From a virus (taxonomy: Duplodnaviria; Heunggongvirae; Uroviricota; Caudoviricetes): a DNA stretch of 36,433 nucleotides. Location of the stretch: the IMG/VR virus record IMGVR_UViG_3300033075_001761; one strand, given 5' to 3'. A program made the translations under genes and the position numbers. The notes beneath the pieces were generated by a model. It was not told the origin of the DNA. It saw only the letters and a program-made list of their open reading frames with translations, and made no database searches. This document shows positions 1 through 36,433 of the stretch, piece after piece; within the stretch, counting starts at the first letter, position 1; the number at the start of each line of letters is the position of its first letter.

Positions 1-59
1 TGATGCATGAAAGCCCAAAAGATAGCGATCTTTATCCTGATACGGAGAAAAAGAAATGA
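1..59 (+). CDS. 3' end of an upstream gene (partial, ...MHESPKDSDLYPDTEKKK*)
   Basis: Frame 3 is open from the window edge to TGA at 57-59, which overlaps the next ATG (ATGA at 56-59) as in translational coupling. Confidence 0.4.
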   Translation, partial: MHESPKDSDLYPDTEKKK

Positions 60-1009
60 ACTTTGACCCAACAGATCCTTTTGGAACGCAAAAGAAAATG
101 ATTTCTGATGCATTTAAGCATGCATCGCGTTTAAATGAAAAATACATGGCCCCAGTTTATTTGGTTTTTTTAGGAGAAAGTTTTTTCGTTGAACGAGAGA
201 AGCCTTTGGTTGGTAGCTGCACTAGGTATTATACAGTAAATGATGGGTTTATCTATTGTACAGAAGTAAACTTAGGAAATGGAGTTGAGTCTGAAGTTCT
301 TTTGGAAGATCAGATATTGATAGAAGAATCAAAGTTCAAAACCATGAAAAAAGAAGAAGAGCACGGAAGTTTTAAGTATTCTTATCTTGTTAAAGAATCT
401 GGAGAAAAACTTTACTATAGCTTCGATTCTGGAAAACATTGGTCTGGAAGCCGTAAAGATGCATGGAAGGAAGCGTCTATTCGTAAGAATAGGATGATCT
501 CAATCCCTGAAAAAGGAGTTTGGCCAGAGACTTCCCAAGAGGCGGTCTCATATATTGAATCTGTTTCGTCAAAGAAACTTACAGAAGAAGATGGATTTAA
601 AGAGCTCGAGATTTCTGATTTGAGCAGGCTTGGAAAGCTAGGTAGTGGATTTGGATATTACGGACATATACTTAGAGATCCTGATATTTATCCAGATCCT
701 CTTCATAAGAAATCCATTGGAGCTATAGATAAAGCTTTTATAGCCGCTTCAAATAAAATGAAGCTTCCTATGTGGAAAGTAGGATCGTATTCAGACTCAA
801 AAAAAGCCAGAAAAGATATGGATGATTTGAGCGGATTGATCTTGGACCCCAAAAAGACCGGCGAAGATTTTTACTTAAAAGAGCCTGAAGATGTTTTCCA
901 GATCTCGTATGATTTTTTCTTGAAGAAAATGGATATGTTTTTTGATCAAATGAATTCTAGTTTGGAAGAGAAGCTAAAAAACTATTGGCAATCAGCCCTG
1001 GAGAATTGA
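56..1009 (+). CDS. Hypothetical protein (317 aa, Glu/Lys-rich; possible internal head protein)
   Basis: Long ORF with GGAG RBS upstream and no recognisable family motif. It contains several hydrophobic-x-E-(S/A/E) motifs. Confidence 0.75.
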   Translation: MNFDPTDPFGTQKKMISDAFKHASRLNEKYMAPVYLVFLGESFFVEREKPLVGSCTRYYTVNDGFIYCTEVNLGNGVESEVLLEDQILIEESKFKTMKKEEEHGSFKYSYLVKESGEKLYYSFDSGKHWSGSRKDAWKEASIRKNRMISIPEKGVWPETSQEAVSYIESVSSKKLTEEDGFKELEISDLSRLGKLGSGFGYYGHILRDPDIYPDPLHKKSIGAIDKAFIAASNKMKLPMWKVGSYSDSKKARKDMDDLSGLILDPKKTGEDFYLKEPEDVFQISYDFFLKKMDMFFDQMNSSLEEKLKNYWQSALEN

Positions 1010-1010
1010 T

Positions 1011-1682
1011 ATGCAAGTGTTTGATATTTACAAAAGCTACCAAGAGTTGGCTCAAAAAGTTCCTATGCAAGAAAAGTTTTCAGAGCCTAACGATGTAACA
1101 ATGGTTGTTCCTAAATTCTTAGAAGACGTAGAGAAACTGTCTGAAGAGTGCTGGAAGCTTTATTTGGACCATGCAAGGAATAGGAATGTTGCGCTTTCTC
1201 AGATTATGGAAAAAGTTAAATCCATCAAAGAAGTAAGTGAATTTTGTTTAAAACAACTTTTTGTAGGCGGCGAAGAGGATGCAAATAAGAATCTTGAGGT
1301 TCCCGTAATCACTCCTATTGAGCCAGAGACAGAGATTATTGGAGAAGCTATTGAAGCTTTAGCAGGCGTTATGTTTGAACCTACAAATAAAAACATTCCA
1401 GTATATTTCAAAAGCGTTTCTTCTGGCGATATAGTGCCTGCAAAGGGTGACTGGGATGCAAAATCTGGCGTCTTTGGATTTACAGATCAAAAAGAAAAAG
1501 ATTCTTTTGTGGCTAAGTTCCAAGGAAATAAAGAAGATGTTTTGATGAATGTTATGGGGTTTGATTATCCATATCAAGATTCAAGAAGCCGCCTAAAAGA
1601 TGCTACATATCAATATGTAGCTTTCCTAAAAGTTGATTTGAAAAAGAAAAAAAGACCCTCAAAGGACTCTAGATTGGTTTAA
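1011..1682 (+). CDS. Hypothetical protein (223 aa)
   Basis: Starts 1 nt after the previous stop, with GGAG RBS at about 999-1002. No family recognised. Confidence 0.75.
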   Translation: MQVFDIYKSYQELAQKVPMQEKFSEPNDVTMVVPKFLEDVEKLSEECWKLYLDHARNRNVALSQIMEKVKSIKEVSEFCLKQLFVGGEEDANKNLEVPVITPIEPETEIIGEAIEALAGVMFEPTNKNIPVYFKSVSSGDIVPAKGDWDAKSGVFGFTDQKEKDSFVAKFQGNKEDVLMNVMGFDYPYQDSRSRLKDATYQYVAFLKVDLKKKKRPSKDSRLV

Positions 1683-1921
1683 ATTAGGCGCGTCAGTTCG
1701 TACTCATCGGCGTCTTCATCAAGAGAGATTCTCTCTTCTTTTGTTAAGATAGAGCTGTTCATAAGTTCTTTATACGCTTTAAAGTACGTATAAAAAATCT
1801 CTCCACTTGCAAGCTCTCCGCAACCCCTAGGGTATTTATGGAGACGCTTAATGCCGCTTAGGTTCTTTATCTTTCTTTTGGCCAATGAGACCAATTCCTC
1901 TGTAGCCTTTATCTGGTCCAT
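1679..1921 (-). CDS. Small hypothetical protein (80 aa)
   Basis: Strong AGGAGG RBS on the minus strand (cctcct at 1931-1936). Downstream of the 1967-2650 gene and convergent with 1011-1682. Confidence 0.7.
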   Translation of the reverse strand: MDQIKATEELVSLAKRKIKNLSGIKRLHKYPRGCGELASGEIFYTYFKAYKELMNSSILTKEERISLDEDADEYELTRLI

Positions 1922-1966
1922 ATGTTGTTACCTCCTAGGATATCTATCGGGCACAAGTGAATAAAC

Positions 1967-2650
1967 TTAAGAAGAAGCTATTTCATCAGTGATTACTGGG
2001 TCTTTCTTGTTAGCAAAGTAATGCTTAATAATCCTTTCAGATGCCTTAGAAGGCTTCATAACAGATTGAATTTCTTTTGCTTTTTCAAGCTTAGAAAGCA
2101 TGACGTATACATAAACGCGGTTAGACTTTGTAGCTGTGAACTTAGAAGCCTTAAAAATATCTTCAGCAGAGACTGGCTCCGATGATTTAGAGACAATTTC
2201 CTTGATGATTTCTAGTTTTGAGCCTCTTGGCAAAGACTTTTGTTTTTTAGGATGTTCAGGCTTGGCTTTGGCATTTTTCTTTGCTTTTGGCTTTTTGTTT
2301 ATAGCTTTTTTCTTGGCTCTATTGGCAAGAATAGATTGGAAATGATTATAAACCTTCTTGGCGATCTCGTGAATTTCTGGAGCGATGTTGTCTTCAGACC
2401 ATTCATCAAAAATCATTTTATTAACGGGTATTGTTGTATTGTTAGCAAGCCAATCAATGGAATATGTGATTGCTCTTAGCTGCCCAGAAAGCTTGTCAAA
2501 TGTGAAGAAGTCTACTTTGCAAGAGCTTTTCTTTACGCTTTTGAAGTCTTTTCCAGTCCTAAATACAAATTTTGTTTCATCGTTAGATTTTTGAAAAATC
2601 TCACCAATTCTCTGGTTGCCATGCTTGATACAGATTGCAAGTGCTTTCAT
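1967..2650 (-). CDS. Putative DNA-binding protein: N-terminal domain, Lys/Ala-rich linker, C-terminal winged-helix-like domain
   Basis: AGGAGG RBS (ctcct at about 2660-2665). Linker KKKAINKKPKAKKNAKAKPEHPKK. C-terminal KLEIIKEIVSKSSEPVSAEDIF...VYVYVMLSKLEKAKEI resembles the Fur/BlaI-type wHTH pattern. Confidence 0.65.
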   Translation of the reverse strand: MKALAICIKHGNQRIGEIFQKSNDETKFVFRTGKDFKSVKKSSCKVDFFTFDKLSGQLRAITYSIDWLANNTTIPVNKMIFDEWSEDNIAPEIHEIAKKVYNHFQSILANRAKKKAINKKPKAKKNAKAKPEHPKKQKSLPRGSKLEIIKEIVSKSSEPVSAEDIFKASKFTATKSNRVYVYVMLSKLEKAKEIQSVMKPSKASERIIKHYFANKKDPVITDEIASS

Positions 2651-2666
2651 AATATCTATCCTCCTT

Positions 2667-2695
2667 TTGTTACTAAACTCTTTGTCGGTTATAAT
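2667..2695 (+). promoter_or_regulatory. Sigma70-like promoter for the neck/tail transcript
   Basis: TTGTTA (2667-2672), 17-bp spacer, TATAAT (2690-2695), in the divergent intergenic gap 38 nt upstream of the TTG start at 2733. Confidence 0.65.
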
Positions 2696-2732
2696 TAAAA
2701 AATACTTTAGCCATTTAGGATTCGAGGTTAGC

Positions 2733-3248
2733 TTGGGCAGGTTGCGCGACGATTACGAAGTCTCATATATTCGCTGCGTTTCCGAAGAGGTTATTGACCT
2801 TTTTGGGACCGACGATGTTATTTTATATCGCTTCAACCCTTGCGATAACGCCGGAACCCGAGACCCCTTGTATGATGAGCCCACAACAACGCTCAAATAC
2901 CGTGCATACCCTATAAAGGCTCTTTATCTAGATTGGCAAGATGATTTTTTGTCTGGAAGCCAAGGATCTGAGAAAAATTTCTCAAATAAAATCTATGTTG
3001 CTTTGAACCATTTGCTGGCCGCCAACGTGCCTATCTCCTCTGATAAAGAATACATAGAAGAAGGTGATATCATTGAGCTTCACCATAGAGGCGACAAGGT
3101 TATTTATGATATTATACAGGTTGACCGTGAAGGCTACGTAAACAACAGCGATAAGTTTGTTGGTTATACCCTGGATGTAAAGCGTAACTCGAAGTTTGTT
3201 CCAGAGAGAAAAGACATTGAAATTATAGGAGAATCTTATGTCCCTTGA
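2733..3248 (+). CDS. Head-closure/neck protein, T4 gp14-like
   Basis: Start revised from 2616 to the TTG at 2733 (GAGG RBS at 2724-2727; the earlier start overlaps the divergent gene and promoter). Motifs EEVIDLFG..VILY...DPLYDE and EEGDII resemble gp14/head-closure proteins. It lies upstream of the tail genes. Confidence 0.6.
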   Translation: MGRLRDDYEVSYIRCVSEEVIDLFGTDDVILYRFNPCDNAGTRDPLYDEPTTTLKYRAYPIKALYLDWQDDFLSGSQGSEKNFSNKIYVALNHLLAANVPISSDKEYIEEGDIIELHHRGDKVIYDIIQVDREGYVNNSDKFVGYTLDVKRNSKFVPERKDIEIIGESYVP

Positions 3249-3576
3249 GAAACTTACTGAATCTCTAAAGAAATTTAACGCCATGGCCAAGGCGGCGCCG
3301 GAAACCATTACGGAAAGCTCGGAAGCCGTACAGATGCTTAAAAAGCATGAGAGCGAAGTATTTACTACTTTTGCAAATGCTATCGCGGTGGCTTTGGGCC
3401 AAGTGGAGAGCATTACGGGGTCTCAATTTGAGACGGCAAAAGATGCCCAAGAGTTTGTTGAAGAAGTTATGAAGAGCATGCGTACAAAAGGAAAATCAAG
3501 CCTTATGACTGTGCTACGCAGGTTTGATCGAGTTGGCTCTCAGCAGTTCAGTGCTCAATTCAAACGTAAGCTTTAA
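3238..3576 (+). CDS. Hypothetical helical protein (112 aa)
   Basis: GGAG RBS, overlaps the upstream stop, predicted all-helical. Contains LTES/ITES motifs. Confidence 0.7.
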   Translation: MSLEKLTESLKKFNAMAKAAPETITESSEAVQMLKKHESEVFTTFANAIAVALGQVESITGSQFETAKDAQEFVEEVMKSMRTKGKSSLMTVLRRFDRVGSQQFSAQFKRKL

Positions 3577-3596
3577 AGTCTAATCAATCAGACTTT
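3575..3596. promoter_or_regulatory. Palindromic motif copy 1 (AAAGTC TAATCAATCA GACTTT)
   Basis: Imperfect inverted repeat in the intergenic gap directly upstream of the tubulin gene. Four more copies occur in the window. Confidence 0.7.
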
Positions 3597-3620
3597 TCAA
3601 ATTTCAGAGAAAGATATTGT

Positions 3621-4946
3621 ATGCGTAAAAAGTTCAAAGAGTTCACGGTTGATAATCAAAGAGTCATAAGAGTTATTCGGACTCCGAATTCTGTTAGGTA
3701 CCTTTTGGTTAGAACAATAAATAATGAAGAAATTATAGAAAAAGACTTAGCTTCAATGGATGAAGTAAGGTCTTCTTTGTCTATTGAAGTACAAGTTGAA
3801 GAAAACAAGTCAGAAAGCCATGTTGTTATTGAAGAACAACCAAAGCAAACTGAAGAAGTTAAAATTCCAAAAAAGCGTGGGAGAAAAAAGATGGAATTGC
3901 CAATGATGGAAGATCTAGAAATCCAAGGCCAAGAGAAGATTGAAGACACAAAGGAGTTTGCAGTTAAATTTGGATTCCTTGGAGTTGGGCAGGGCGGAGG
4001 AAAACTATGCCAATCTTTTTATGGATTGGGTTATCGAAGGATTTTGGCCGTTAATACTACGGTCCAAGACTTTGAAGGGCTTGAATTTAAGAGCAAGCTT
4101 TTAATTGGCGACAGCATTTCTGGAGCAGGAAAAGATCCTACAGTTGGATTTAAAGCAGCCGATTCTTCCCGTGAGAAGATTCTTAGGGCTTGTAAGGATG
4201 CTTTTGGAGATGAAGTAGAACACATTATTGTGTGTACAAGTACGGGAGGAGGCTCTGGGTCTGGTTCAACGCCAGTAGCCATTGAAGTTGCGCAAGAATA
4301 TTTGAAATCTATTGGAAAAGAAGCAAAGGTTGGCGTGATTGCGTGTCTTCCAAAATCTTCTGAAGGCCAGAAGTGTGTGGACAATTCAAATCAGCTACTT
4401 CAAAAAGTTAAGCCTCTCGTTGAACAAAAGATTATCTCTCCATTCATCATTTGTGATAATGAAAAGATTTTGAAAATGTACCCAAAAGTTTCGATTGCAA
4501 AGTTCTATGAAGCTGCGAACAGAAGTATTTCTGCAATGTTCAGCTTATTTAATGAGTTGTGTGCAAAGAATTCGGCTTATCAGACTTTGGATGTTGCAGA
4601 TTATCGTTCTGTTCTAAATTCTGGCGTTATGATTTTCGGAGCAAACACAATCCAGGATGCTTCTAAATCTGAAACATTGATTGCCGAGAGCGTTGAGAAG
4701 AATATGAAGAATGGTCTTTTAGCTTCTTTGGAGCTGAAGGGAGCGACTCATGCAGGAGCAATTTTGATTGCTTCTAAAGCCATGCTTGAGTCGATTCCTC
4801 AAAGCGCATTGGACTTGAGTTTCCAAGCAATCAATAGAGTCCTTGGCGGGTCCGTTGTTCTTCATAGCGGAGTTTATGAAGGTCCAGAGAGTCTCGAAAC
4901 AAAGGCTCTTGTTTACACAATGATTGGCGGGCTAAAAGCTGGCTAA
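3621..4946 (+). CDS. Tubulin/FtsZ-family GTPase (phage tubulin-like) with N-terminal extension
   Basis: T1 loop FGFLGVGQGGGKL, GAGKDPTVG, signature TSTGGGSGSG, IICDNE, T7 loop LDVAD and terminal strand LVYTMIGG. About 110 aa precede the GTPase domain and there is no C-terminal tail. Confidence 0.93.
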   Translation: MRKKFKEFTVDNQRVIRVIRTPNSVRYLLVRTINNEEIIEKDLASMDEVRSSLSIEVQVEENKSESHVVIEEQPKQTEEVKIPKKRGRKKMELPMMEDLEIQGQEKIEDTKEFAVKFGFLGVGQGGGKLCQSFYGLGYRRILAVNTTVQDFEGLEFKSKLLIGDSISGAGKDPTVGFKAADSSREKILRACKDAFGDEVEHIIVCTSTGGGSGSGSTPVAIEVAQEYLKSIGKEAKVGVIACLPKSSEGQKCVDNSNQLLQKVKPLVEQKIISPFIICDNEKILKMYPKVSIAKFYEAANRSISAMFSLFNELCAKNSAYQTLDVADYRSVLNSGVMIFGANTIQDASKSETLIAESVEKNMKNGLLASLELKGATHAGAILIASKAMLESIPQSALDLSFQAINRVLGGSVVLHSGVYEGPESLETKALVYTMIGGLKAG

Positions 4947-4983
4947 GAAAATTGACATTTTTTCTTATGACCTTAATGCTTAT

Positions 4984-5700
4984 ATGGCAACGATTCATGG
5001 AAGGATTGTTGCCGCGCAAAAATACGTTTTAAACAAGAGTGCTTCTATTTTTCTTGGAAACGTAAAATTGAATGGACCCAAAGATGAGTTTGGTAAAGAG
5101 TATCTAGATTCGCTTAAAATAAAGAAAATAGATGGAGATGATCCAAAGTTTGTAATTATTTTGGATGCATCTTTTTCGGCTTCATTCTCTACTGCACAGG
5201 CAAAAGGCGCAGTTGTTATATACGTTCAGGATAGTGAAAACAAAGATCTTTTAGAAGTTTTGTATAGGTACCAGCCATTTGCTATGGACTTTCTTCCTGT
5301 AAACCTTCCTATAAGCACCTTCTTTAAGAAGGTAAGAACAGATGAAATTGAAGCAATTAGAGAGCGAAATCAAAACAGCTATTCAAAACTAAAGTCTGAA
5401 CTTATTTCTTTAGGCGTTCCTTCAGAGCTTGGAGAGCAGAAAATTACATCAACAGAAGATGTTGGATTTAAGATTTTAAGATCTGAATTAGGATTAGGAG
5501 AATATCCTCCTCATTGGAAACCAGCCATCGCAAAATGGCAAACAGGAACGGATTTAAAGAACATTGCCAATGAAAACATTTTATCTAGAATACTTTTCGA
5601 TCCAAAATATACGGGATGGAAGAATATAGCTTCAGACAGAGAAGATGCTGATCCATCAATTATTGAAAATGTAAAAGAGTTTATGGAAGCGCTATTATGA
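4984..5700 (+). CDS. Putative neck/tail-completion protein (HK97 gp10-like C-terminal motif)
   Basis: RSELGLGEYPPHWKPAI resembles the E(F/Y)G...P(F/H)xxPA motif of gp10-like neck proteins. It lies upstream of the tail terminator. Confidence 0.45.
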   Translation: MATIHGRIVAAQKYVLNKSASIFLGNVKLNGPKDEFGKEYLDSLKIKKIDGDDPKFVIILDASFSASFSTAQAKGAVVIYVQDSENKDLLEVLYRYQPFAMDFLPVNLPISTFFKKVRTDEIEAIRERNQNSYSKLKSELISLGVPSELGEQKITSTEDVGFKILRSELGLGEYPPHWKPAIAKWQTGTDLKNIANENILSRILFDPKYTGWKNIASDREDADPSIIENVKEFMEALL

Positions 5701-6107
5701 GCAAAAAAGTTGAAGAGTTTATATTTTTGCTTAAATCTCTTCCTAAGATCTTAAAGGAGAGTTCAGTGACTTCCAGTAAATTTTGGAAAGATGAAGAAGT
5801 TGATTCTTTGATTGAAGAAATCGACCCAGAGCATAATCATAGCGTTGAATGTGGTCCTGATGGAGAAGGCGATGAGGTTGACGCAGCAATTGAAGAAATT
5901 ATTGCGATGCTAGTTTCTAATGAATATGAAGAAGAAGATGCAAAAGAAGCCGTTTTTGACGCTCTTCATAATCTAATCAAAAGAGACGAGCTTTCAGATA
6001 CGCCAGAAACAATTGAAGAGTCTTCGACTAAAAACTCTTGGATTTCTGAATTTAATGTTAAAATCCGAAACGAGCTTAAAGAATTGGGCTTAGATTTCGA
6101 GGGATAA
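5697..6107 (+). CDS. Acidic hypothetical protein (136 aa)
   Basis: ATGA overlap with the previous gene, very D/E-rich, no family recognised. Confidence 0.75.
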   Translation: MSKKVEEFIFLLKSLPKILKESSVTSSKFWKDEEVDSLIEEIDPEHNHSVECGPDGEGDEVDAAIEEIIAMLVSNEYEEEDAKEAVFDALHNLIKRDELSDTPETIEESSTKNSWISEFNVKIRNELKELGLDFEG

Positions 6108-6108
6108 C

Positions 6109-6834
6109 TTGATCACACTTCTTCCACTTGGGCAGCAAAATCTAACATTACCTACTGGTAATGTATGGATTCGAGATTTCGACAAAGGCATTGTTGAGAC
6201 TATGGGAGCTGTTGTTAAGCTTGTGACTGACCCTGTTACTTGCGAAAAGAAGAATAATTATTACGTATCTATCCCAGGTGTAAATCCATTTGAAGTTCCA
6301 GTTATATTTGGGAATCCAGAGCAAGTATTCGAGAATAAAATTCTTCCAAGCATTGTTGTTATGAGAGATTCTGTTGAGTTAAATCTGTCTCGTTGGCATT
6401 CAGTTGGTCAAGAAGAGTATTACGCTGGCGTGACTGGCGGAATTTCTGGGCTTCCTCCTGGAGGAATTGTTACAGTCAACGGAGTGACTGGATACTCATA
6501 TTTGGAGACAAAAAAACAAGCTTGGCCATATGATTTTTTTTATACAATTTCTATTTATGCACGATTTGAATACGAAGCTTTGAACATGCTTAAGTATATT
6601 TTGCGTAAATATCAGCCTCACAGCAGCGTTAAGGTGATAGATTCGCTTAATGAAGTAAGGTATTATGATGTTTATAACGAAAGCTCAATTTCAGATATCA
6701 GCGAAATCGTAGACGTTGCGGATAGAACAAAAGCCTATTCAATAAATCTACGTGTTGAGGGAGAAATAGACCTCATCGATCCGGAAGTTCATCCTACTCT
6801 TTCATCACTTGAATTTAGAATGCTTACTGCCTAG
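6109..6834 (+). CDS. Tail terminator/sheath stabiliser, T4 gp15-like
   Basis: TTG start with GAGGG RBS. VPVIFGNPE...ILPSIVVMRDS...SRW matches the gp15-like VPxxY..KE...LP.I....R pattern. Immediately precedes the sheath gene. Confidence 0.6.
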   Translation: MITLLPLGQQNLTLPTGNVWIRDFDKGIVETMGAVVKLVTDPVTCEKKNNYYVSIPGVNPFEVPVIFGNPEQVFENKILPSIVVMRDSVELNLSRWHSVGQEEYYAGVTGGISGLPPGGIVTVNGVTGYSYLETKKQAWPYDFFYTISIYARFEYEALNMLKYILRKYQPHSSVKVIDSLNEVRYYDVYNESSISDISEIVDVADRTKAYSINLRVEGEIDLIDPEVHPTLSSLEFRMLTA

Positions 6835-6870
6835 TATTTACTAAGTAACTCAAATTACGGAGTCTGGAAA

Positions 6871-8688
6871 ATGGCTGAATTTTTAAGTCCAGGGATCTTC
6901 ATCCAAGAGAAGAAGTCCCAACAACAAGCGGTTCAAGGAGTTTCTACAAGCAACTTTGCTACGGTTGGATGGTTGAGCCGTGGAGAAGAGAATAAAGCAA
7001 CGCTTGTTGGAAGCCTTTCTGAATTCTTCCGTAAGTTTGGTTCTTACTGGAAAAACTCTGACGTTCCTCTTGCTGTAACTGCGTTCTTTAACAACGGTGG
7101 GGCACGCGCATATATTGTTCGCGTTGTTCCTAGCGACGCTGTTAAAGCCTCTACAACAATTCCTACAAACCTTTGGAGTGTGAACGCAATCAGCTCTGGA
7201 GCATGGGGAAACAACGTTCGGCTAGTCCTTAAAGGAAGTCAGAATTACTATGATACAGCGACAGCAACATACTCTCGATTTGATGTAGAAGTTCAGGAAG
7301 AATCTGCTGACGGAGAAGGGGATTGGGAGATTACAGAAACTTTCTCTGAAGTTGATCTGACCGACCCTGATTCTGCTGTTTACCTTCCCATCGTATTGAA
7401 TGACGAAGAAAGCGGTTCTTCTACGGTTCGTGTTGAAGCCGTATCTGGAGGAATCCCTACTGCGTTCCTTAGCCAATCTGTAAGCGGAGAATCTATTGGA
7501 ACTGGCGCAGGAACTTCTTCGCAGCTTGTAAGCGGAACTTTGGCTCAGCCATCCGTTGCTAAGTTCACTGCTGCATTGCGAGTGAATGGAGTGACTATCG
7601 CCAAAGATGACGGCAAAGGAAAATGGAAGCTGCAAAGCGGCGTTGGGTATACTGGCGTTACAGGAACTCTGAACTACACAACTGGTGTTTTTTCGGCAAC
7701 AGTAGTTCCTGGCCCTGGATCGGGCGAAGCTATTACGATGGATTATTACAAAGCTGGAGCTTCTAGCCAATCGTATGAGCTTTCTGGTGGAGTTGACGGA
7801 ACTTCGGTTGGACGCGCTGAAGTAACTGCGCCAGAACTTGAAGAAGACATTGTTGGGCTTTATGCATTGAACAAGATTGACGAGATCTTGAACATTGGTC
7901 TTCCAGACTTTCCTGGAGACTCGCTTGTTCATAGTGATTTGATTACTTACTGCCAAAACCGAAAAGACTGCTTTGCAATCTTGGACACTGAATTCAATAT
8001 CGACGCACAAGATGCCGTAAACTACAAAACAGTAACGCTTGGAAGCTTGAGCTCTTACGCCGCTATTTATTACCCTCAGGTTGTGATTGCAGACCCTCTT
8101 CGCAACGGACGTGGCCGTACAATGAGCTGCGTAGGGCATGTGGCTGGTGTGTATGCTCGAACCGACAACGATAGGAACGTTGCCAAGGCTCCTGCTGGAG
8201 TTATCGATGGCGCATTGAATTTTGCCATCAAACTAGAACGCCAGCTTACAAAGGCAGAGCGAGATACTGTGTATCCTCGTAACGTAAACATCCTTCGTGA
8301 AGATGCCATTGTTGGCCGTTGCGTTTGGGGTTCTAGAACTTTGCAAACCGTTGGCGATTTTATCCAGGTGCCTCACCGTCGTTTGTTCATGTTCCTTGAA
8401 AAGAGCGTGTTCAATAACACTCACGATCTTGTGTTTGAGCCAATCACAGAGGCTTTGTTCAATACGATTAATCTTCGCTTGGACGGCTTTATGAGTGTTC
8501 TTACTGGCCTTGGTTATTTTGCAAGCAACGTTCCTGCCGAATCGTATAGAATTATTGTTGATGAAACGAACAACACTCCACAAACAATTGCTCAACGACT
8601 TGTGATTGTTGACTTGTTGGTGGCAGTTTCGTCTCCCGCAGAGTTTATTCAATTTAGATTTGAAAGATCACTAAATACTCTGGGTTGA
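6871..8688 (+). CDS. Contractile tail sheath protein
   Basis: N-terminal MAEFLSPGIFIQE, AFFNNGGARAYIVRV, YAAIYYPQV, GHVAGVYARTD...VAKAPAG, VWGSRTL, RRLFMFLEKS and PAEFIQFRF are all hallmark sheath motifs. Confidence 0.97.
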   Translation: MAEFLSPGIFIQEKKSQQQAVQGVSTSNFATVGWLSRGEENKATLVGSLSEFFRKFGSYWKNSDVPLAVTAFFNNGGARAYIVRVVPSDAVKASTTIPTNLWSVNAISSGAWGNNVRLVLKGSQNYYDTATATYSRFDVEVQEESADGEGDWEITETFSEVDLTDPDSAVYLPIVLNDEESGSSTVRVEAVSGGIPTAFLSQSVSGESIGTGAGTSSQLVSGTLAQPSVAKFTAALRVNGVTIAKDDGKGKWKLQSGVGYTGVTGTLNYTTGVFSATVVPGPGSGEAITMDYYKAGASSQSYELSGGVDGTSVGRAEVTAPELEEDIVGLYALNKIDEILNIGLPDFPGDSLVHSDLITYCQNRKDCFAILDTEFNIDAQDAVNYKTVTLGSLSSYAAIYYPQVVIADPLRNGRGRTMSCVGHVAGVYARTDNDRNVAKAPAGVIDGALNFAIKLERQLTKAERDTVYPRNVNILREDAIVGRCVWGSRTLQTVGDFIQVPHRRLFMFLEKSVFNNTHDLVFEPITEALFNTINLRLDGFMSVLTGLGYFASNVPAESYRIIVDETNNTPQTIAQRLVIVDLLVAVSSPAEFIQFRFERSLNTLG

Positions 8689-8708
8689 TTGCTGAATGAT
8701 TTTGTTCT

Positions 8709-8732
8709 AAAAGCCTCCGAAACGAGGTTTTT
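8709..8732 (+). terminator. Hairpin after the sheath gene (terminator-like and/or RBS-sequestering stem)
   Basis: AAAAGCCTC-CGAAAC-GAGGTTTTT. The 3' arm contains the GAGG RBS of the endonuclease gene, whose ATG follows at 8733. Confidence 0.55.
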
Positions 8733-9590
8733 ATGCCAAAATTAAACACGGAAGACGATCTAGCTATTTCTGAATTATATAAAGAAGGAAAAAATTTTAA
8801 CGATATTTTAAGAATTACAGGAGCTGGAACTTATAGAGTAAAAAGAGCTTTAAACAAGTATTCAGTTCCAGTAAGAGAAAATAAAAAAAGAAAGATTCTT
8901 TCACTAGAACAAAGAAAAGAGCTTTGTAACTTATACGTTTCTGATTCTCATAGCTTTCAAGATCTTATGGTAAAATATGACGTTTCTTCGATTGTAGTTA
9001 CAGGATGTCTAAAGGAGTTTGGTCTTAAGGCCAAAAGACATGGCTTTTCTAAACTCAAAAAAGACTCTGTTAAATTCAAAAATATATTAAAAGATTTTTA
9101 CGAATTAAAAACATTTTCTGGGTTAGCTAAAAAATATGGCGTTTCTAGAGATGCGATAACACAAGCATTGAAGTTGCACGGATTATCAGAGGAACAAATC
9201 CTAATGGATTCTATGTTTTCTTTTAAAAAAGAAGATGGTTCTATTATATATATGAGGTCTGATAATGAAGTGATATTTGCAGAAAACCTTAAAAACGCAG
9301 AATTGCATTGGAAGTATGAAGCATTTTCTATTCAATTAGATGAAAAATCTTTTTACACTCCAGATTTTTGTATATATGATAGAAATGAAAAACCAAGATT
9401 TTTGATTGATTGCAAATCAAAAAGGGCAACATTTAGATTTAAAAATCATAACGGAAGAAAAAGTTCTTCAGATGAGGATATTCGTTCCATCATTACAAAA
9501 TCATTCCCAGGGTCTGAGTTTATAATAGTTCTTCCTGACCATCCACATATTATCGTAGCGGGCATTAAATCAATTTTGTCTTATAAATAA
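8733..9590 (+). CDS. Free-standing putative homing endonuclease: three HTH-like repeats plus a PD-(D/E)xK (TnsA-like) nuclease domain
   Basis: Three ~45-aa repeats (e.g. FSGLAKKYGVSRDAITQALKLHG). C-terminal YMRSDNE...WKYE...YTPDF...LIDCKS. Markedly more AT-rich than the flanking sheath gene and inserted between the sheath and tube genes. Confidence 0.75.
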   Translation: MPKLNTEDDLAISELYKEGKNFNDILRITGAGTYRVKRALNKYSVPVRENKKRKILSLEQRKELCNLYVSDSHSFQDLMVKYDVSSIVVTGCLKEFGLKAKRHGFSKLKKDSVKFKNILKDFYELKTFSGLAKKYGVSRDAITQALKLHGLSEEQILMDSMFSFKKEDGSIIYMRSDNEVIFAENLKNAELHWKYEAFSIQLDEKSFYTPDFCIYDRNEKPRFLIDCKSKRATFRFKNHNGRKSSSDEDIRSIITKSFPGSEFIIVLPDHPHIIVAGIKSILSYK

Positions 9591-9706
9591 AGATAATGCC
9601 AATCTGTTTTTTCATCAATATATAGGTTACGATTGAGTTGACTTTCATTTTGTAGAAATGAAACAATATGTAAGATCGTTACTTTAGATCTTTGGAGAAA
9701 TAACAC

Positions 9707-10261
9707 ATGGCACGCTCTAGTTCGACAGATTACTTTTCTAACTACAGGTTTTTGGTTGCCCTTACGGACTCCAAAGATCCTACGAACGTGAGAATTCAGG
9801 GCGGTTTTTCTACCGTAACAATGCCTGAGCTTACGCTCGAAATGATGATGTATAAAGAAGGGCAAATGGAATATGTACGAAAATTCCCTGGCAACCCTTC
9901 TTTTAATGATGTGACTTTAACTCGTGGCGTTACAAAGTCGAATACAGACTTTGAAAAATGGGTTCGCGCTGGAGCTTCTGGCCAAGAATATCGTGGCGAC
10001 ATGATTATTTACTTGGTTCATAGGGACCAGTTTGTAGCCTCAGACAATTCTGATACAAACAACTCGGCTGACGCTAATGGTTATAAGAAGCTTGCCGGAT
10101 ACAATGCAGGGCTTCGTATTTCTATGAAAAATGCGTTTGCCACTAGAGTTAAATTTGGATCTGACATGGATGCACAAGGGAACGAAGTGTCTATGGAAGA
10201 AATCGACGTTGCGTATGAGTATGCAACGATTGAAAAGGGTAGTTTTAGCATCGCTCAATAA
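9707..10261 (+). CDS. Tail tube protein 1 (T4 gp19/Afp1-like family)
   Basis: YRFLV...GGFSTVTMPELTLE...YKEG...RKFPG...FNDVTLTRGV...FEKW...DMDAQGNEVSMEEIDVAYE. Confidence 0.93.
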   Translation: MARSSSTDYFSNYRFLVALTDSKDPTNVRIQGGFSTVTMPELTLEMMMYKEGQMEYVRKFPGNPSFNDVTLTRGVTKSNTDFEKWVRAGASGQEYRGDMIIYLVHRDQFVASDNSDTNNSADANGYKKLAGYNAGLRISMKNAFATRVKFGSDMDAQGNEVSMEEIDVAYEYATIEKGSFSIAQ

Positions 10262-10282
10262 ATCTAATTGAAAGAGGATTGT

Positions 10283-11857
10283 ATGAAGCTGACAGATAGG
10301 GAAATTGCAGAAATTGCTATGAGTATTGGCAACAAACCATTGGAAATGGGCGGTCTTCAGCTTCGTGCTCCTATTCAAATGGAGGCAGGGAAAGCTTCGA
10401 TAGAAATGGACCGAATGAATGCTATTGTTGAATCACACACCGGAATTTCTACAAAGACTGGAAAAAACATTTCCAAAGTTATTGTTGAAGCTAAGGAAGA
10501 GAAGACTGAAAAAGATTTGATGGAAAGCATCCGTTCGCGAGATGAAGAAGCTGTTCGCAAGAGTGCTTTGGCTAAAAAAGCTAAGCAATTGCTCTCTGAA
10601 GGCAAGCGATCTGAAGCCGAGAAGATTGCAGAAATTCTCAGGGGAGAGCCTAAAAAGGTTTTAAAAGTAGATCCTAAAAAGAATCTTACTGAAGAAAAAT
10701 CAGAGCTTCGTATGTTGAAAACTTATCAAGTTGTAACTCCTGAAAGTTCCAAAGAAGGCGCTCCTTCTGAAGAGGGGGAAGAGTTTGATAAAAGGTTTTC
10801 TTCCGTAGAAGATATTGCCGATGCAATTCGTGATGACGGCTCTGTAGAGTATTCTGAGGCCCCTATTAAAGCGCCTTTTACAGGGTGGTTTACAACAACG
10901 GATGGAGTTGTTGATTATGACGATGGAAGCGAAACAACCTATGAATTCCATCCTCAAGGGTTGAGCCAAGAGCAATGGGTTGAATTGTTCAAAAGGCTTG
11001 GAAGCCTTGTTTATGGCAACCCTTATAAAATGGTTCCTGGAGAGTTTGATGAAGTTGAAGAAGCTAAGGAGTTGCATCCAGCAGAAGCTCATCAAAAAAA
11101 GATCGCCATTGAGACTGTCAAGAACCCTTCCAAGGAGCTTCTTGGTGGGATGAGTGCATCAGAGGCGGAAATGCTTTTGAAGAAGAAGTTTGGAATGAGC
11201 GAAAAAGAAATTGAAAAGCTTAAAGAAGGATGTTCTAAAAAAGCTTCTATAAAAGAAGCCGAGTCAGCAGTTGGTCCAGAAGATTTTGAAAAGGCTTTGG
11301 CAGATGTTTATGGAGCCGAGCGTGCTTTGATTAGCCTATGGAAGAAGTCTGGGTCTTCTAAGCAAGTTGGACGTGTGCATGACCATGTTATGCAAGCGTT
11401 GCGTATGCTTCAGAGCTTTAAGAAAACAGGGCTTAAAGAGTCCGCTTTGATGAATCAGCGCAAGGACACGCCTTACGATGTTTCTACGGAAGAAGGCGCA
11501 AAGCTCTTTAAAGAAATTCGTAAATTTTATGACCACAGAATGGTTAAAGCTCAGGTTCGATGGTTTGATAAGCATGGCGGCGAAGGAATGGTTCGACTTA
11601 TGCAAGGGCCTTTGAAGGGTTCTACTGTTTATGTTCATGGAATGGCGCTTGGCGGAGATTTAAAAGGCCAAGGAGTTTCGTTTGAGCCTAAGGATGGAAT
11701 GGACGTTTCTGTTGAGCTGATGGTTGAGCCTACATGGATGCAAATTTCAAAAATGAAGCCAGCAGCAAAAACAGAGGGGTGCGCTCCTTCTGTGAAGAAA
11801 GAGTCGATCTTGAAAGACCGTGCAGCATTTTTTGAAAAGTGTAAAAAAAAAGCTTAG
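10283..11857 (+). CDS. Large Glu/Lys-rich hypothetical protein with a C-terminal cold-shock-like (OB-fold) domain
   Basis: Start revised to the ATG at 10283 (GAGG RBS at 10274-10277). VKAQVRWFDKHGGEGMV...VYVHGMAL...PKDGMDVSVEL aligns with the CSD consensus GTVKWFN..KGFGFI...VFVH.S.L...EG..V.FE. Confidence 0.8.
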   Translation: MKLTDREIAEIAMSIGNKPLEMGGLQLRAPIQMEAGKASIEMDRMNAIVESHTGISTKTGKNISKVIVEAKEEKTEKDLMESIRSRDEEAVRKSALAKKAKQLLSEGKRSEAEKIAEILRGEPKKVLKVDPKKNLTEEKSELRMLKTYQVVTPESSKEGAPSEEGEEFDKRFSSVEDIADAIRDDGSVEYSEAPIKAPFTGWFTTTDGVVDYDDGSETTYEFHPQGLSQEQWVELFKRLGSLVYGNPYKMVPGEFDEVEEAKELHPAEAHQKKIAIETVKNPSKELLGGMSASEAEMLLKKKFGMSEKEIEKLKEGCSKKASIKEAESAVGPEDFEKALADVYGAERALISLWKKSGSSKQVGRVHDHVMQALRMLQSFKKTGLKESALMNQRKDTPYDVSTEEGAKLFKEIRKFYDHRMVKAQVRWFDKHGGEGMVRLMQGPLKGSTVYVHGMALGGDLKGQGVSFEPKDGMDVSVELMVEPTWMQISKMKPAAKTEGCAPSVKKESILKDRAAFFEKCKKKA

Positions 11858-12315
11858 ATGAGGCTGGTTTTCTAGATAAGATCAAGTCGTCAATTGAAAA
11901 TCCTGCAAAGTTTAAAAAGCTTGGGCAGGATTTAAAATTTAGCCAAGCAAAAAACTCTAAAGATACATTTGTATATCCTCAATATATAAGTGCATGCCCT
12001 GATAAACTTACTGAAAAAGAGCAGCTTAAAAAAATTGATAGTTTTGTTAAGGAACAAAAAATAACAGAACCTACCCATGAGGTTTTCTTTAGCCCATCAG
12101 AAAATGGGGAAGATATTTTTGTAAATGTAAAAATAATAGATCCAAATGTGAAGGCATCAGAAGTTAAGGTAGACTGCAATAAGATGTTTTCTATTTTGAA
12201 AGCATTTATAGGAAAGCTTTGTTTTGGTTCTAAGAAGAAGCCAGAGGAGCCAAAAAAGGTTGGAGATACGCCAGAAGAAACTAAACCAGTAGAAGATACA
12301 AAAGAAATTATCTGA
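11845..12315 (+). CDS. Start-less -1 frame ORF (156 codons); probable C-terminal extension of 10283-11857 via the A9 run
   Basis: Frame 1 is open from 11845 to TGA at 12313-12315 (KKSLDEAGFLDKIKSSIENPAK...KEII*). It fills the gap to tube 2 and has no ATG/GTG/TTG near its 5' end. It is not in the supplied ORF track. Confidence 0.7.
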   Translation, partial: KKSLDEAGFLDKIKSSIENPAKFKKLGQDLKFSQAKNSKDTFVYPQYISACPDKLTEKEQLKKIDSFVKEQKITEPTHEVFFSPSENGEDIFVNVKIIDPNVKASEVKVDCNKMFSILKAFIGKLCFGSKKKPEEPKKVGDTPEETKPVEDTKEII

Positions 12316-12322
12316 GGAACAA

Positions 12323-12913
12323 ATGGCAAGATCTCAAATCCAAGATTATTTAGCGGTTAACAAATTCCTTGTATTGGATGTTTCTTTAACACTTCCGCCA
12401 GTGTTGCTTCCTGTTTTTGGATTCAGATCTGTTTCTATTCCGCAACTGTCAGTTACATATAGACAGATTAAAGAGGGTAATTATGAATACCCAAGGTATG
12501 CAGGGGTAGAGAGGGCTGAAGTTAGTAATGTAACTTTGGAGCAAGGAGTGTCCATTATAAATAGTGATTTTTATGATTGGATACGGAAAGCAGTAACCGG
12601 AAATATACCAGCAAAGAATCTTTTGATTATACAGTTTCACAGGGCAGCCAACGATGCTTTAAAGGCCCAAGGAGGCATAGCTGCATTGCCTGCAACATTG
12701 TTTAGCGCACCTGTATCTGTGGCAGGGCGTTTGGCGTCTGGGTTCAATCTAGAGTTTATTTCAAGACTTCCAGGGCGCGGATACCTTTTAAAGAATTGTA
12801 GGCCCACGAGCTATAGACCTGGAACGGATTTAAATGCAGAGTCATCAGAGATAAGTATTGCTTCTCTAGAGTTGGTTGTGGAAGAGTTTGACGAATTCAG
12901 CTATGGGATTTAG
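12323..12913 (+). CDS. Tail tube protein 2/tube initiator (gp19/gp54/Afp5-like)
   Basis: KFLV...GFRSVSIPQLSV...IKEGNYEYP...NVTLEQGV...DFYDWI...LKNCRPTSY...DLNAESSEISIASLELVVE. It is a paralog of tube 1 with a ~40-aa insertion. Confidence 0.85.
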   Translation: MARSQIQDYLAVNKFLVLDVSLTLPPVLLPVFGFRSVSIPQLSVTYRQIKEGNYEYPRYAGVERAEVSNVTLEQGVSIINSDFYDWIRKAVTGNIPAKNLLIIQFHRAANDALKAQGGIAALPATLFSAPVSVAGRLASGFNLEFISRLPGRGYLLKNCRPTSYRPGTDLNAESSEISIASLELVVEEFDEFSYGI

Positions 12914-12916
12914 CAA

Positions 12917-13357
12917 ATGAATGACTTAGATAAAATGTTCAAAGAGCTTTCTGGCAGCGAGTTAAAAGAGGCTGTTGGGGATAATGCCGTAGATAACATG
13001 GTTACAGCCATGTCTAGGGTTGTTGAAGTTGAATTATCCATGTTTATTTCCAAACTTTTGGTTATGAACGTAGGAAAGTTTTCGTTCTCGTACGAAGATC
13101 CTTCTTACTTAGAATTCAAGAAAAACTTCTCAGACATTATTGCTAGATATCAAGTCATGGATGCCGAAGAAAAGGGCGATCTTTATCAAAAGATTGAAAA
13201 CATGTTTAAAGATATTTTTACAGAAAAATACGCTGCATTAGGGCCTCAGTTTGCAGAGACGACGGGAGCTTTGTATGCGCAGCAGATGGTTAATATATTG
13301 AAAAGCATGAGCATCCAGGCAAACGTTGAGCTTTATGCTCCAAAGAGAATTTACTGA
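12917..13357 (+). CDS. Hypothetical protein (146 aa)
   Basis: ORF tightly coupled to its neighbours, predicted helical, no family recognised. Confidence 0.7.
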   Translation: MNDLDKMFKELSGSELKEAVGDNAVDNMVTAMSRVVEVELSMFISKLLVMNVGKFSFSYEDPSYLEFKKNFSDIIARYQVMDAEEKGDLYQKIENMFKDIFTEKYAALGPQFAETTGALYAQQMVNILKSMSIQANVELYAPKRIY

Positions 13358-13563
13358 TGGAGCAAAAGTCTAATCGATTGGACTTGTTTGACCAAAAGGT
13401 TCGGATTAACTTCTGGCTTTCTAGAAGGCTTTTTGACGATGTGAATGATATATGTAGGGAAGAAGAAAAGAGCATCAGCGATGTGATACGCGAAGCTCTT
13501 AAGGACTACACTAGAAAATACAAGATTAAGCAAAAATCCATCGAGTCAAAGTTACAAACATAA
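13357..13563 (+). CDS. Ribbon-helix-helix (CopG/Arc/MetJ-like) DNA-binding protein
   Basis: KVRINFWLS (alternating beta-strand), RRLFDDVNDICREEE (helix A), KSISDVIREALKDY (helix B with the S.S..IR.AL motif). Confidence 0.85.
   Translation: MEQKSNRLDLFDQKVRINFWLSRRLFDDVNDICREEEKSISDVIREALKDYTRKYKIKQKSIESKLQT
13364..13385. promoter_or_regulatory. Palindromic motif copy 2 (AAAAGTC TAATCGATTG GACTT) over the 5' end of the RHH gene
   Basis: Near-perfect inverted repeat occupying approximately codons 3-10 of the RHH gene. Confidence 0.7.
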
Positions 13564-13996
13564 ATCCATTTACAGACAAAAGAATCGCATATTTTGTTAT
13601 TACTAAAATATGGCTTGGGTTATTCCAATCCGAGCAAAGACCTAAAAAGGCTAGCGGACGGAATATTAAGAAGCTCATTGTAGCAACAACCATGTATCCA
13701 GGGATTGTAATTGCATACCAAAAAAGTCTTAGTATTTGAGTGAACAGAATAAATAAGTTGATACATAGAGCCATAAGTTGACCAAAACAAAAGATTACTG
13801 ATGCCGCAAGAGGAGCTACAGTTAAACAAAATACAAGTATAAGGAACATTTTTAAAGTGGGGTCTGAAAAGCTTGAAAGAACTTCTGGCATAATAGAATT
13901 CCAAGCGCCAGTGAACAAGCCTATAGTCCACAAGACGCATTTCCAAAAAATTCCCAATAGTCCGAATAGTCCTTGGATGATTTCTGAGAAAGTCAT
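13526..13996 (-). CDS. Integral membrane protein (156 aa, several TM segments), opposite strand within the tail module
   Basis: Start revised to the ATG at 13996 (AGGAGG RBS at 14001-14006). Almost entirely hydrophobic (FGLLGIFWKCVLWTIGLF..., MFLILVFCLTVAPLAASVIF...). Confidence 0.75.
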   Translation of the reverse strand: MTFSEIIQGLFGLLGIFWKCVLWTIGLFTGAWNSIMPEVLSSFSDPTLKMFLILVFCLTVAPLAASVIFCFGQLMALCINLFILFTQILRLFWYAITIPGYMVVATMSFLIFRPLAFLGLCSDWNNPSHILVITKYAILLSVNGFMFVTLTRWIFA

Positions 13997-14149
13997 ACTG
14001 CCTCCTATATATTCATTACTCACAAGATATATATCGGGCGGTCAACGCAAAACTTTAGGTCTTTTTGGTTAGTAATTTCACTTTTTTTTGCGTAATATTT
14101 ACGTCAAGGCTAACAAAGGCTTAGCCGTTTAAATTTCAAGGAGATATCA

Positions 14150-14944
14150 ATGGATTTGAAGGAACAGCTAGAAGCTAATGCAATTACGGACAGGGAACAG
14201 GTAGACCCTGCAAAAAGTTCAATAGAATCATATATTTTACCAACTGGTCTATTAGATGATTCTGGCGTTTTGCATAAAGAAGTCATAGTAAGAGAGCTGA
14301 CAGGGAACGAAGAAGACATCTTGTCTTCAAGGAAATTTAGCATTTTCAAGAGGTTCCAGGAGGTTCTTGAAAAATGTACAATTTCAATAGGTTCTGTATC
14401 TCAGAAAGATCCTAACTGGAGTAAGTATATTTATAGTCTTCCAGTGAGTGATCGCGTTTATCTTATGCTTAAGATCAGGCAGGTTAGCTTGGGTGATAAC
14501 TATGCATTTAAAGTTGGATGCCCTTCTTGCGAAAAGGTTTCTAGCCACACAGTTAGTTTAGACAGCTTTAAGATTGATGGCATGAAAAATCCAGAAAAGA
14601 GATTTTGGGAAAGCTCTATGCCTAAGTCTGGAAAGAAATACAAAGCAAAAATTCAAACAGGCGTTGAAGAAGAAAAGATGTCAAAGTTTACGGCTGAGAA
14701 TATAGACTTTGCTAGCCTAATTCTTTTGGCAAGGCTTACTGAGATTGATGGAAAAAGTCCTGTAACACTTCAGATGGTTAAAGAGCTTTCCATGGCGGAC
14801 AGATTAGCGATTAGAAAAGATCTTGGAGAACATGAGGGAGAAATCGACAGAAGTATTGAAATTCAATGCCCACATTGTGGCCATGAATTTTCTTCAGATA
14901 TTAATATTGGCAGTGCAGATTTTTTCTTCCCTTCGGAAATGTAA
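14150..14944 (+). CDS. Tail assembly chaperone/baseplate-hub assembly protein (T4 gp26-like, two CxxC motifs)
   Basis: AAGGAG RBS. LPTG...VRELTGNEEDIL...DRVYLMLKIRQVSLG...CPSC...CPHCG...DFFF. Lies directly upstream of the TMP. Confidence 0.8.
   Translation: MDLKEQLEANAITDREQVDPAKSSIESYILPTGLLDDSGVLHKEVIVRELTGNEEDILSSRKFSIFKRFQEVLEKCTISIGSVSQKDPNWSKYIYSLPVSDRVYLMLKIRQVSLGDNYAFKVGCPSCEKVSSHTVSLDSFKIDGMKNPEKRFWESSMPKSGKKYKAKIQTGVEEEKMSKFTAENIDFASLILLARLTEIDGKSPVTLQMVKELSMADRLAIRKDLGEHEGEIDRSIEIQCPHCGHEFSSDINIGSADFFFPSEM
14920..14926 (+). other. -1 programmed ribosomal frameshift slippery heptamer T TTT TTC
   Basis: In-frame codons GAT TTT TTC give a canonical X XXY YYZ site 5 codons before the chaperone stop. 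Confidence 0.8.
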
Positions 14945-15120
14945 TTGCTCTTGAAGATCACGTCATATTTTTGGCCGAAGAATGGGGATGGTCTTATGAG
15001 ACAGTTATGTGCATTCCGTGTAGCAGAAGATACAGAATTATTGAGAGAAAAAGCTACAGAAATAGTTTAGAATTGAAACGAATGCAGGATGCGCGTAACC
15101 GTTCACGAAGGGTAAAGTAA
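14920..15120 (+). CDS. -1 frame chaperone extension (lambda GT / P2 E'-like domain)
   Basis: FFLPFGNVIALEDHVIFLAEEWGWSYETVMCIPCSRRYRIIERK...RVK*, with the LA..WGWS.E.VM..P..RR motif typical of tail-chaperone extensions. Its TAA abuts the TMP ATG at 15121. It is absent from the ORF track. Confidence 0.8.
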   Translation, partial: FFLPFGNVIALEDHVIFLAEEWGWSYETVMCIPCSRRYRIIERKSYRNSLELKRMQDARNRSRRVK

Positions 15121-17754
15121 ATGGCTATTACACTTGGCCTTGGCGTTGTTTTCGAGTCCATGGATAAAGGACTCGAAAAAGACCTAACGAATATCAATAA
15201 AAAGCTTAAAGAAGCAAAACAAAATATTGACGAGTTTACAAAGGCTCAGAACGAAAATTCTGATAAACAGTCTAAAAGCGCCAAAGATTTTAAAAGGGTT
15301 TCTGACGGAATTGAATCAAGTCAAGAAGCAATTGATTCCTACACAAAATCAGTTTCAGAAAATACAGAAGCACTTGAAGACCATTCTGGCGAAATAGATA
15401 AGCTTATTAAAAAGACTGGAGCTTTAGGAAAAGAGCAGGAAGAGACAAGTAAAAAATCAAAGTCTCTTGGAGATTCTGTAAGAAGCTTTGGAAGTAGCTT
15501 TTCTTCTGCTAGCAATAACGTAAATAAGTTCTTAACAGGGACTATTGTAAATACATTTAAAGATATTAGGACACTAACTTCTGGAGATACAGGATTTTCA
15601 ACTCTAGCCAAAGATATGGACTCTTTGTCTACGAAGATGGGTCGAGTTTTTGATTTAAAAACTGTCTCTAAATTTAATGCACAAGTTAAAAGCGGAATGC
15701 TTGATTTTGGCGTGACTGTTGAGCAATCGTCAAAAATGGCCAGCGCATACTCACAATTTGGCCTAAGCTCTAATCAACTCTTAGGATCAATGCCAAAGAT
15801 TTCAAAGCTTGTTGGAGGATTGGGATTAGACGCCGAAAAAACTGCTGAGTATTTTGGAAAAAGCGCAGCCATGTTTGGATCATCGGCAGATGAAAGTATG
15901 TCTTTGGTTGAGAATATAAATCAGCTTGGAACTTCTTTTGGGTTTTTAGACATGGCCGAAAAAGTTCCAGACATGTTTGAGCAGGCTACAGAAAACGCCA
16001 TGAGGTTTGGCGTTACAAGCAAAAAAGCCATAGATAAGTCTACAATGAGCATTGCTAAGCAGGCGGCAGCATTTCACTCAATGGGATTGTCTAGCAGCAA
16101 AGCTATGCAAGCCGCTGTAGATGTTTCTTCAAAAGCAGCAGATTTAAGAGAAGACTTTGAGAGAATGACGCTTGGCCTTGGTGGCGGAGAAAAGGCCATG
16201 CAATTTGTTGGTCAATTAACGCATGCAACAGGAATAGACCAAAATACAATCTTAGAAGAAATGAAAAAAGGAGCTACGGATTCAGAAGCGTTTGCTAAGT
16301 TTTTAGGAAATGCAGTAGATAGAGCTGGAGCCGACGGAAGCCCAGAGGCATTGCAAGCACAACAAAGACTTTTGTATCAAATAAAAGATATGACAAGCGT
16401 AGAAACAATGGCGGCAATATCTGCATATAGAGAAAAGATTAAGGCAAAAGAAGCTGAGGCAGCTACTTCAGGAGCTTATGGGTTATCTGCAAGAAATCTT
16501 ATAAGCAAACAGGTTGGTGCCCAAATAGGTACTCTTCAAAAGAGTGAAGATAGAGTTAAGGCCGGAGAAGCTATTGTAGCAGCAACATCTGAGCTTGGTT
16601 CAAAAAAAGATGTTGTTGCTATGGCTAATGCGAAGGTTGCTGCACAGGCTAAAAATGCTGCTATGCTAGCTGGAGATAGTCTTCAGGCAGAGACAATGAG
16701 AACGGCTGTATTAGTTAAAAACTTTGGAGCCGCTACAACGATTGCGTATAAAACATTTGGAGTCAAAGCAGCCGAAGCTTCGTTTGCGGTTGGAGAATTT
16801 GCCGGAAATGTTGTTCGGGCTCAGCCAATATTTGAACAGGCAGGCATTGGGCTTTCTCTTATGACTTCAGCCATTGGAACTGTGATTGATGGATTTGCTT
16901 GGTTAGTAGATTCTATTGGAGGCGTTGGGTCTGTTTTTAAAAAAATGTTTGGCGGCGGAGATGGCGGAATTCTTGGCGGTGGATTTGAAGCTATTCTTGG
17001 AGGCGGAGCGGCTGGAGGCGGAAAAGGATTAATGGATTTTCTGATTCCTAAAATTTTACCCTTATTAGGTCCTGTGGCCGCAGCAATCGGAGGATTGTTA
17101 TTTGGCGGATTGGCAGTCCCAGCTTTTATTGACTACTTGGCTGGAGATAAAAATTCAGATGGAACAAAAAGAACTTCTAGATTTACTGGAGAAAAAGTTT
17201 CTTGGTTGGAACAAAAATCAGAAGGGCTTGTTGACTGGTTTAGAGAATCTACTTTTGGTGGATTAAAAGAAAAGCAGATGACTTCTAAAGAAATGGATGC
17301 AAGACAAAAACAGCTAGAAAAAGAAACGGGAATGAAAGTTGTAGAAGTTAAAAAAACGCCTCTTGAGAAAGTCTTAGATGGAGGGAATCCTCTTTCGATT
17401 ATGTCCGAGGGTCTTAAAGTATCTGGAAAAGTTTTGTCAGAAAAAGGAACTGACATGTTAAAGTCAATGGCATCTCCTTTAGTTCCATATGCTACAGGAA
17501 CAATTAAAACAGATAAAAAACAATCCGGCGCTCCGGTTTCAGCAAGTGAGCCAAGTCAAACTTATTCTTCTATCGATACATCTGATTTAAGTTCAAAAAT
17601 GGATCAAATGATCAATGCCATTTCTACATTGGCGGCACAACAGATTAAAGTCGAGATCTTAGGTGACGTAAAGAAATTTCTAAGTGTTGCTATGGTTGAA
17701 TCCAGAAGGGCTGTTGCTACTTCTGATTCTGCGACAGCAATGAATCCAACATAA
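15121..17754 (+). CDS. Tape measure protein (877 aa)
   Basis: Follows the chaperone. It has an N-terminal coiled coil, an Ala/Gly/Ser-rich helical core and Gly-rich hydrophobic segments (GGGDGGILGGG...AAAIGGLLFGG). Confidence 0.88.
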   Translation: MAITLGLGVVFESMDKGLEKDLTNINKKLKEAKQNIDEFTKAQNENSDKQSKSAKDFKRVSDGIESSQEAIDSYTKSVSENTEALEDHSGEIDKLIKKTGALGKEQEETSKKSKSLGDSVRSFGSSFSSASNNVNKFLTGTIVNTFKDIRTLTSGDTGFSTLAKDMDSLSTKMGRVFDLKTVSKFNAQVKSGMLDFGVTVEQSSKMASAYSQFGLSSNQLLGSMPKISKLVGGLGLDAEKTAEYFGKSAAMFGSSADESMSLVENINQLGTSFGFLDMAEKVPDMFEQATENAMRFGVTSKKAIDKSTMSIAKQAAAFHSMGLSSSKAMQAAVDVSSKAADLREDFERMTLGLGGGEKAMQFVGQLTHATGIDQNTILEEMKKGATDSEAFAKFLGNAVDRAGADGSPEALQAQQRLLYQIKDMTSVETMAAISAYREKIKAKEAEAATSGAYGLSARNLISKQVGAQIGTLQKSEDRVKAGEAIVAATSELGSKKDVVAMANAKVAAQAKNAAMLAGDSLQAETMRTAVLVKNFGAATTIAYKTFGVKAAEASFAVGEFAGNVVRAQPIFEQAGIGLSLMTSAIGTVIDGFAWLVDSIGGVGSVFKKMFGGGDGGILGGGFEAILGGGAAGGGKGLMDFLIPKILPLLGPVAAAIGGLLFGGLAVPAFIDYLAGDKNSDGTKRTSRFTGEKVSWLEQKSEGLVDWFRESTFGGLKEKQMTSKEMDARQKQLEKETGMKVVEVKKTPLEKVLDGGNPLSIMSEGLKVSGKVLSEKGTDMLKSMASPLVPYATGTIKTDKKQSGAPVSASEPSQTYSSIDTSDLSSKMDQMINAISTLAAQQIKVEILGDVKKFLSVAMVESRRAVATSDSATAMNPT

Positions 17755-17764
17755 GGAGTTTCTT

Positions 17765-18097
17765 ATGGCTGATTTTGCTTTAAAAAAGAGTTCTTATTTG
17801 AATTATTGTGATTTTATAGAATCTCAAGGCTTTTTCTTTTTTGATACACCTTATTTTATTTTGCCAGAGGTTTCTGACGGCGATGTTTTTTTAACAATCG
17901 ACTCTAGTTATGTTGGAAGGCTTGATTTGATTTCGTATGATTATTACGGAGATCCTGAGCTTTGGTGGGTTATCGCCTTGGCTAATGGGCTTGACGATAT
18001 TCCAAACGATGTATCATTGAATCTTAAAATAAGAATTCCAGATCCATCAAAAGTCAGTGATTATTTGGAGAGTTATAAAAATGTCCCTTCAGTTTAG
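17765..18097 (+). CDS. Baseplate wedge protein, gp53/LysM (tail X)-like
   Basis: GRLDLISYDYYGDPELWWVIALANGL...LKIRIP. Confidence 0.88.
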   Translation: MADFALKKSSYLNYCDFIESQGFFFFDTPYFILPEVSDGDVFLTIDSSYVGRLDLISYDYYGDPELWWVIALANGLDDIPNDVSLNLKIRIPDPSKVSDYLESYKNVPSV

Positions 18098-19382
18098 AAA
18101 TTCATTTGCAAGGGTGGCTATTTGGAGGGGTTCAGAGAGATTCTCTGCGGAAAATCCTGGACCATATGGAACCGAGTTTTTTAACAGCATTACATCTGTT
18201 TCGTCTTCGTCAGAATACGCTAGACAGGGTGACATTAGTGTTGTTATTGAGCCAACAATTTATGATGGAATTAAAATTTTAAAATCTGGCTCTCTAGGTG
18301 CGGGAACTGGGTTTGGAATTAATAATGTATCTACAAATTCGGATGATAAAACGTCTTCAAAAGTTATATCTCAATCTCTTATGCTAGAAGTTTCTTTTTT
18401 GTACCCTGGAGAAACTTTGTCAGATGGATCTCCCGCTGAGACTACTAAATATTATGGTACTGTTTATCAACCAACTTTTAACTTAAGTTCATCATCAATC
18501 TCTATTGAGTTAAATGCGCTTGGTGCGTCTGCTTTTTTGGCTCAGTTAAAAAAACAAATATCAGTAAAATCAGATGCGCTTTCTGCTGTAAAAAAAATAG
18601 CTTCTGATAATGGTGTTGAGATATCTGTTTCAGACAAAGCAAAAGAATCTTTGAATAATACTAAAGTTGAATTTAATGAAAATTGTTTTCCAAATGACGC
18701 AATAAAAAAAATAATAACTCAGTATTTATCTACAATAGTTACATTTAGAGATGATTATGACTTGTCTAATGGTAATAAAAGGACTGTTTTCTTGTCTACA
18801 GAAGAAGAAGATCGGGCAAAAAAGCCTAAATATGAGTTCGTACTTTACAGAGAAATGGATACTTCAAAGAATATTATTCCTATGTACAGCTATTCATACA
18901 ACGGATATGAACTTTTTTTAAATGGAAATGCGTTTGGAATTGGATACAAAGGATATGACAGAGATTCTAAAAAAGAATCCGAATCTGACAATGTTATAAT
19001 TGAAGAAAAATCAAAAATAAATCCTTCAGAAAAATCTGGTACATCAGCAACATTTTCTGTATATAAAGACAATAAGAATTCAAATAAACCTGATGCAATG
19101 AATGCGGCTGACGGTCGAAAGAGTGGGTATATAAAAGTATCTTTTGATATTCCAGGAATTCCTAATGTATATCCTGGAGACAACATATCTATTAATATTC
19201 TTGATAGAGTTCCTGCTTTGTCTGGGCTTTTTCGCGTACAAAAAGTTGCTCATAAATGGGACGGTTCTTGGATTTCTACAATAAATGCTCAAAATATTAC
19301 TTTTTCAGATGAGCCTTTACAGGCAAAAGTCGATCCTCCAAAGGGAGCTAATAGTTCAAAATCAAAAAAGGTTAACGGATGA
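18081..19382 (+). CDS. Baseplate hub protein (T4 gp27/Mu gp44/P2 D-like)
   Basis: Start revised to the ATG at 18081 (GGAG at 18067-18070). C-terminal IPGIPNVYPGDNI...LSGLFRVQKVAHKW is typical of hub proteins. Position between gp53 and gp5 fits. Confidence 0.75.
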   Translation: MSLQFRNSFARVAIWRGSERFSAENPGPYGTEFFNSITSVSSSSEYARQGDISVVIEPTIYDGIKILKSGSLGAGTGFGINNVSTNSDDKTSSKVISQSLMLEVSFLYPGETLSDGSPAETTKYYGTVYQPTFNLSSSSISIELNALGASAFLAQLKKQISVKSDALSAVKKIASDNGVEISVSDKAKESLNNTKVEFNENCFPNDAIKKIITQYLSTIVTFRDDYDLSNGNKRTVFLSTEEEDRAKKPKYEFVLYREMDTSKNIIPMYSYSYNGYELFLNGNAFGIGYKGYDRDSKKESESDNVIIEEKSKINPSEKSGTSATFSVYKDNKNSNKPDAMNAADGRKSGYIKVSFDIPGIPNVYPGDNISINILDRVPALSGLFRVQKVAHKWDGSWISTINAQNITFSDEPLQAKVDPPKGANSSKSKKVNG

Positions 19383-20380
19383 TGGACCCTCAACTTCTTA
19401 TTAATTTTATAGATAATCTTAAAAAGTATGGAATAGAGCATGTCTTGGGGAGATATTATGGGTTTTACAGAGGGCTTGTTGTAAGCAACACAGATGAAGA
19501 TGGCCGAGGAAGAATTGAAGTTAAAATACCTTTTATTACTGGAGATGAGCCTTTAGCCTCAAAAGCATACCCAAAAGACTTTAGGATTGCTGGAAAAGAT
19601 TCTGGTGAATTTTATCCACCAGATGTTGGTGATACCGTTTACGTAGAGTTTGAAAATGGAGACCTTAGATTTCCCGTATACTGTGGCGGATATCATGGAG
19701 ACGGAGAAACTCCAGAAGATTTTATCCACGAGGCAGATGAGCCTAAAATTCGTGGATTTAAAACAAAATATGGACACAAGATCTTGTATGATGAAAGAGG
19801 TGATAAGCAGAAGATCTCTATTTCAACTCCAAATCATAGCGTTGTGCTTGATGATACGTCCTCTAAGGAAGCAATTTACGTCCTTCATAAAAGTGGGTCT
19901 CAAGTTAATTTGGACAAAAATGGTTCAATTAATCTTTTGGCAAAGAACGGAACTTTTGTTGCATTAAACGCAAAGGATGGAGAGCTTACTCTAGTTAACG
20001 CTACTGGCGCTTTGGTGACAATAAAGGATGGAATTACGATTTCTGAGTCTGGTGGCAAAACTTTGGTTGTGATTAATAAAGACGGAATTCAGCTTACAAG
20101 TGATAAAAAGCTTGTGGCTCAATCTTCTAGCACAACGATTTCAAGCGGAGCTATTACTTTAGACGCAACGCCTAGCAAGATTGAACTTGGAAATGGAAAA
20201 CTTAAACTTCAAGGGCTCCCTGGAACAGAGCTTGTGGATTCTTTAATAAAAGTGATTGACGCTTTCCTGAACGCTCCCGTTGTAACGTCTACAGGGGTAG
20301 GTCCTTCCGGCCCATTCATGCCCGATATAATTTTGGCGCTTACAACTGTTAAAACTCTTCTAACTGTAATTAAGAGTTAA
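19379..20380 (+). CDS. Central spike protein, gp5/VgrG/gpV-like (OB-fold plus beta-helix, no lysozyme domain)
   Basis: YRGLVVSNTDEDGRGRIEVKIP...GEFYPPDVGDTVYVEFENGDLRFPVYCGG...FKTKYGHKILYD, followed by a beta-rich repeat. Confidence 0.92.
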   Translation: MMDPQLLINFIDNLKKYGIEHVLGRYYGFYRGLVVSNTDEDGRGRIEVKIPFITGDEPLASKAYPKDFRIAGKDSGEFYPPDVGDTVYVEFENGDLRFPVYCGGYHGDGETPEDFIHEADEPKIRGFKTKYGHKILYDERGDKQKISISTPNHSVVLDDTSSKEAIYVLHKSGSQVNLDKNGSINLLAKNGTFVALNAKDGELTLVNATGALVTIKDGITISESGGKTLVVINKDGIQLTSDKKLVAQSSSTTISSGAITLDATPSKIELGNGKLKLQGLPGTELVDSLIKVIDAFLNAPVVTSTGVGPSGPFMPDIILALTTVKTLLTVIKS

Positions 20381-20382
20381 AC

Positions 20383-20841
20383 ATGCCAACGCTTGTAACA
20401 ACAGTTACCGGAACGCAGGGGACTAAAGAAGTTTTTAAGAACGAATTTAGAACGCCTATACCTGCTTTAACAGTTCCCATACCTTCATTGCCTTCAGTTT
20501 CGTTGCCAACTTTACCATCTCTTCCATCTTTACCAGATGGCGTTAATATTACATTGCCTACATTTAGCTTGTCTGTACCAACGCCATCATTGCCATCGAT
20601 TTCTATTCCATCACTTCCTTCTCTTCCGGCATTGCCTGAATTTTCAATACCAGAAGGTGCTGGATTTATCCTTCCAGCACTTCCTTCCTTGCCAGTTCTT
20701 GCATTATCGATCCCAACGCCATCATTGCCATCGATTTCTATTCCGTCACTTCCTTCGTTGCCTATTCCTCCTATTCCTGATTTTCCTCAAATAGGGGGAG
20801 ATCCTACGGTTGTTTCTGTAACAACAAGAACTGAAGCATGA
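20383..20841 (+). CDS. Pro/Ser/Leu-repeat protein (PSLP repeats) following the spike gene
   Basis: Translationally coupled ORF containing many P-S/T-L/I-P units. Confidence 0.7.
   Translation: MPTLVTTVTGTQGTKEVFKNEFRTPIPALTVPIPSLPSVSLPTLPSLPSLPDGVNITLPTFSLSVPTPSLPSISIPSLPSLPALPEFSIPEGAGFILPALPSLPVLALSIPTPSLPSISIPSLPSLPIPPIPDFPQIGGDPTVVSVTTRTEA
20578..20756 (+). repeat. 44-bp direct repeat pair (20578-20621 and 20713-20756, 1 mismatch)
   Basis: ccaacgccatcattgccatcgatttctattcc(a/g)tcacttccttc occurs twice, 135 bp apart and in frame. Confidence 0.95.
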
Positions 20842-20857
20842 TTTTAAGGAGAAACAC

Positions 20858-21403
20858 ATGGCAATAGCTCCATCAGGCACATGGGAATCCAGTTATGATG
20901 AAAAGCTTAAGGACTCTTTTAAAGTGGCCATTGACGCTGTAACAAGCCTTTTGGCTTCTCAGACATTTTGGCAGTCATGGTGTTTTTCAAACACAACTGG
21001 ATTTGCGTCTACAAATCCGTTGTTTGTAACATCTGCAACATTTAGCCAAGCGGCATTTAATCCATTGCCATTTGGTTCTGGAGTTCCTTCTACAATGTTG
21101 GCAACAGCTTGGAAGAACTATATGGCAGCGGCAGTTTGGGGAATACCTCCTCCAGCGCCTCCTTTTTCTATTATACAATCGGCAGCAACCGATCCGGCTT
21201 CTTTGTCTTCTGCACATGGAATTTTGACTGCGGCATTGGCGGCAGAGTTTTTGTTATTGCCCGCTCCAGATGCATTTGCGGCAAAGACGGCAGCTATTGC
21301 TGGATTTTTTAGAACGGCAACATTAAGCACAAGTATTTTACTAAGTGGATTGAGCACTGGCGGTCCTCCCGCTCCAATTACATTGGTTGTTCCTGCTGGT
21401 TAG
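20858..21403 (+). CDS. Ala/Pro-rich hypothetical virion protein (spike-associated position)
   Basis: AAGGAG RBS, located between the spike and gp25 genes. No PAAR motif seen. Confidence 0.7.
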   Translation: MAIAPSGTWESSYDEKLKDSFKVAIDAVTSLLASQTFWQSWCFSNTTGFASTNPLFVTSATFSQAAFNPLPFGSGVPSTMLATAWKNYMAAAVWGIPPPAPPFSIIQSAATDPASLSSAHGILTAALAAEFLLLPAPDAFAAKTAAIAGFFRTATLSTSILLSGLSTGGPPAPITLVVPAG

Positions 21404-21481
21404 GTTTTGACCTAGACTCTTTTTAATAAACAAAATTTAGTCCATAATTGCGTTACATATTTTTTACGCAAGGCGGAGCAA

Positions 21482-21847
21482 TTGGATACGGTTATAGGAA
21501 TTAGTTATCCATTTAGAAAAGAGAATGGCCAATTTCCCGCCATGGAAGAGAATGTTGACGCCGTAAAATCTGACCTTTTAGGATTATTTAGGACACCTAT
21601 GAGATCAAGAGTCATGCGGCCAACTTATGGAACTATTGTAGATTCTCTTGTGTTTGAAAACACTGGACCAATTCTTGAAGCCAGAATTGAACGAAGTGTA
21701 AAACAAGCTATTTCCATCCATGAGCCAAGAGTTAAGGTCAATGCATTTGAAATCGATACGCAAAGAAATTTAGTTGTTGTTGACGTACAATATAGCGTTC
21801 AAGGAATTTCTGATAACGTACAAATTGAATTAGAATCGGCTGGATAA
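21482..21847 (+). CDS. Baseplate wedge protein gp25/W-like
   Basis: TTG start with GGAG RBS. GISYPF...VKSDL..LFRT..RSRVMRPTYG...IERSVKQAISIHEPRVKV. Confidence 0.92.
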   Translation: MDTVIGISYPFRKENGQFPAMEENVDAVKSDLLGLFRTPMRSRVMRPTYGTIVDSLVFENTGPILEARIERSVKQAISIHEPRVKVNAFEIDTQRNLVVVDVQYSVQGISDNVQIELESAG

Positions 21848-21869
21848 AAGTCCAATCGGTTAGACTTTT
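21846..21869. promoter_or_regulatory. Palindromic motif copy 3 (AAAAGTC CAATCGGTTA GACTTTT)
   Basis: Intergenic, between gp25 and baseplate J, ending at the GAGG RBS. Confidence 0.7.
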
Positions 21870-21884
21870 GAGGATTGAAACAAA

Positions 21885-23918
21885 ATGGCAGTAGAAGATC
21901 TGAATAAAGTCTCTTATACAGACCAGGATTGGCAAACAGCCATTGATGGTATTCAGGGGTTTTTGCAAACAAATTATGCCGATACATATAATGATTATGT
22001 CGCCGGGAACATGGGCCAAGCTCTTATAGATATCCTTGGGTATGCAGTTCAAAATTTGAATTGGTTGCTCAATAGGAAAGTTACAGATCTTTATTTCCCT
22101 ACTGCCGTAACTCCTAATGCTGTTTCCAAGATTTCAAGAATGCTTGGATACAAACCAAAAGGAGCTACAGGTTCCATTGTTAGCCTTACAGTTACATTGC
22201 CTTCTGGGCCTTATTTGTTTCCAGTTTCTATTACAAAAGGGTTTCAATTCCAGGGACCGCAAGGATTGATATTTGAGTATAGGCAGACAACTCCAGTGAC
22301 TTATAATCCTGGAGACACTGTAAAAACATTTGAAGTTCGTGAAGGCGAAAGTAAAACATTAAATTTTGTGTCTGACGGAACTACAAATCAGATTTTTAAG
22401 ATTTTGAACATTGGAACAGACAAGTATGTTGAGCAAGGAACTGTTGAAGTAAGGGTAAATGGAGAACTTTGGACTGAATATGACATCATTCCTTTTTCAA
22501 CGACAAACTCTTATGAAACAAACCTTTTGGCATCAGTTCCATTTGTTAAGTTTGGAGACTCGGTTCAGGGCAATGTTCCTGCTGCCGGAGCCGCCATTGA
22601 AGTAAAATATATTGTTGTGAGTGGATTTAGAGGAAGGATTGTAACCGAATCGATCAAGAAGGCTGTTAGACCTTTGGTATCGAATTTTACATCAATTCCG
22701 TTTTCTATTTCTCAGCCAGCGGCTTCTGCCGGAGGCGATGATCCTGAAGATCTTCGTTCGATTGTTGTAAACGCTCCAAAATTCCAAAGAACACAAGATC
22801 GGGCGATTACAAAAGGGGATTATGATTTCTTATCAAACCAATTCCCAAACGTAGCCAAAGGCGACGCTCAGTGTTTAAGAAGCGTAACTGGAGATATCTA
22901 TATAAATGGGCAGTATTCTGCTATTTATGACACTCTTAATCTGAATAATGAAATAGCATATTCGCTGTCTGGGTATGGAGATATTCCGGCAGAAGTCGTT
23001 ACAGCGTCAGGAGCAATGCTGTCTATCTCGGGAACAATGCCTGGATTTACAACTGTTCAGAACAATGTGACTTCTGTGATCAATGCCCAAACGACTTTAA
23101 TTACAACAAGAACATCTCAGTCGAATGCTCAATTAGCAACTCTGTTAAGCATTCCTTCAGCATCCGCTGTAGCCGTAACAGTAAGCGGATACATGCTTGA
23201 TATAAACTCTTACGTAACAGAAATCATTGGTGTGAACACAAGTGCCTCTGGATTTGGAGCCGTTTCTGGATATGTAAATTCTGTGTCTGGAGATCTTCTT
23301 CAGATCGACTCTGATTTAGTGAGTATTTCTGGGTTTGCTACAAACACTCAAGTTGCTGCAAACGCATCGTCTTATAGCCAAACAGTAAGCGGACATTTGG
23401 CTAATATTTATGACTATCTTGATTACCACTTCGCAGATGGTTGTAGAGGAAATTTGGTTCAGGTGTCTATTGTATCAAAGGATTCTAATAGAAAGTTTGT
23501 AGACCCAGCTCCTTCAACTTTAACATCTTTGAAGACATATTTGGATGAAAGAAAAGACGCTGTGCATACACTTTCGGTCATTTCAGGAACAGCTAGAGTT
23601 ATTGATGCAAATGTATTGATTGAACTAAAGCTTACAGATGCGGCAGACCCAGAAGACGTTGTTGGACGTGTTTCTGATGTGATTCAGAAATCTGACGTTG
23701 AGCCTTTAGGAATCTTGGTTGAGAGGGAATACAACGACTCTCTATATTTGTCTGAGATCTATGATGCAATCGACTCTGTTGTAGAGTCTTTTGAAATCGT
23801 AAATACAAATGTAATTATACAAGGGCCTGTTCAATATTTAGACTCTCGTGGAAATCTTATATGCCCAGATGGGTATGTAATTCAGACCGGAACAATTACC
23901 ATTACGCTTTTGGATTAA
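21885..23918 (+). CDS. Baseplate J/T4 gp6-like wedge protein with a large internal helical insertion
   Basis: GQALIDILGYAVQNL...LYFPTA...SRMLGYKP, SDGTTNQIF, VKFGDSVQG..P, GGDDPEDLRSI...RAITKGDY. An ~180-aa xSG-repeat insertion precedes the C-terminal domain. Confidence 0.9.
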   Translation: MAVEDLNKVSYTDQDWQTAIDGIQGFLQTNYADTYNDYVAGNMGQALIDILGYAVQNLNWLLNRKVTDLYFPTAVTPNAVSKISRMLGYKPKGATGSIVSLTVTLPSGPYLFPVSITKGFQFQGPQGLIFEYRQTTPVTYNPGDTVKTFEVREGESKTLNFVSDGTTNQIFKILNIGTDKYVEQGTVEVRVNGELWTEYDIIPFSTTNSYETNLLASVPFVKFGDSVQGNVPAAGAAIEVKYIVVSGFRGRIVTESIKKAVRPLVSNFTSIPFSISQPAASAGGDDPEDLRSIVVNAPKFQRTQDRAITKGDYDFLSNQFPNVAKGDAQCLRSVTGDIYINGQYSAIYDTLNLNNEIAYSLSGYGDIPAEVVTASGAMLSISGTMPGFTTVQNNVTSVINAQTTLITTRTSQSNAQLATLLSIPSASAVAVTVSGYMLDINSYVTEIIGVNTSASGFGAVSGYVNSVSGDLLQIDSDLVSISGFATNTQVAANASSYSQTVSGHLANIYDYLDYHFADGCRGNLVQVSIVSKDSNRKFVDPAPSTLTSLKTYLDERKDAVHTLSVISGTARVIDANVLIELKLTDAADPEDVVGRVSDVIQKSDVEPLGILVEREYNDSLYLSEIYDAIDSVVESFEIVNTNVIIQGPVQYLDSRGNLICPDGYVIQTGTITITLLD

Positions 23919-23929
23919 GGGAAAATTAA

Positions 23930-24373
23930 ATGTCGAATTTAACAGATTTTGAAAACATTCCTTGGCCAGAAGAGGATGCCGATCCTTTTTTTGATGATTT
24001 TGAAGCTATGATTCAAAGGATTGACATACTTACGCACCACTTAAAGCTGGCGAAAAACTTTTTTGTTGTGGGCGGAGGTACTGTTGCATGGAACTCTGGA
24101 ACTGGAGTTTTGTCTTGGACAGCCGATTTTTCTATTCCAATTCTGCATTATGGGTACTCTTTAAAAATCCAATATGGCCCAGACAATACCAATAGAGTTG
24201 CAGCGATCCCTGATGGGTCTTGTTTGGTTGTGGATATTCCTTCTGCTTTGCAAGCAGACCAAACCGTAAATGCCGTTGTAACAACGCAATTAACGCCACT
24301 TAGCGATACGCAGTTTGTTATCGGATATAGGTATGGAACAAGTCTATATCTTAGAAACTTAGGTACGTACTAA
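23930..24373 (+). CDS. Hypothetical baseplate/fibre-associated protein (147 aa)
   Basis: Beta-rich ORF between the J-like and I-like genes. Confidence 0.6.
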   Translation: MSNLTDFENIPWPEEDADPFFDDFEAMIQRIDILTHHLKLAKNFFVVGGGTVAWNSGTGVLSWTADFSIPILHYGYSLKIQYGPDNTNRVAAIPDGSCLVVDIPSALQADQTVNAVVTTQLTPLSDTQFVIGYRYGTSLYLRNLGTY

Positions 24374-25233
24374 TGGGGTTTAGCTCTAACGGCACAGGTT
24401 TTGGCCACTTTCCATTTGGGAACTTCACTTTTGGAAGCTCCAATACTGGCGAAAACATGATCATACGGAGCTTTCCCGCAACGTATTTGGAAGATGATTC
24501 AAGTGGGCTTTTGCTTACATATTTGAAAACAATTTCAAACAGCGTGAATGAAATTAAGCAAAAGATTTTAGGAGTTGAAGATCTTGTAGATCCTTTGATG
24601 GTTAGAGAAGATATTCTTAGGCACCTAGGAACAACTATAGATACGGTTGTGGATGAAGCCGAGCCAAAAGAATTTGCCAGATCCTTGGTTAACAATGCGG
24701 TTCTTTTTTACAGAATAAAAGGAACAGAGGATTCTTACAGGCTTCGTGGAAAGATTTCTGGATATGACGTTGATGTATCAAATCTGTATCACATTTATCC
24801 AATGTACGTTCCATTTTTAGACCCTGATGATGTTATTGAAATACCTCCTGGAAGTGGAGAGTTTTTTACGGCTATAGAGCCTGGCGGAGTGTCTGGAATC
24901 CCAACCGAAGCGGAATGTGGATATTGTTTTACAAGTTTTATTAAAATCAATTTTACGGTTGTAAAATCGCTTCCTCCATCTTCTGTAAACTATATTGACA
25001 GGCTAATTAGAAAATTAAGTGATATCATTCCGATTCACGTTAGAGATGTTCTTTATGAAATTTTCATCAACATTAAAATTGACGAAAATCAATACATGGC
25101 GATGGAGTTTGAAAATGAAGAGCGTCTTTATGTTCCTATGCATGTGTTCCATAATTTTGATGTGATTCCAGCAGATACCCTCAGCACAGATTTGCATGGG
25201 TATATACAAGCTGAAATGGAAGTTTTGCCATGA
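24373..25233 (+). CDS. Baseplate wedge protein, P2 gpI/T4 gp7-like
   Basis: LLTYLKTI...EDLVDP...DILRHLG...RSLVNNAVLFYRIKGT. Confidence 0.8.
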   Translation: MGFSSNGTGFGHFPFGNFTFGSSNTGENMIIRSFPATYLEDDSSGLLLTYLKTISNSVNEIKQKILGVEDLVDPLMVREDILRHLGTTIDTVVDEAEPKEFARSLVNNAVLFYRIKGTEDSYRLRGKISGYDVDVSNLYHIYPMYVPFLDPDDVIEIPPGSGEFFTAIEPGGVSGIPTEAECGYCFTSFIKINFTVVKSLPPSSVNYIDRLIRKLSDIIPIHVRDVLYEIFINIKIDENQYMAMEFENEERLYVPMHVFHNFDVIPADTLSTDLHGYIQAEMEVLP

Positions 25234-25240
25234 GGTGTTT

Positions 25241-25687
25241 ATGACAGTTTTTATCACTGGCGTTGTAACTGACAAAGGCCGAGAGATTTTTGCAAAATCT
25301 TTTGGCAATGTTGGCGGATTTCCTGTTAGCTATGCAAAGTATTTTAAGATGGGAGAGGGCGGTTATATTTTTAACGGGATAGGGAATGTACCTAAAACGC
25401 CTAATCCGGCATTGACCGATGTTGAGGCTACAGGAGCGCCTGGGGATTATTTTTTCCAGAAAGACTTTAGTGCAGCAGATATTGTGTTTATTGCTCCATC
25501 TACAATTAGGTTTCGATGTAAGGCTTTGCCTACAGAGGCTAACGATGATGGGTTAGGTAATAGTCCAAAATTCTTTGAAATTGGTATTTTCGATCAAAAC
25601 GATAATATGATGGGGTATTGTACATTCGACGAACAAACGAAGAATGCTTCAAAGACTATTACAACGTTTGTGCAGTTCTATTTCTAA
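25241..25687 (+). CDS. Tail-collar/fibre-attachment protein (DUF3751/P2 gpH N-terminal-like)
   Basis: Start revised to the ATG at 25241 (GAGGTG RBS). VTDKGREIFAK...YFKMGEGG...FFEIGIFDQNDNMMGY. Confidence 0.7.
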   Translation: MTVFITGVVTDKGREIFAKSFGNVGGFPVSYAKYFKMGEGGYIFNGIGNVPKTPNPALTDVEATGAPGDYFFQKDFSAADIVFIAPSTIRFRCKALPTEANDDGLGNSPKFFEIGIFDQNDNMMGYCTFDEQTKNASKTITTFVQFYF

Positions 25688-25700
25688 GCTGAGGTAAGCC

Positions 25701-27095
25701 GTGACTGTTTTACTAGAGCAACAAATAAATCCTCAGTTCATCAAAACCAGGTGGCAGGAACCTTATGTATCGGCAGCACTTAATTCTAAAAGCTTTAAAA
25801 CTCTTCCTCGCGGTGTTTATCGCGGCTTTGATTTGGTTCCGGGTCCAGGAGCGAAAGAGATTACAGTATCTACGTTTGACGGATTCCAGGGAGCAAGCGG
25901 ATACGCAAGTGGTGCATATGATGCCGCCAGCGGATGGAGTGTTGCCGTCCACGAAAGCCTCGACGGATTCGGAACCACATTAGCAGTTCAAGAAGGGCCT
26001 TCTGGATCGTTTGTATTTAACTTGAGCGGATATGCTGGCGGAAGTGTCTATATGGCGCTTGACGTTGATTATCAGCTTGGCTTTGCAACAAATGCACAAG
26101 TAAAGATCGTAGATAGTTTGGAGCTAGATTCTGAACCTACGCTCATTTGCCTTGGCAGAGTAGATGTTCCTGGCGTTGGACCAATTACAACGCCTAACGT
26201 TGTTTATAACGACGCAAATTATCCTCGTTTAAAGCCATACGCAGATAAAAACAAAGATGGATTCATGTCAGCTTCGCAGGCTGAAGTTGTGGACATTCTT
26301 TCCACAGCTCCAAATGCAGCAAATACATTTGAAGTTGAATACATTGTAGTTTCATCTGGGCCACAGATTGTTACGATCCCTGGAGCCAATACATATGTTG
26401 TGAATGGAGAAGACCTTCTTATCTTTAAGAACGGTCTCAAAATGCACAAAACAAGGGACTATACAGAGATTGATGACGGCGGAGGATTTGGGACTACGGT
26501 TTCGTGGATCTCTAGTTTGAATATTGGCGACAGGATTGTGTTCAGAGGACAGCAATATGCTGTGTCTTTGACTAATACATTAAATGTTCTTGATGAAAAC
26601 GCTCTTGTTCAAAGCAACGTTGTGCATTTCAACTTTCAAGGACTCGGGGTTTCTGTTGTTCCAAACGGACCTGGATCTGTAAATGTTCAAATTCCAAGCG
26701 CAACGTCTTCAGGAGCCTCTCGCTCAAAGAAAAACGAAACTGGTTCTACCATTCCGGCATTTAGAGCTGTGAATTTAAAGACAGATGGAACCATTGAGCT
26801 GTGCAATCCTGTTAACCTAACACACAAGGTTCTTGGTCTTACAGCGAATGATATTGCCGATGGGGACTTTGGGCTTGTTGCCTTAGATGCAAATTTGGCA
26901 CTTGCAGTAAGCGGACTTGGGTTCCTTGTTGGAGACGATGTTTACGTAGATCACACTGGTCTAGGAACATTAACAAACGTGGCTCCAAACCCTATGGCAG
27001 GACAAGTTATTCGAGTTGGAATTGCGGATTGTACAGACAACACAGCATCATCTACTGCTGTAGACTTGGTGTTTGATAAGCAGAGGTTAGTGTAA
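25701..27095 (+). CDS. Modular tail fibre/baseplate-distal protein
   Basis: GTG start. GVYRGFDL N-terminus, one L.IF.NG...DY.E beta module, and a C-terminal domain shared with 29789 and 30986. Confidence 0.7.
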   Translation: MTVLLEQQINPQFIKTRWQEPYVSAALNSKSFKTLPRGVYRGFDLVPGPGAKEITVSTFDGFQGASGYASGAYDAASGWSVAVHESLDGFGTTLAVQEGPSGSFVFNLSGYAGGSVYMALDVDYQLGFATNAQVKIVDSLELDSEPTLICLGRVDVPGVGPITTPNVVYNDANYPRLKPYADKNKDGFMSASQAEVVDILSTAPNAANTFEVEYIVVSSGPQIVTIPGANTYVVNGEDLLIFKNGLKMHKTRDYTEIDDGGGFGTTVSWISSLNIGDRIVFRGQQYAVSLTNTLNVLDENALVQSNVVHFNFQGLGVSVVPNGPGSVNVQIPSATSSGASRSKKNETGSTIPAFRAVNLKTDGTIELCNPVNLTHKVLGLTANDIADGDFGLVALDANLALAVSGLGFLVGDDVYVDHTGLGTLTNVAPNPMAGQVIRVGIADCTDNTASSTAVDLVFDKQRLV

Positions 27096-28345
27096 TGGCG
27101 CAATACCTAGTTAAATATTTAGACAGCACAGGGAAGACTACGATTGTCGATTCGGCAACCGATACATTCCAATTTCCCGCAATTATATTAGATGGCGCTT
27201 ATTTCGATAAAACAAACATTGCGCAGGTTAGTGGATTAAGTGGACTTGACGCCGAAATAGCTGGAGTGAGTGCAATTTTTGATGGCCATGTTGTACAAAA
27301 CGACGCAGCCTTTGCAGACATTGCGCTTACGATGAGTGGGTTTGATGATTCTCTGTCAAATTTGGCTGGCGATGTAAACTTCATAATGGGAGATGACCCA
27401 AAGGAAGAATTTTTTGTAGCTGTTTCTGGGCAAGTATTGTGTAGCGTTACTGGGTTCGACTTCTCTCCAGACAATGGGATTCCAGACATTCAAATCTTTA
27501 AAAATGGTTTGAAGATGAGAATATCTCCATCTGGAATTCTTGAATCAGGAACAGATGTAAAGAAAAACTCAGATGTTCAGATTGAATTTTTTATCCCACT
27601 AGTTGCCAATGATAGGGTTACTATTAGACGCGAGAGGGGAGCTTTGCTTTCAAATCCTAAAGCTTATTTCAGAGATGATACTGATGGATTGATGGGTAAG
27701 GCTGTTTTGTTGAGTGATAGATATCTATTGGGAAATAATTCTTTGATTGCTTTTAGAAATGGAGTTTTGATCCATAAAACTTCATCTCTAGGAGTTCCGG
27801 CAGATAGATATGAAGAAACTACCGATTCTTTTATCACAGTAGGAGCAAATCTTGTTTCTACAGATGTTGTGACTTCGGTTCATAAGAACGTTGCTTCGAC
27901 TTCTAGGTTTTACCAAGAAGGAGCTTCTGCGTTTTCAATTACAGTCCCAAGTTATACAACAGGTTCTGATAGGCTTATGGTTTTCAGAAATGGCCTTCTT
28001 TTAAATTCCGATGGTCTTGGAACCTCAATTCAACAATATACAGAAACATCTTCTACGCAGGTAACATTTGGAGTTCTTGTAGAGCCTGATGATTTGACTG
28101 CATTTGAAAATCTTTCTTCTGTTCAATGGAGAGAGGACCAGATTGTTGCAAGCGGAACGGTTGTAAACTTTTCTAATCCATACACACTTGGAAACGAAAG
28201 ATTACTTGTCTTTAGAGACGGAGTTTTGATGTTTAATTCGGGAGTTCTTGGAGATCCTATTGATAGATATTCAGAAACTTCAACAACTTCGATAACTCTT
28301 GCATCAGCGGCGAGCGGAGAAGTGTTCTCTGCTATATATTTGTAA
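27095..28345 (+). CDS. Virion structural protein with four tandem ~70-aa beta modules
   Basis: IQIFKNGLK, LIAFRNGVL, LMVFRNGLL and LLVFRDGVL repeats; the last three are followed by Y.ET. Confidence 0.75.
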   Translation: MAQYLVKYLDSTGKTTIVDSATDTFQFPAIILDGAYFDKTNIAQVSGLSGLDAEIAGVSAIFDGHVVQNDAAFADIALTMSGFDDSLSNLAGDVNFIMGDDPKEEFFVAVSGQVLCSVTGFDFSPDNGIPDIQIFKNGLKMRISPSGILESGTDVKKNSDVQIEFFIPLVANDRVTIRRERGALLSNPKAYFRDDTDGLMGKAVLLSDRYLLGNNSLIAFRNGVLIHKTSSLGVPADRYEETTDSFITVGANLVSTDVVTSVHKNVASTSRFYQEGASAFSITVPSYTTGSDRLMVFRNGLLLNSDGLGTSIQQYTETSSTQVTFGVLVEPDDLTAFENLSSVQWREDQIVASGTVVNFSNPYTLGNERLLVFRDGVLMFNSGVLGDPIDRYSETSTTSITLASAASGEVFSAIYL

Positions 28346-28348
28346 TTG

Positions 28349-28370
28349 AAAATTCCAATTGATTAGACTT
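28349..28370. promoter_or_regulatory. Palindromic motif copy 4 (AAAATTC CAATTGATTA GACTT)
   Basis: Intergenic, immediately upstream of the GGAG RBS of the 28381 gene. The reverse complement reads AAGTC TAATCAATTG GAATT. Confidence 0.6.
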
Positions 28371-28380
28371 GGAGCGAGAC

Positions 28381-29778
28381 ATGGCGATTAAGAAGAACCA
28401 GATTCAGCAGACACCTACGGTAATCCAGGAAGGCTCTCAGCCAGCAACGGGCGCAAACAAAGGTGCTTTTTACACCTCTGATGTTTCTGGTGTTACCGAG
28501 GGAATGTACGCCGATGATTTGGGACGTGCTATCCAGATAACAAATGGTGGCGAAATTGCCATGCCGTCTACATTCAATGGAGAGAATACAGTTACGGCTG
28601 GTTCTCAAATTTTCAAAGAGAAGTCTGGAAACAAGCTTCGTTTTAGAAGGATTGTAGCTGGAACAAATGTAACCGTTACTGAGGGAGCTGATAGTATAAC
28701 GATTGCGTCTACAGGAGGCGGCGGTTCTGGAGAAGCTAATACTGGTTCAAATGTTGGAGTCGGGTCCCAGGTTTTTAAGCAAAAATCTGGAATTTCTTTA
28801 CAGTTCAGATCCTTGGTTGCTGGGTCAAATGTAACGCTTACTCAGGGCGTTGATACCATTACAATTGCTTCTACTGGAGGAGGGTCTGGAGAGGCAAATA
28901 CGGCGTCTAATGTTGGCTCTGGAGCTGGTATTCTTTTCAAGCAAAAGACTGGTGTTGATCTTGAGTTTAAACGTATTGCTGCTGGAACAGGGATCTCTAT
29001 TACGAATGGAGTTTCGGATGTAACCATATCTTCTACTGGAGAGGCTAATACAGCTTCAAATGTAGGAACTACTGGCGTTAACACTGCTGGCGTATTTAAA
29101 GCAAAGTCCGGTGTAGATCTTCAGATGAGAAGAATTATTGCTGGAGCAAATGTCTCAGTTACAGAAAATACAAACGACATTACAATCGCTGCTACGGCTG
29201 GTTCTGGAGAAACAAATACAGCTTCAAATGCTTCTGCCGGAACAGGAACTGGATTGCTGTTTAAAGGAAAGGTCGGAGTTGATCTTGTATTTAAAAAGCT
29301 TTTGGCTGGCTCTGGCGTTACTTTAACAAACGGAACTGACGACGTTACCATCGCTGCTACTGGAGGAGGCGGTGGGCATGAGACTCAAATTCTATCTTTT
29401 GACAGCGGAAATATTGTTGTAAAAGCTTCCGGCACAACGGCGGATCTTGCTTTGGTAACAGCTACAAAAGACTTTAATGCTGGCGGAGCTTCTACGTTGA
29501 TTATGAACAAGCCAACTTCTGTTTGTTATCATTCAATCAATGTGACATTTACGAGTGCAGAAACAACAGGAAGAACAGAGCTTCGATTGGAGTGCCCAGA
29601 TGCCAATGGAGCTACGGCTGAGGCAAAGGCCATGCGTGTGTTTGCCATTAGAATCAATGCTACATACGGAGTTGGAGCAACAGCATCTACGTTCGTTCTT
29701 GTTTCTGGTACAACATTCAGAACAACATTGACTGGTTATACATCGGCTCAAGAGCAAAAAGCAGTGTTCCAATTCTAA
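28381..29778 (+). CDS. Fibre protein with five ~55-aa tandem repeats
   Basis: Start at ATG 28381 (GGAG at 28371-28374). Repeat unit GEANT.SNVG...F K.K.G..L.F..L.AG.NV..T...ITI.ST. Confidence 0.8.
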   Translation: MAIKKNQIQQTPTVIQEGSQPATGANKGAFYTSDVSGVTEGMYADDLGRAIQITNGGEIAMPSTFNGENTVTAGSQIFKEKSGNKLRFRRIVAGTNVTVTEGADSITIASTGGGGSGEANTGSNVGVGSQVFKQKSGISLQFRSLVAGSNVTLTQGVDTITIASTGGGSGEANTASNVGSGAGILFKQKTGVDLEFKRIAAGTGISITNGVSDVTISSTGEANTASNVGTTGVNTAGVFKAKSGVDLQMRRIIAGANVSVTENTNDITIAATAGSGETNTASNASAGTGTGLLFKGKVGVDLVFKKLLAGSGVTLTNGTDDVTIAATGGGGGHETQILSFDSGNIVVKASGTTADLALVTATKDFNAGGASTLIMNKPTSVCYHSINVTFTSAETTGRTELRLECPDANGATAEAKAMRVFAIRINATYGVGATASTFVLVSGTTFRTTLTGYTSAQEQKAVFQF

Positions 29779-29788
29779 GGGATGGTAA

Positions 29789-30631
29789 ATGTCTGATTTA
29801 GTTTTTTCAGCACGATTTACTCCGAACAGCTCGGTCACAATATCGAGTACAGTATTTGATGTTGCTGCAAGCGTTTTTGATGGTACGGGCGTTTTTTCTG
29901 GGTTAGACGTAGCTGTAAATGACGCTGTTTATTTGGATGCATTTCCAAGCATTTCTGCGCCAAACACAATTGCAAGATTTAAAGTGACCCAAATAAACTC
30001 TCAAGGACCTTCGTCAGTAAACGTTAGGCTTACGTGGGATGATTCTGGAACTGTCGTAGATCCTGGAGAGTGTGCTGGTACACAAGGATTTATTTCAAGA
30101 GCAACGGCTACAGACAGATTTGCATTCCATGCGGCTCCTACACTGCATTCGATCCCTGATTACGTAATTCAATACTCAAGGAACAAAGAGCTTGTTTCTA
30201 CTATTGAAGGGAATCTTGGAGGCGGAGGCGGTGGAACGAGCTTAACGAAAGTTATGCAAAATAGTGGAACAACCATTGCTGCCGGAAAGCCAGTAGCCAA
30301 AAAGCCTGATGGAACTATTATTTTGGCTGATTCTGACGGAGTTAATACACAAAACTTTTGCGGAATATCTTCGACATCTATTGCTCCGTCAGCAACGGGA
30401 ACGATCCTGATTCCTGGACAAAATATTGCGGGTGCCATTACTGGGCTTGGGTTTGCGCCTGGAGATTCCGTGTTTTTGAACGAAAGCGGTGGATATTCAA
30501 ATACAACATCAGGATTTTCCGGCGATAATGATACGATTTGGAAGATTGGAATGGCTGATTGCGCCGCTGGACTTGCAAGCCCAACGGCTACAGATATCAT
30601 CATCATGACCGAAAAACTCATATCTCCTTGA
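29789..30631 (+). CDS. Virion structural protein with the shared C-terminal decoration-like domain
   Basis: Poly-Gly linker followed by MQNSGTTIAAGKPV...DGTIILAD...GISS..IA...G. Confidence 0.7.
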   Translation: MSDLVFSARFTPNSSVTISSTVFDVAASVFDGTGVFSGLDVAVNDAVYLDAFPSISAPNTIARFKVTQINSQGPSSVNVRLTWDDSGTVVDPGECAGTQGFISRATATDRFAFHAAPTLHSIPDYVIQYSRNKELVSTIEGNLGGGGGGTSLTKVMQNSGTTIAAGKPVAKKPDGTIILADSDGVNTQNFCGISSTSIAPSATGTILIPGQNIAGAITGLGFAPGDSVFLNESGGYSNTTSGFSGDNDTIWKIGMADCAAGLASPTATDIIIMTEKLISP

Positions 30632-30644
30632 GGATCTTCAATTT

Positions 30645-30872
30645 ATGGAATCGAATTTAATTCAGTTTTCAACGCTCAAAAAACGCAGGCAAGGCAGGCC
30701 AAAAAAAGAATCTGCTAAAATCAACGATGATGCTTTTTTGGAAAAAAATAAAGAAATGATGGAAAAAATTAAAACACATTGCGTTTCTTTTACGCAATGT
30801 GTTGAAAAGATTGGGCTTGATAACGGTCAAGATATTGGAATCCAAATTACATTTGCTTTTGAACAACCTTGA
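30645..30872 (+). CDS. Small protein with a basic AT-hook-like motif (RRQGRPKK)
   Basis: GAGGA RBS and a 75-aa ORF between structural genes. Confidence 0.6.
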   Translation: MESNLIQFSTLKKRRQGRPKKESAKINDDAFLEKNKEMMEKIKTHCVSFTQCVEKIGLDNGQDIGIQITFAFEQP

Positions 30873-30925
30873 TTTTTTGAGAACGTTTTTGGTGTAATAT
30901 AATTAAGTCTAATCAATTAGACATT
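30869..30925 (+). promoter_or_regulatory. Possible sigma70-like promoter followed by palindromic motif copy 5 (30905-30925, AAGTC TAATCAATTA GACATT)
   Basis: TATAAT at 30898-30903 with TTGAGA at 30877-30882 (15-bp spacer), or TTGATT-18 bp-TGTAAT. The palindrome begins 2 nt after TATAAT. Confidence 0.55.
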
Positions 30926-30985
30926 CAAAATTCATCTTTAGTTTTTTGTTTAGAATTCAGAAAACAAACATTCTAGGGGTGAAAT

Positions 30986-32473
30986 ATGTCTGCTTTAAAT
31001 CTAGTTGTATTTGAAAATGATGGGTACAAGAAGCGTTCATCAGACGGGCAGACCGTAGACTTTTTGGGCATCCGTATTGGCGCTAGCACACTTTCCGTAA
31101 CAGAAACTTCTGGAGAGTTTGAGCTTGGAGCGGTTAAGGTTCGTTCGACTGGCGTTCCTACTCTTGATTCCCACTTGGTTAACAAAGCTTATGCAGACTC
31201 TATTGCTGCCGGTTTTGACCCTAAGGCTGAAGTTGCCTGTGCAACAACTGCTAACCTTTCTGTTACAGCCGCCGGTTCTGGCGTTGGGAAAACTCTTACA
31301 GCCACCGCCAACGGAGCGTTTACTTCGGACGGAGTAACCCCTCCTGTAAACTCCAGAATCTTGGTAAAAAACCAAAGCACTGGAGCCAATAATGGTATTT
31401 ATAAGCTTACAACGGCTGGCGATGGCGGAACCGCCTATGTTCTTACCCGCGCAACAGACTTTGACGGGTCTCCTTCTGCCGAAGTGAGTACTGGCGCATT
31501 GACTCTTGTCATCGGCGGAACGGTTCACGCAGGACAACAATGGTATGTGACTACGGCAGATCCTATTACCGTAGACACAACAGCCATTACGTTCAGCCAA
31601 GCATCGGCAGCGGCTTCGATTACGGCTTCTGCTGGTCTTCAAAAAGTTGGCAATGATATTCAAACGAAGCTCGAAGCTTCTAACCCTACTTTGGAAGTTA
31701 TTTCTACAGAACTCAAAGTTAAGTACGACGGCGAAGGCATCACTCAAGGCGCTAACGGATTGGCTCTTGAGCTTGATGGCTCTACTCTTTCTAAGTCTGC
31801 AACCGGCGTAAAAGTCGCTGCGCTTGGAATCACTTCTGCTGAGCTTGCCGCCAGCGCCGTGACTACTGCCAAGATTTTGGATGCTAACGTAACGGATACA
31901 AAGCTTGCCTCTGATTCTGTCACAACTGCAAAAATCCTTAACGCAAACGTTACGCTTGCTAAGCTTGCTTCTCTCTCTGTTGATGAGTCCAAACTTACGA
32001 CATCGGTAGCCGGAAACGGTTTGACTGGCGGAGCTGGAACTGCATTGGCCGTTGGAGCCGGAGAGTCTATTAAAGTTGCGGCTGACTCAGTCGCTGTAGA
32101 CCATGCTAAAACATTTACAAACGACAACGCAGGGACCGTTACGGTTCGCCAGGTTGTGTATGTAAAGGCCAACGGAAACATTGATCTTGCTCGTGCTGAC
32201 GTAGCTGCTCTGTATAACTTCGAGCTTGGATTGGTTGAAGATGCTTCGATCACAACAACTTCTTCTGGTAAAATTACAGTTCGACGAGGAGCCATTGTTG
32301 GCGGGTTCACTGGGCTTACCCCAGGAAAGAAGCAATATGTTTCCAGAGCTACCGCTGGAGCATTGGTTGAATCTTCGACTGGATTTGTGGCTGGAGAACA
32401 GCTTTATCAAGTAGGTCGTGCAATTTCTGCAACAGAGGTTTTGTTTGATCCTATGCACATTATTGAAATGTAA
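30986..32473 (+). CDS. Fibre/decoration protein (495 aa) with VT.AK(I/L) decapeptide repeats and the shared C-terminal domain
   Basis: LVNKAYAD...RILVKNQ...NNGIY...LTRATDFD is a common phage fibre module. It also has SAVTTAKILDANVTDTKLASDSVTTAKILNANVTLAKL repeats and a C-terminal domain paralogous to 25701 and 29789. Confidence 0.8.
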   Translation: MSALNLVVFENDGYKKRSSDGQTVDFLGIRIGASTLSVTETSGEFELGAVKVRSTGVPTLDSHLVNKAYADSIAAGFDPKAEVACATTANLSVTAAGSGVGKTLTATANGAFTSDGVTPPVNSRILVKNQSTGANNGIYKLTTAGDGGTAYVLTRATDFDGSPSAEVSTGALTLVIGGTVHAGQQWYVTTADPITVDTTAITFSQASAAASITASAGLQKVGNDIQTKLEASNPTLEVISTELKVKYDGEGITQGANGLALELDGSTLSKSATGVKVAALGITSAELAASAVTTAKILDANVTDTKLASDSVTTAKILNANVTLAKLASLSVDESKLTTSVAGNGLTGGAGTALAVGAGESIKVAADSVAVDHAKTFTNDNAGTVTVRQVVYVKANGNIDLARADVAALYNFELGLVEDASITTTSSGKITVRRGAIVGGFTGLTPGKKQYVSRATAGALVESSTGFVAGEQLYQVGRAISATEVLFDPMHIIEM

Positions 32474-32518
32474 TTTTCTGATATAAGGTTTCTTATCAGC
32501 TAATATTAGGGAAATTTC

Positions 32519-33040
32519 ATGACAGATTTTGTGACAGTTTGGGATTCGACTAAGGAGATTTACAAAAAGTCTTCGACAGACCTCGCCTCTCTAACAAGTA
32601 TATCTGTCAATGAATACGAATATTTCTTTGCATCTGCCTCGGGAACAGTGGGCATTCCTGAGGCAATTACAGGGAAAACAATTCATGTCTATGTAAATGG
32701 TGTTCTTAGAAGAATCACAGAAGACTACACTCTAGACACAGTAAATAATGAAGTTGATTTTGTTGCTAACCAAGCTGCAAACAGTTGGGTTCATGTCGAT
32801 GTTTTCCAAAATGCAGTGGAATATGACAGTAACTTTAATGTTGGAGTCGGAGGGCAGGCAAACTTTACTGTGTCTTCTGGAACCTTCGCTGGAGGAACTC
32901 GAATAGAGGTTTTTCAGAATGGGGTTAAGAAGAGAGAAGGGTCTGGGCAGGACTACGTTAGAAACGTATCACTTCAAAGGATTGAATTCACATATACAGT
33001 TCCACAAAATGCTTGGGTACTAGTTAGGTTACACAGCTAG
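32519..33040 (+). CDS. Virion protein with two beta modules
   Basis: IHVYVNGV...EDYTL and IEVFQNGVKK...QDY. Confidence 0.7.
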   Translation: MTDFVTVWDSTKEIYKKSSTDLASLTSISVNEYEYFFASASGTVGIPEAITGKTIHVYVNGVLRRITEDYTLDTVNNEVDFVANQAANSWVHVDVFQNAVEYDSNFNVGVGGQANFTVSSGTFAGGTRIEVFQNGVKKREGSGQDYVRNVSLQRIEFTYTVPQNAWVLVRLHS

Positions 33041-33091
33041 TATTAAATTAGGTATTTGGGTTAGAATGCAGACAAAAGAATTGAGGCAAAA

Positions 33092-33880
33092 ATGACTTTA
33101 CCTTCAAATACAGTTGCAAGAGAAACTGATGTTGCCATTGAAACGGCTTTAGCGCGGCTTGGTAACAGCGGGTCTAGCCTTCTTAATGACCTTGTGTCCA
33201 GGCTTAATACGGCTCTTGGGTTCCCAATTGAAGTAACTCCAAACGCTCCGGCAACAACTTCTTTAAACTATTCTGCTGGTGAATTTACTTTGCCAACAGG
33301 ACAAAGGCTTACTGGTCTTTCTTATGGGAAGACATTGTCGCTTACGGCTGGAGTGATTGATTTTGCATTGGGAACCGTAAGTACAGGGACTTTACCTACA
33401 TTTTCACTTCCGACTATGACTGTAAACTTTTTTATAAAAGCATTGATTCAATACAACGCTGATACAAATGAACTTACAGTTGTTTTTGGAGCTGAAAATT
33501 CTCTGCAATCTGGCGCTACAGTTCCTTCTGTTTCTTTGGGATATAGTCCTTTGTATTTGGTAGAACTTCAATCGCCAAATGGTGGCCCAGGTGATTGGAA
33601 TGCAATTGGACATTCAAACATTGTAAGAGTCTATCCATCTCTAGGCGTTGCTGGCGTTGGAACAACTCCAACAATTGGAACATTTGACGTTGCAGCTCCA
33701 ACAACAATCTTTGCAACTCCAGCTCCAATTCCATCAAGCCAAGATCGTATGGAAGTATTTTATAATGGTGTGCTTATGATGAGAGGCGGATCGTATGATT
33801 ATACGGTCACCGGAGGGTCTCAAATTACGTTTAACTACTCAATTCCTGCAAACTCAAAGATCAAAATTAAAATTATTTAA
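33092..33880 (+). CDS. Fibre-associated protein (N-terminal domain shared with 33896; one beta module)
   Basis: MEVFYNGVLM...YDYTV...ITF at the C-terminus. The N-terminal region aligns by eye with the 33896 product. Confidence 0.7.
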   Translation: MTLPSNTVARETDVAIETALARLGNSGSSLLNDLVSRLNTALGFPIEVTPNAPATTSLNYSAGEFTLPTGQRLTGLSYGKTLSLTAGVIDFALGTVSTGTLPTFSLPTMTVNFFIKALIQYNADTNELTVVFGAENSLQSGATVPSVSLGYSPLYLVELQSPNGGPGDWNAIGHSNIVRVYPSLGVAGVGTTPTIGTFDVAAPTTIFATPAPIPSSQDRMEVFYNGVLMMRGGSYDYTVTGGSQITFNYSIPANSKIKIKII

Positions 33881-33895
33881 CGTTGAGGTTTAGAC

Positions 33896-36331
33896 ATGAC
33901 GCAAAGTTTTGTTGGTTTAGAGCAGCTTAAGCAATACTCGGCTCTTACCGAAATTGCTCCTGGTGGAGACACGACTCTCGACACAGTGATCTCAAATATT
34001 AACAGTGTTGTTAAAGAGCCTGGAGCACTTAGCTTCCCCGGAGGAAACGCTGTTCTTACAGTTGGCGCTACAAACGTAACGATTGGTCCAAGTGGAAAGC
34101 TTAAGGCTCTTCCTCAAATTTCTGGAGTTGACGTAGGTTCAATTACGGGAACTTTTACATTTACAGGGAATCCAAACGTAACTGTAACTGGAAGTGCTGT
34201 GGCTGTTGCAAACGTAAGTTTAACTTCAGGACAATTTGTTAAAGTTGGAATAGAAATCCGTTCTGACGCTCAAATTTATGCAATATTTGGAACTCCGGGA
34301 GCTTCGCAAAGTGCGGCTGGCGCTCCTATCTTTTCAAAGAAATCAATTCCTCTTGGGTACATTGTTCTAGAGAACAATGGAACGGCTGGAACTGGAAACG
34401 TTTTGAACAGAACAAATGCAAATATTTATGCGTTTGGATCTGGTTCTGGAGGAGCTTCTTCTGGCGCTGCTGGAGTAAACTATCTCGTCTCTAGCTCGAA
34501 GGCTTGGGATTTTGAAGACGGTAACGCAGATGGTTGGAGTGCTTATGCTGACGCTGCGGGAACGTCTCCTGTAGATGGCACAGGCGGTTCTCCTAACGTA
34601 ACTTTTGCAGTGTCGGCGTCTTCTCCTTTGCGCGGTTCATATAATGGACTTTTTACAAAGGATGCAGCGAACAGGCAAGGACAAGGAGCCTCTGTTAACT
34701 TTACTTTGGACTCGGCTGACAAGAGCAAACCTTTTTCTGTAATTGTAGATACAGAAACTTCGGCTAACTATACAGGCTCAAGCGGGACAGAATATGCTCG
34801 CATCTTTGTGTATGACGTAACGAATTCGGCTTTGTTGCCTGGGTACATTGAAGTACCAGTTGGCAGTGGGCCTGCCCGTGGGTTCTTCTTGGCAACAACT
34901 TCTACAAGCTATCGTTTGATATTCCACGTAGCTGGAACAGGAACGTCAGCTTGGACTTTGAAAGTAGATAATGTTCAAGTAGGTCCGCAGGATATTCTGT
35001 TCGGACTTGCTGGACATGAGGCCATTTCTTACACCCCTACACTGGAAGGGGGATTCACCAATACAATTGTCTATGCTAAATATAGTCGCGTCGGAAAGCG
35101 TATACTTATCGAGTCCCGGATTGACGTAACAGGGGGGGGCTCGGGTGCTGATGTTACATTCTCCCTTCCTACAGGACTTACCTTTAATTTAGGAAGTGGC
35201 ACAAACGAGGTCGGTTCCGGGGTATTTACCGATGTTAGCGTTCCCGCCTCCCACTCAGTGCAGCTCACCTCTAGCCCAGGTTCATCCAGTAAATGTGGGT
35301 TCGTATTAACATCTAATCAAAATAATATATTGCAAGGGAATGACCTAGCTTCTGGGGATAATCTGTACGTCTCCATTTCGTTTGAAGTGAATGAGTGGTC
35401 CGCAAATGTCCAGATGGCCGACCGTTCTGTGGAAGAGTATGCCTTCAACACATCAACATCCACGACAACTGATGACACAACAAGCTTTGGGTATGGCGCG
35501 CTTGGAGCCCAGATTCAAAACGTAACTGCTGCGTTGGCAAGGCGCGTAAGATTTCAAACACCAGTGCTTCCGACGGATTCTTTGATCTTAGAATTGTCTT
35601 ACAACCGTTCTCTTTGGCGACCAGCCATGTCCATGGGTTACTTTGATGCTTCTGGTAACTCTCGCGTAGCTGCTTTCCAATCTCAGAACGGAGTTACTTA
35701 CGGGATTGGTTTGGCAAATGCGTCAACAGATCCTCGCGATATTGACTTATCGGTAGGTCAATATGCCCATCCATCGGGAGCTACCTTTGGTTCAGCAGGA
35801 ACGGCATGGAGTACAGGTGCGGGGTCTCTTTACTGGCGCATTCGTAAGGTAAGTGGAGGTGCCGCCGTAGGTTTTCCTGTGTCAAGCAGAAATATCATTG
35901 GGCACATCCCTACAAGTGGATCTGATGTTGTTCCAACTGGGTATGTTGGAGAGTTGATATCGGCGACTCAAACAAGATCTGGCCATCCTGCACTTACAAC
36001 AGGAGTTCAAGCAAACTTGGTATCAATCTCGCTCACTCCTGGCGTTTGGGATCTGTCAGGTATTCTTAAATTCGAGGGTGCAACTGGAGTCTCGGCAGCA
36101 CAACTTTTTGGTGGCATCTCTACAACATCAGCTTCGATTGATTTCTACGAAGGAAATAACGTGTTTGAAATAAACAAAACATTCACGACTGGCGATGACG
36201 TATCATACCCATTTGGTGTGTCTAGAATGATCGTATCTTCGACTACAACTGTTTACTTAGTTACACGAGCTTCATTTTCTGGAGGCTCTCTATGGCACTA
36301 TGGAACATTGAGAGCCACAAGAGTTGGTTAA
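33896..36331 (+). CDS. Putative receptor-binding tail fibre (811 aa, multi-domain)
   Basis: Gly/Ser/Thr-rich and beta-rich. It has a CBM-like segment WDFEDGNADGW, a SYTPTL...AKYSRVGK...FSLP domain, and a terminal VPTGYVGE...SISLTPGVWDLSG domain of a type seen at phage fibre tips. Confidence 0.75.
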   Translation: MTQSFVGLEQLKQYSALTEIAPGGDTTLDTVISNINSVVKEPGALSFPGGNAVLTVGATNVTIGPSGKLKALPQISGVDVGSITGTFTFTGNPNVTVTGSAVAVANVSLTSGQFVKVGIEIRSDAQIYAIFGTPGASQSAAGAPIFSKKSIPLGYIVLENNGTAGTGNVLNRTNANIYAFGSGSGGASSGAAGVNYLVSSSKAWDFEDGNADGWSAYADAAGTSPVDGTGGSPNVTFAVSASSPLRGSYNGLFTKDAANRQGQGASVNFTLDSADKSKPFSVIVDTETSANYTGSSGTEYARIFVYDVTNSALLPGYIEVPVGSGPARGFFLATTSTSYRLIFHVAGTGTSAWTLKVDNVQVGPQDILFGLAGHEAISYTPTLEGGFTNTIVYAKYSRVGKRILIESRIDVTGGGSGADVTFSLPTGLTFNLGSGTNEVGSGVFTDVSVPASHSVQLTSSPGSSSKCGFVLTSNQNNILQGNDLASGDNLYVSISFEVNEWSANVQMADRSVEEYAFNTSTSTTTDDTTSFGYGALGAQIQNVTAALARRVRFQTPVLPTDSLILELSYNRSLWRPAMSMGYFDASGNSRVAAFQSQNGVTYGIGLANASTDPRDIDLSVGQYAHPSGATFGSAGTAWSTGAGSLYWRIRKVSGGAAVGFPVSSRNIIGHIPTSGSDVVPTGYVGELISATQTRSGHPALTTGVQANLVSISLTPGVWDLSGILKFEGATGVSAAQLFGGISTTSASIDFYEGNNVFEINKTFTTGDDVSYPFGVSRMIVSSTTTVYLVTRASFSGGSLWHYGTLRATRVG

Positions 36332-36349
36332 TTTCATATTGGAGATTGC

Positions 36350-36433
36350 ATGAGTATTCGATGGATTTTCTTGGCTCTAATTTCTTGTTCTTCAGATAAG
36401 CCAGAAGAATCTCCTGAACCAATACAATCTCCA
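36350..36433 (+). CDS. Putative lipoprotein (partial, runs off the window)
   Basis: GGAG RBS at 36341-36344. MSIRWIFLALISC-SSDKPEES: basic residue, hydrophobic stretch, lipobox LISC. Confidence 0.55.
   Translation, partial: MSIRWIFLALISCSSDKPEESPEPIQSP

Follow-up and report, generated by a model that had tools for sequence, protein, structure and literature searches.

What reads a short palindrome that recurs, one copy at a time, in the genome of a tailed phage, and what might such sites do there? The stretch of DNA that raised this question (36,433 nucleotides, referred to here as the window) comes from a ~129-kb T4-like, tubulin-encoding myovirus. An initial annotation had noted five copies of a ~20-bp palindrome in the window and had proposed that they form either an operator network, bound by a small RHH protein of the phage, or a centromere. 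We put at about one half the probability that the sites are orphan 20-bp operators, read by a Trp-repressor/HisR (YerC)-family regulator of a probable Patescibacteria (CPR) host, and that they mark sub-operon boundaries.

Number, placement and conservation of the sites

All five palindromes exist, and their initial coordinates were correct to 1-2 nt. A search of the window with AAGTCYAATCRATTRGACTT, allowing up to three mismatches, returned exactly five matches, which differ from the pattern at 0-2 positions; the mean in 100 dinucleotide shuffles was 0.01. Copy 1 (3576-3595, AAGTCTAATCAATCAGACTT, one mismatch in the pattern search) begins at the final A of the TAA that ends an ORF at 3238-3576, and the ATG of the tubulin gene (3621-4946) is 25 nt downstream. 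Copy 2 (13366-13385, AAGTCTAATCGATTGGACTT) is the sole perfect match of the five. It starts 9 nt past the TGA stop of an ORF at 12917-13357 and spans codons 4-10 of the RHH ORF. Copy 3 (21848-21867, AAGTCCAATCGGTTAGACTT, one mismatch) is immediately 3' of the TAA stop of a gp25-like gene and 17 nt ahead of the ATG (21885) of a gp6/baseplate-J-like gene. Copy 4 (28351-28370, AATTCCAATTGATTAGACTT, one or two mismatches) lies 5 nt past a TAA stop and 10 nt ahead of the ATG (28381) of a fiber-like gene; there is a terminator-like hairpin just upstream, at 28313-28333. Copy 5 (30905-30924, AAGTCTAATCAATTAGACAT, one mismatch) sits in a 113-nt gap ahead of a gene at 30986, and a TATAAT (30898-30903) precedes it by 1 nt. 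The consensus, AAGTCYAATY-RATTRGACTT, is a ~20-bp palindrome with two fixed half-sites, (AA)GTCYAATY, and in this respect it resembles the operators of the TrpR/HisR family. Most phage half-sites read GTCTAAT.

The wider set was found by walking the phage's own contigs, which cover 115,641 bp of the ~129-kb genome. There are 10, 15 and 18 copies in these contigs at up to one, two and three mismatches, respectively, compared with first-order Markov expectations of 0, 0.03 and 0.16. The total, with 115.6 kb of ~129 kb covered, is at least 18. The enrichment at gene junctions that the initial annotation had anticipated is borne out by this genome-wide scan: 14 of the first 16 sites are within 50 nt of a gene boundary, compared with a random fraction of 0.19 (P = 7e-9). 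The mean spacing is about 6 kb, and copies outside the tubulin junction are 2.3-9.8 kb apart. The coefficient of variation of the spacing is 0.39, compared with 0.92 under random placement, and none of 20,000 simulations gave a value as low. Spacing is also more even than in controls sampled from gene junctions (P = 3e-4). Both the placement and the spacing of the sites are non-random.

The positions of the sites are conserved in relatives in which the sequence has been replaced. In a syntenic relative (G004; 42-55% amino-acid identity, 58% GC), three orthologous junctions, including those that correspond to copy 1 (at 3798 in the relative) and copy 2 (at 11986), hold the relative's own palindrome, G[CT]GAACGCGCGTTCGC, which is wholly different from that of this phage. 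A contig with a 77% identical gp25 (L187) keeps a site past the gp25 stop (L187:1055-1070, GTCCAATCGATTAGAC), and the copy 3 junction in L188 and in G004 has other palindromes instead. The gap between gp25 and gp6 is similar in length in G004 (45 nt) and in this phage (37 nt), and thus bears no signature of insertion. Because positions are conserved while the sequence is swapped, we argue that the presence of a site at these junctions is important. The difference in palindrome between this phage and G004 could reflect a change of host, but it is equally compatible with a phage protein that co-evolves with its sites.

The core of the palindrome, GTCYAATYRATTRGAC, also forms dense sets in unrelated elements. 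One phi29-like podovirus contig (L058) has 17 core copies in 14.8 kb. The core is present in further phi29-like podovirus contigs (L074, L085, L141 and L038), in L101, which is phage-like and has a GroEL-like gene, and in another T4-like contig (L047). Except for the capsid genes of L047, no proteins in common with this phage were found among these contigs.

These distributions bear on the centromere alternative, in which the phage tubulin would drive a positioning system of the TubZRC type, with the palindromes as its dispersed centromere-like sites. As in the type III partition system TubZ-TubR-tubC, a DNA site lies directly ahead of a tubulin-family gene, and in G004 the tubulin (44% identity) is retained together with a palindrome at the corresponding junction. 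However, known tubC centromeres are local clusters of iterons, bound by TubR, beside tubR-tubZ. In this phage there is one copy upstream of the tubulin gene and no cluster, the sites are scattered singly over the whole genome, and a TubR-like protein was not identified. The palindrome is also found in bacterial chromosomes and on phi29-like contigs in which a tubulin homologue was not detected; both phage and bacterial contigs with sites include some on which no tubulin was seen. A centromere function is extremely unlikely.

Recognition as DNA and the phage-encoded candidates

Palindromes between cistrons could instead act as RNA, for example as weak intrinsic terminators, RNase processing sites, or hairpins that stabilize 5' or 3' ends. 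The sites lie just past stop codons, a TTTT commonly comes next (GACTTTT), and on the sense strand the center is more commonly CA than TG (34 vs. 14), all of which would suit a role in RNA. However, the stems are weak and AT-rich. The hairpins of the eight sites that were folded have energies of -2.4 to -10.9 kcal/mol; the z-score is no better than -1.6 in seven of them and reaches -2 in only one, and in three of the eight the minimum-energy fold leaves the two arms unpaired. A terminator scan called none of the five window sites terminator-like, and the sites do not form the stable G+C-rich hairpin that, with a U-tract after it, makes an intrinsic terminator. What is conserved is the sequence and not the pairing: on the sense strand of 82 phage sites, the non-pairing combination C..A is as common as the wobble-compatible T..G (11 each), and the half-sites vary independently. 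Furthermore, the same element precedes promoters in bacteria. We conclude that recognition is at the level of double-stranded DNA and that the sites are not RNA hairpins or terminators; that they act as RNA is highly improbable. Because the half-sites are independent, the RNA hairpins weak, and the gene junctions enriched, the sites behave as those of a dimeric DNA-binding protein at sub-operon boundaries. This much of the proposed operator network stands, and the part that is not supported is the choice of the RHH protein as the binder.

The RHH ORF (13357-13563, plus strand) matches Pfam RHH_1 (E = 3.7e-4) and a PHROG Arc-like repressor (E = 4e-5), and plausibly encodes a small Arc/CopG-like protein of a DNA-binding type. 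RHH dimers recognize short sites that are symmetric or repeated, and the only perfect copy of the palindrome overlaps the first codons of this ORF, as might be expected if the protein bound the palindromes, repressed itself and tuned the virion sub-operons. However, the syntenic RHH protein of G004 has the same DNA-facing beta-strand residues (KVRINFWL vs. RVRVNFWL; K-R-N-W vs. R-R-N-W), whereas the palindrome of G004 is entirely different and lies ~205 nt upstream of its RHH gene, directly past the preceding stop codon. Contact residues therefore do not track the site between this phage and its relative. Nor do the protein and the sites occur together, since the phi29-like contigs and L101 carry the palindrome and an RHH homologue was not found in them. 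Copy 2 obeys the general rule that the sites hug the upstream stop codon, and so its overlap with the start of the RHH gene need not be specific. The RHH protein does not appear to be tied to the palindrome, and it is very unlikely to be the binder.

The binder could be another dimeric DNA-binding protein of the phage that has gone unrecognized, encoded by a small ORF that matches no family or by a gene in the remaining ~13 kb, and the identity of the operator with that in Patescibacteria would then be due to horizontal transfer of the binder or to convergence. Many small phage ORFs have no annotation, and G004 has a wholly different palindrome at unchanged positions, as in the co-evolution of a protein and its site. 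Dispersed repeats in Cluster O mycobacteriophages have likewise been attributed to unknown phage proteins (PMC4351075). However, three unrelated phage types carry the palindrome with no detectable protein in common, and the small ORFs of L058 (~15 kb, with the full phi29-type core genes) have no Pfam DNA-binding domain. TrpR-like ORFs were absent from six-frame searches of the 115.6 kb of the ~129-kb phage genome and of the other phage contigs. No ParB-family Pfam match, as a ParB/KorB-type system would have, was found among the called genes of the loci that cover the 115.6 kb of this genome, and no repressor or integrase family was found among the called genes of the phage loci read. A 227-aa ORF (1967-2650, minus strand), initially described as a wHTH protein, matches no Pfam or PHROG family and is without a counterpart in G004. 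We consider a binder encoded by the phage to be unlikely.

A TrpR-like gene family in Patescibacteria

By comparison of genomes, the palindrome is linked to a family of TrpR-like genes in Patescibacteria. The same 16-bp core brackets a 133-aa Trp_repressor-family gene (PF01371) in L100/G015 (L100:542-943), G017, G018, L060 and L063. G015 has 17 core copies, six of them within 2.6 kb of the TrpR-like gene, whereas G017 and G018 have two each, both flanking the gene. Among ~390 sampled Patescibacteria genomes, the full set is found only in G015; G381, like G017 and G018, has two copies. The bacterial copies are nearly all GTCCAAT, whereas GTCTAAT predominates in the phage. Copies in G015 also flank unrelated housekeeping genes (between nusA and an H+-PPase gene, between an ABC transporter gene and gatC, and at the 3' ends of topA and pth), and so the sites may not form a classical regulon but serve more generally as junction elements.

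Other members of the family appear to have palindromes of their own. Each of nine other TrpR-like homologues, from other genomes, is preceded by its own perfect 14-18-bp palindrome, and seven of the nine are also followed by it. These homologue-specific palindromes have 3-18 copies in their own genomes, and one of them, tested across genomes, was absent from two others. The start of the recognition helix differs with the palindrome: SRTT goes with GTCCAAT, SKAT goes with GTTCAAT, and MPKT, SPDT, HYNT and others go with other palindromes. TrpR and HisR bind 20-bp palindromes, hisR is often autoregulated, and binding by HisR has been shown in vitro (PMC9413887). Two properties of such operators, a site beside the regulator gene and co-variation of the site with the recognition helix, were thus found here, in the Patescibacteria genomes only. 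The closest solved structures to the TrpR-like protein are 3G1C (HisR), 3FRW and 3KOR. A homodimer model of the protein scores 0.69, compared with 0.00 for the best control, with agreement between runs of at least 74% and pLDDT of at least 62. Of 30 solved homodimers, 21 reach this mark, and none of 23 monomers does, although the result may come from likeness, since TrpR dimers have already been solved.

The shared palindrome is the sole link from the phage to Patescibacteria, and it suggests that the host is probably a member of this group. When L058 was compared at the DNA level with 61 CPR genomes, only chance-level matches were returned, and RmlB look-alikes gave no information on the link. 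It would be unusual for an ultra-small cell to host a T4-like phage of ~129 kb.

The bracketing of the TrpR-like genes recalls REP sequences, which surround RAYT genes. The palindromes could be selfish or recombinogenic junction elements (REP-like miniature elements, or linkers between modules) that a system including the TrpR-like gene has spread among hosts and phages, with regulation being secondary. Palindromes bracket the TrpR-like genes on both sides, the genes have multiplied to up to seven gene matches per 0.5-Mb genome, and gene and palindrome vary together, as in REP/RAYT systems. Also as in those systems, short palindromes are dispersed past stop codons, here in both host and phage and sometimes within longer palindromes, and the same element is found in unrelated phages. 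However, RAYTs are HUH transposases, whereas the TrpR-like protein is a helix-turn-helix fold only, without a nuclease or transposase domain. To our knowledge, REPs do not populate phage genomes at even spacing, and the spacing in this phage is too even for random insertion at junctions. In addition, positions are kept across deep divergence though the sequence is replaced, and the gp25-gp6 gap bears no mark of insertion. Spread as selfish elements is quite unlikely.

We infer that a TrpR-like protein of a patescibacterial host would bind the phage sites, and we can outline what its binding might do. A homodimeric helix-turn-helix protein would read the sites on double-stranded DNA. The candidate is a regulator that has no gene in 115.6 kb of the phage and is encoded by certain Patescibacteria, whose genomes have the palindrome on both sides of the regulator gene and, at gene junctions, in a dozen more copies. 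Dimers bound right after stop codons, and just ahead of the next ribosome-binding site, would mark the boundaries of sub-operons. The likeliest action, and this is a guess, would be that of a protein roadblock or insulator that sets read-through into the next block of genes. A possible secondary effect is that the host regulator would be soaked up as the phage DNA replicates.

We also raise, tentatively and with some doubt, a broader possibility. This T4-like tubulin myovirus, several phi29-like podoviruses and other phages might all infect one ultra-small Patescibacteria lineage, with their gene junctions wired to a Trp-repressor-family regulator supplied by the host and absent from their own genomes. 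In that case, the palindromes specific to each paralogue would be an address code shared by host and phage, one that controls read-through between phage sub-operons and allows phages to be assigned to CPR hosts by sequence alone. The candidate binder, which comes from three independent comparisons (a gene bracketed by the site, joint change of site and recognition helix, and unrelated phages with the same site), makes the case concrete and cheaply testable with one 133-aa protein and one 20-mer. If the host regulator binds, the palindrome would be a marker for assigning phages to uncultivated Patescibacteria, and it would provide an example of lytic phages that build the sites of a host regulator into their operon structure.

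Comparison with known systems

The sites resemble the operators of E. coli TrpR and Firmicutes HisR (YerC) in being 20-bp palindromes and in having a small, intertwined helix-turn-helix dimer as their reader, here a candidate. In the TrpR/HisR systems, the consensus varies by lineage, and a copy of the site often lies ahead of the gene for the regulator itself (PMC9413887). However, those regulators are single-copy and control a few amino-acid operons from sites that overlap promoters. In contrast, the family described here has expanded, and each paralogue has a palindrome of its own. The sites lie at operon-internal junctions and at the 3' ends of unrelated genes, and there are dozens of orphan sites in phage genomes that do not have the gene.

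Since the Cluster O mycobacteriophages were described, lytic phages have been known to carry dispersed palindromes, so far without a binder or a function. Corndog and its relatives have 17-bp dyad repeats of unknown function (PMC4351075). As in this phage, one short palindrome is present in many dispersed copies in a phage that does not look temperate, many of them close to gene starts or in short gaps between genes. The Cluster O repeats are likewise predicted to be sites of dimeric proteins, and most copies are not tied to promoters (PMC4351075). They differ in sequence and in architecture, with 7-bp invariant arms, a 3-bp spacer and a density above 30 copies per ~70 kb, and roughly one third of the copies are inside genes (PMC4351075). 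Neither a link to a host protein family nor sharing with unrelated phages has been reported for them, whereas the palindrome described here has a candidate family of binders, is shared across phages and is conserved in position.

The stoperators of Cluster A phages (L5 and Bxb1), as cited in PMC4351075, are 20-30 repressor sites, dispersed along the genome in short intergenic regions, that act on elongating RNA polymerase and not at promoters. Stoperators are asymmetric 13-14-mers, oriented with transcription and bound by the temperate phage's own immunity repressor. In contrast, the sites in this phage are symmetric, a repressor or integrase was not found in the parts of the genome that were read, and the host probably encodes the binder. 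The mechanism may be alike even so: by analogy, a stoperator-like action on elongating RNA polymerase is most likely how these sites would work.

Distribution and spacing of the palindrome in the phage genome

Pfam matches identify the window as the tail and baseplate module of a T4-like myovirus, which has a tubulin gene as well. The initial annotation had described five dispersed copies of a palindrome here, and all five were found at the places named, each with 0-2 mismatches against a shuffle expectation of 0.01 matches. The query was the degenerate 20-mer AAGTCYAATCRATTRGACTT with up to 3 mismatches tolerated, and the scan returned exactly five matches, every one at a cistron boundary. 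The first copy (start 3576) shares the final base of a TAA stop and ends 25 nt short of the tubulin start. The second (13366) begins 9 nt past the ORF 12917-13357 stop and extends over the opening codons of an ORF for a ribbon-helix-helix (RHH) protein. The third (21848) sits directly behind the gp25-like stop and 17 nt ahead of the gp6/J-like start, the fourth (28351) has a stop on one side and the ATG at 28381 on the other, and the fifth (30905) has a TATAAT 1 nt upstream. There was no near match to this phage in INPHARED, and the related-strain runs X3-X6 (n=4) yielded only 300-580-bp pieces of ~90% identity over 12000-31500.

The set extends beyond the window. Identically overlapping contigs from two Logan assemblies gave 115,641 bp of continuous phage sequence (the source contig is 129,001 bp). 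In it are 10 copies with no more than 1 mismatch, 15 with no more than 2 and 18 with no more than 3, compared to 0, 0.03 and 0.16 in Markov simulations. The copies outside the window include L009:6553, L005:9706, L006:7812, L006:11437, L011:10679, L016:12922, L016:17245, L018:7445, L194:9970 and L195:4258. Fourteen of the 16 first sites are within 50 nt of a gene boundary, where the random fraction is 0.19 (P=7e-9). Gaps between neighbors range from 2.3 to 9.8 kb (mean 6.0 kb) with a coefficient of variation (CV) of 0.39; the CV under random placement is 0.92, and none of 20,000 simulations was as even. The evenness persists when compared to random picks among gene junctions (P=3e-4). We argue from the even 6-kb spacing, together with the conserved positions described below, that placement of the sites is under selection. 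Neither property tells the mechanism.

Other features of the phage sequence were also recorded. Just behind the gp23-like capsid gene is a 711-aa ORF (L005:712-2847; window -9233 to -7098) with faint LAGLIDADG and N6/N4-methyltransferase matches and a 3-mismatch copy of the palindrome inside (L005:1366). Upstream of the portal gene, a 1488-aa ORF (L194:3264-7730) has Pfam matches to MJ0330_N, to intein splicing regions (two) and to an HNH domain, and could be the large terminase gene with intein interruptions. The RtcB-like gene differs between the two phage-bearing freshwater samples (391 aa at L009:12360-13858, 423 aa at L010:5885-7383, with a different upstream gap), a strain-level difference; the rest of the region is identical. 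Merged coordinate 101,327 (the end of L018; about window 82,090) is a break point in both Logan assemblies.

Conserved positions, exchangeable sequence

The initial annotation proposed that the RHH protein (13357-13563, plus strand) binds the palindrome. Matches in Pfam (RHH_1, E=3.7e-4) and PHROG (Arc-like, E=4e-5) make the ORF credible, and the position of the second copy over its first codons would suit an autorepressor. A relative argues against this. G004 (IMGVR_UViG_3300017963_000456; L185/L186), an IMG/VR contig of 58% GC, is syntenic with the window from tubulin to fibers at 25-55% amino-acid identity. It has an RHH homolog at the equivalent position with the same DNA-facing beta-strand residues (RVRVNFWL, compared to KVRINFWL in the window), yet it contains no copy of the window palindrome and has a different one at the same junctions. 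This palindrome, G[CT]GAACGCGCGTTCGC, has copies at 3798, 11986, 20820 and 37373, compared to a mean of 0.33 in shuffles. All but the last of these occupy the exact junctions of window copies 1, 2 and 3: ahead of the tubulin gene, behind the homolog of ORF 12917-13357, and in the gp25/gp6 gap. In a closer relative (L187; gp25 77% identical), the window palindrome is kept right behind the gp25 stop, and in L188, a 55% relative, the palindrome behind gp25 is different again. Thus, the sites stay in place, their sequence can be exchanged, and the RHH protein does not track the palindrome. G[CT]GAACGCGCGTTCGC is also found on other contigs of the same sample, with seven more copies on 3300017963_000286. 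Its core, CGAAC-N4-GTTCG, matches the Gram-positive/actinobacterial LexA-box consensus.

Two further suggestions of the initial annotation fared no better. The 227-aa ORF (1967-2650, minus strand), proposed as a winged helix-turn-helix protein, matched no Pfam or PHROG family, and G004 lacks a counterpart. A centromere role linked to the tubulin does not accord with single sites distributed over the whole genome, nor with their presence in bacterial chromosomes and on phage contigs where no tubulin was detected. The tubulin-family gene itself (3621-4946) has a homolog of 44% identity in the same place of the tail module of G004 (3844-4887). Since it is kept there in a distant high-GC relative, it appears to be a stable part of this T4-like lineage.

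The window palindrome recurs in other phages. Scans of IMG/VR with the 20-mer and a 16-mer found 1-2 copies per contig in the 13 match contigs that were re-scanned, and no network of copies in any of these. A scan of JGI metagenome contigs found 120 loci, with dense sets in several. Five contigs are from phi29-like podoviruses, identified by their connector, phi29-type capsid protein, gp16 ATPase and protein-primed polymerase; they carry 17 copies in 14.8 kb (L058), 12 (L074), 10 (L085), 9 (L141) and 6 (L038). A phage-like contig with a GroEL-like gene (L101) has seven perfect AAAGTCTAATCGATTAGACTTT copies, and the palindrome is also present on another T4-like contig (L047). In the dense sets, the site is often a few nucleotides upstream of a Shine-Dalgarno sequence, whichever strand carries the gene. 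Except for the capsid genes of L047, no proteins common to our phage and the dense-set contigs were detectable. The sharing of a palindrome by unrelated phages argues for a common factor, for example a host protein. A contig binned as a giant-virus MAG (L004/L096) has copies at 626 and 829, ~200 bp apart within a repeated unit, with GGGAGG after each.

The T4-type late promoter TATAAATA occurs only four times in 101 kb and at none of the sites, and the palindrome is therefore no accessory to that promoter. Counts of sigma-70-like promoters and of terminators showed no excess over shuffles, and the phage sites have no consistent geometry relative to promoter-like sequences. The palindrome as a promoter in its own right was rejected: it is only 1-25 nt before the start codon, which is too little space, and its TCTAAT has no A at position 2, where a -10 box conserves one. 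A terminator scan called none of the five window sites. As RNA, the sites make weak hairpins. Predicted folds of eight sites range from -2.4 to -10.9 kcal/mol; only one of the eight reaches a z-score of -2, and in three of the eight the arms are unpaired in the minimum-energy fold.

We compared 82 phage sites on the sense strand (from our phage, L058, L074, L141, L101, L038, L047 and L099). The variable half-site positions Y4 and Y8 vary independently of each other, and wobble-compatible T..G and non-pairing C..A combinations are equally frequent (11 each). Therefore, selection acts on the half-site sequence GTCYAATY, a pattern that fits a symmetric protein dimer reading double-stranded DNA. 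The central dinucleotide is CA in 34 sites and TG in 14, a mild asymmetry relative to transcription.

A candidate binder in Patescibacteria

Some matches were bacterial. One group (L060, L063, L100, L131 and L151) includes frr, an ABC transporter, gatC/gatA, tyrS and pheS. In these contigs, pairs of GTCCAATYRATTGGAC bracket a gene for a 133-aa Trp_repressor-family protein (L100:542-943; PF01371, E=2e-9) that maps to Patescibacteria MAGs. One of these genomes, G015 (0.5 Mb), has 17 copies of the core compared to 0 for the reversed control, and six copies are within 2.6 kb of the TrpR-like gene. In two others (G017 and G018), the sole two copies per genome flank this gene, ~35 nt upstream and ~13 nt downstream. 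Among ~390 sampled Patescibacteria genomes, the full set is present only in G015.

The association of a palindrome with the gene extends to its paralogs. The family has multiplied among relatives of G015, with matches in 14 of 31 genomes and up to seven per genome (loci L172-L183, L154 and L156 in genomes G015-G335; ~130-aa proteins, 0.5-Mb genomes). Nine further homologs each have their own perfect 14-18-bp palindrome ahead of the gene, and seven of the nine also have it behind; examples are GCTATCTTTAAAGATAGC, GGTCTCATTAATGAGACC and GGGTCCGTTAACGGACCC. One palindrome, GGTTCAATCAATTGAACC, differs from the phage site by a single base per half-site. These other palindromes are likewise present as sets in their genomes, with 3-18 copies, and the sole one tested across genomes, that of G327, is absent from G335 and G333. 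A different palindrome goes with different opening residues of the recognition helix: SRTT in all five proteins adjoining GTCCAAT, SKAT with GTTCAAT, and MPKT, SPDT, HYNT, SPST, TRVT, SSRT or SSNT with the others.

These properties resemble those of known TrpR-family regulators. TrpR and HisR/YerC bind 20-bp palindromes and often regulate their own genes, and binding by HisR has been shown in vitro (PMC9413887). The nearest solved structures to the TrpR-like protein are of the HisR type (3G1C, 3FRW and 3KOR). Its predicted homodimer scored 0.69 compared to 0.00 for the best control (run agreement at least 74%, pLDDT at least 62), a mark attained by 21 of 30 solved homodimers and none of 23 monomers. 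Because TrpR dimers have already been solved, the model indicates likeness and is no proof.

Probable role of the phage sites and known systems

Six-frame profile searches of the 115.6 kb of phage sequence and of the other phage contigs found no member of the TrpR-like family. Thus, the phage sites are orphans in the sequence searched. From the shared palindrome, the sole link, we infer a patescibacterial host. When the L058 DNA was compared to 61 G015 relatives, only two matches at chance level appeared, and RmlB look-alikes were taxonomically uninformative. A phage-encoded protein as binder is a serious rival to the host regulator because the link to a host is the palindrome only, the bacterial copies have the GTCCAAT form and those in phages are mostly GTCTAAT, the full set is found only in G015, and the phage sequence searched is 115.6 of ~129 kb. 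Sharing of the palindrome by phages with no detectable proteins in common favors the host regulator. The sites may also be a mobile junction element.

What the regulator would do is suggested by its bacterial sites. Copies in G015 flank unrelated housekeeping genes (between nusA and H+-PPase, an ABC transporter and gatC, and frr and a regulator, and at the 3' ends of topA and pth). They also adjoin stops and starts, and some are within longer palindromes. A LexA-box reading was set aside, since nusA, H+-PPase, gatC, topA and pth are not SOS genes. The arrangement in G015 resembles punctuation between transcription units more than it does a metabolic regulon. The interval from a phage site to the next start codon is too short to hold a promoter. 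Because of this punctuation pattern and the lack of promoter space and geometry, we favor a stoperator-like role, in which a dimer bound at a boundary would limit or insulate read-through into the next gene block. Action of the regulator at the phage sites is something we infer, and replicating phage DNA could in addition titrate the host regulator.

The literature searched yielded no account of this regulator family, of its palindromes or of their occurrence in phages or Patescibacteria. What is new here is the candidate binder and the palindrome that accompanies each paralog, the retention of site positions despite a change of sequence between relatives, and the evidence against the RHH protein as binder. 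The closest described feature is in Cluster O mycobacteriophages, which have more than 30 copies of a 17-bp dyad repeat and predicted binding by a dimeric protein (PMC4351075). The Cluster A stoperator is the closest mechanism to the role proposed for the phage sites, and TrpR/HisR is the family closest to the candidate binder.

Follow-up and report, generated by a model that had tools for sequence, protein, structure and literature searches.

A tail-less TubZ/RepX-related tubulin with an N-terminal beta-module and a probable internal start in the neck and tail operon of an uncultivated phage

To our knowledge, work on phage tubulins covers two settings only: the spindles that PhuZ forms in jumbo phages with a phage nucleus, and the partition systems in which TubZ serves plasmids and prophages. 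PhuZ moves capsids and places the phage DNA within the cell, and in both PhuZ and TubZ a C-terminal tail plays a central part in assembly or in the binding of cargo. The C-terminal helix H11 and flexible tail of TubZ bind TubR/TubY (PMC5322520), and the acidic-knuckle C-terminal tail of PhuZ stabilizes the protofilament (PMC3678025). We present here the analysis of a tubulin gene from an uncultivated freshwater tailed phage (IMG/VR record IMGVR_UViG_3300033075_001761), located in an operon of neck and tail genes. The window referred to below is the whole stretch of DNA analyzed, 36,433 nt in length.

The gene and the principal elements of its core are as follows.

3621..4946, plus strand: tubulin/FtsZ-superfamily gene, putative long isoform, 441 aa (ORF, Pfam Tubulin, AlphaFold2 model, and fold matches)
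3951..4934, plus strand: tubulin/FtsZ core, residues 111-438, GTPase and activation domains (AlphaFold2 pLDDT >94; Foldseek)
3981..4001, plus strand: T1 nucleotide-binding loop GVGQGGG, residues 121-127 (G121, G123, Q124, and G126 invariant in alignment A1)
4245..4265, plus strand: T4 tubulin signature GGGSGSG, residues 209-215 (G210, G211, G213, and G215 invariant in alignment A1)
4587..4601, plus strand: T7 synergy loop LDVAD, residues 323-327 (phmmer alignment to N-V-D-F-A-D of Methanocaldococcus (M.) jannaschii FtsZ)

The gene product belongs to the tubulin/FtsZ superfamily of GTPases, and its nucleotide-binding and T7 catalytic motifs are intact. The core motifs listed in the initial annotation (GQGGG, GGGSGSG, and LDVAD) are all present in the 441-aa ORF, and of the acidic residues in the T7 loop, which in this superfamily complete the active site of the neighboring subunit, D324 is invariant and D327 is >90% conserved in the family alignments. 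Pfam Tubulin (PF00091) matched residues 120-287 (E 1.3e-13; 52 bits against a curated cut-off of 33), and phmmer against the PDB returned archaeal FtsZ (5e-17) and RepX (2e-14). The AlphaFold2 model contains the two-domain fold (GTPase domain, H7, and activation domain), with pLDDT >94 over residues 110-438. Foldseek against the PDB matched FtsZ (7e-25), Bacillus cereus TubZ/RepX (TMq 0.64), and CetZ2 (rmsd 2.6, TMq 0.62); there were 500 PDB fold matches at E<=1e-3, and among the matches listed all were FtsZ, TubZ, or CetZ. The final core strand of the model spans residues 428-438 and leaves only 3 residues before the stop codon, in agreement with the original description of the protein as tail-less. 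GTP-dependent head-to-tail polymerization is the most likely activity. A two-copy complex prediction with residues 85-441 scored 0.00, which is evidence neither way.

On profile similarity, the query is a member of a large family of TubZ/RepX-like tubulins from uncultivated phages. At E<1e-30 this parent family comprises 183 clusters (50% identity), and it spans at least 541 IMG/VR contigs; the query has full-length HMM similarity to at least 83 clusters (E 1e-38 to 1e-155). All genomic contexts of the family that were examined were phage, and the D/E-F/L-P peptide described below is conserved (alignments A1 and A2). Among solved structures, the family profile matched RepX (PDB 4ei7; 5.5e-33), CetZ (1.6e-25), c-st TubZ (7e-21), and TubZ-Bt (4e-17). 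Against GenBank phages, megablast of 20 kb gave no matches and tblastn of the protein gave contaminating host FtsZ only; no cultured member of the parent family was found among those phages, and no description of the family was found in the literature searched.

Most family members carry a C-terminal tail of 15-25 aa. The length past the core has a median of 20 residues in 232 proteins, compared with 0-7 residues in the clade of the query, which consists of 12 clusters, all of them tail-less. This clade is monophyletic (FastTree 99; IQ-TREE SH-aLRT 99) and is nested among lineages with tails of 11-24 aa, so the tail-less state is, on these trees, derived within a tail-bearing family. PhuZ forms a separate clade outside the family (support 100), and TubZ and RepX take basal positions relative to the radiation of the family; the trees, which left out CetZ, BtubA/B, and eukaryotic tubulin, do not resolve the deep order among TubZ, RepX, FtsZ, and the phage family. 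The clade shows that a tubulin can lose its tail wholly yet stay under strong selection.

Ahead of the core lies an extension of ~110 aa, which the initial annotation had divided into a short beta-rich domain, an acidic linker, and a basic patch. Model and composition reproduce this division, the first part appearing as a beta-meander.

3627..3743, plus strand: N-terminal beta-module, residues 3-41, consensus K-x-F-x-V-D ... K-x-I (AlphaFold2 strands; module HMM)
3744..3890, plus strand: disordered linker, acidic then basic (PKKRGRKK) (pLDDT 34-68; composition; alignment A3)

In the AlphaFold2 model, three beta-strands at residues 5-10, 14-21, and 24-32 (pLDDT 67-76) are followed by a helix at residues 46-52 and by disorder from residue 54 to ~100. 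An HMM of the ~35-aa module matched 12/12 members of the tail-less clade (E 1e-11 to 1e-15), including P0006, whose annotated start had been miscalled, and 0/220 family members outside the clade; among the remaining ORFs in 1.28 Mb of DNA from related phages there was no match. An atlas search with residues 1-55 returned generic small-beta matches only (scores <=0.76), and by both searches the module is without recognizable relatives outside the clade. The joint occurrence of the tail-less state and the module in 12/12 members bears out the proposal of an architecturally distinct tubulin: compared with FtsZ, TubZ, and PhuZ, the protein falls in a clade of its own rather than within PhuZ or TubZ clades that have the same traits, and its extension contains a conserved element.

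The linker is less constrained. Residues 33-82 contain 14 D+E and 5 K+R, and residues 83-90 are PKKRGRKK. Across the clade, the linker varies in sequence and ranges from ~10 to ~150 aa with no stop codon in between, and the module is kept in frame with the core in 12/12 members. The basic patch is present at residues 83-90 as first described, but it is not conserved among relatives (alignment A3), and its codons overlap an internal ribosome-binding site.

3879..3883, plus strand: internal Shine-Dalgarno (SD) site GGGAG, 7 nt before an in-frame ATG (duplex dG -7.3 kcal/mol with the anti-SD)
3891..4946, plus strand: proposed short isoform, residues 91-441, 351 aa (SD and start codon kept in 7/7 clade loci)
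3891..3923, plus strand: family-wide motif M-E-L-P-M-M-E-D-L-E-I (alignments A1, A2, and A3)

The motif at the internal start has the consensus D/E-F/L-P-x-L/M-D/E-D/E-L, with Pro94 invariant in the clade. Short family members begin at this motif, and the same site is probably the true start in the sister lineage. A strong SD with an in-frame ATG or GTG directly precedes the motif in 7/7 clade loci, with dG from -7.3 to -11.4. The background for internal sites is -2.1±1.9, of which 1.9% reach -7 or lower, and the SD of the query ranks in the top 1.4% of 286 internal ATG/GTG codons in window ORFs. Long-form starts have dG of -0.9 to -6.8, weaker than the internal SD in every locus examined, and the internal SD of the query (-7.3) also exceeds the median of the gene starts in the window (-6.1). 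The core proteins of the 7 SD-bearing loci are 44-65% identical and their linker residues are not conserved; that the SD is nevertheless kept in all 7 points to selection acting on the signal in the RNA. Because all clade members examined still have the SD and the ancestral start, one gene probably yields a long product (module, linker, and core) and a short product (core). The internal SD and start at the ancestral site in 7/7 loci, and with them the probable long and short isoforms, are new here. The sequence occurs in none of the RNA runs searched. A retained SD could be a relic or have another role.

An alternative that we consider unlikely, though credible, is that only the 441-aa protein is made, so that every subunit bears the module and the internal SD and Met are a relic or act as a translational pause or enhancer. 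The continuous reading frame, with the module in frame throughout the clade, speaks for this alternative, as does the coupling of some long-form starts to the stop codon of the preceding gene, an arrangement that can drive efficient initiation without an SD. It accounts poorly for an SD that is kept in 7/7 loci across divergent cores and unconserved linkers and that is stronger than the annotated start in every one of them, as well as stronger than the median real start of the window.

The converse, that the extension is untranslated, is improbable. The protein would then have 351 aa and begin at Met91, the 270 nt ahead of this codon being a leader left open by chance; the position of the strongest ribosome-binding site at the internal start, the choice of a Met91-type start for P0006 by the gene caller, and the probably non-coding in-frame stretch upstream in the sister lineage all point this way. 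The module, however, is conserved at the protein level in 12/12 members (the HMM values given above), is modeled as a beta-meander, and is joined to the core without a stop codon despite linkers of ~10 to ~150 aa.

The genes surrounding the tubulin gene in the window are listed below.

2733..3248, plus strand: gp14-type neck (head-to-tail joining) protein, 171 aa (synteny, atlas clusters, and fold matches)
3238..3576, plus strand: 112-aa ORF directly upstream of the tubulin gene (BLASTP; no family match)
4984..5700, plus strand: downstream flanking gene, 238 aa, faintly HK97-gp10-like (homologs in all clade loci; PF04883 at E 0.08 only)
6109..6834, plus strand: gp15-like tail sheath stabilizer/terminator (weak matches to PF16724, 1.5e-4, and phrog_227, 4e-4)
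6871..8688, plus strand: tail sheath (phrog_23, 1.1e-58; PF04984)

In 7/7 contexts examined, the tubulin gene has the gp14-like neck gene on one side and the genes for the gp15-like protein and the sheath on the other. The gp14-like neighbor, 42-47% identical in 6 clade loci, has no Pfam match by sequence; in the atlas it is placed with T4_neck-protein / Phage_H_T_join_2 clusters (0.93-0.94), and its model (pLDDT only 60) matches phage neck proteins, the T4 gp13/gp14 neck complex among them (VIA Z 8.8-9.0; Foldseek E ~2e-3). The ~85-aa C-terminal domain of the 112-aa ORF ends longer proteins in the same slot of 3 other loci (BLASTP, 36-39% identity to L003, 353 aa; L103, 241 aa; and L104, 326 aa). 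In most relatives, the gene for the 238-aa protein begins before the tubulin gene has ended, overlapping its stop codon; an atlas search with this protein was without result, and the 112-aa, 238-aa, and 136-aa neighbors have no significant Pfam or PHROG family. The gp15-like protein is 39-59% identical in relatives. In the sister lineage, genes for AAA ATPases, a methyltransferase, and an endolysin also occupy this slot; since they are unrelated, non-structural genes, position alone is weak evidence for a role in virion assembly. The role in virion assembly suggested in the initial annotation thus retains the neck/tail operon position in 7/7 contexts, but the contents of the sister slot weaken what can be drawn from it.

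Taking these results together, we favor the following model, to which, as a whole, we assign a probability of about 0.5: a filament-forming, TubZ/RepX-related tubulin that has lost its tail, gained a module, and is made as two isoforms, of which the long form is an adaptor. Late in infection, the catalytically intact phage tubulin would form GTP-dependent filaments, its gene being expressed together with the neck and tail genes. The phage would be a T4-like myovirus of ~150 kb that makes no nucleus. The C-terminal helix and tail of the family, which serve partner binding and polymer stabilization in TubZ and PhuZ, have been lost in the clade, and the beta-module, on a disordered linker of variable length, was added upstream of the ancestral start codon. 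The short form (residues 91-441), starting with the D/E-F/L-P peptide, would be the abundant, pure polymer subunit. The less abundant long form (441 aa) would co-assemble with it and display the beta-module on a flexible tether, serving as a sub-stoichiometric adaptor or anchor for some partner.

A more specific version is speculative and, in its full detail, doubtful: filaments of the short isoform, carrying sub-stoichiometric amounts of the long isoform, would take part in virion morphogenesis of a mid-sized phage without a nucleus, and the tethered beta-module of the long isoform would capture the membrane or a component of the neck, tail, or capsid. The tether would then have moved from the C-terminal face of the protofilament to the N-terminal one, with alternative initiation setting its density. 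We know of no description of an N-terminal tether with density set in this way for any tubulin/FtsZ homolog. If true, the model would extend phage cytoskeletons to tailed phages of ordinary size (~150 kb, no sign of a nucleus), would provide a natural experiment on tether placement along a tubulin-family filament, and would represent control of adaptor stoichiometry simply by dual initiation.

One further element adjoins the gene on its upstream side.

3576..3595, plus strand: 20-nt palindrome AAGTCTAATCAATCAGACTT (immediately past the upstream stop codon)

Copies of this palindrome occur at 3576, 13366, 21848, 28351, and 30905 (five observed, 0.03 expected), each of them intergenic and following the stop codon of a late-operon gene; the palindrome is absent upstream of homologous tubulin genes. 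These five dispersed intergenic copies and the absence from homologous loci rule it out as a centromere. We give little credence to a type III TubZRC-like system for DNA partition or positioning, in which the adaptor would bind DNA and the palindrome would be the centromere. Such a system would suit the closest solved relative (RepX/TubZ), the palindrome next to the gene, and the location of distant tail-bearing family members in replication modules, but the TubR-binding tail of TubZ is missing here (PMC5322520) and the palindrome is distributed as just described. Moreover, no TubR/HTH family match was found among the adjacent ORFs in Pfam or PHROG, and the gene lies amid neck and tail genes in 7/7 contexts.

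It is also very unlikely that the protein is a tail-less FtsZ mimic that co-polymerizes with or caps host FtsZ, untethered, and blocks cytokinesis late in infection: the fold is equally close to FtsZ and TubZ, no C-terminal anchor peptide is present, and FtsZ without its C-terminal peptide is dominant-negative, but identity to bacterial FtsZ is only 21-28%, the protein descends from a family specific to phages rather than from ftsZ of a host, and the conserved N-terminal peptide and added module are left unexplained.

The favored model of a two-isoform, filament-forming tubulin can be compared with four described systems. Like PhuZ (phiKZ gp39 and 201phi2-1 gp59), a precedent for a phage cytoskeleton, the protein is a phage-encoded member of the tubulin superfamily, but it has no acidic-knuckle C-terminal tail. 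The PHROG PhuZ family (phrog_4733) matched at E 1.1e-3 over 70 residues only, PhuZ is absent from the best 60 PDB matches of the family profile, and PhuZ structural models matched the query at E 1e-10 to 1e-12 with a TM of ~0.45. In a tblastn search with phiKZ PhuZ, 194 phages were matched, none carrying the query family. A PhuZ-type tubulin was rejected on the phrog_4733 match, the separate PhuZ clade with support of 100, and RepX as best profile match. Chimallin and a multisubunit RNAP are encoded by the genomes of phages with PhuZ. The nearest complete relative genome is 157 kb long with direct terminal repeats (CheckV 100%); it gave no match to chimallin, searched with a single-protein query of limited sensitivity, and for a multisubunit RNAP it gave only a sub-threshold match interrupted by stops.

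Closer are RepX (PDB 4ei7), the best profile match among solved structures, TubZ-Bt (2xka/3m89), and c-st TubZ (3v3t/4xcq). Phage family members have weak Pfam TubZ-like_C matches, and a polymerization-dependent GTPase is presumed in common. The phage protein, at ~21-25% identity, differs in having neither helix H11 nor a C-terminal tail and in bearing an N-terminal beta-module, a linker, and a probable internal start; its gene has no adjacent TubR or tubC centromere repeats and belongs to a late neck/tail operon, whereas RepX and TubZ belong to replication/partition loci.

In-frame internal-start pairs are known from T7 gp4A/4B, CheA-L/S, ClpB, and IF2, and we know of none for a tubulin/FtsZ homolog. 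The likeness to these pairs lies in a strong internal SD and in-frame start that would give an N-terminally truncated second product, although in the phage tubulin the dual start is deduced from sequence alone.

FtsZ and CetZ gave the highest Foldseek scores, and the globular core stops at the last strand as in FtsZ, but identity is 21-28% and the gene is phage-borne and of a separate family. The disordered linker with a small, putative binding element recalls the C-terminal linker and peptide of FtsZ; the tether is N-terminal here and C-terminal in FtsZ, and the C-terminal peptide of FtsZ, which binds membrane anchors, has no counterpart in the phage protein.

The tubulin gene of the window encodes a member of a TubZ-related phage family and, within it, of a tail-less clade that bears an N-terminal module and is probably expressed as two isoforms, a variant new within the tubulin/FtsZ superfamily. 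Judged from its sequence, the product (the query) has an intact tubulin GTPase core that includes the T7 catalytic acids, and the three motifs named in the initial annotation are all present:

3621-4946, + strand: tubulin gene, an uninterrupted ORF of 441 aa
Residues 121-127: GVGQGGG
Residues 209-215: GGGSGSG
Residues 323-327: LDVAD

The query matches Pfam Tubulin (PF00091) over residues 120-287 (E 1.3e-13, 52 bits; cut-off, 33), and its best relatives among solved structures were archaeal FtsZ (5e-17) and RepX (2e-14) by phmmer, which aligned LDVAD onto the N-V-D-F-A-D T7 loop of M. jannaschii FtsZ. D324 is invariant across the family and D327 nearly so. An AlphaFold2 model was produced with 140 family sequences as input. 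Residues 110-438 have pLDDT values of >94, and the last strand (428-438) leaves 3 residues beyond the core. Three β-strands at residues 5-32 (pLDDT 67-76) are followed by a short helix, residues 54 to about 100 are disordered, residues 33-82 are acidic (14 D+E vs 5 K+R), and residues 83-90 read PKKRGRKK. The architecture was therefore described accurately at the outset: almost nothing after the core, and β-strands, an acidic stretch and a basic patch before it.

The query is not a PhuZ, and the original framing around PhuZ was not borne out. The PHROG PhuZ model matched the query at 1e-3 over 70 residues only, PhuZ was not among the best 60 PDB matches of the family profile, and among viral structure models PhuZ reached only 1e-10 to 1e-12 (TM about 0.45), the best match being an "FtsZ" of an uncultured Caudovirales phage (1.7e-34). 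The family profile ranked RepX first in the PDB (4ei7, 5.5e-33), followed by CetZ (1.6e-25), archaeal FtsZ (about 1e-24), c-st TubZ (7e-21) and TubZ-Bt (4e-17); Foldseek against the PDB returned FtsZ, Bacillus cereus TubZ/RepX (TMq 0.64) and CetZ2 (rmsd 2.6 Å) at about 1e-23. Nine reference sequences were included in the trees: four PhuZ, RepX, c-st TubZ, two bacterial FtsZ and one haloarchaeal FtsZ-like. PhuZ fell outside the family with a support of 100, and RepX and c-st TubZ attached by long branches at the base of the family radiation, where the branching order was not resolved. Because of this position and the profile ranking, we call the family TubZ/RepX-related phage tubulins, with the deep topology unsettled.

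A word-indexed search gave 83 family clusters and an exhaustive search 183 representatives at 50% identity (E<1e-30); the family occurs on at least 541 IMG/VR contigs. No members were found among 50,697 GenBank phage records, plasmids yielded nothing but RepX and FtsZ (about 25% identity), and a literature search found no description of the family. Six family proteins (P0089, P0102, P0106, P0144, P0145 and P0198) are 745-961 aa long, and several contain an intein that includes a LAGLIDADG homing endonuclease; P0089 and P0145 matched Intein_splicing and LAGLIDADG_3 of Pfam. In P0089, the only one inspected in sequence, the intein interrupts the T4 tubulin signature loop directly after its GGG. 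Essential catalytic sites are the usual location of inteins.

Tail length was counted as residues after the last core glycine in 232 family proteins. The median is 20, most proteins have 15-25 or more, and the tail consensus is P-x-x-R-L-x-E-L-…-G-L. Only 0-7 residues follow that glycine in the query and in each of its 11 closest clusters (41-97% identity), and these 12 form a monophyletic clade (FastTree, 99; IQ-TREE SH-aLRT, 99). The sister of the clade comprises P0088, P0013 and the protein of L017, a complete 157-kb genome with terminal repeats. Since the clade is nested among lineages with tails of 11-24 aa and two of these three sister proteins are also tail-less, the trees show tail loss as derived and slightly older than the clade. 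Three distant relatives, P0080, P0082 and P0083 (contigs of 122-236 kb), have a longer tail ending in F-L/F-G-I/V-D-D, a distinct conserved C-terminal peptide absent from other family members.

The clade also shares a conserved and specific N-terminal module of ~35 aa (consensus K-x-F-x-V-D…K-x-I…G) on a variable disordered linker. Its HMM recovered all 12 members (E 1e-11 to 1e-15); the 220 remaining family proteins gave no match, nor did any further ORF in the 1.28 Mb of phage DNA searched, window included. P0006 seemed to be without the module through a miscalled start; an in-frame ATG 39 codons upstream restores MFKKNFVIDR…. With this distribution and PhuZ on a separate branch, the proposal of a tail-less tubulin with an N-terminal addition withstood the refuting conditions attached to it at the outset. 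The linker is not conserved and measures between about 10 and about 150 aa, and the basic patch, part of the original description, is restricted to the query and its 95% relative. An 88-aa ORF of a sister-lineage phage (L100, 8318-8584, + strand) gave a marginal match to the module HMM (E 0.055); if real, the module may once have been a separate small protein that was later fused to tubulin.

The patch codons have a possible non-protein explanation, since they overlap a ribosome-binding sequence:

3879-3883, + strand: internal Shine-Dalgarno (SD) of the query, inside the basic-patch codons

A motif, D/E-F/L-P-x-L/M-D/E-D/E-L, with invariant Pro94, runs through the whole family. Short members start exactly there (e.g., P0088, MAKSGFDLPDM…), and Met immediately precedes it in 9/12 clade proteins. 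In all seven loci with DNA, an in-frame start codon (ATG or GTG) precedes the motif by 0-3 codons and a strong SD lies 6-8 nt before that codon (GGGAG, GGAGGA, GAGGAG, AAGGAG, AAGGAGGAG), although the residues encoded at the SD differ (RGRKK, GGKK, RGEKK, KELAR, KGEN, QGGD, KGEVK). Pairing with the anti-SD gives a duplex ΔG of -7.3 to -11.4 kcal/mol. The average is -2.1 ± 1.9 for the 104 remaining internal ATG/GTG codons in these genes, of which 1.9% reach -7 or lower, and -1.8 for 286 internal codons in the window, of which 1.4% reach -7.3 or lower. A median of -6.1 for the window's 33 annotated starts shows that its host uses SD sites. In every locus the long-form start is weaker than the internal one (-0.9 to -6.8). 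L017 has the same SD-plus-Met (-8.7 vs -0.9 for the longest-ORF TTG), probably the true start in the sister lineage. These comparisons show a conserved predicted ribosome-binding site and start codon in the clade. Most simply, the module and linker would have been gained upstream of an ancestral start that stayed functional, and one gene would yield a long and a short product.

By gene content, the window represents the tail module of a T4-like myovirus, with baseplate hub, wedge, gp25-like, tape measure and fibre genes in addition to the following:

2733-3248, + strand: predicted neck protein (atlas clusters and fold matches)
6109-6834, + strand: gp15-like gene
6871-8688, + strand: sheath
9707-10261 and 12323-12913, + strand: two gp19-like tail tube paralogs

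The paralogs are about 27% identical to each other, and both are kept in related phages. The source contig also carries a gp13-like gene, about 6 kb upstream. The 2733-3248 product scores 0.93-0.94 with atlas clusters carrying Pfam T4_neck-protein and Phage_H_T_join_2. Its modest model (pLDDT 60) matched almost exclusively phage neck proteins (Chi, Z 9.0; Pam3, Z 9.0; T4 gp13/gp14 complex, Z 8.8; Foldseek T4 neck entries, about 2e-3). Placement of the tubulin gene between gp14-like and gp15-like genes is thus supported at moderate confidence.

Seven clade contexts were readable (the window and contigs L003, L006, L102, L103, L104 and L105). All have the order ~165-aa conserved protein (in the window, the predicted neck protein at 2733-3248), variable slot, tubulin, 190-273-aa protein, 106-136-aa protein, gp15-like gene, sheath and tube, with sheaths 53-60% identical; this late-operon position is fixed across the seven contexts. 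In the sister lineage (L017, L100) the tubulin occupies the same slot, flanked by homologs of both flanks, together with AAA ATPases, a DNA methyltransferase and an endolysin. Because the slot takes non-structural cargo, position favors late co-expression more than a structural role, and the functions initially suggested from gene position do not follow as stated. Distant, tail-bearing members differ: L007 has a replication module with helicases, primase and Pol III α, in L101 the tubulin adjoins a T4-type portal, and others have still different contexts.

The gene just upstream of tubulin (window 3238-3576, + strand; L003 8908-9969; L103 415-1140; L104 2462-3442) encodes 112 to 353 aa, with an ~85-aa C-terminal domain kept in four loci and no family match; it is possibly a tubulin partner or merely a variable neck-module gene. 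In most relatives the tubulin gene overlaps its upstream or downstream neighbor by ATGA or 14-23 nt (L006 1686-1689; L003 11358-11380; L102 3620-3633; L104 4627-4643; L105 1355-1370), indicating translational coupling within the neck operon; in the window, gaps of 38-44 nt take their place. Between sheath and tube genes, a 285-aa ORF (8733-9590, + strand) with HNH-endonuclease/DNA-binding PHROG matches has a homolog at the same place in L003, whereas L006, L102 and L104 have none, the pattern expected of a homing endonuclease that is mobile.

The window contains five copies of a 20-nt palindrome, AAGTCTRATYRATYAGACTT (0.03 expected), and every copy is intergenic and closely follows a late-operon stop codon on the + strand:

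3576-3595: directly upstream of the tubulin gene
13366-13385, 21848-21867, 28351-28370 and 30905-30924: further copies

A tubC-like centromere was rejected, as the copies are dispersed and absent upstream of homologous tubulin genes. The palindrome is operon punctuation, probably in the form of an RNA hairpin, a terminator or a site of late regulation, which contradicts a TubZRC hypothesis for this tubulin. In the complete 157-kb relative, chimallin gave no match and the sole RNAP match was sub-threshold and broken by stops. The phage was found in 11 metagenomic studies, which covered freshwater, aquatic, sludge and wastewater samples, and in no RNA run.

The query would polymerize head-to-tail, as its relatives do, with the short form as the presumed bulk subunit and the long form co-assembling to present the β-module as an adaptor or anchor. 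Co-expression, the only basis here, suggests a cargo among neck, tail or capsid components. In TubZ and PhuZ, a C-terminal helix and tail bind partners and stabilize the polymer (PMC5322520, PMC3678025). The query has no such tail, and that function is therefore absent or supplied elsewhere, the candidates being the family-wide N-terminal D/E-F/L-P peptide and the clade-specific β-module.
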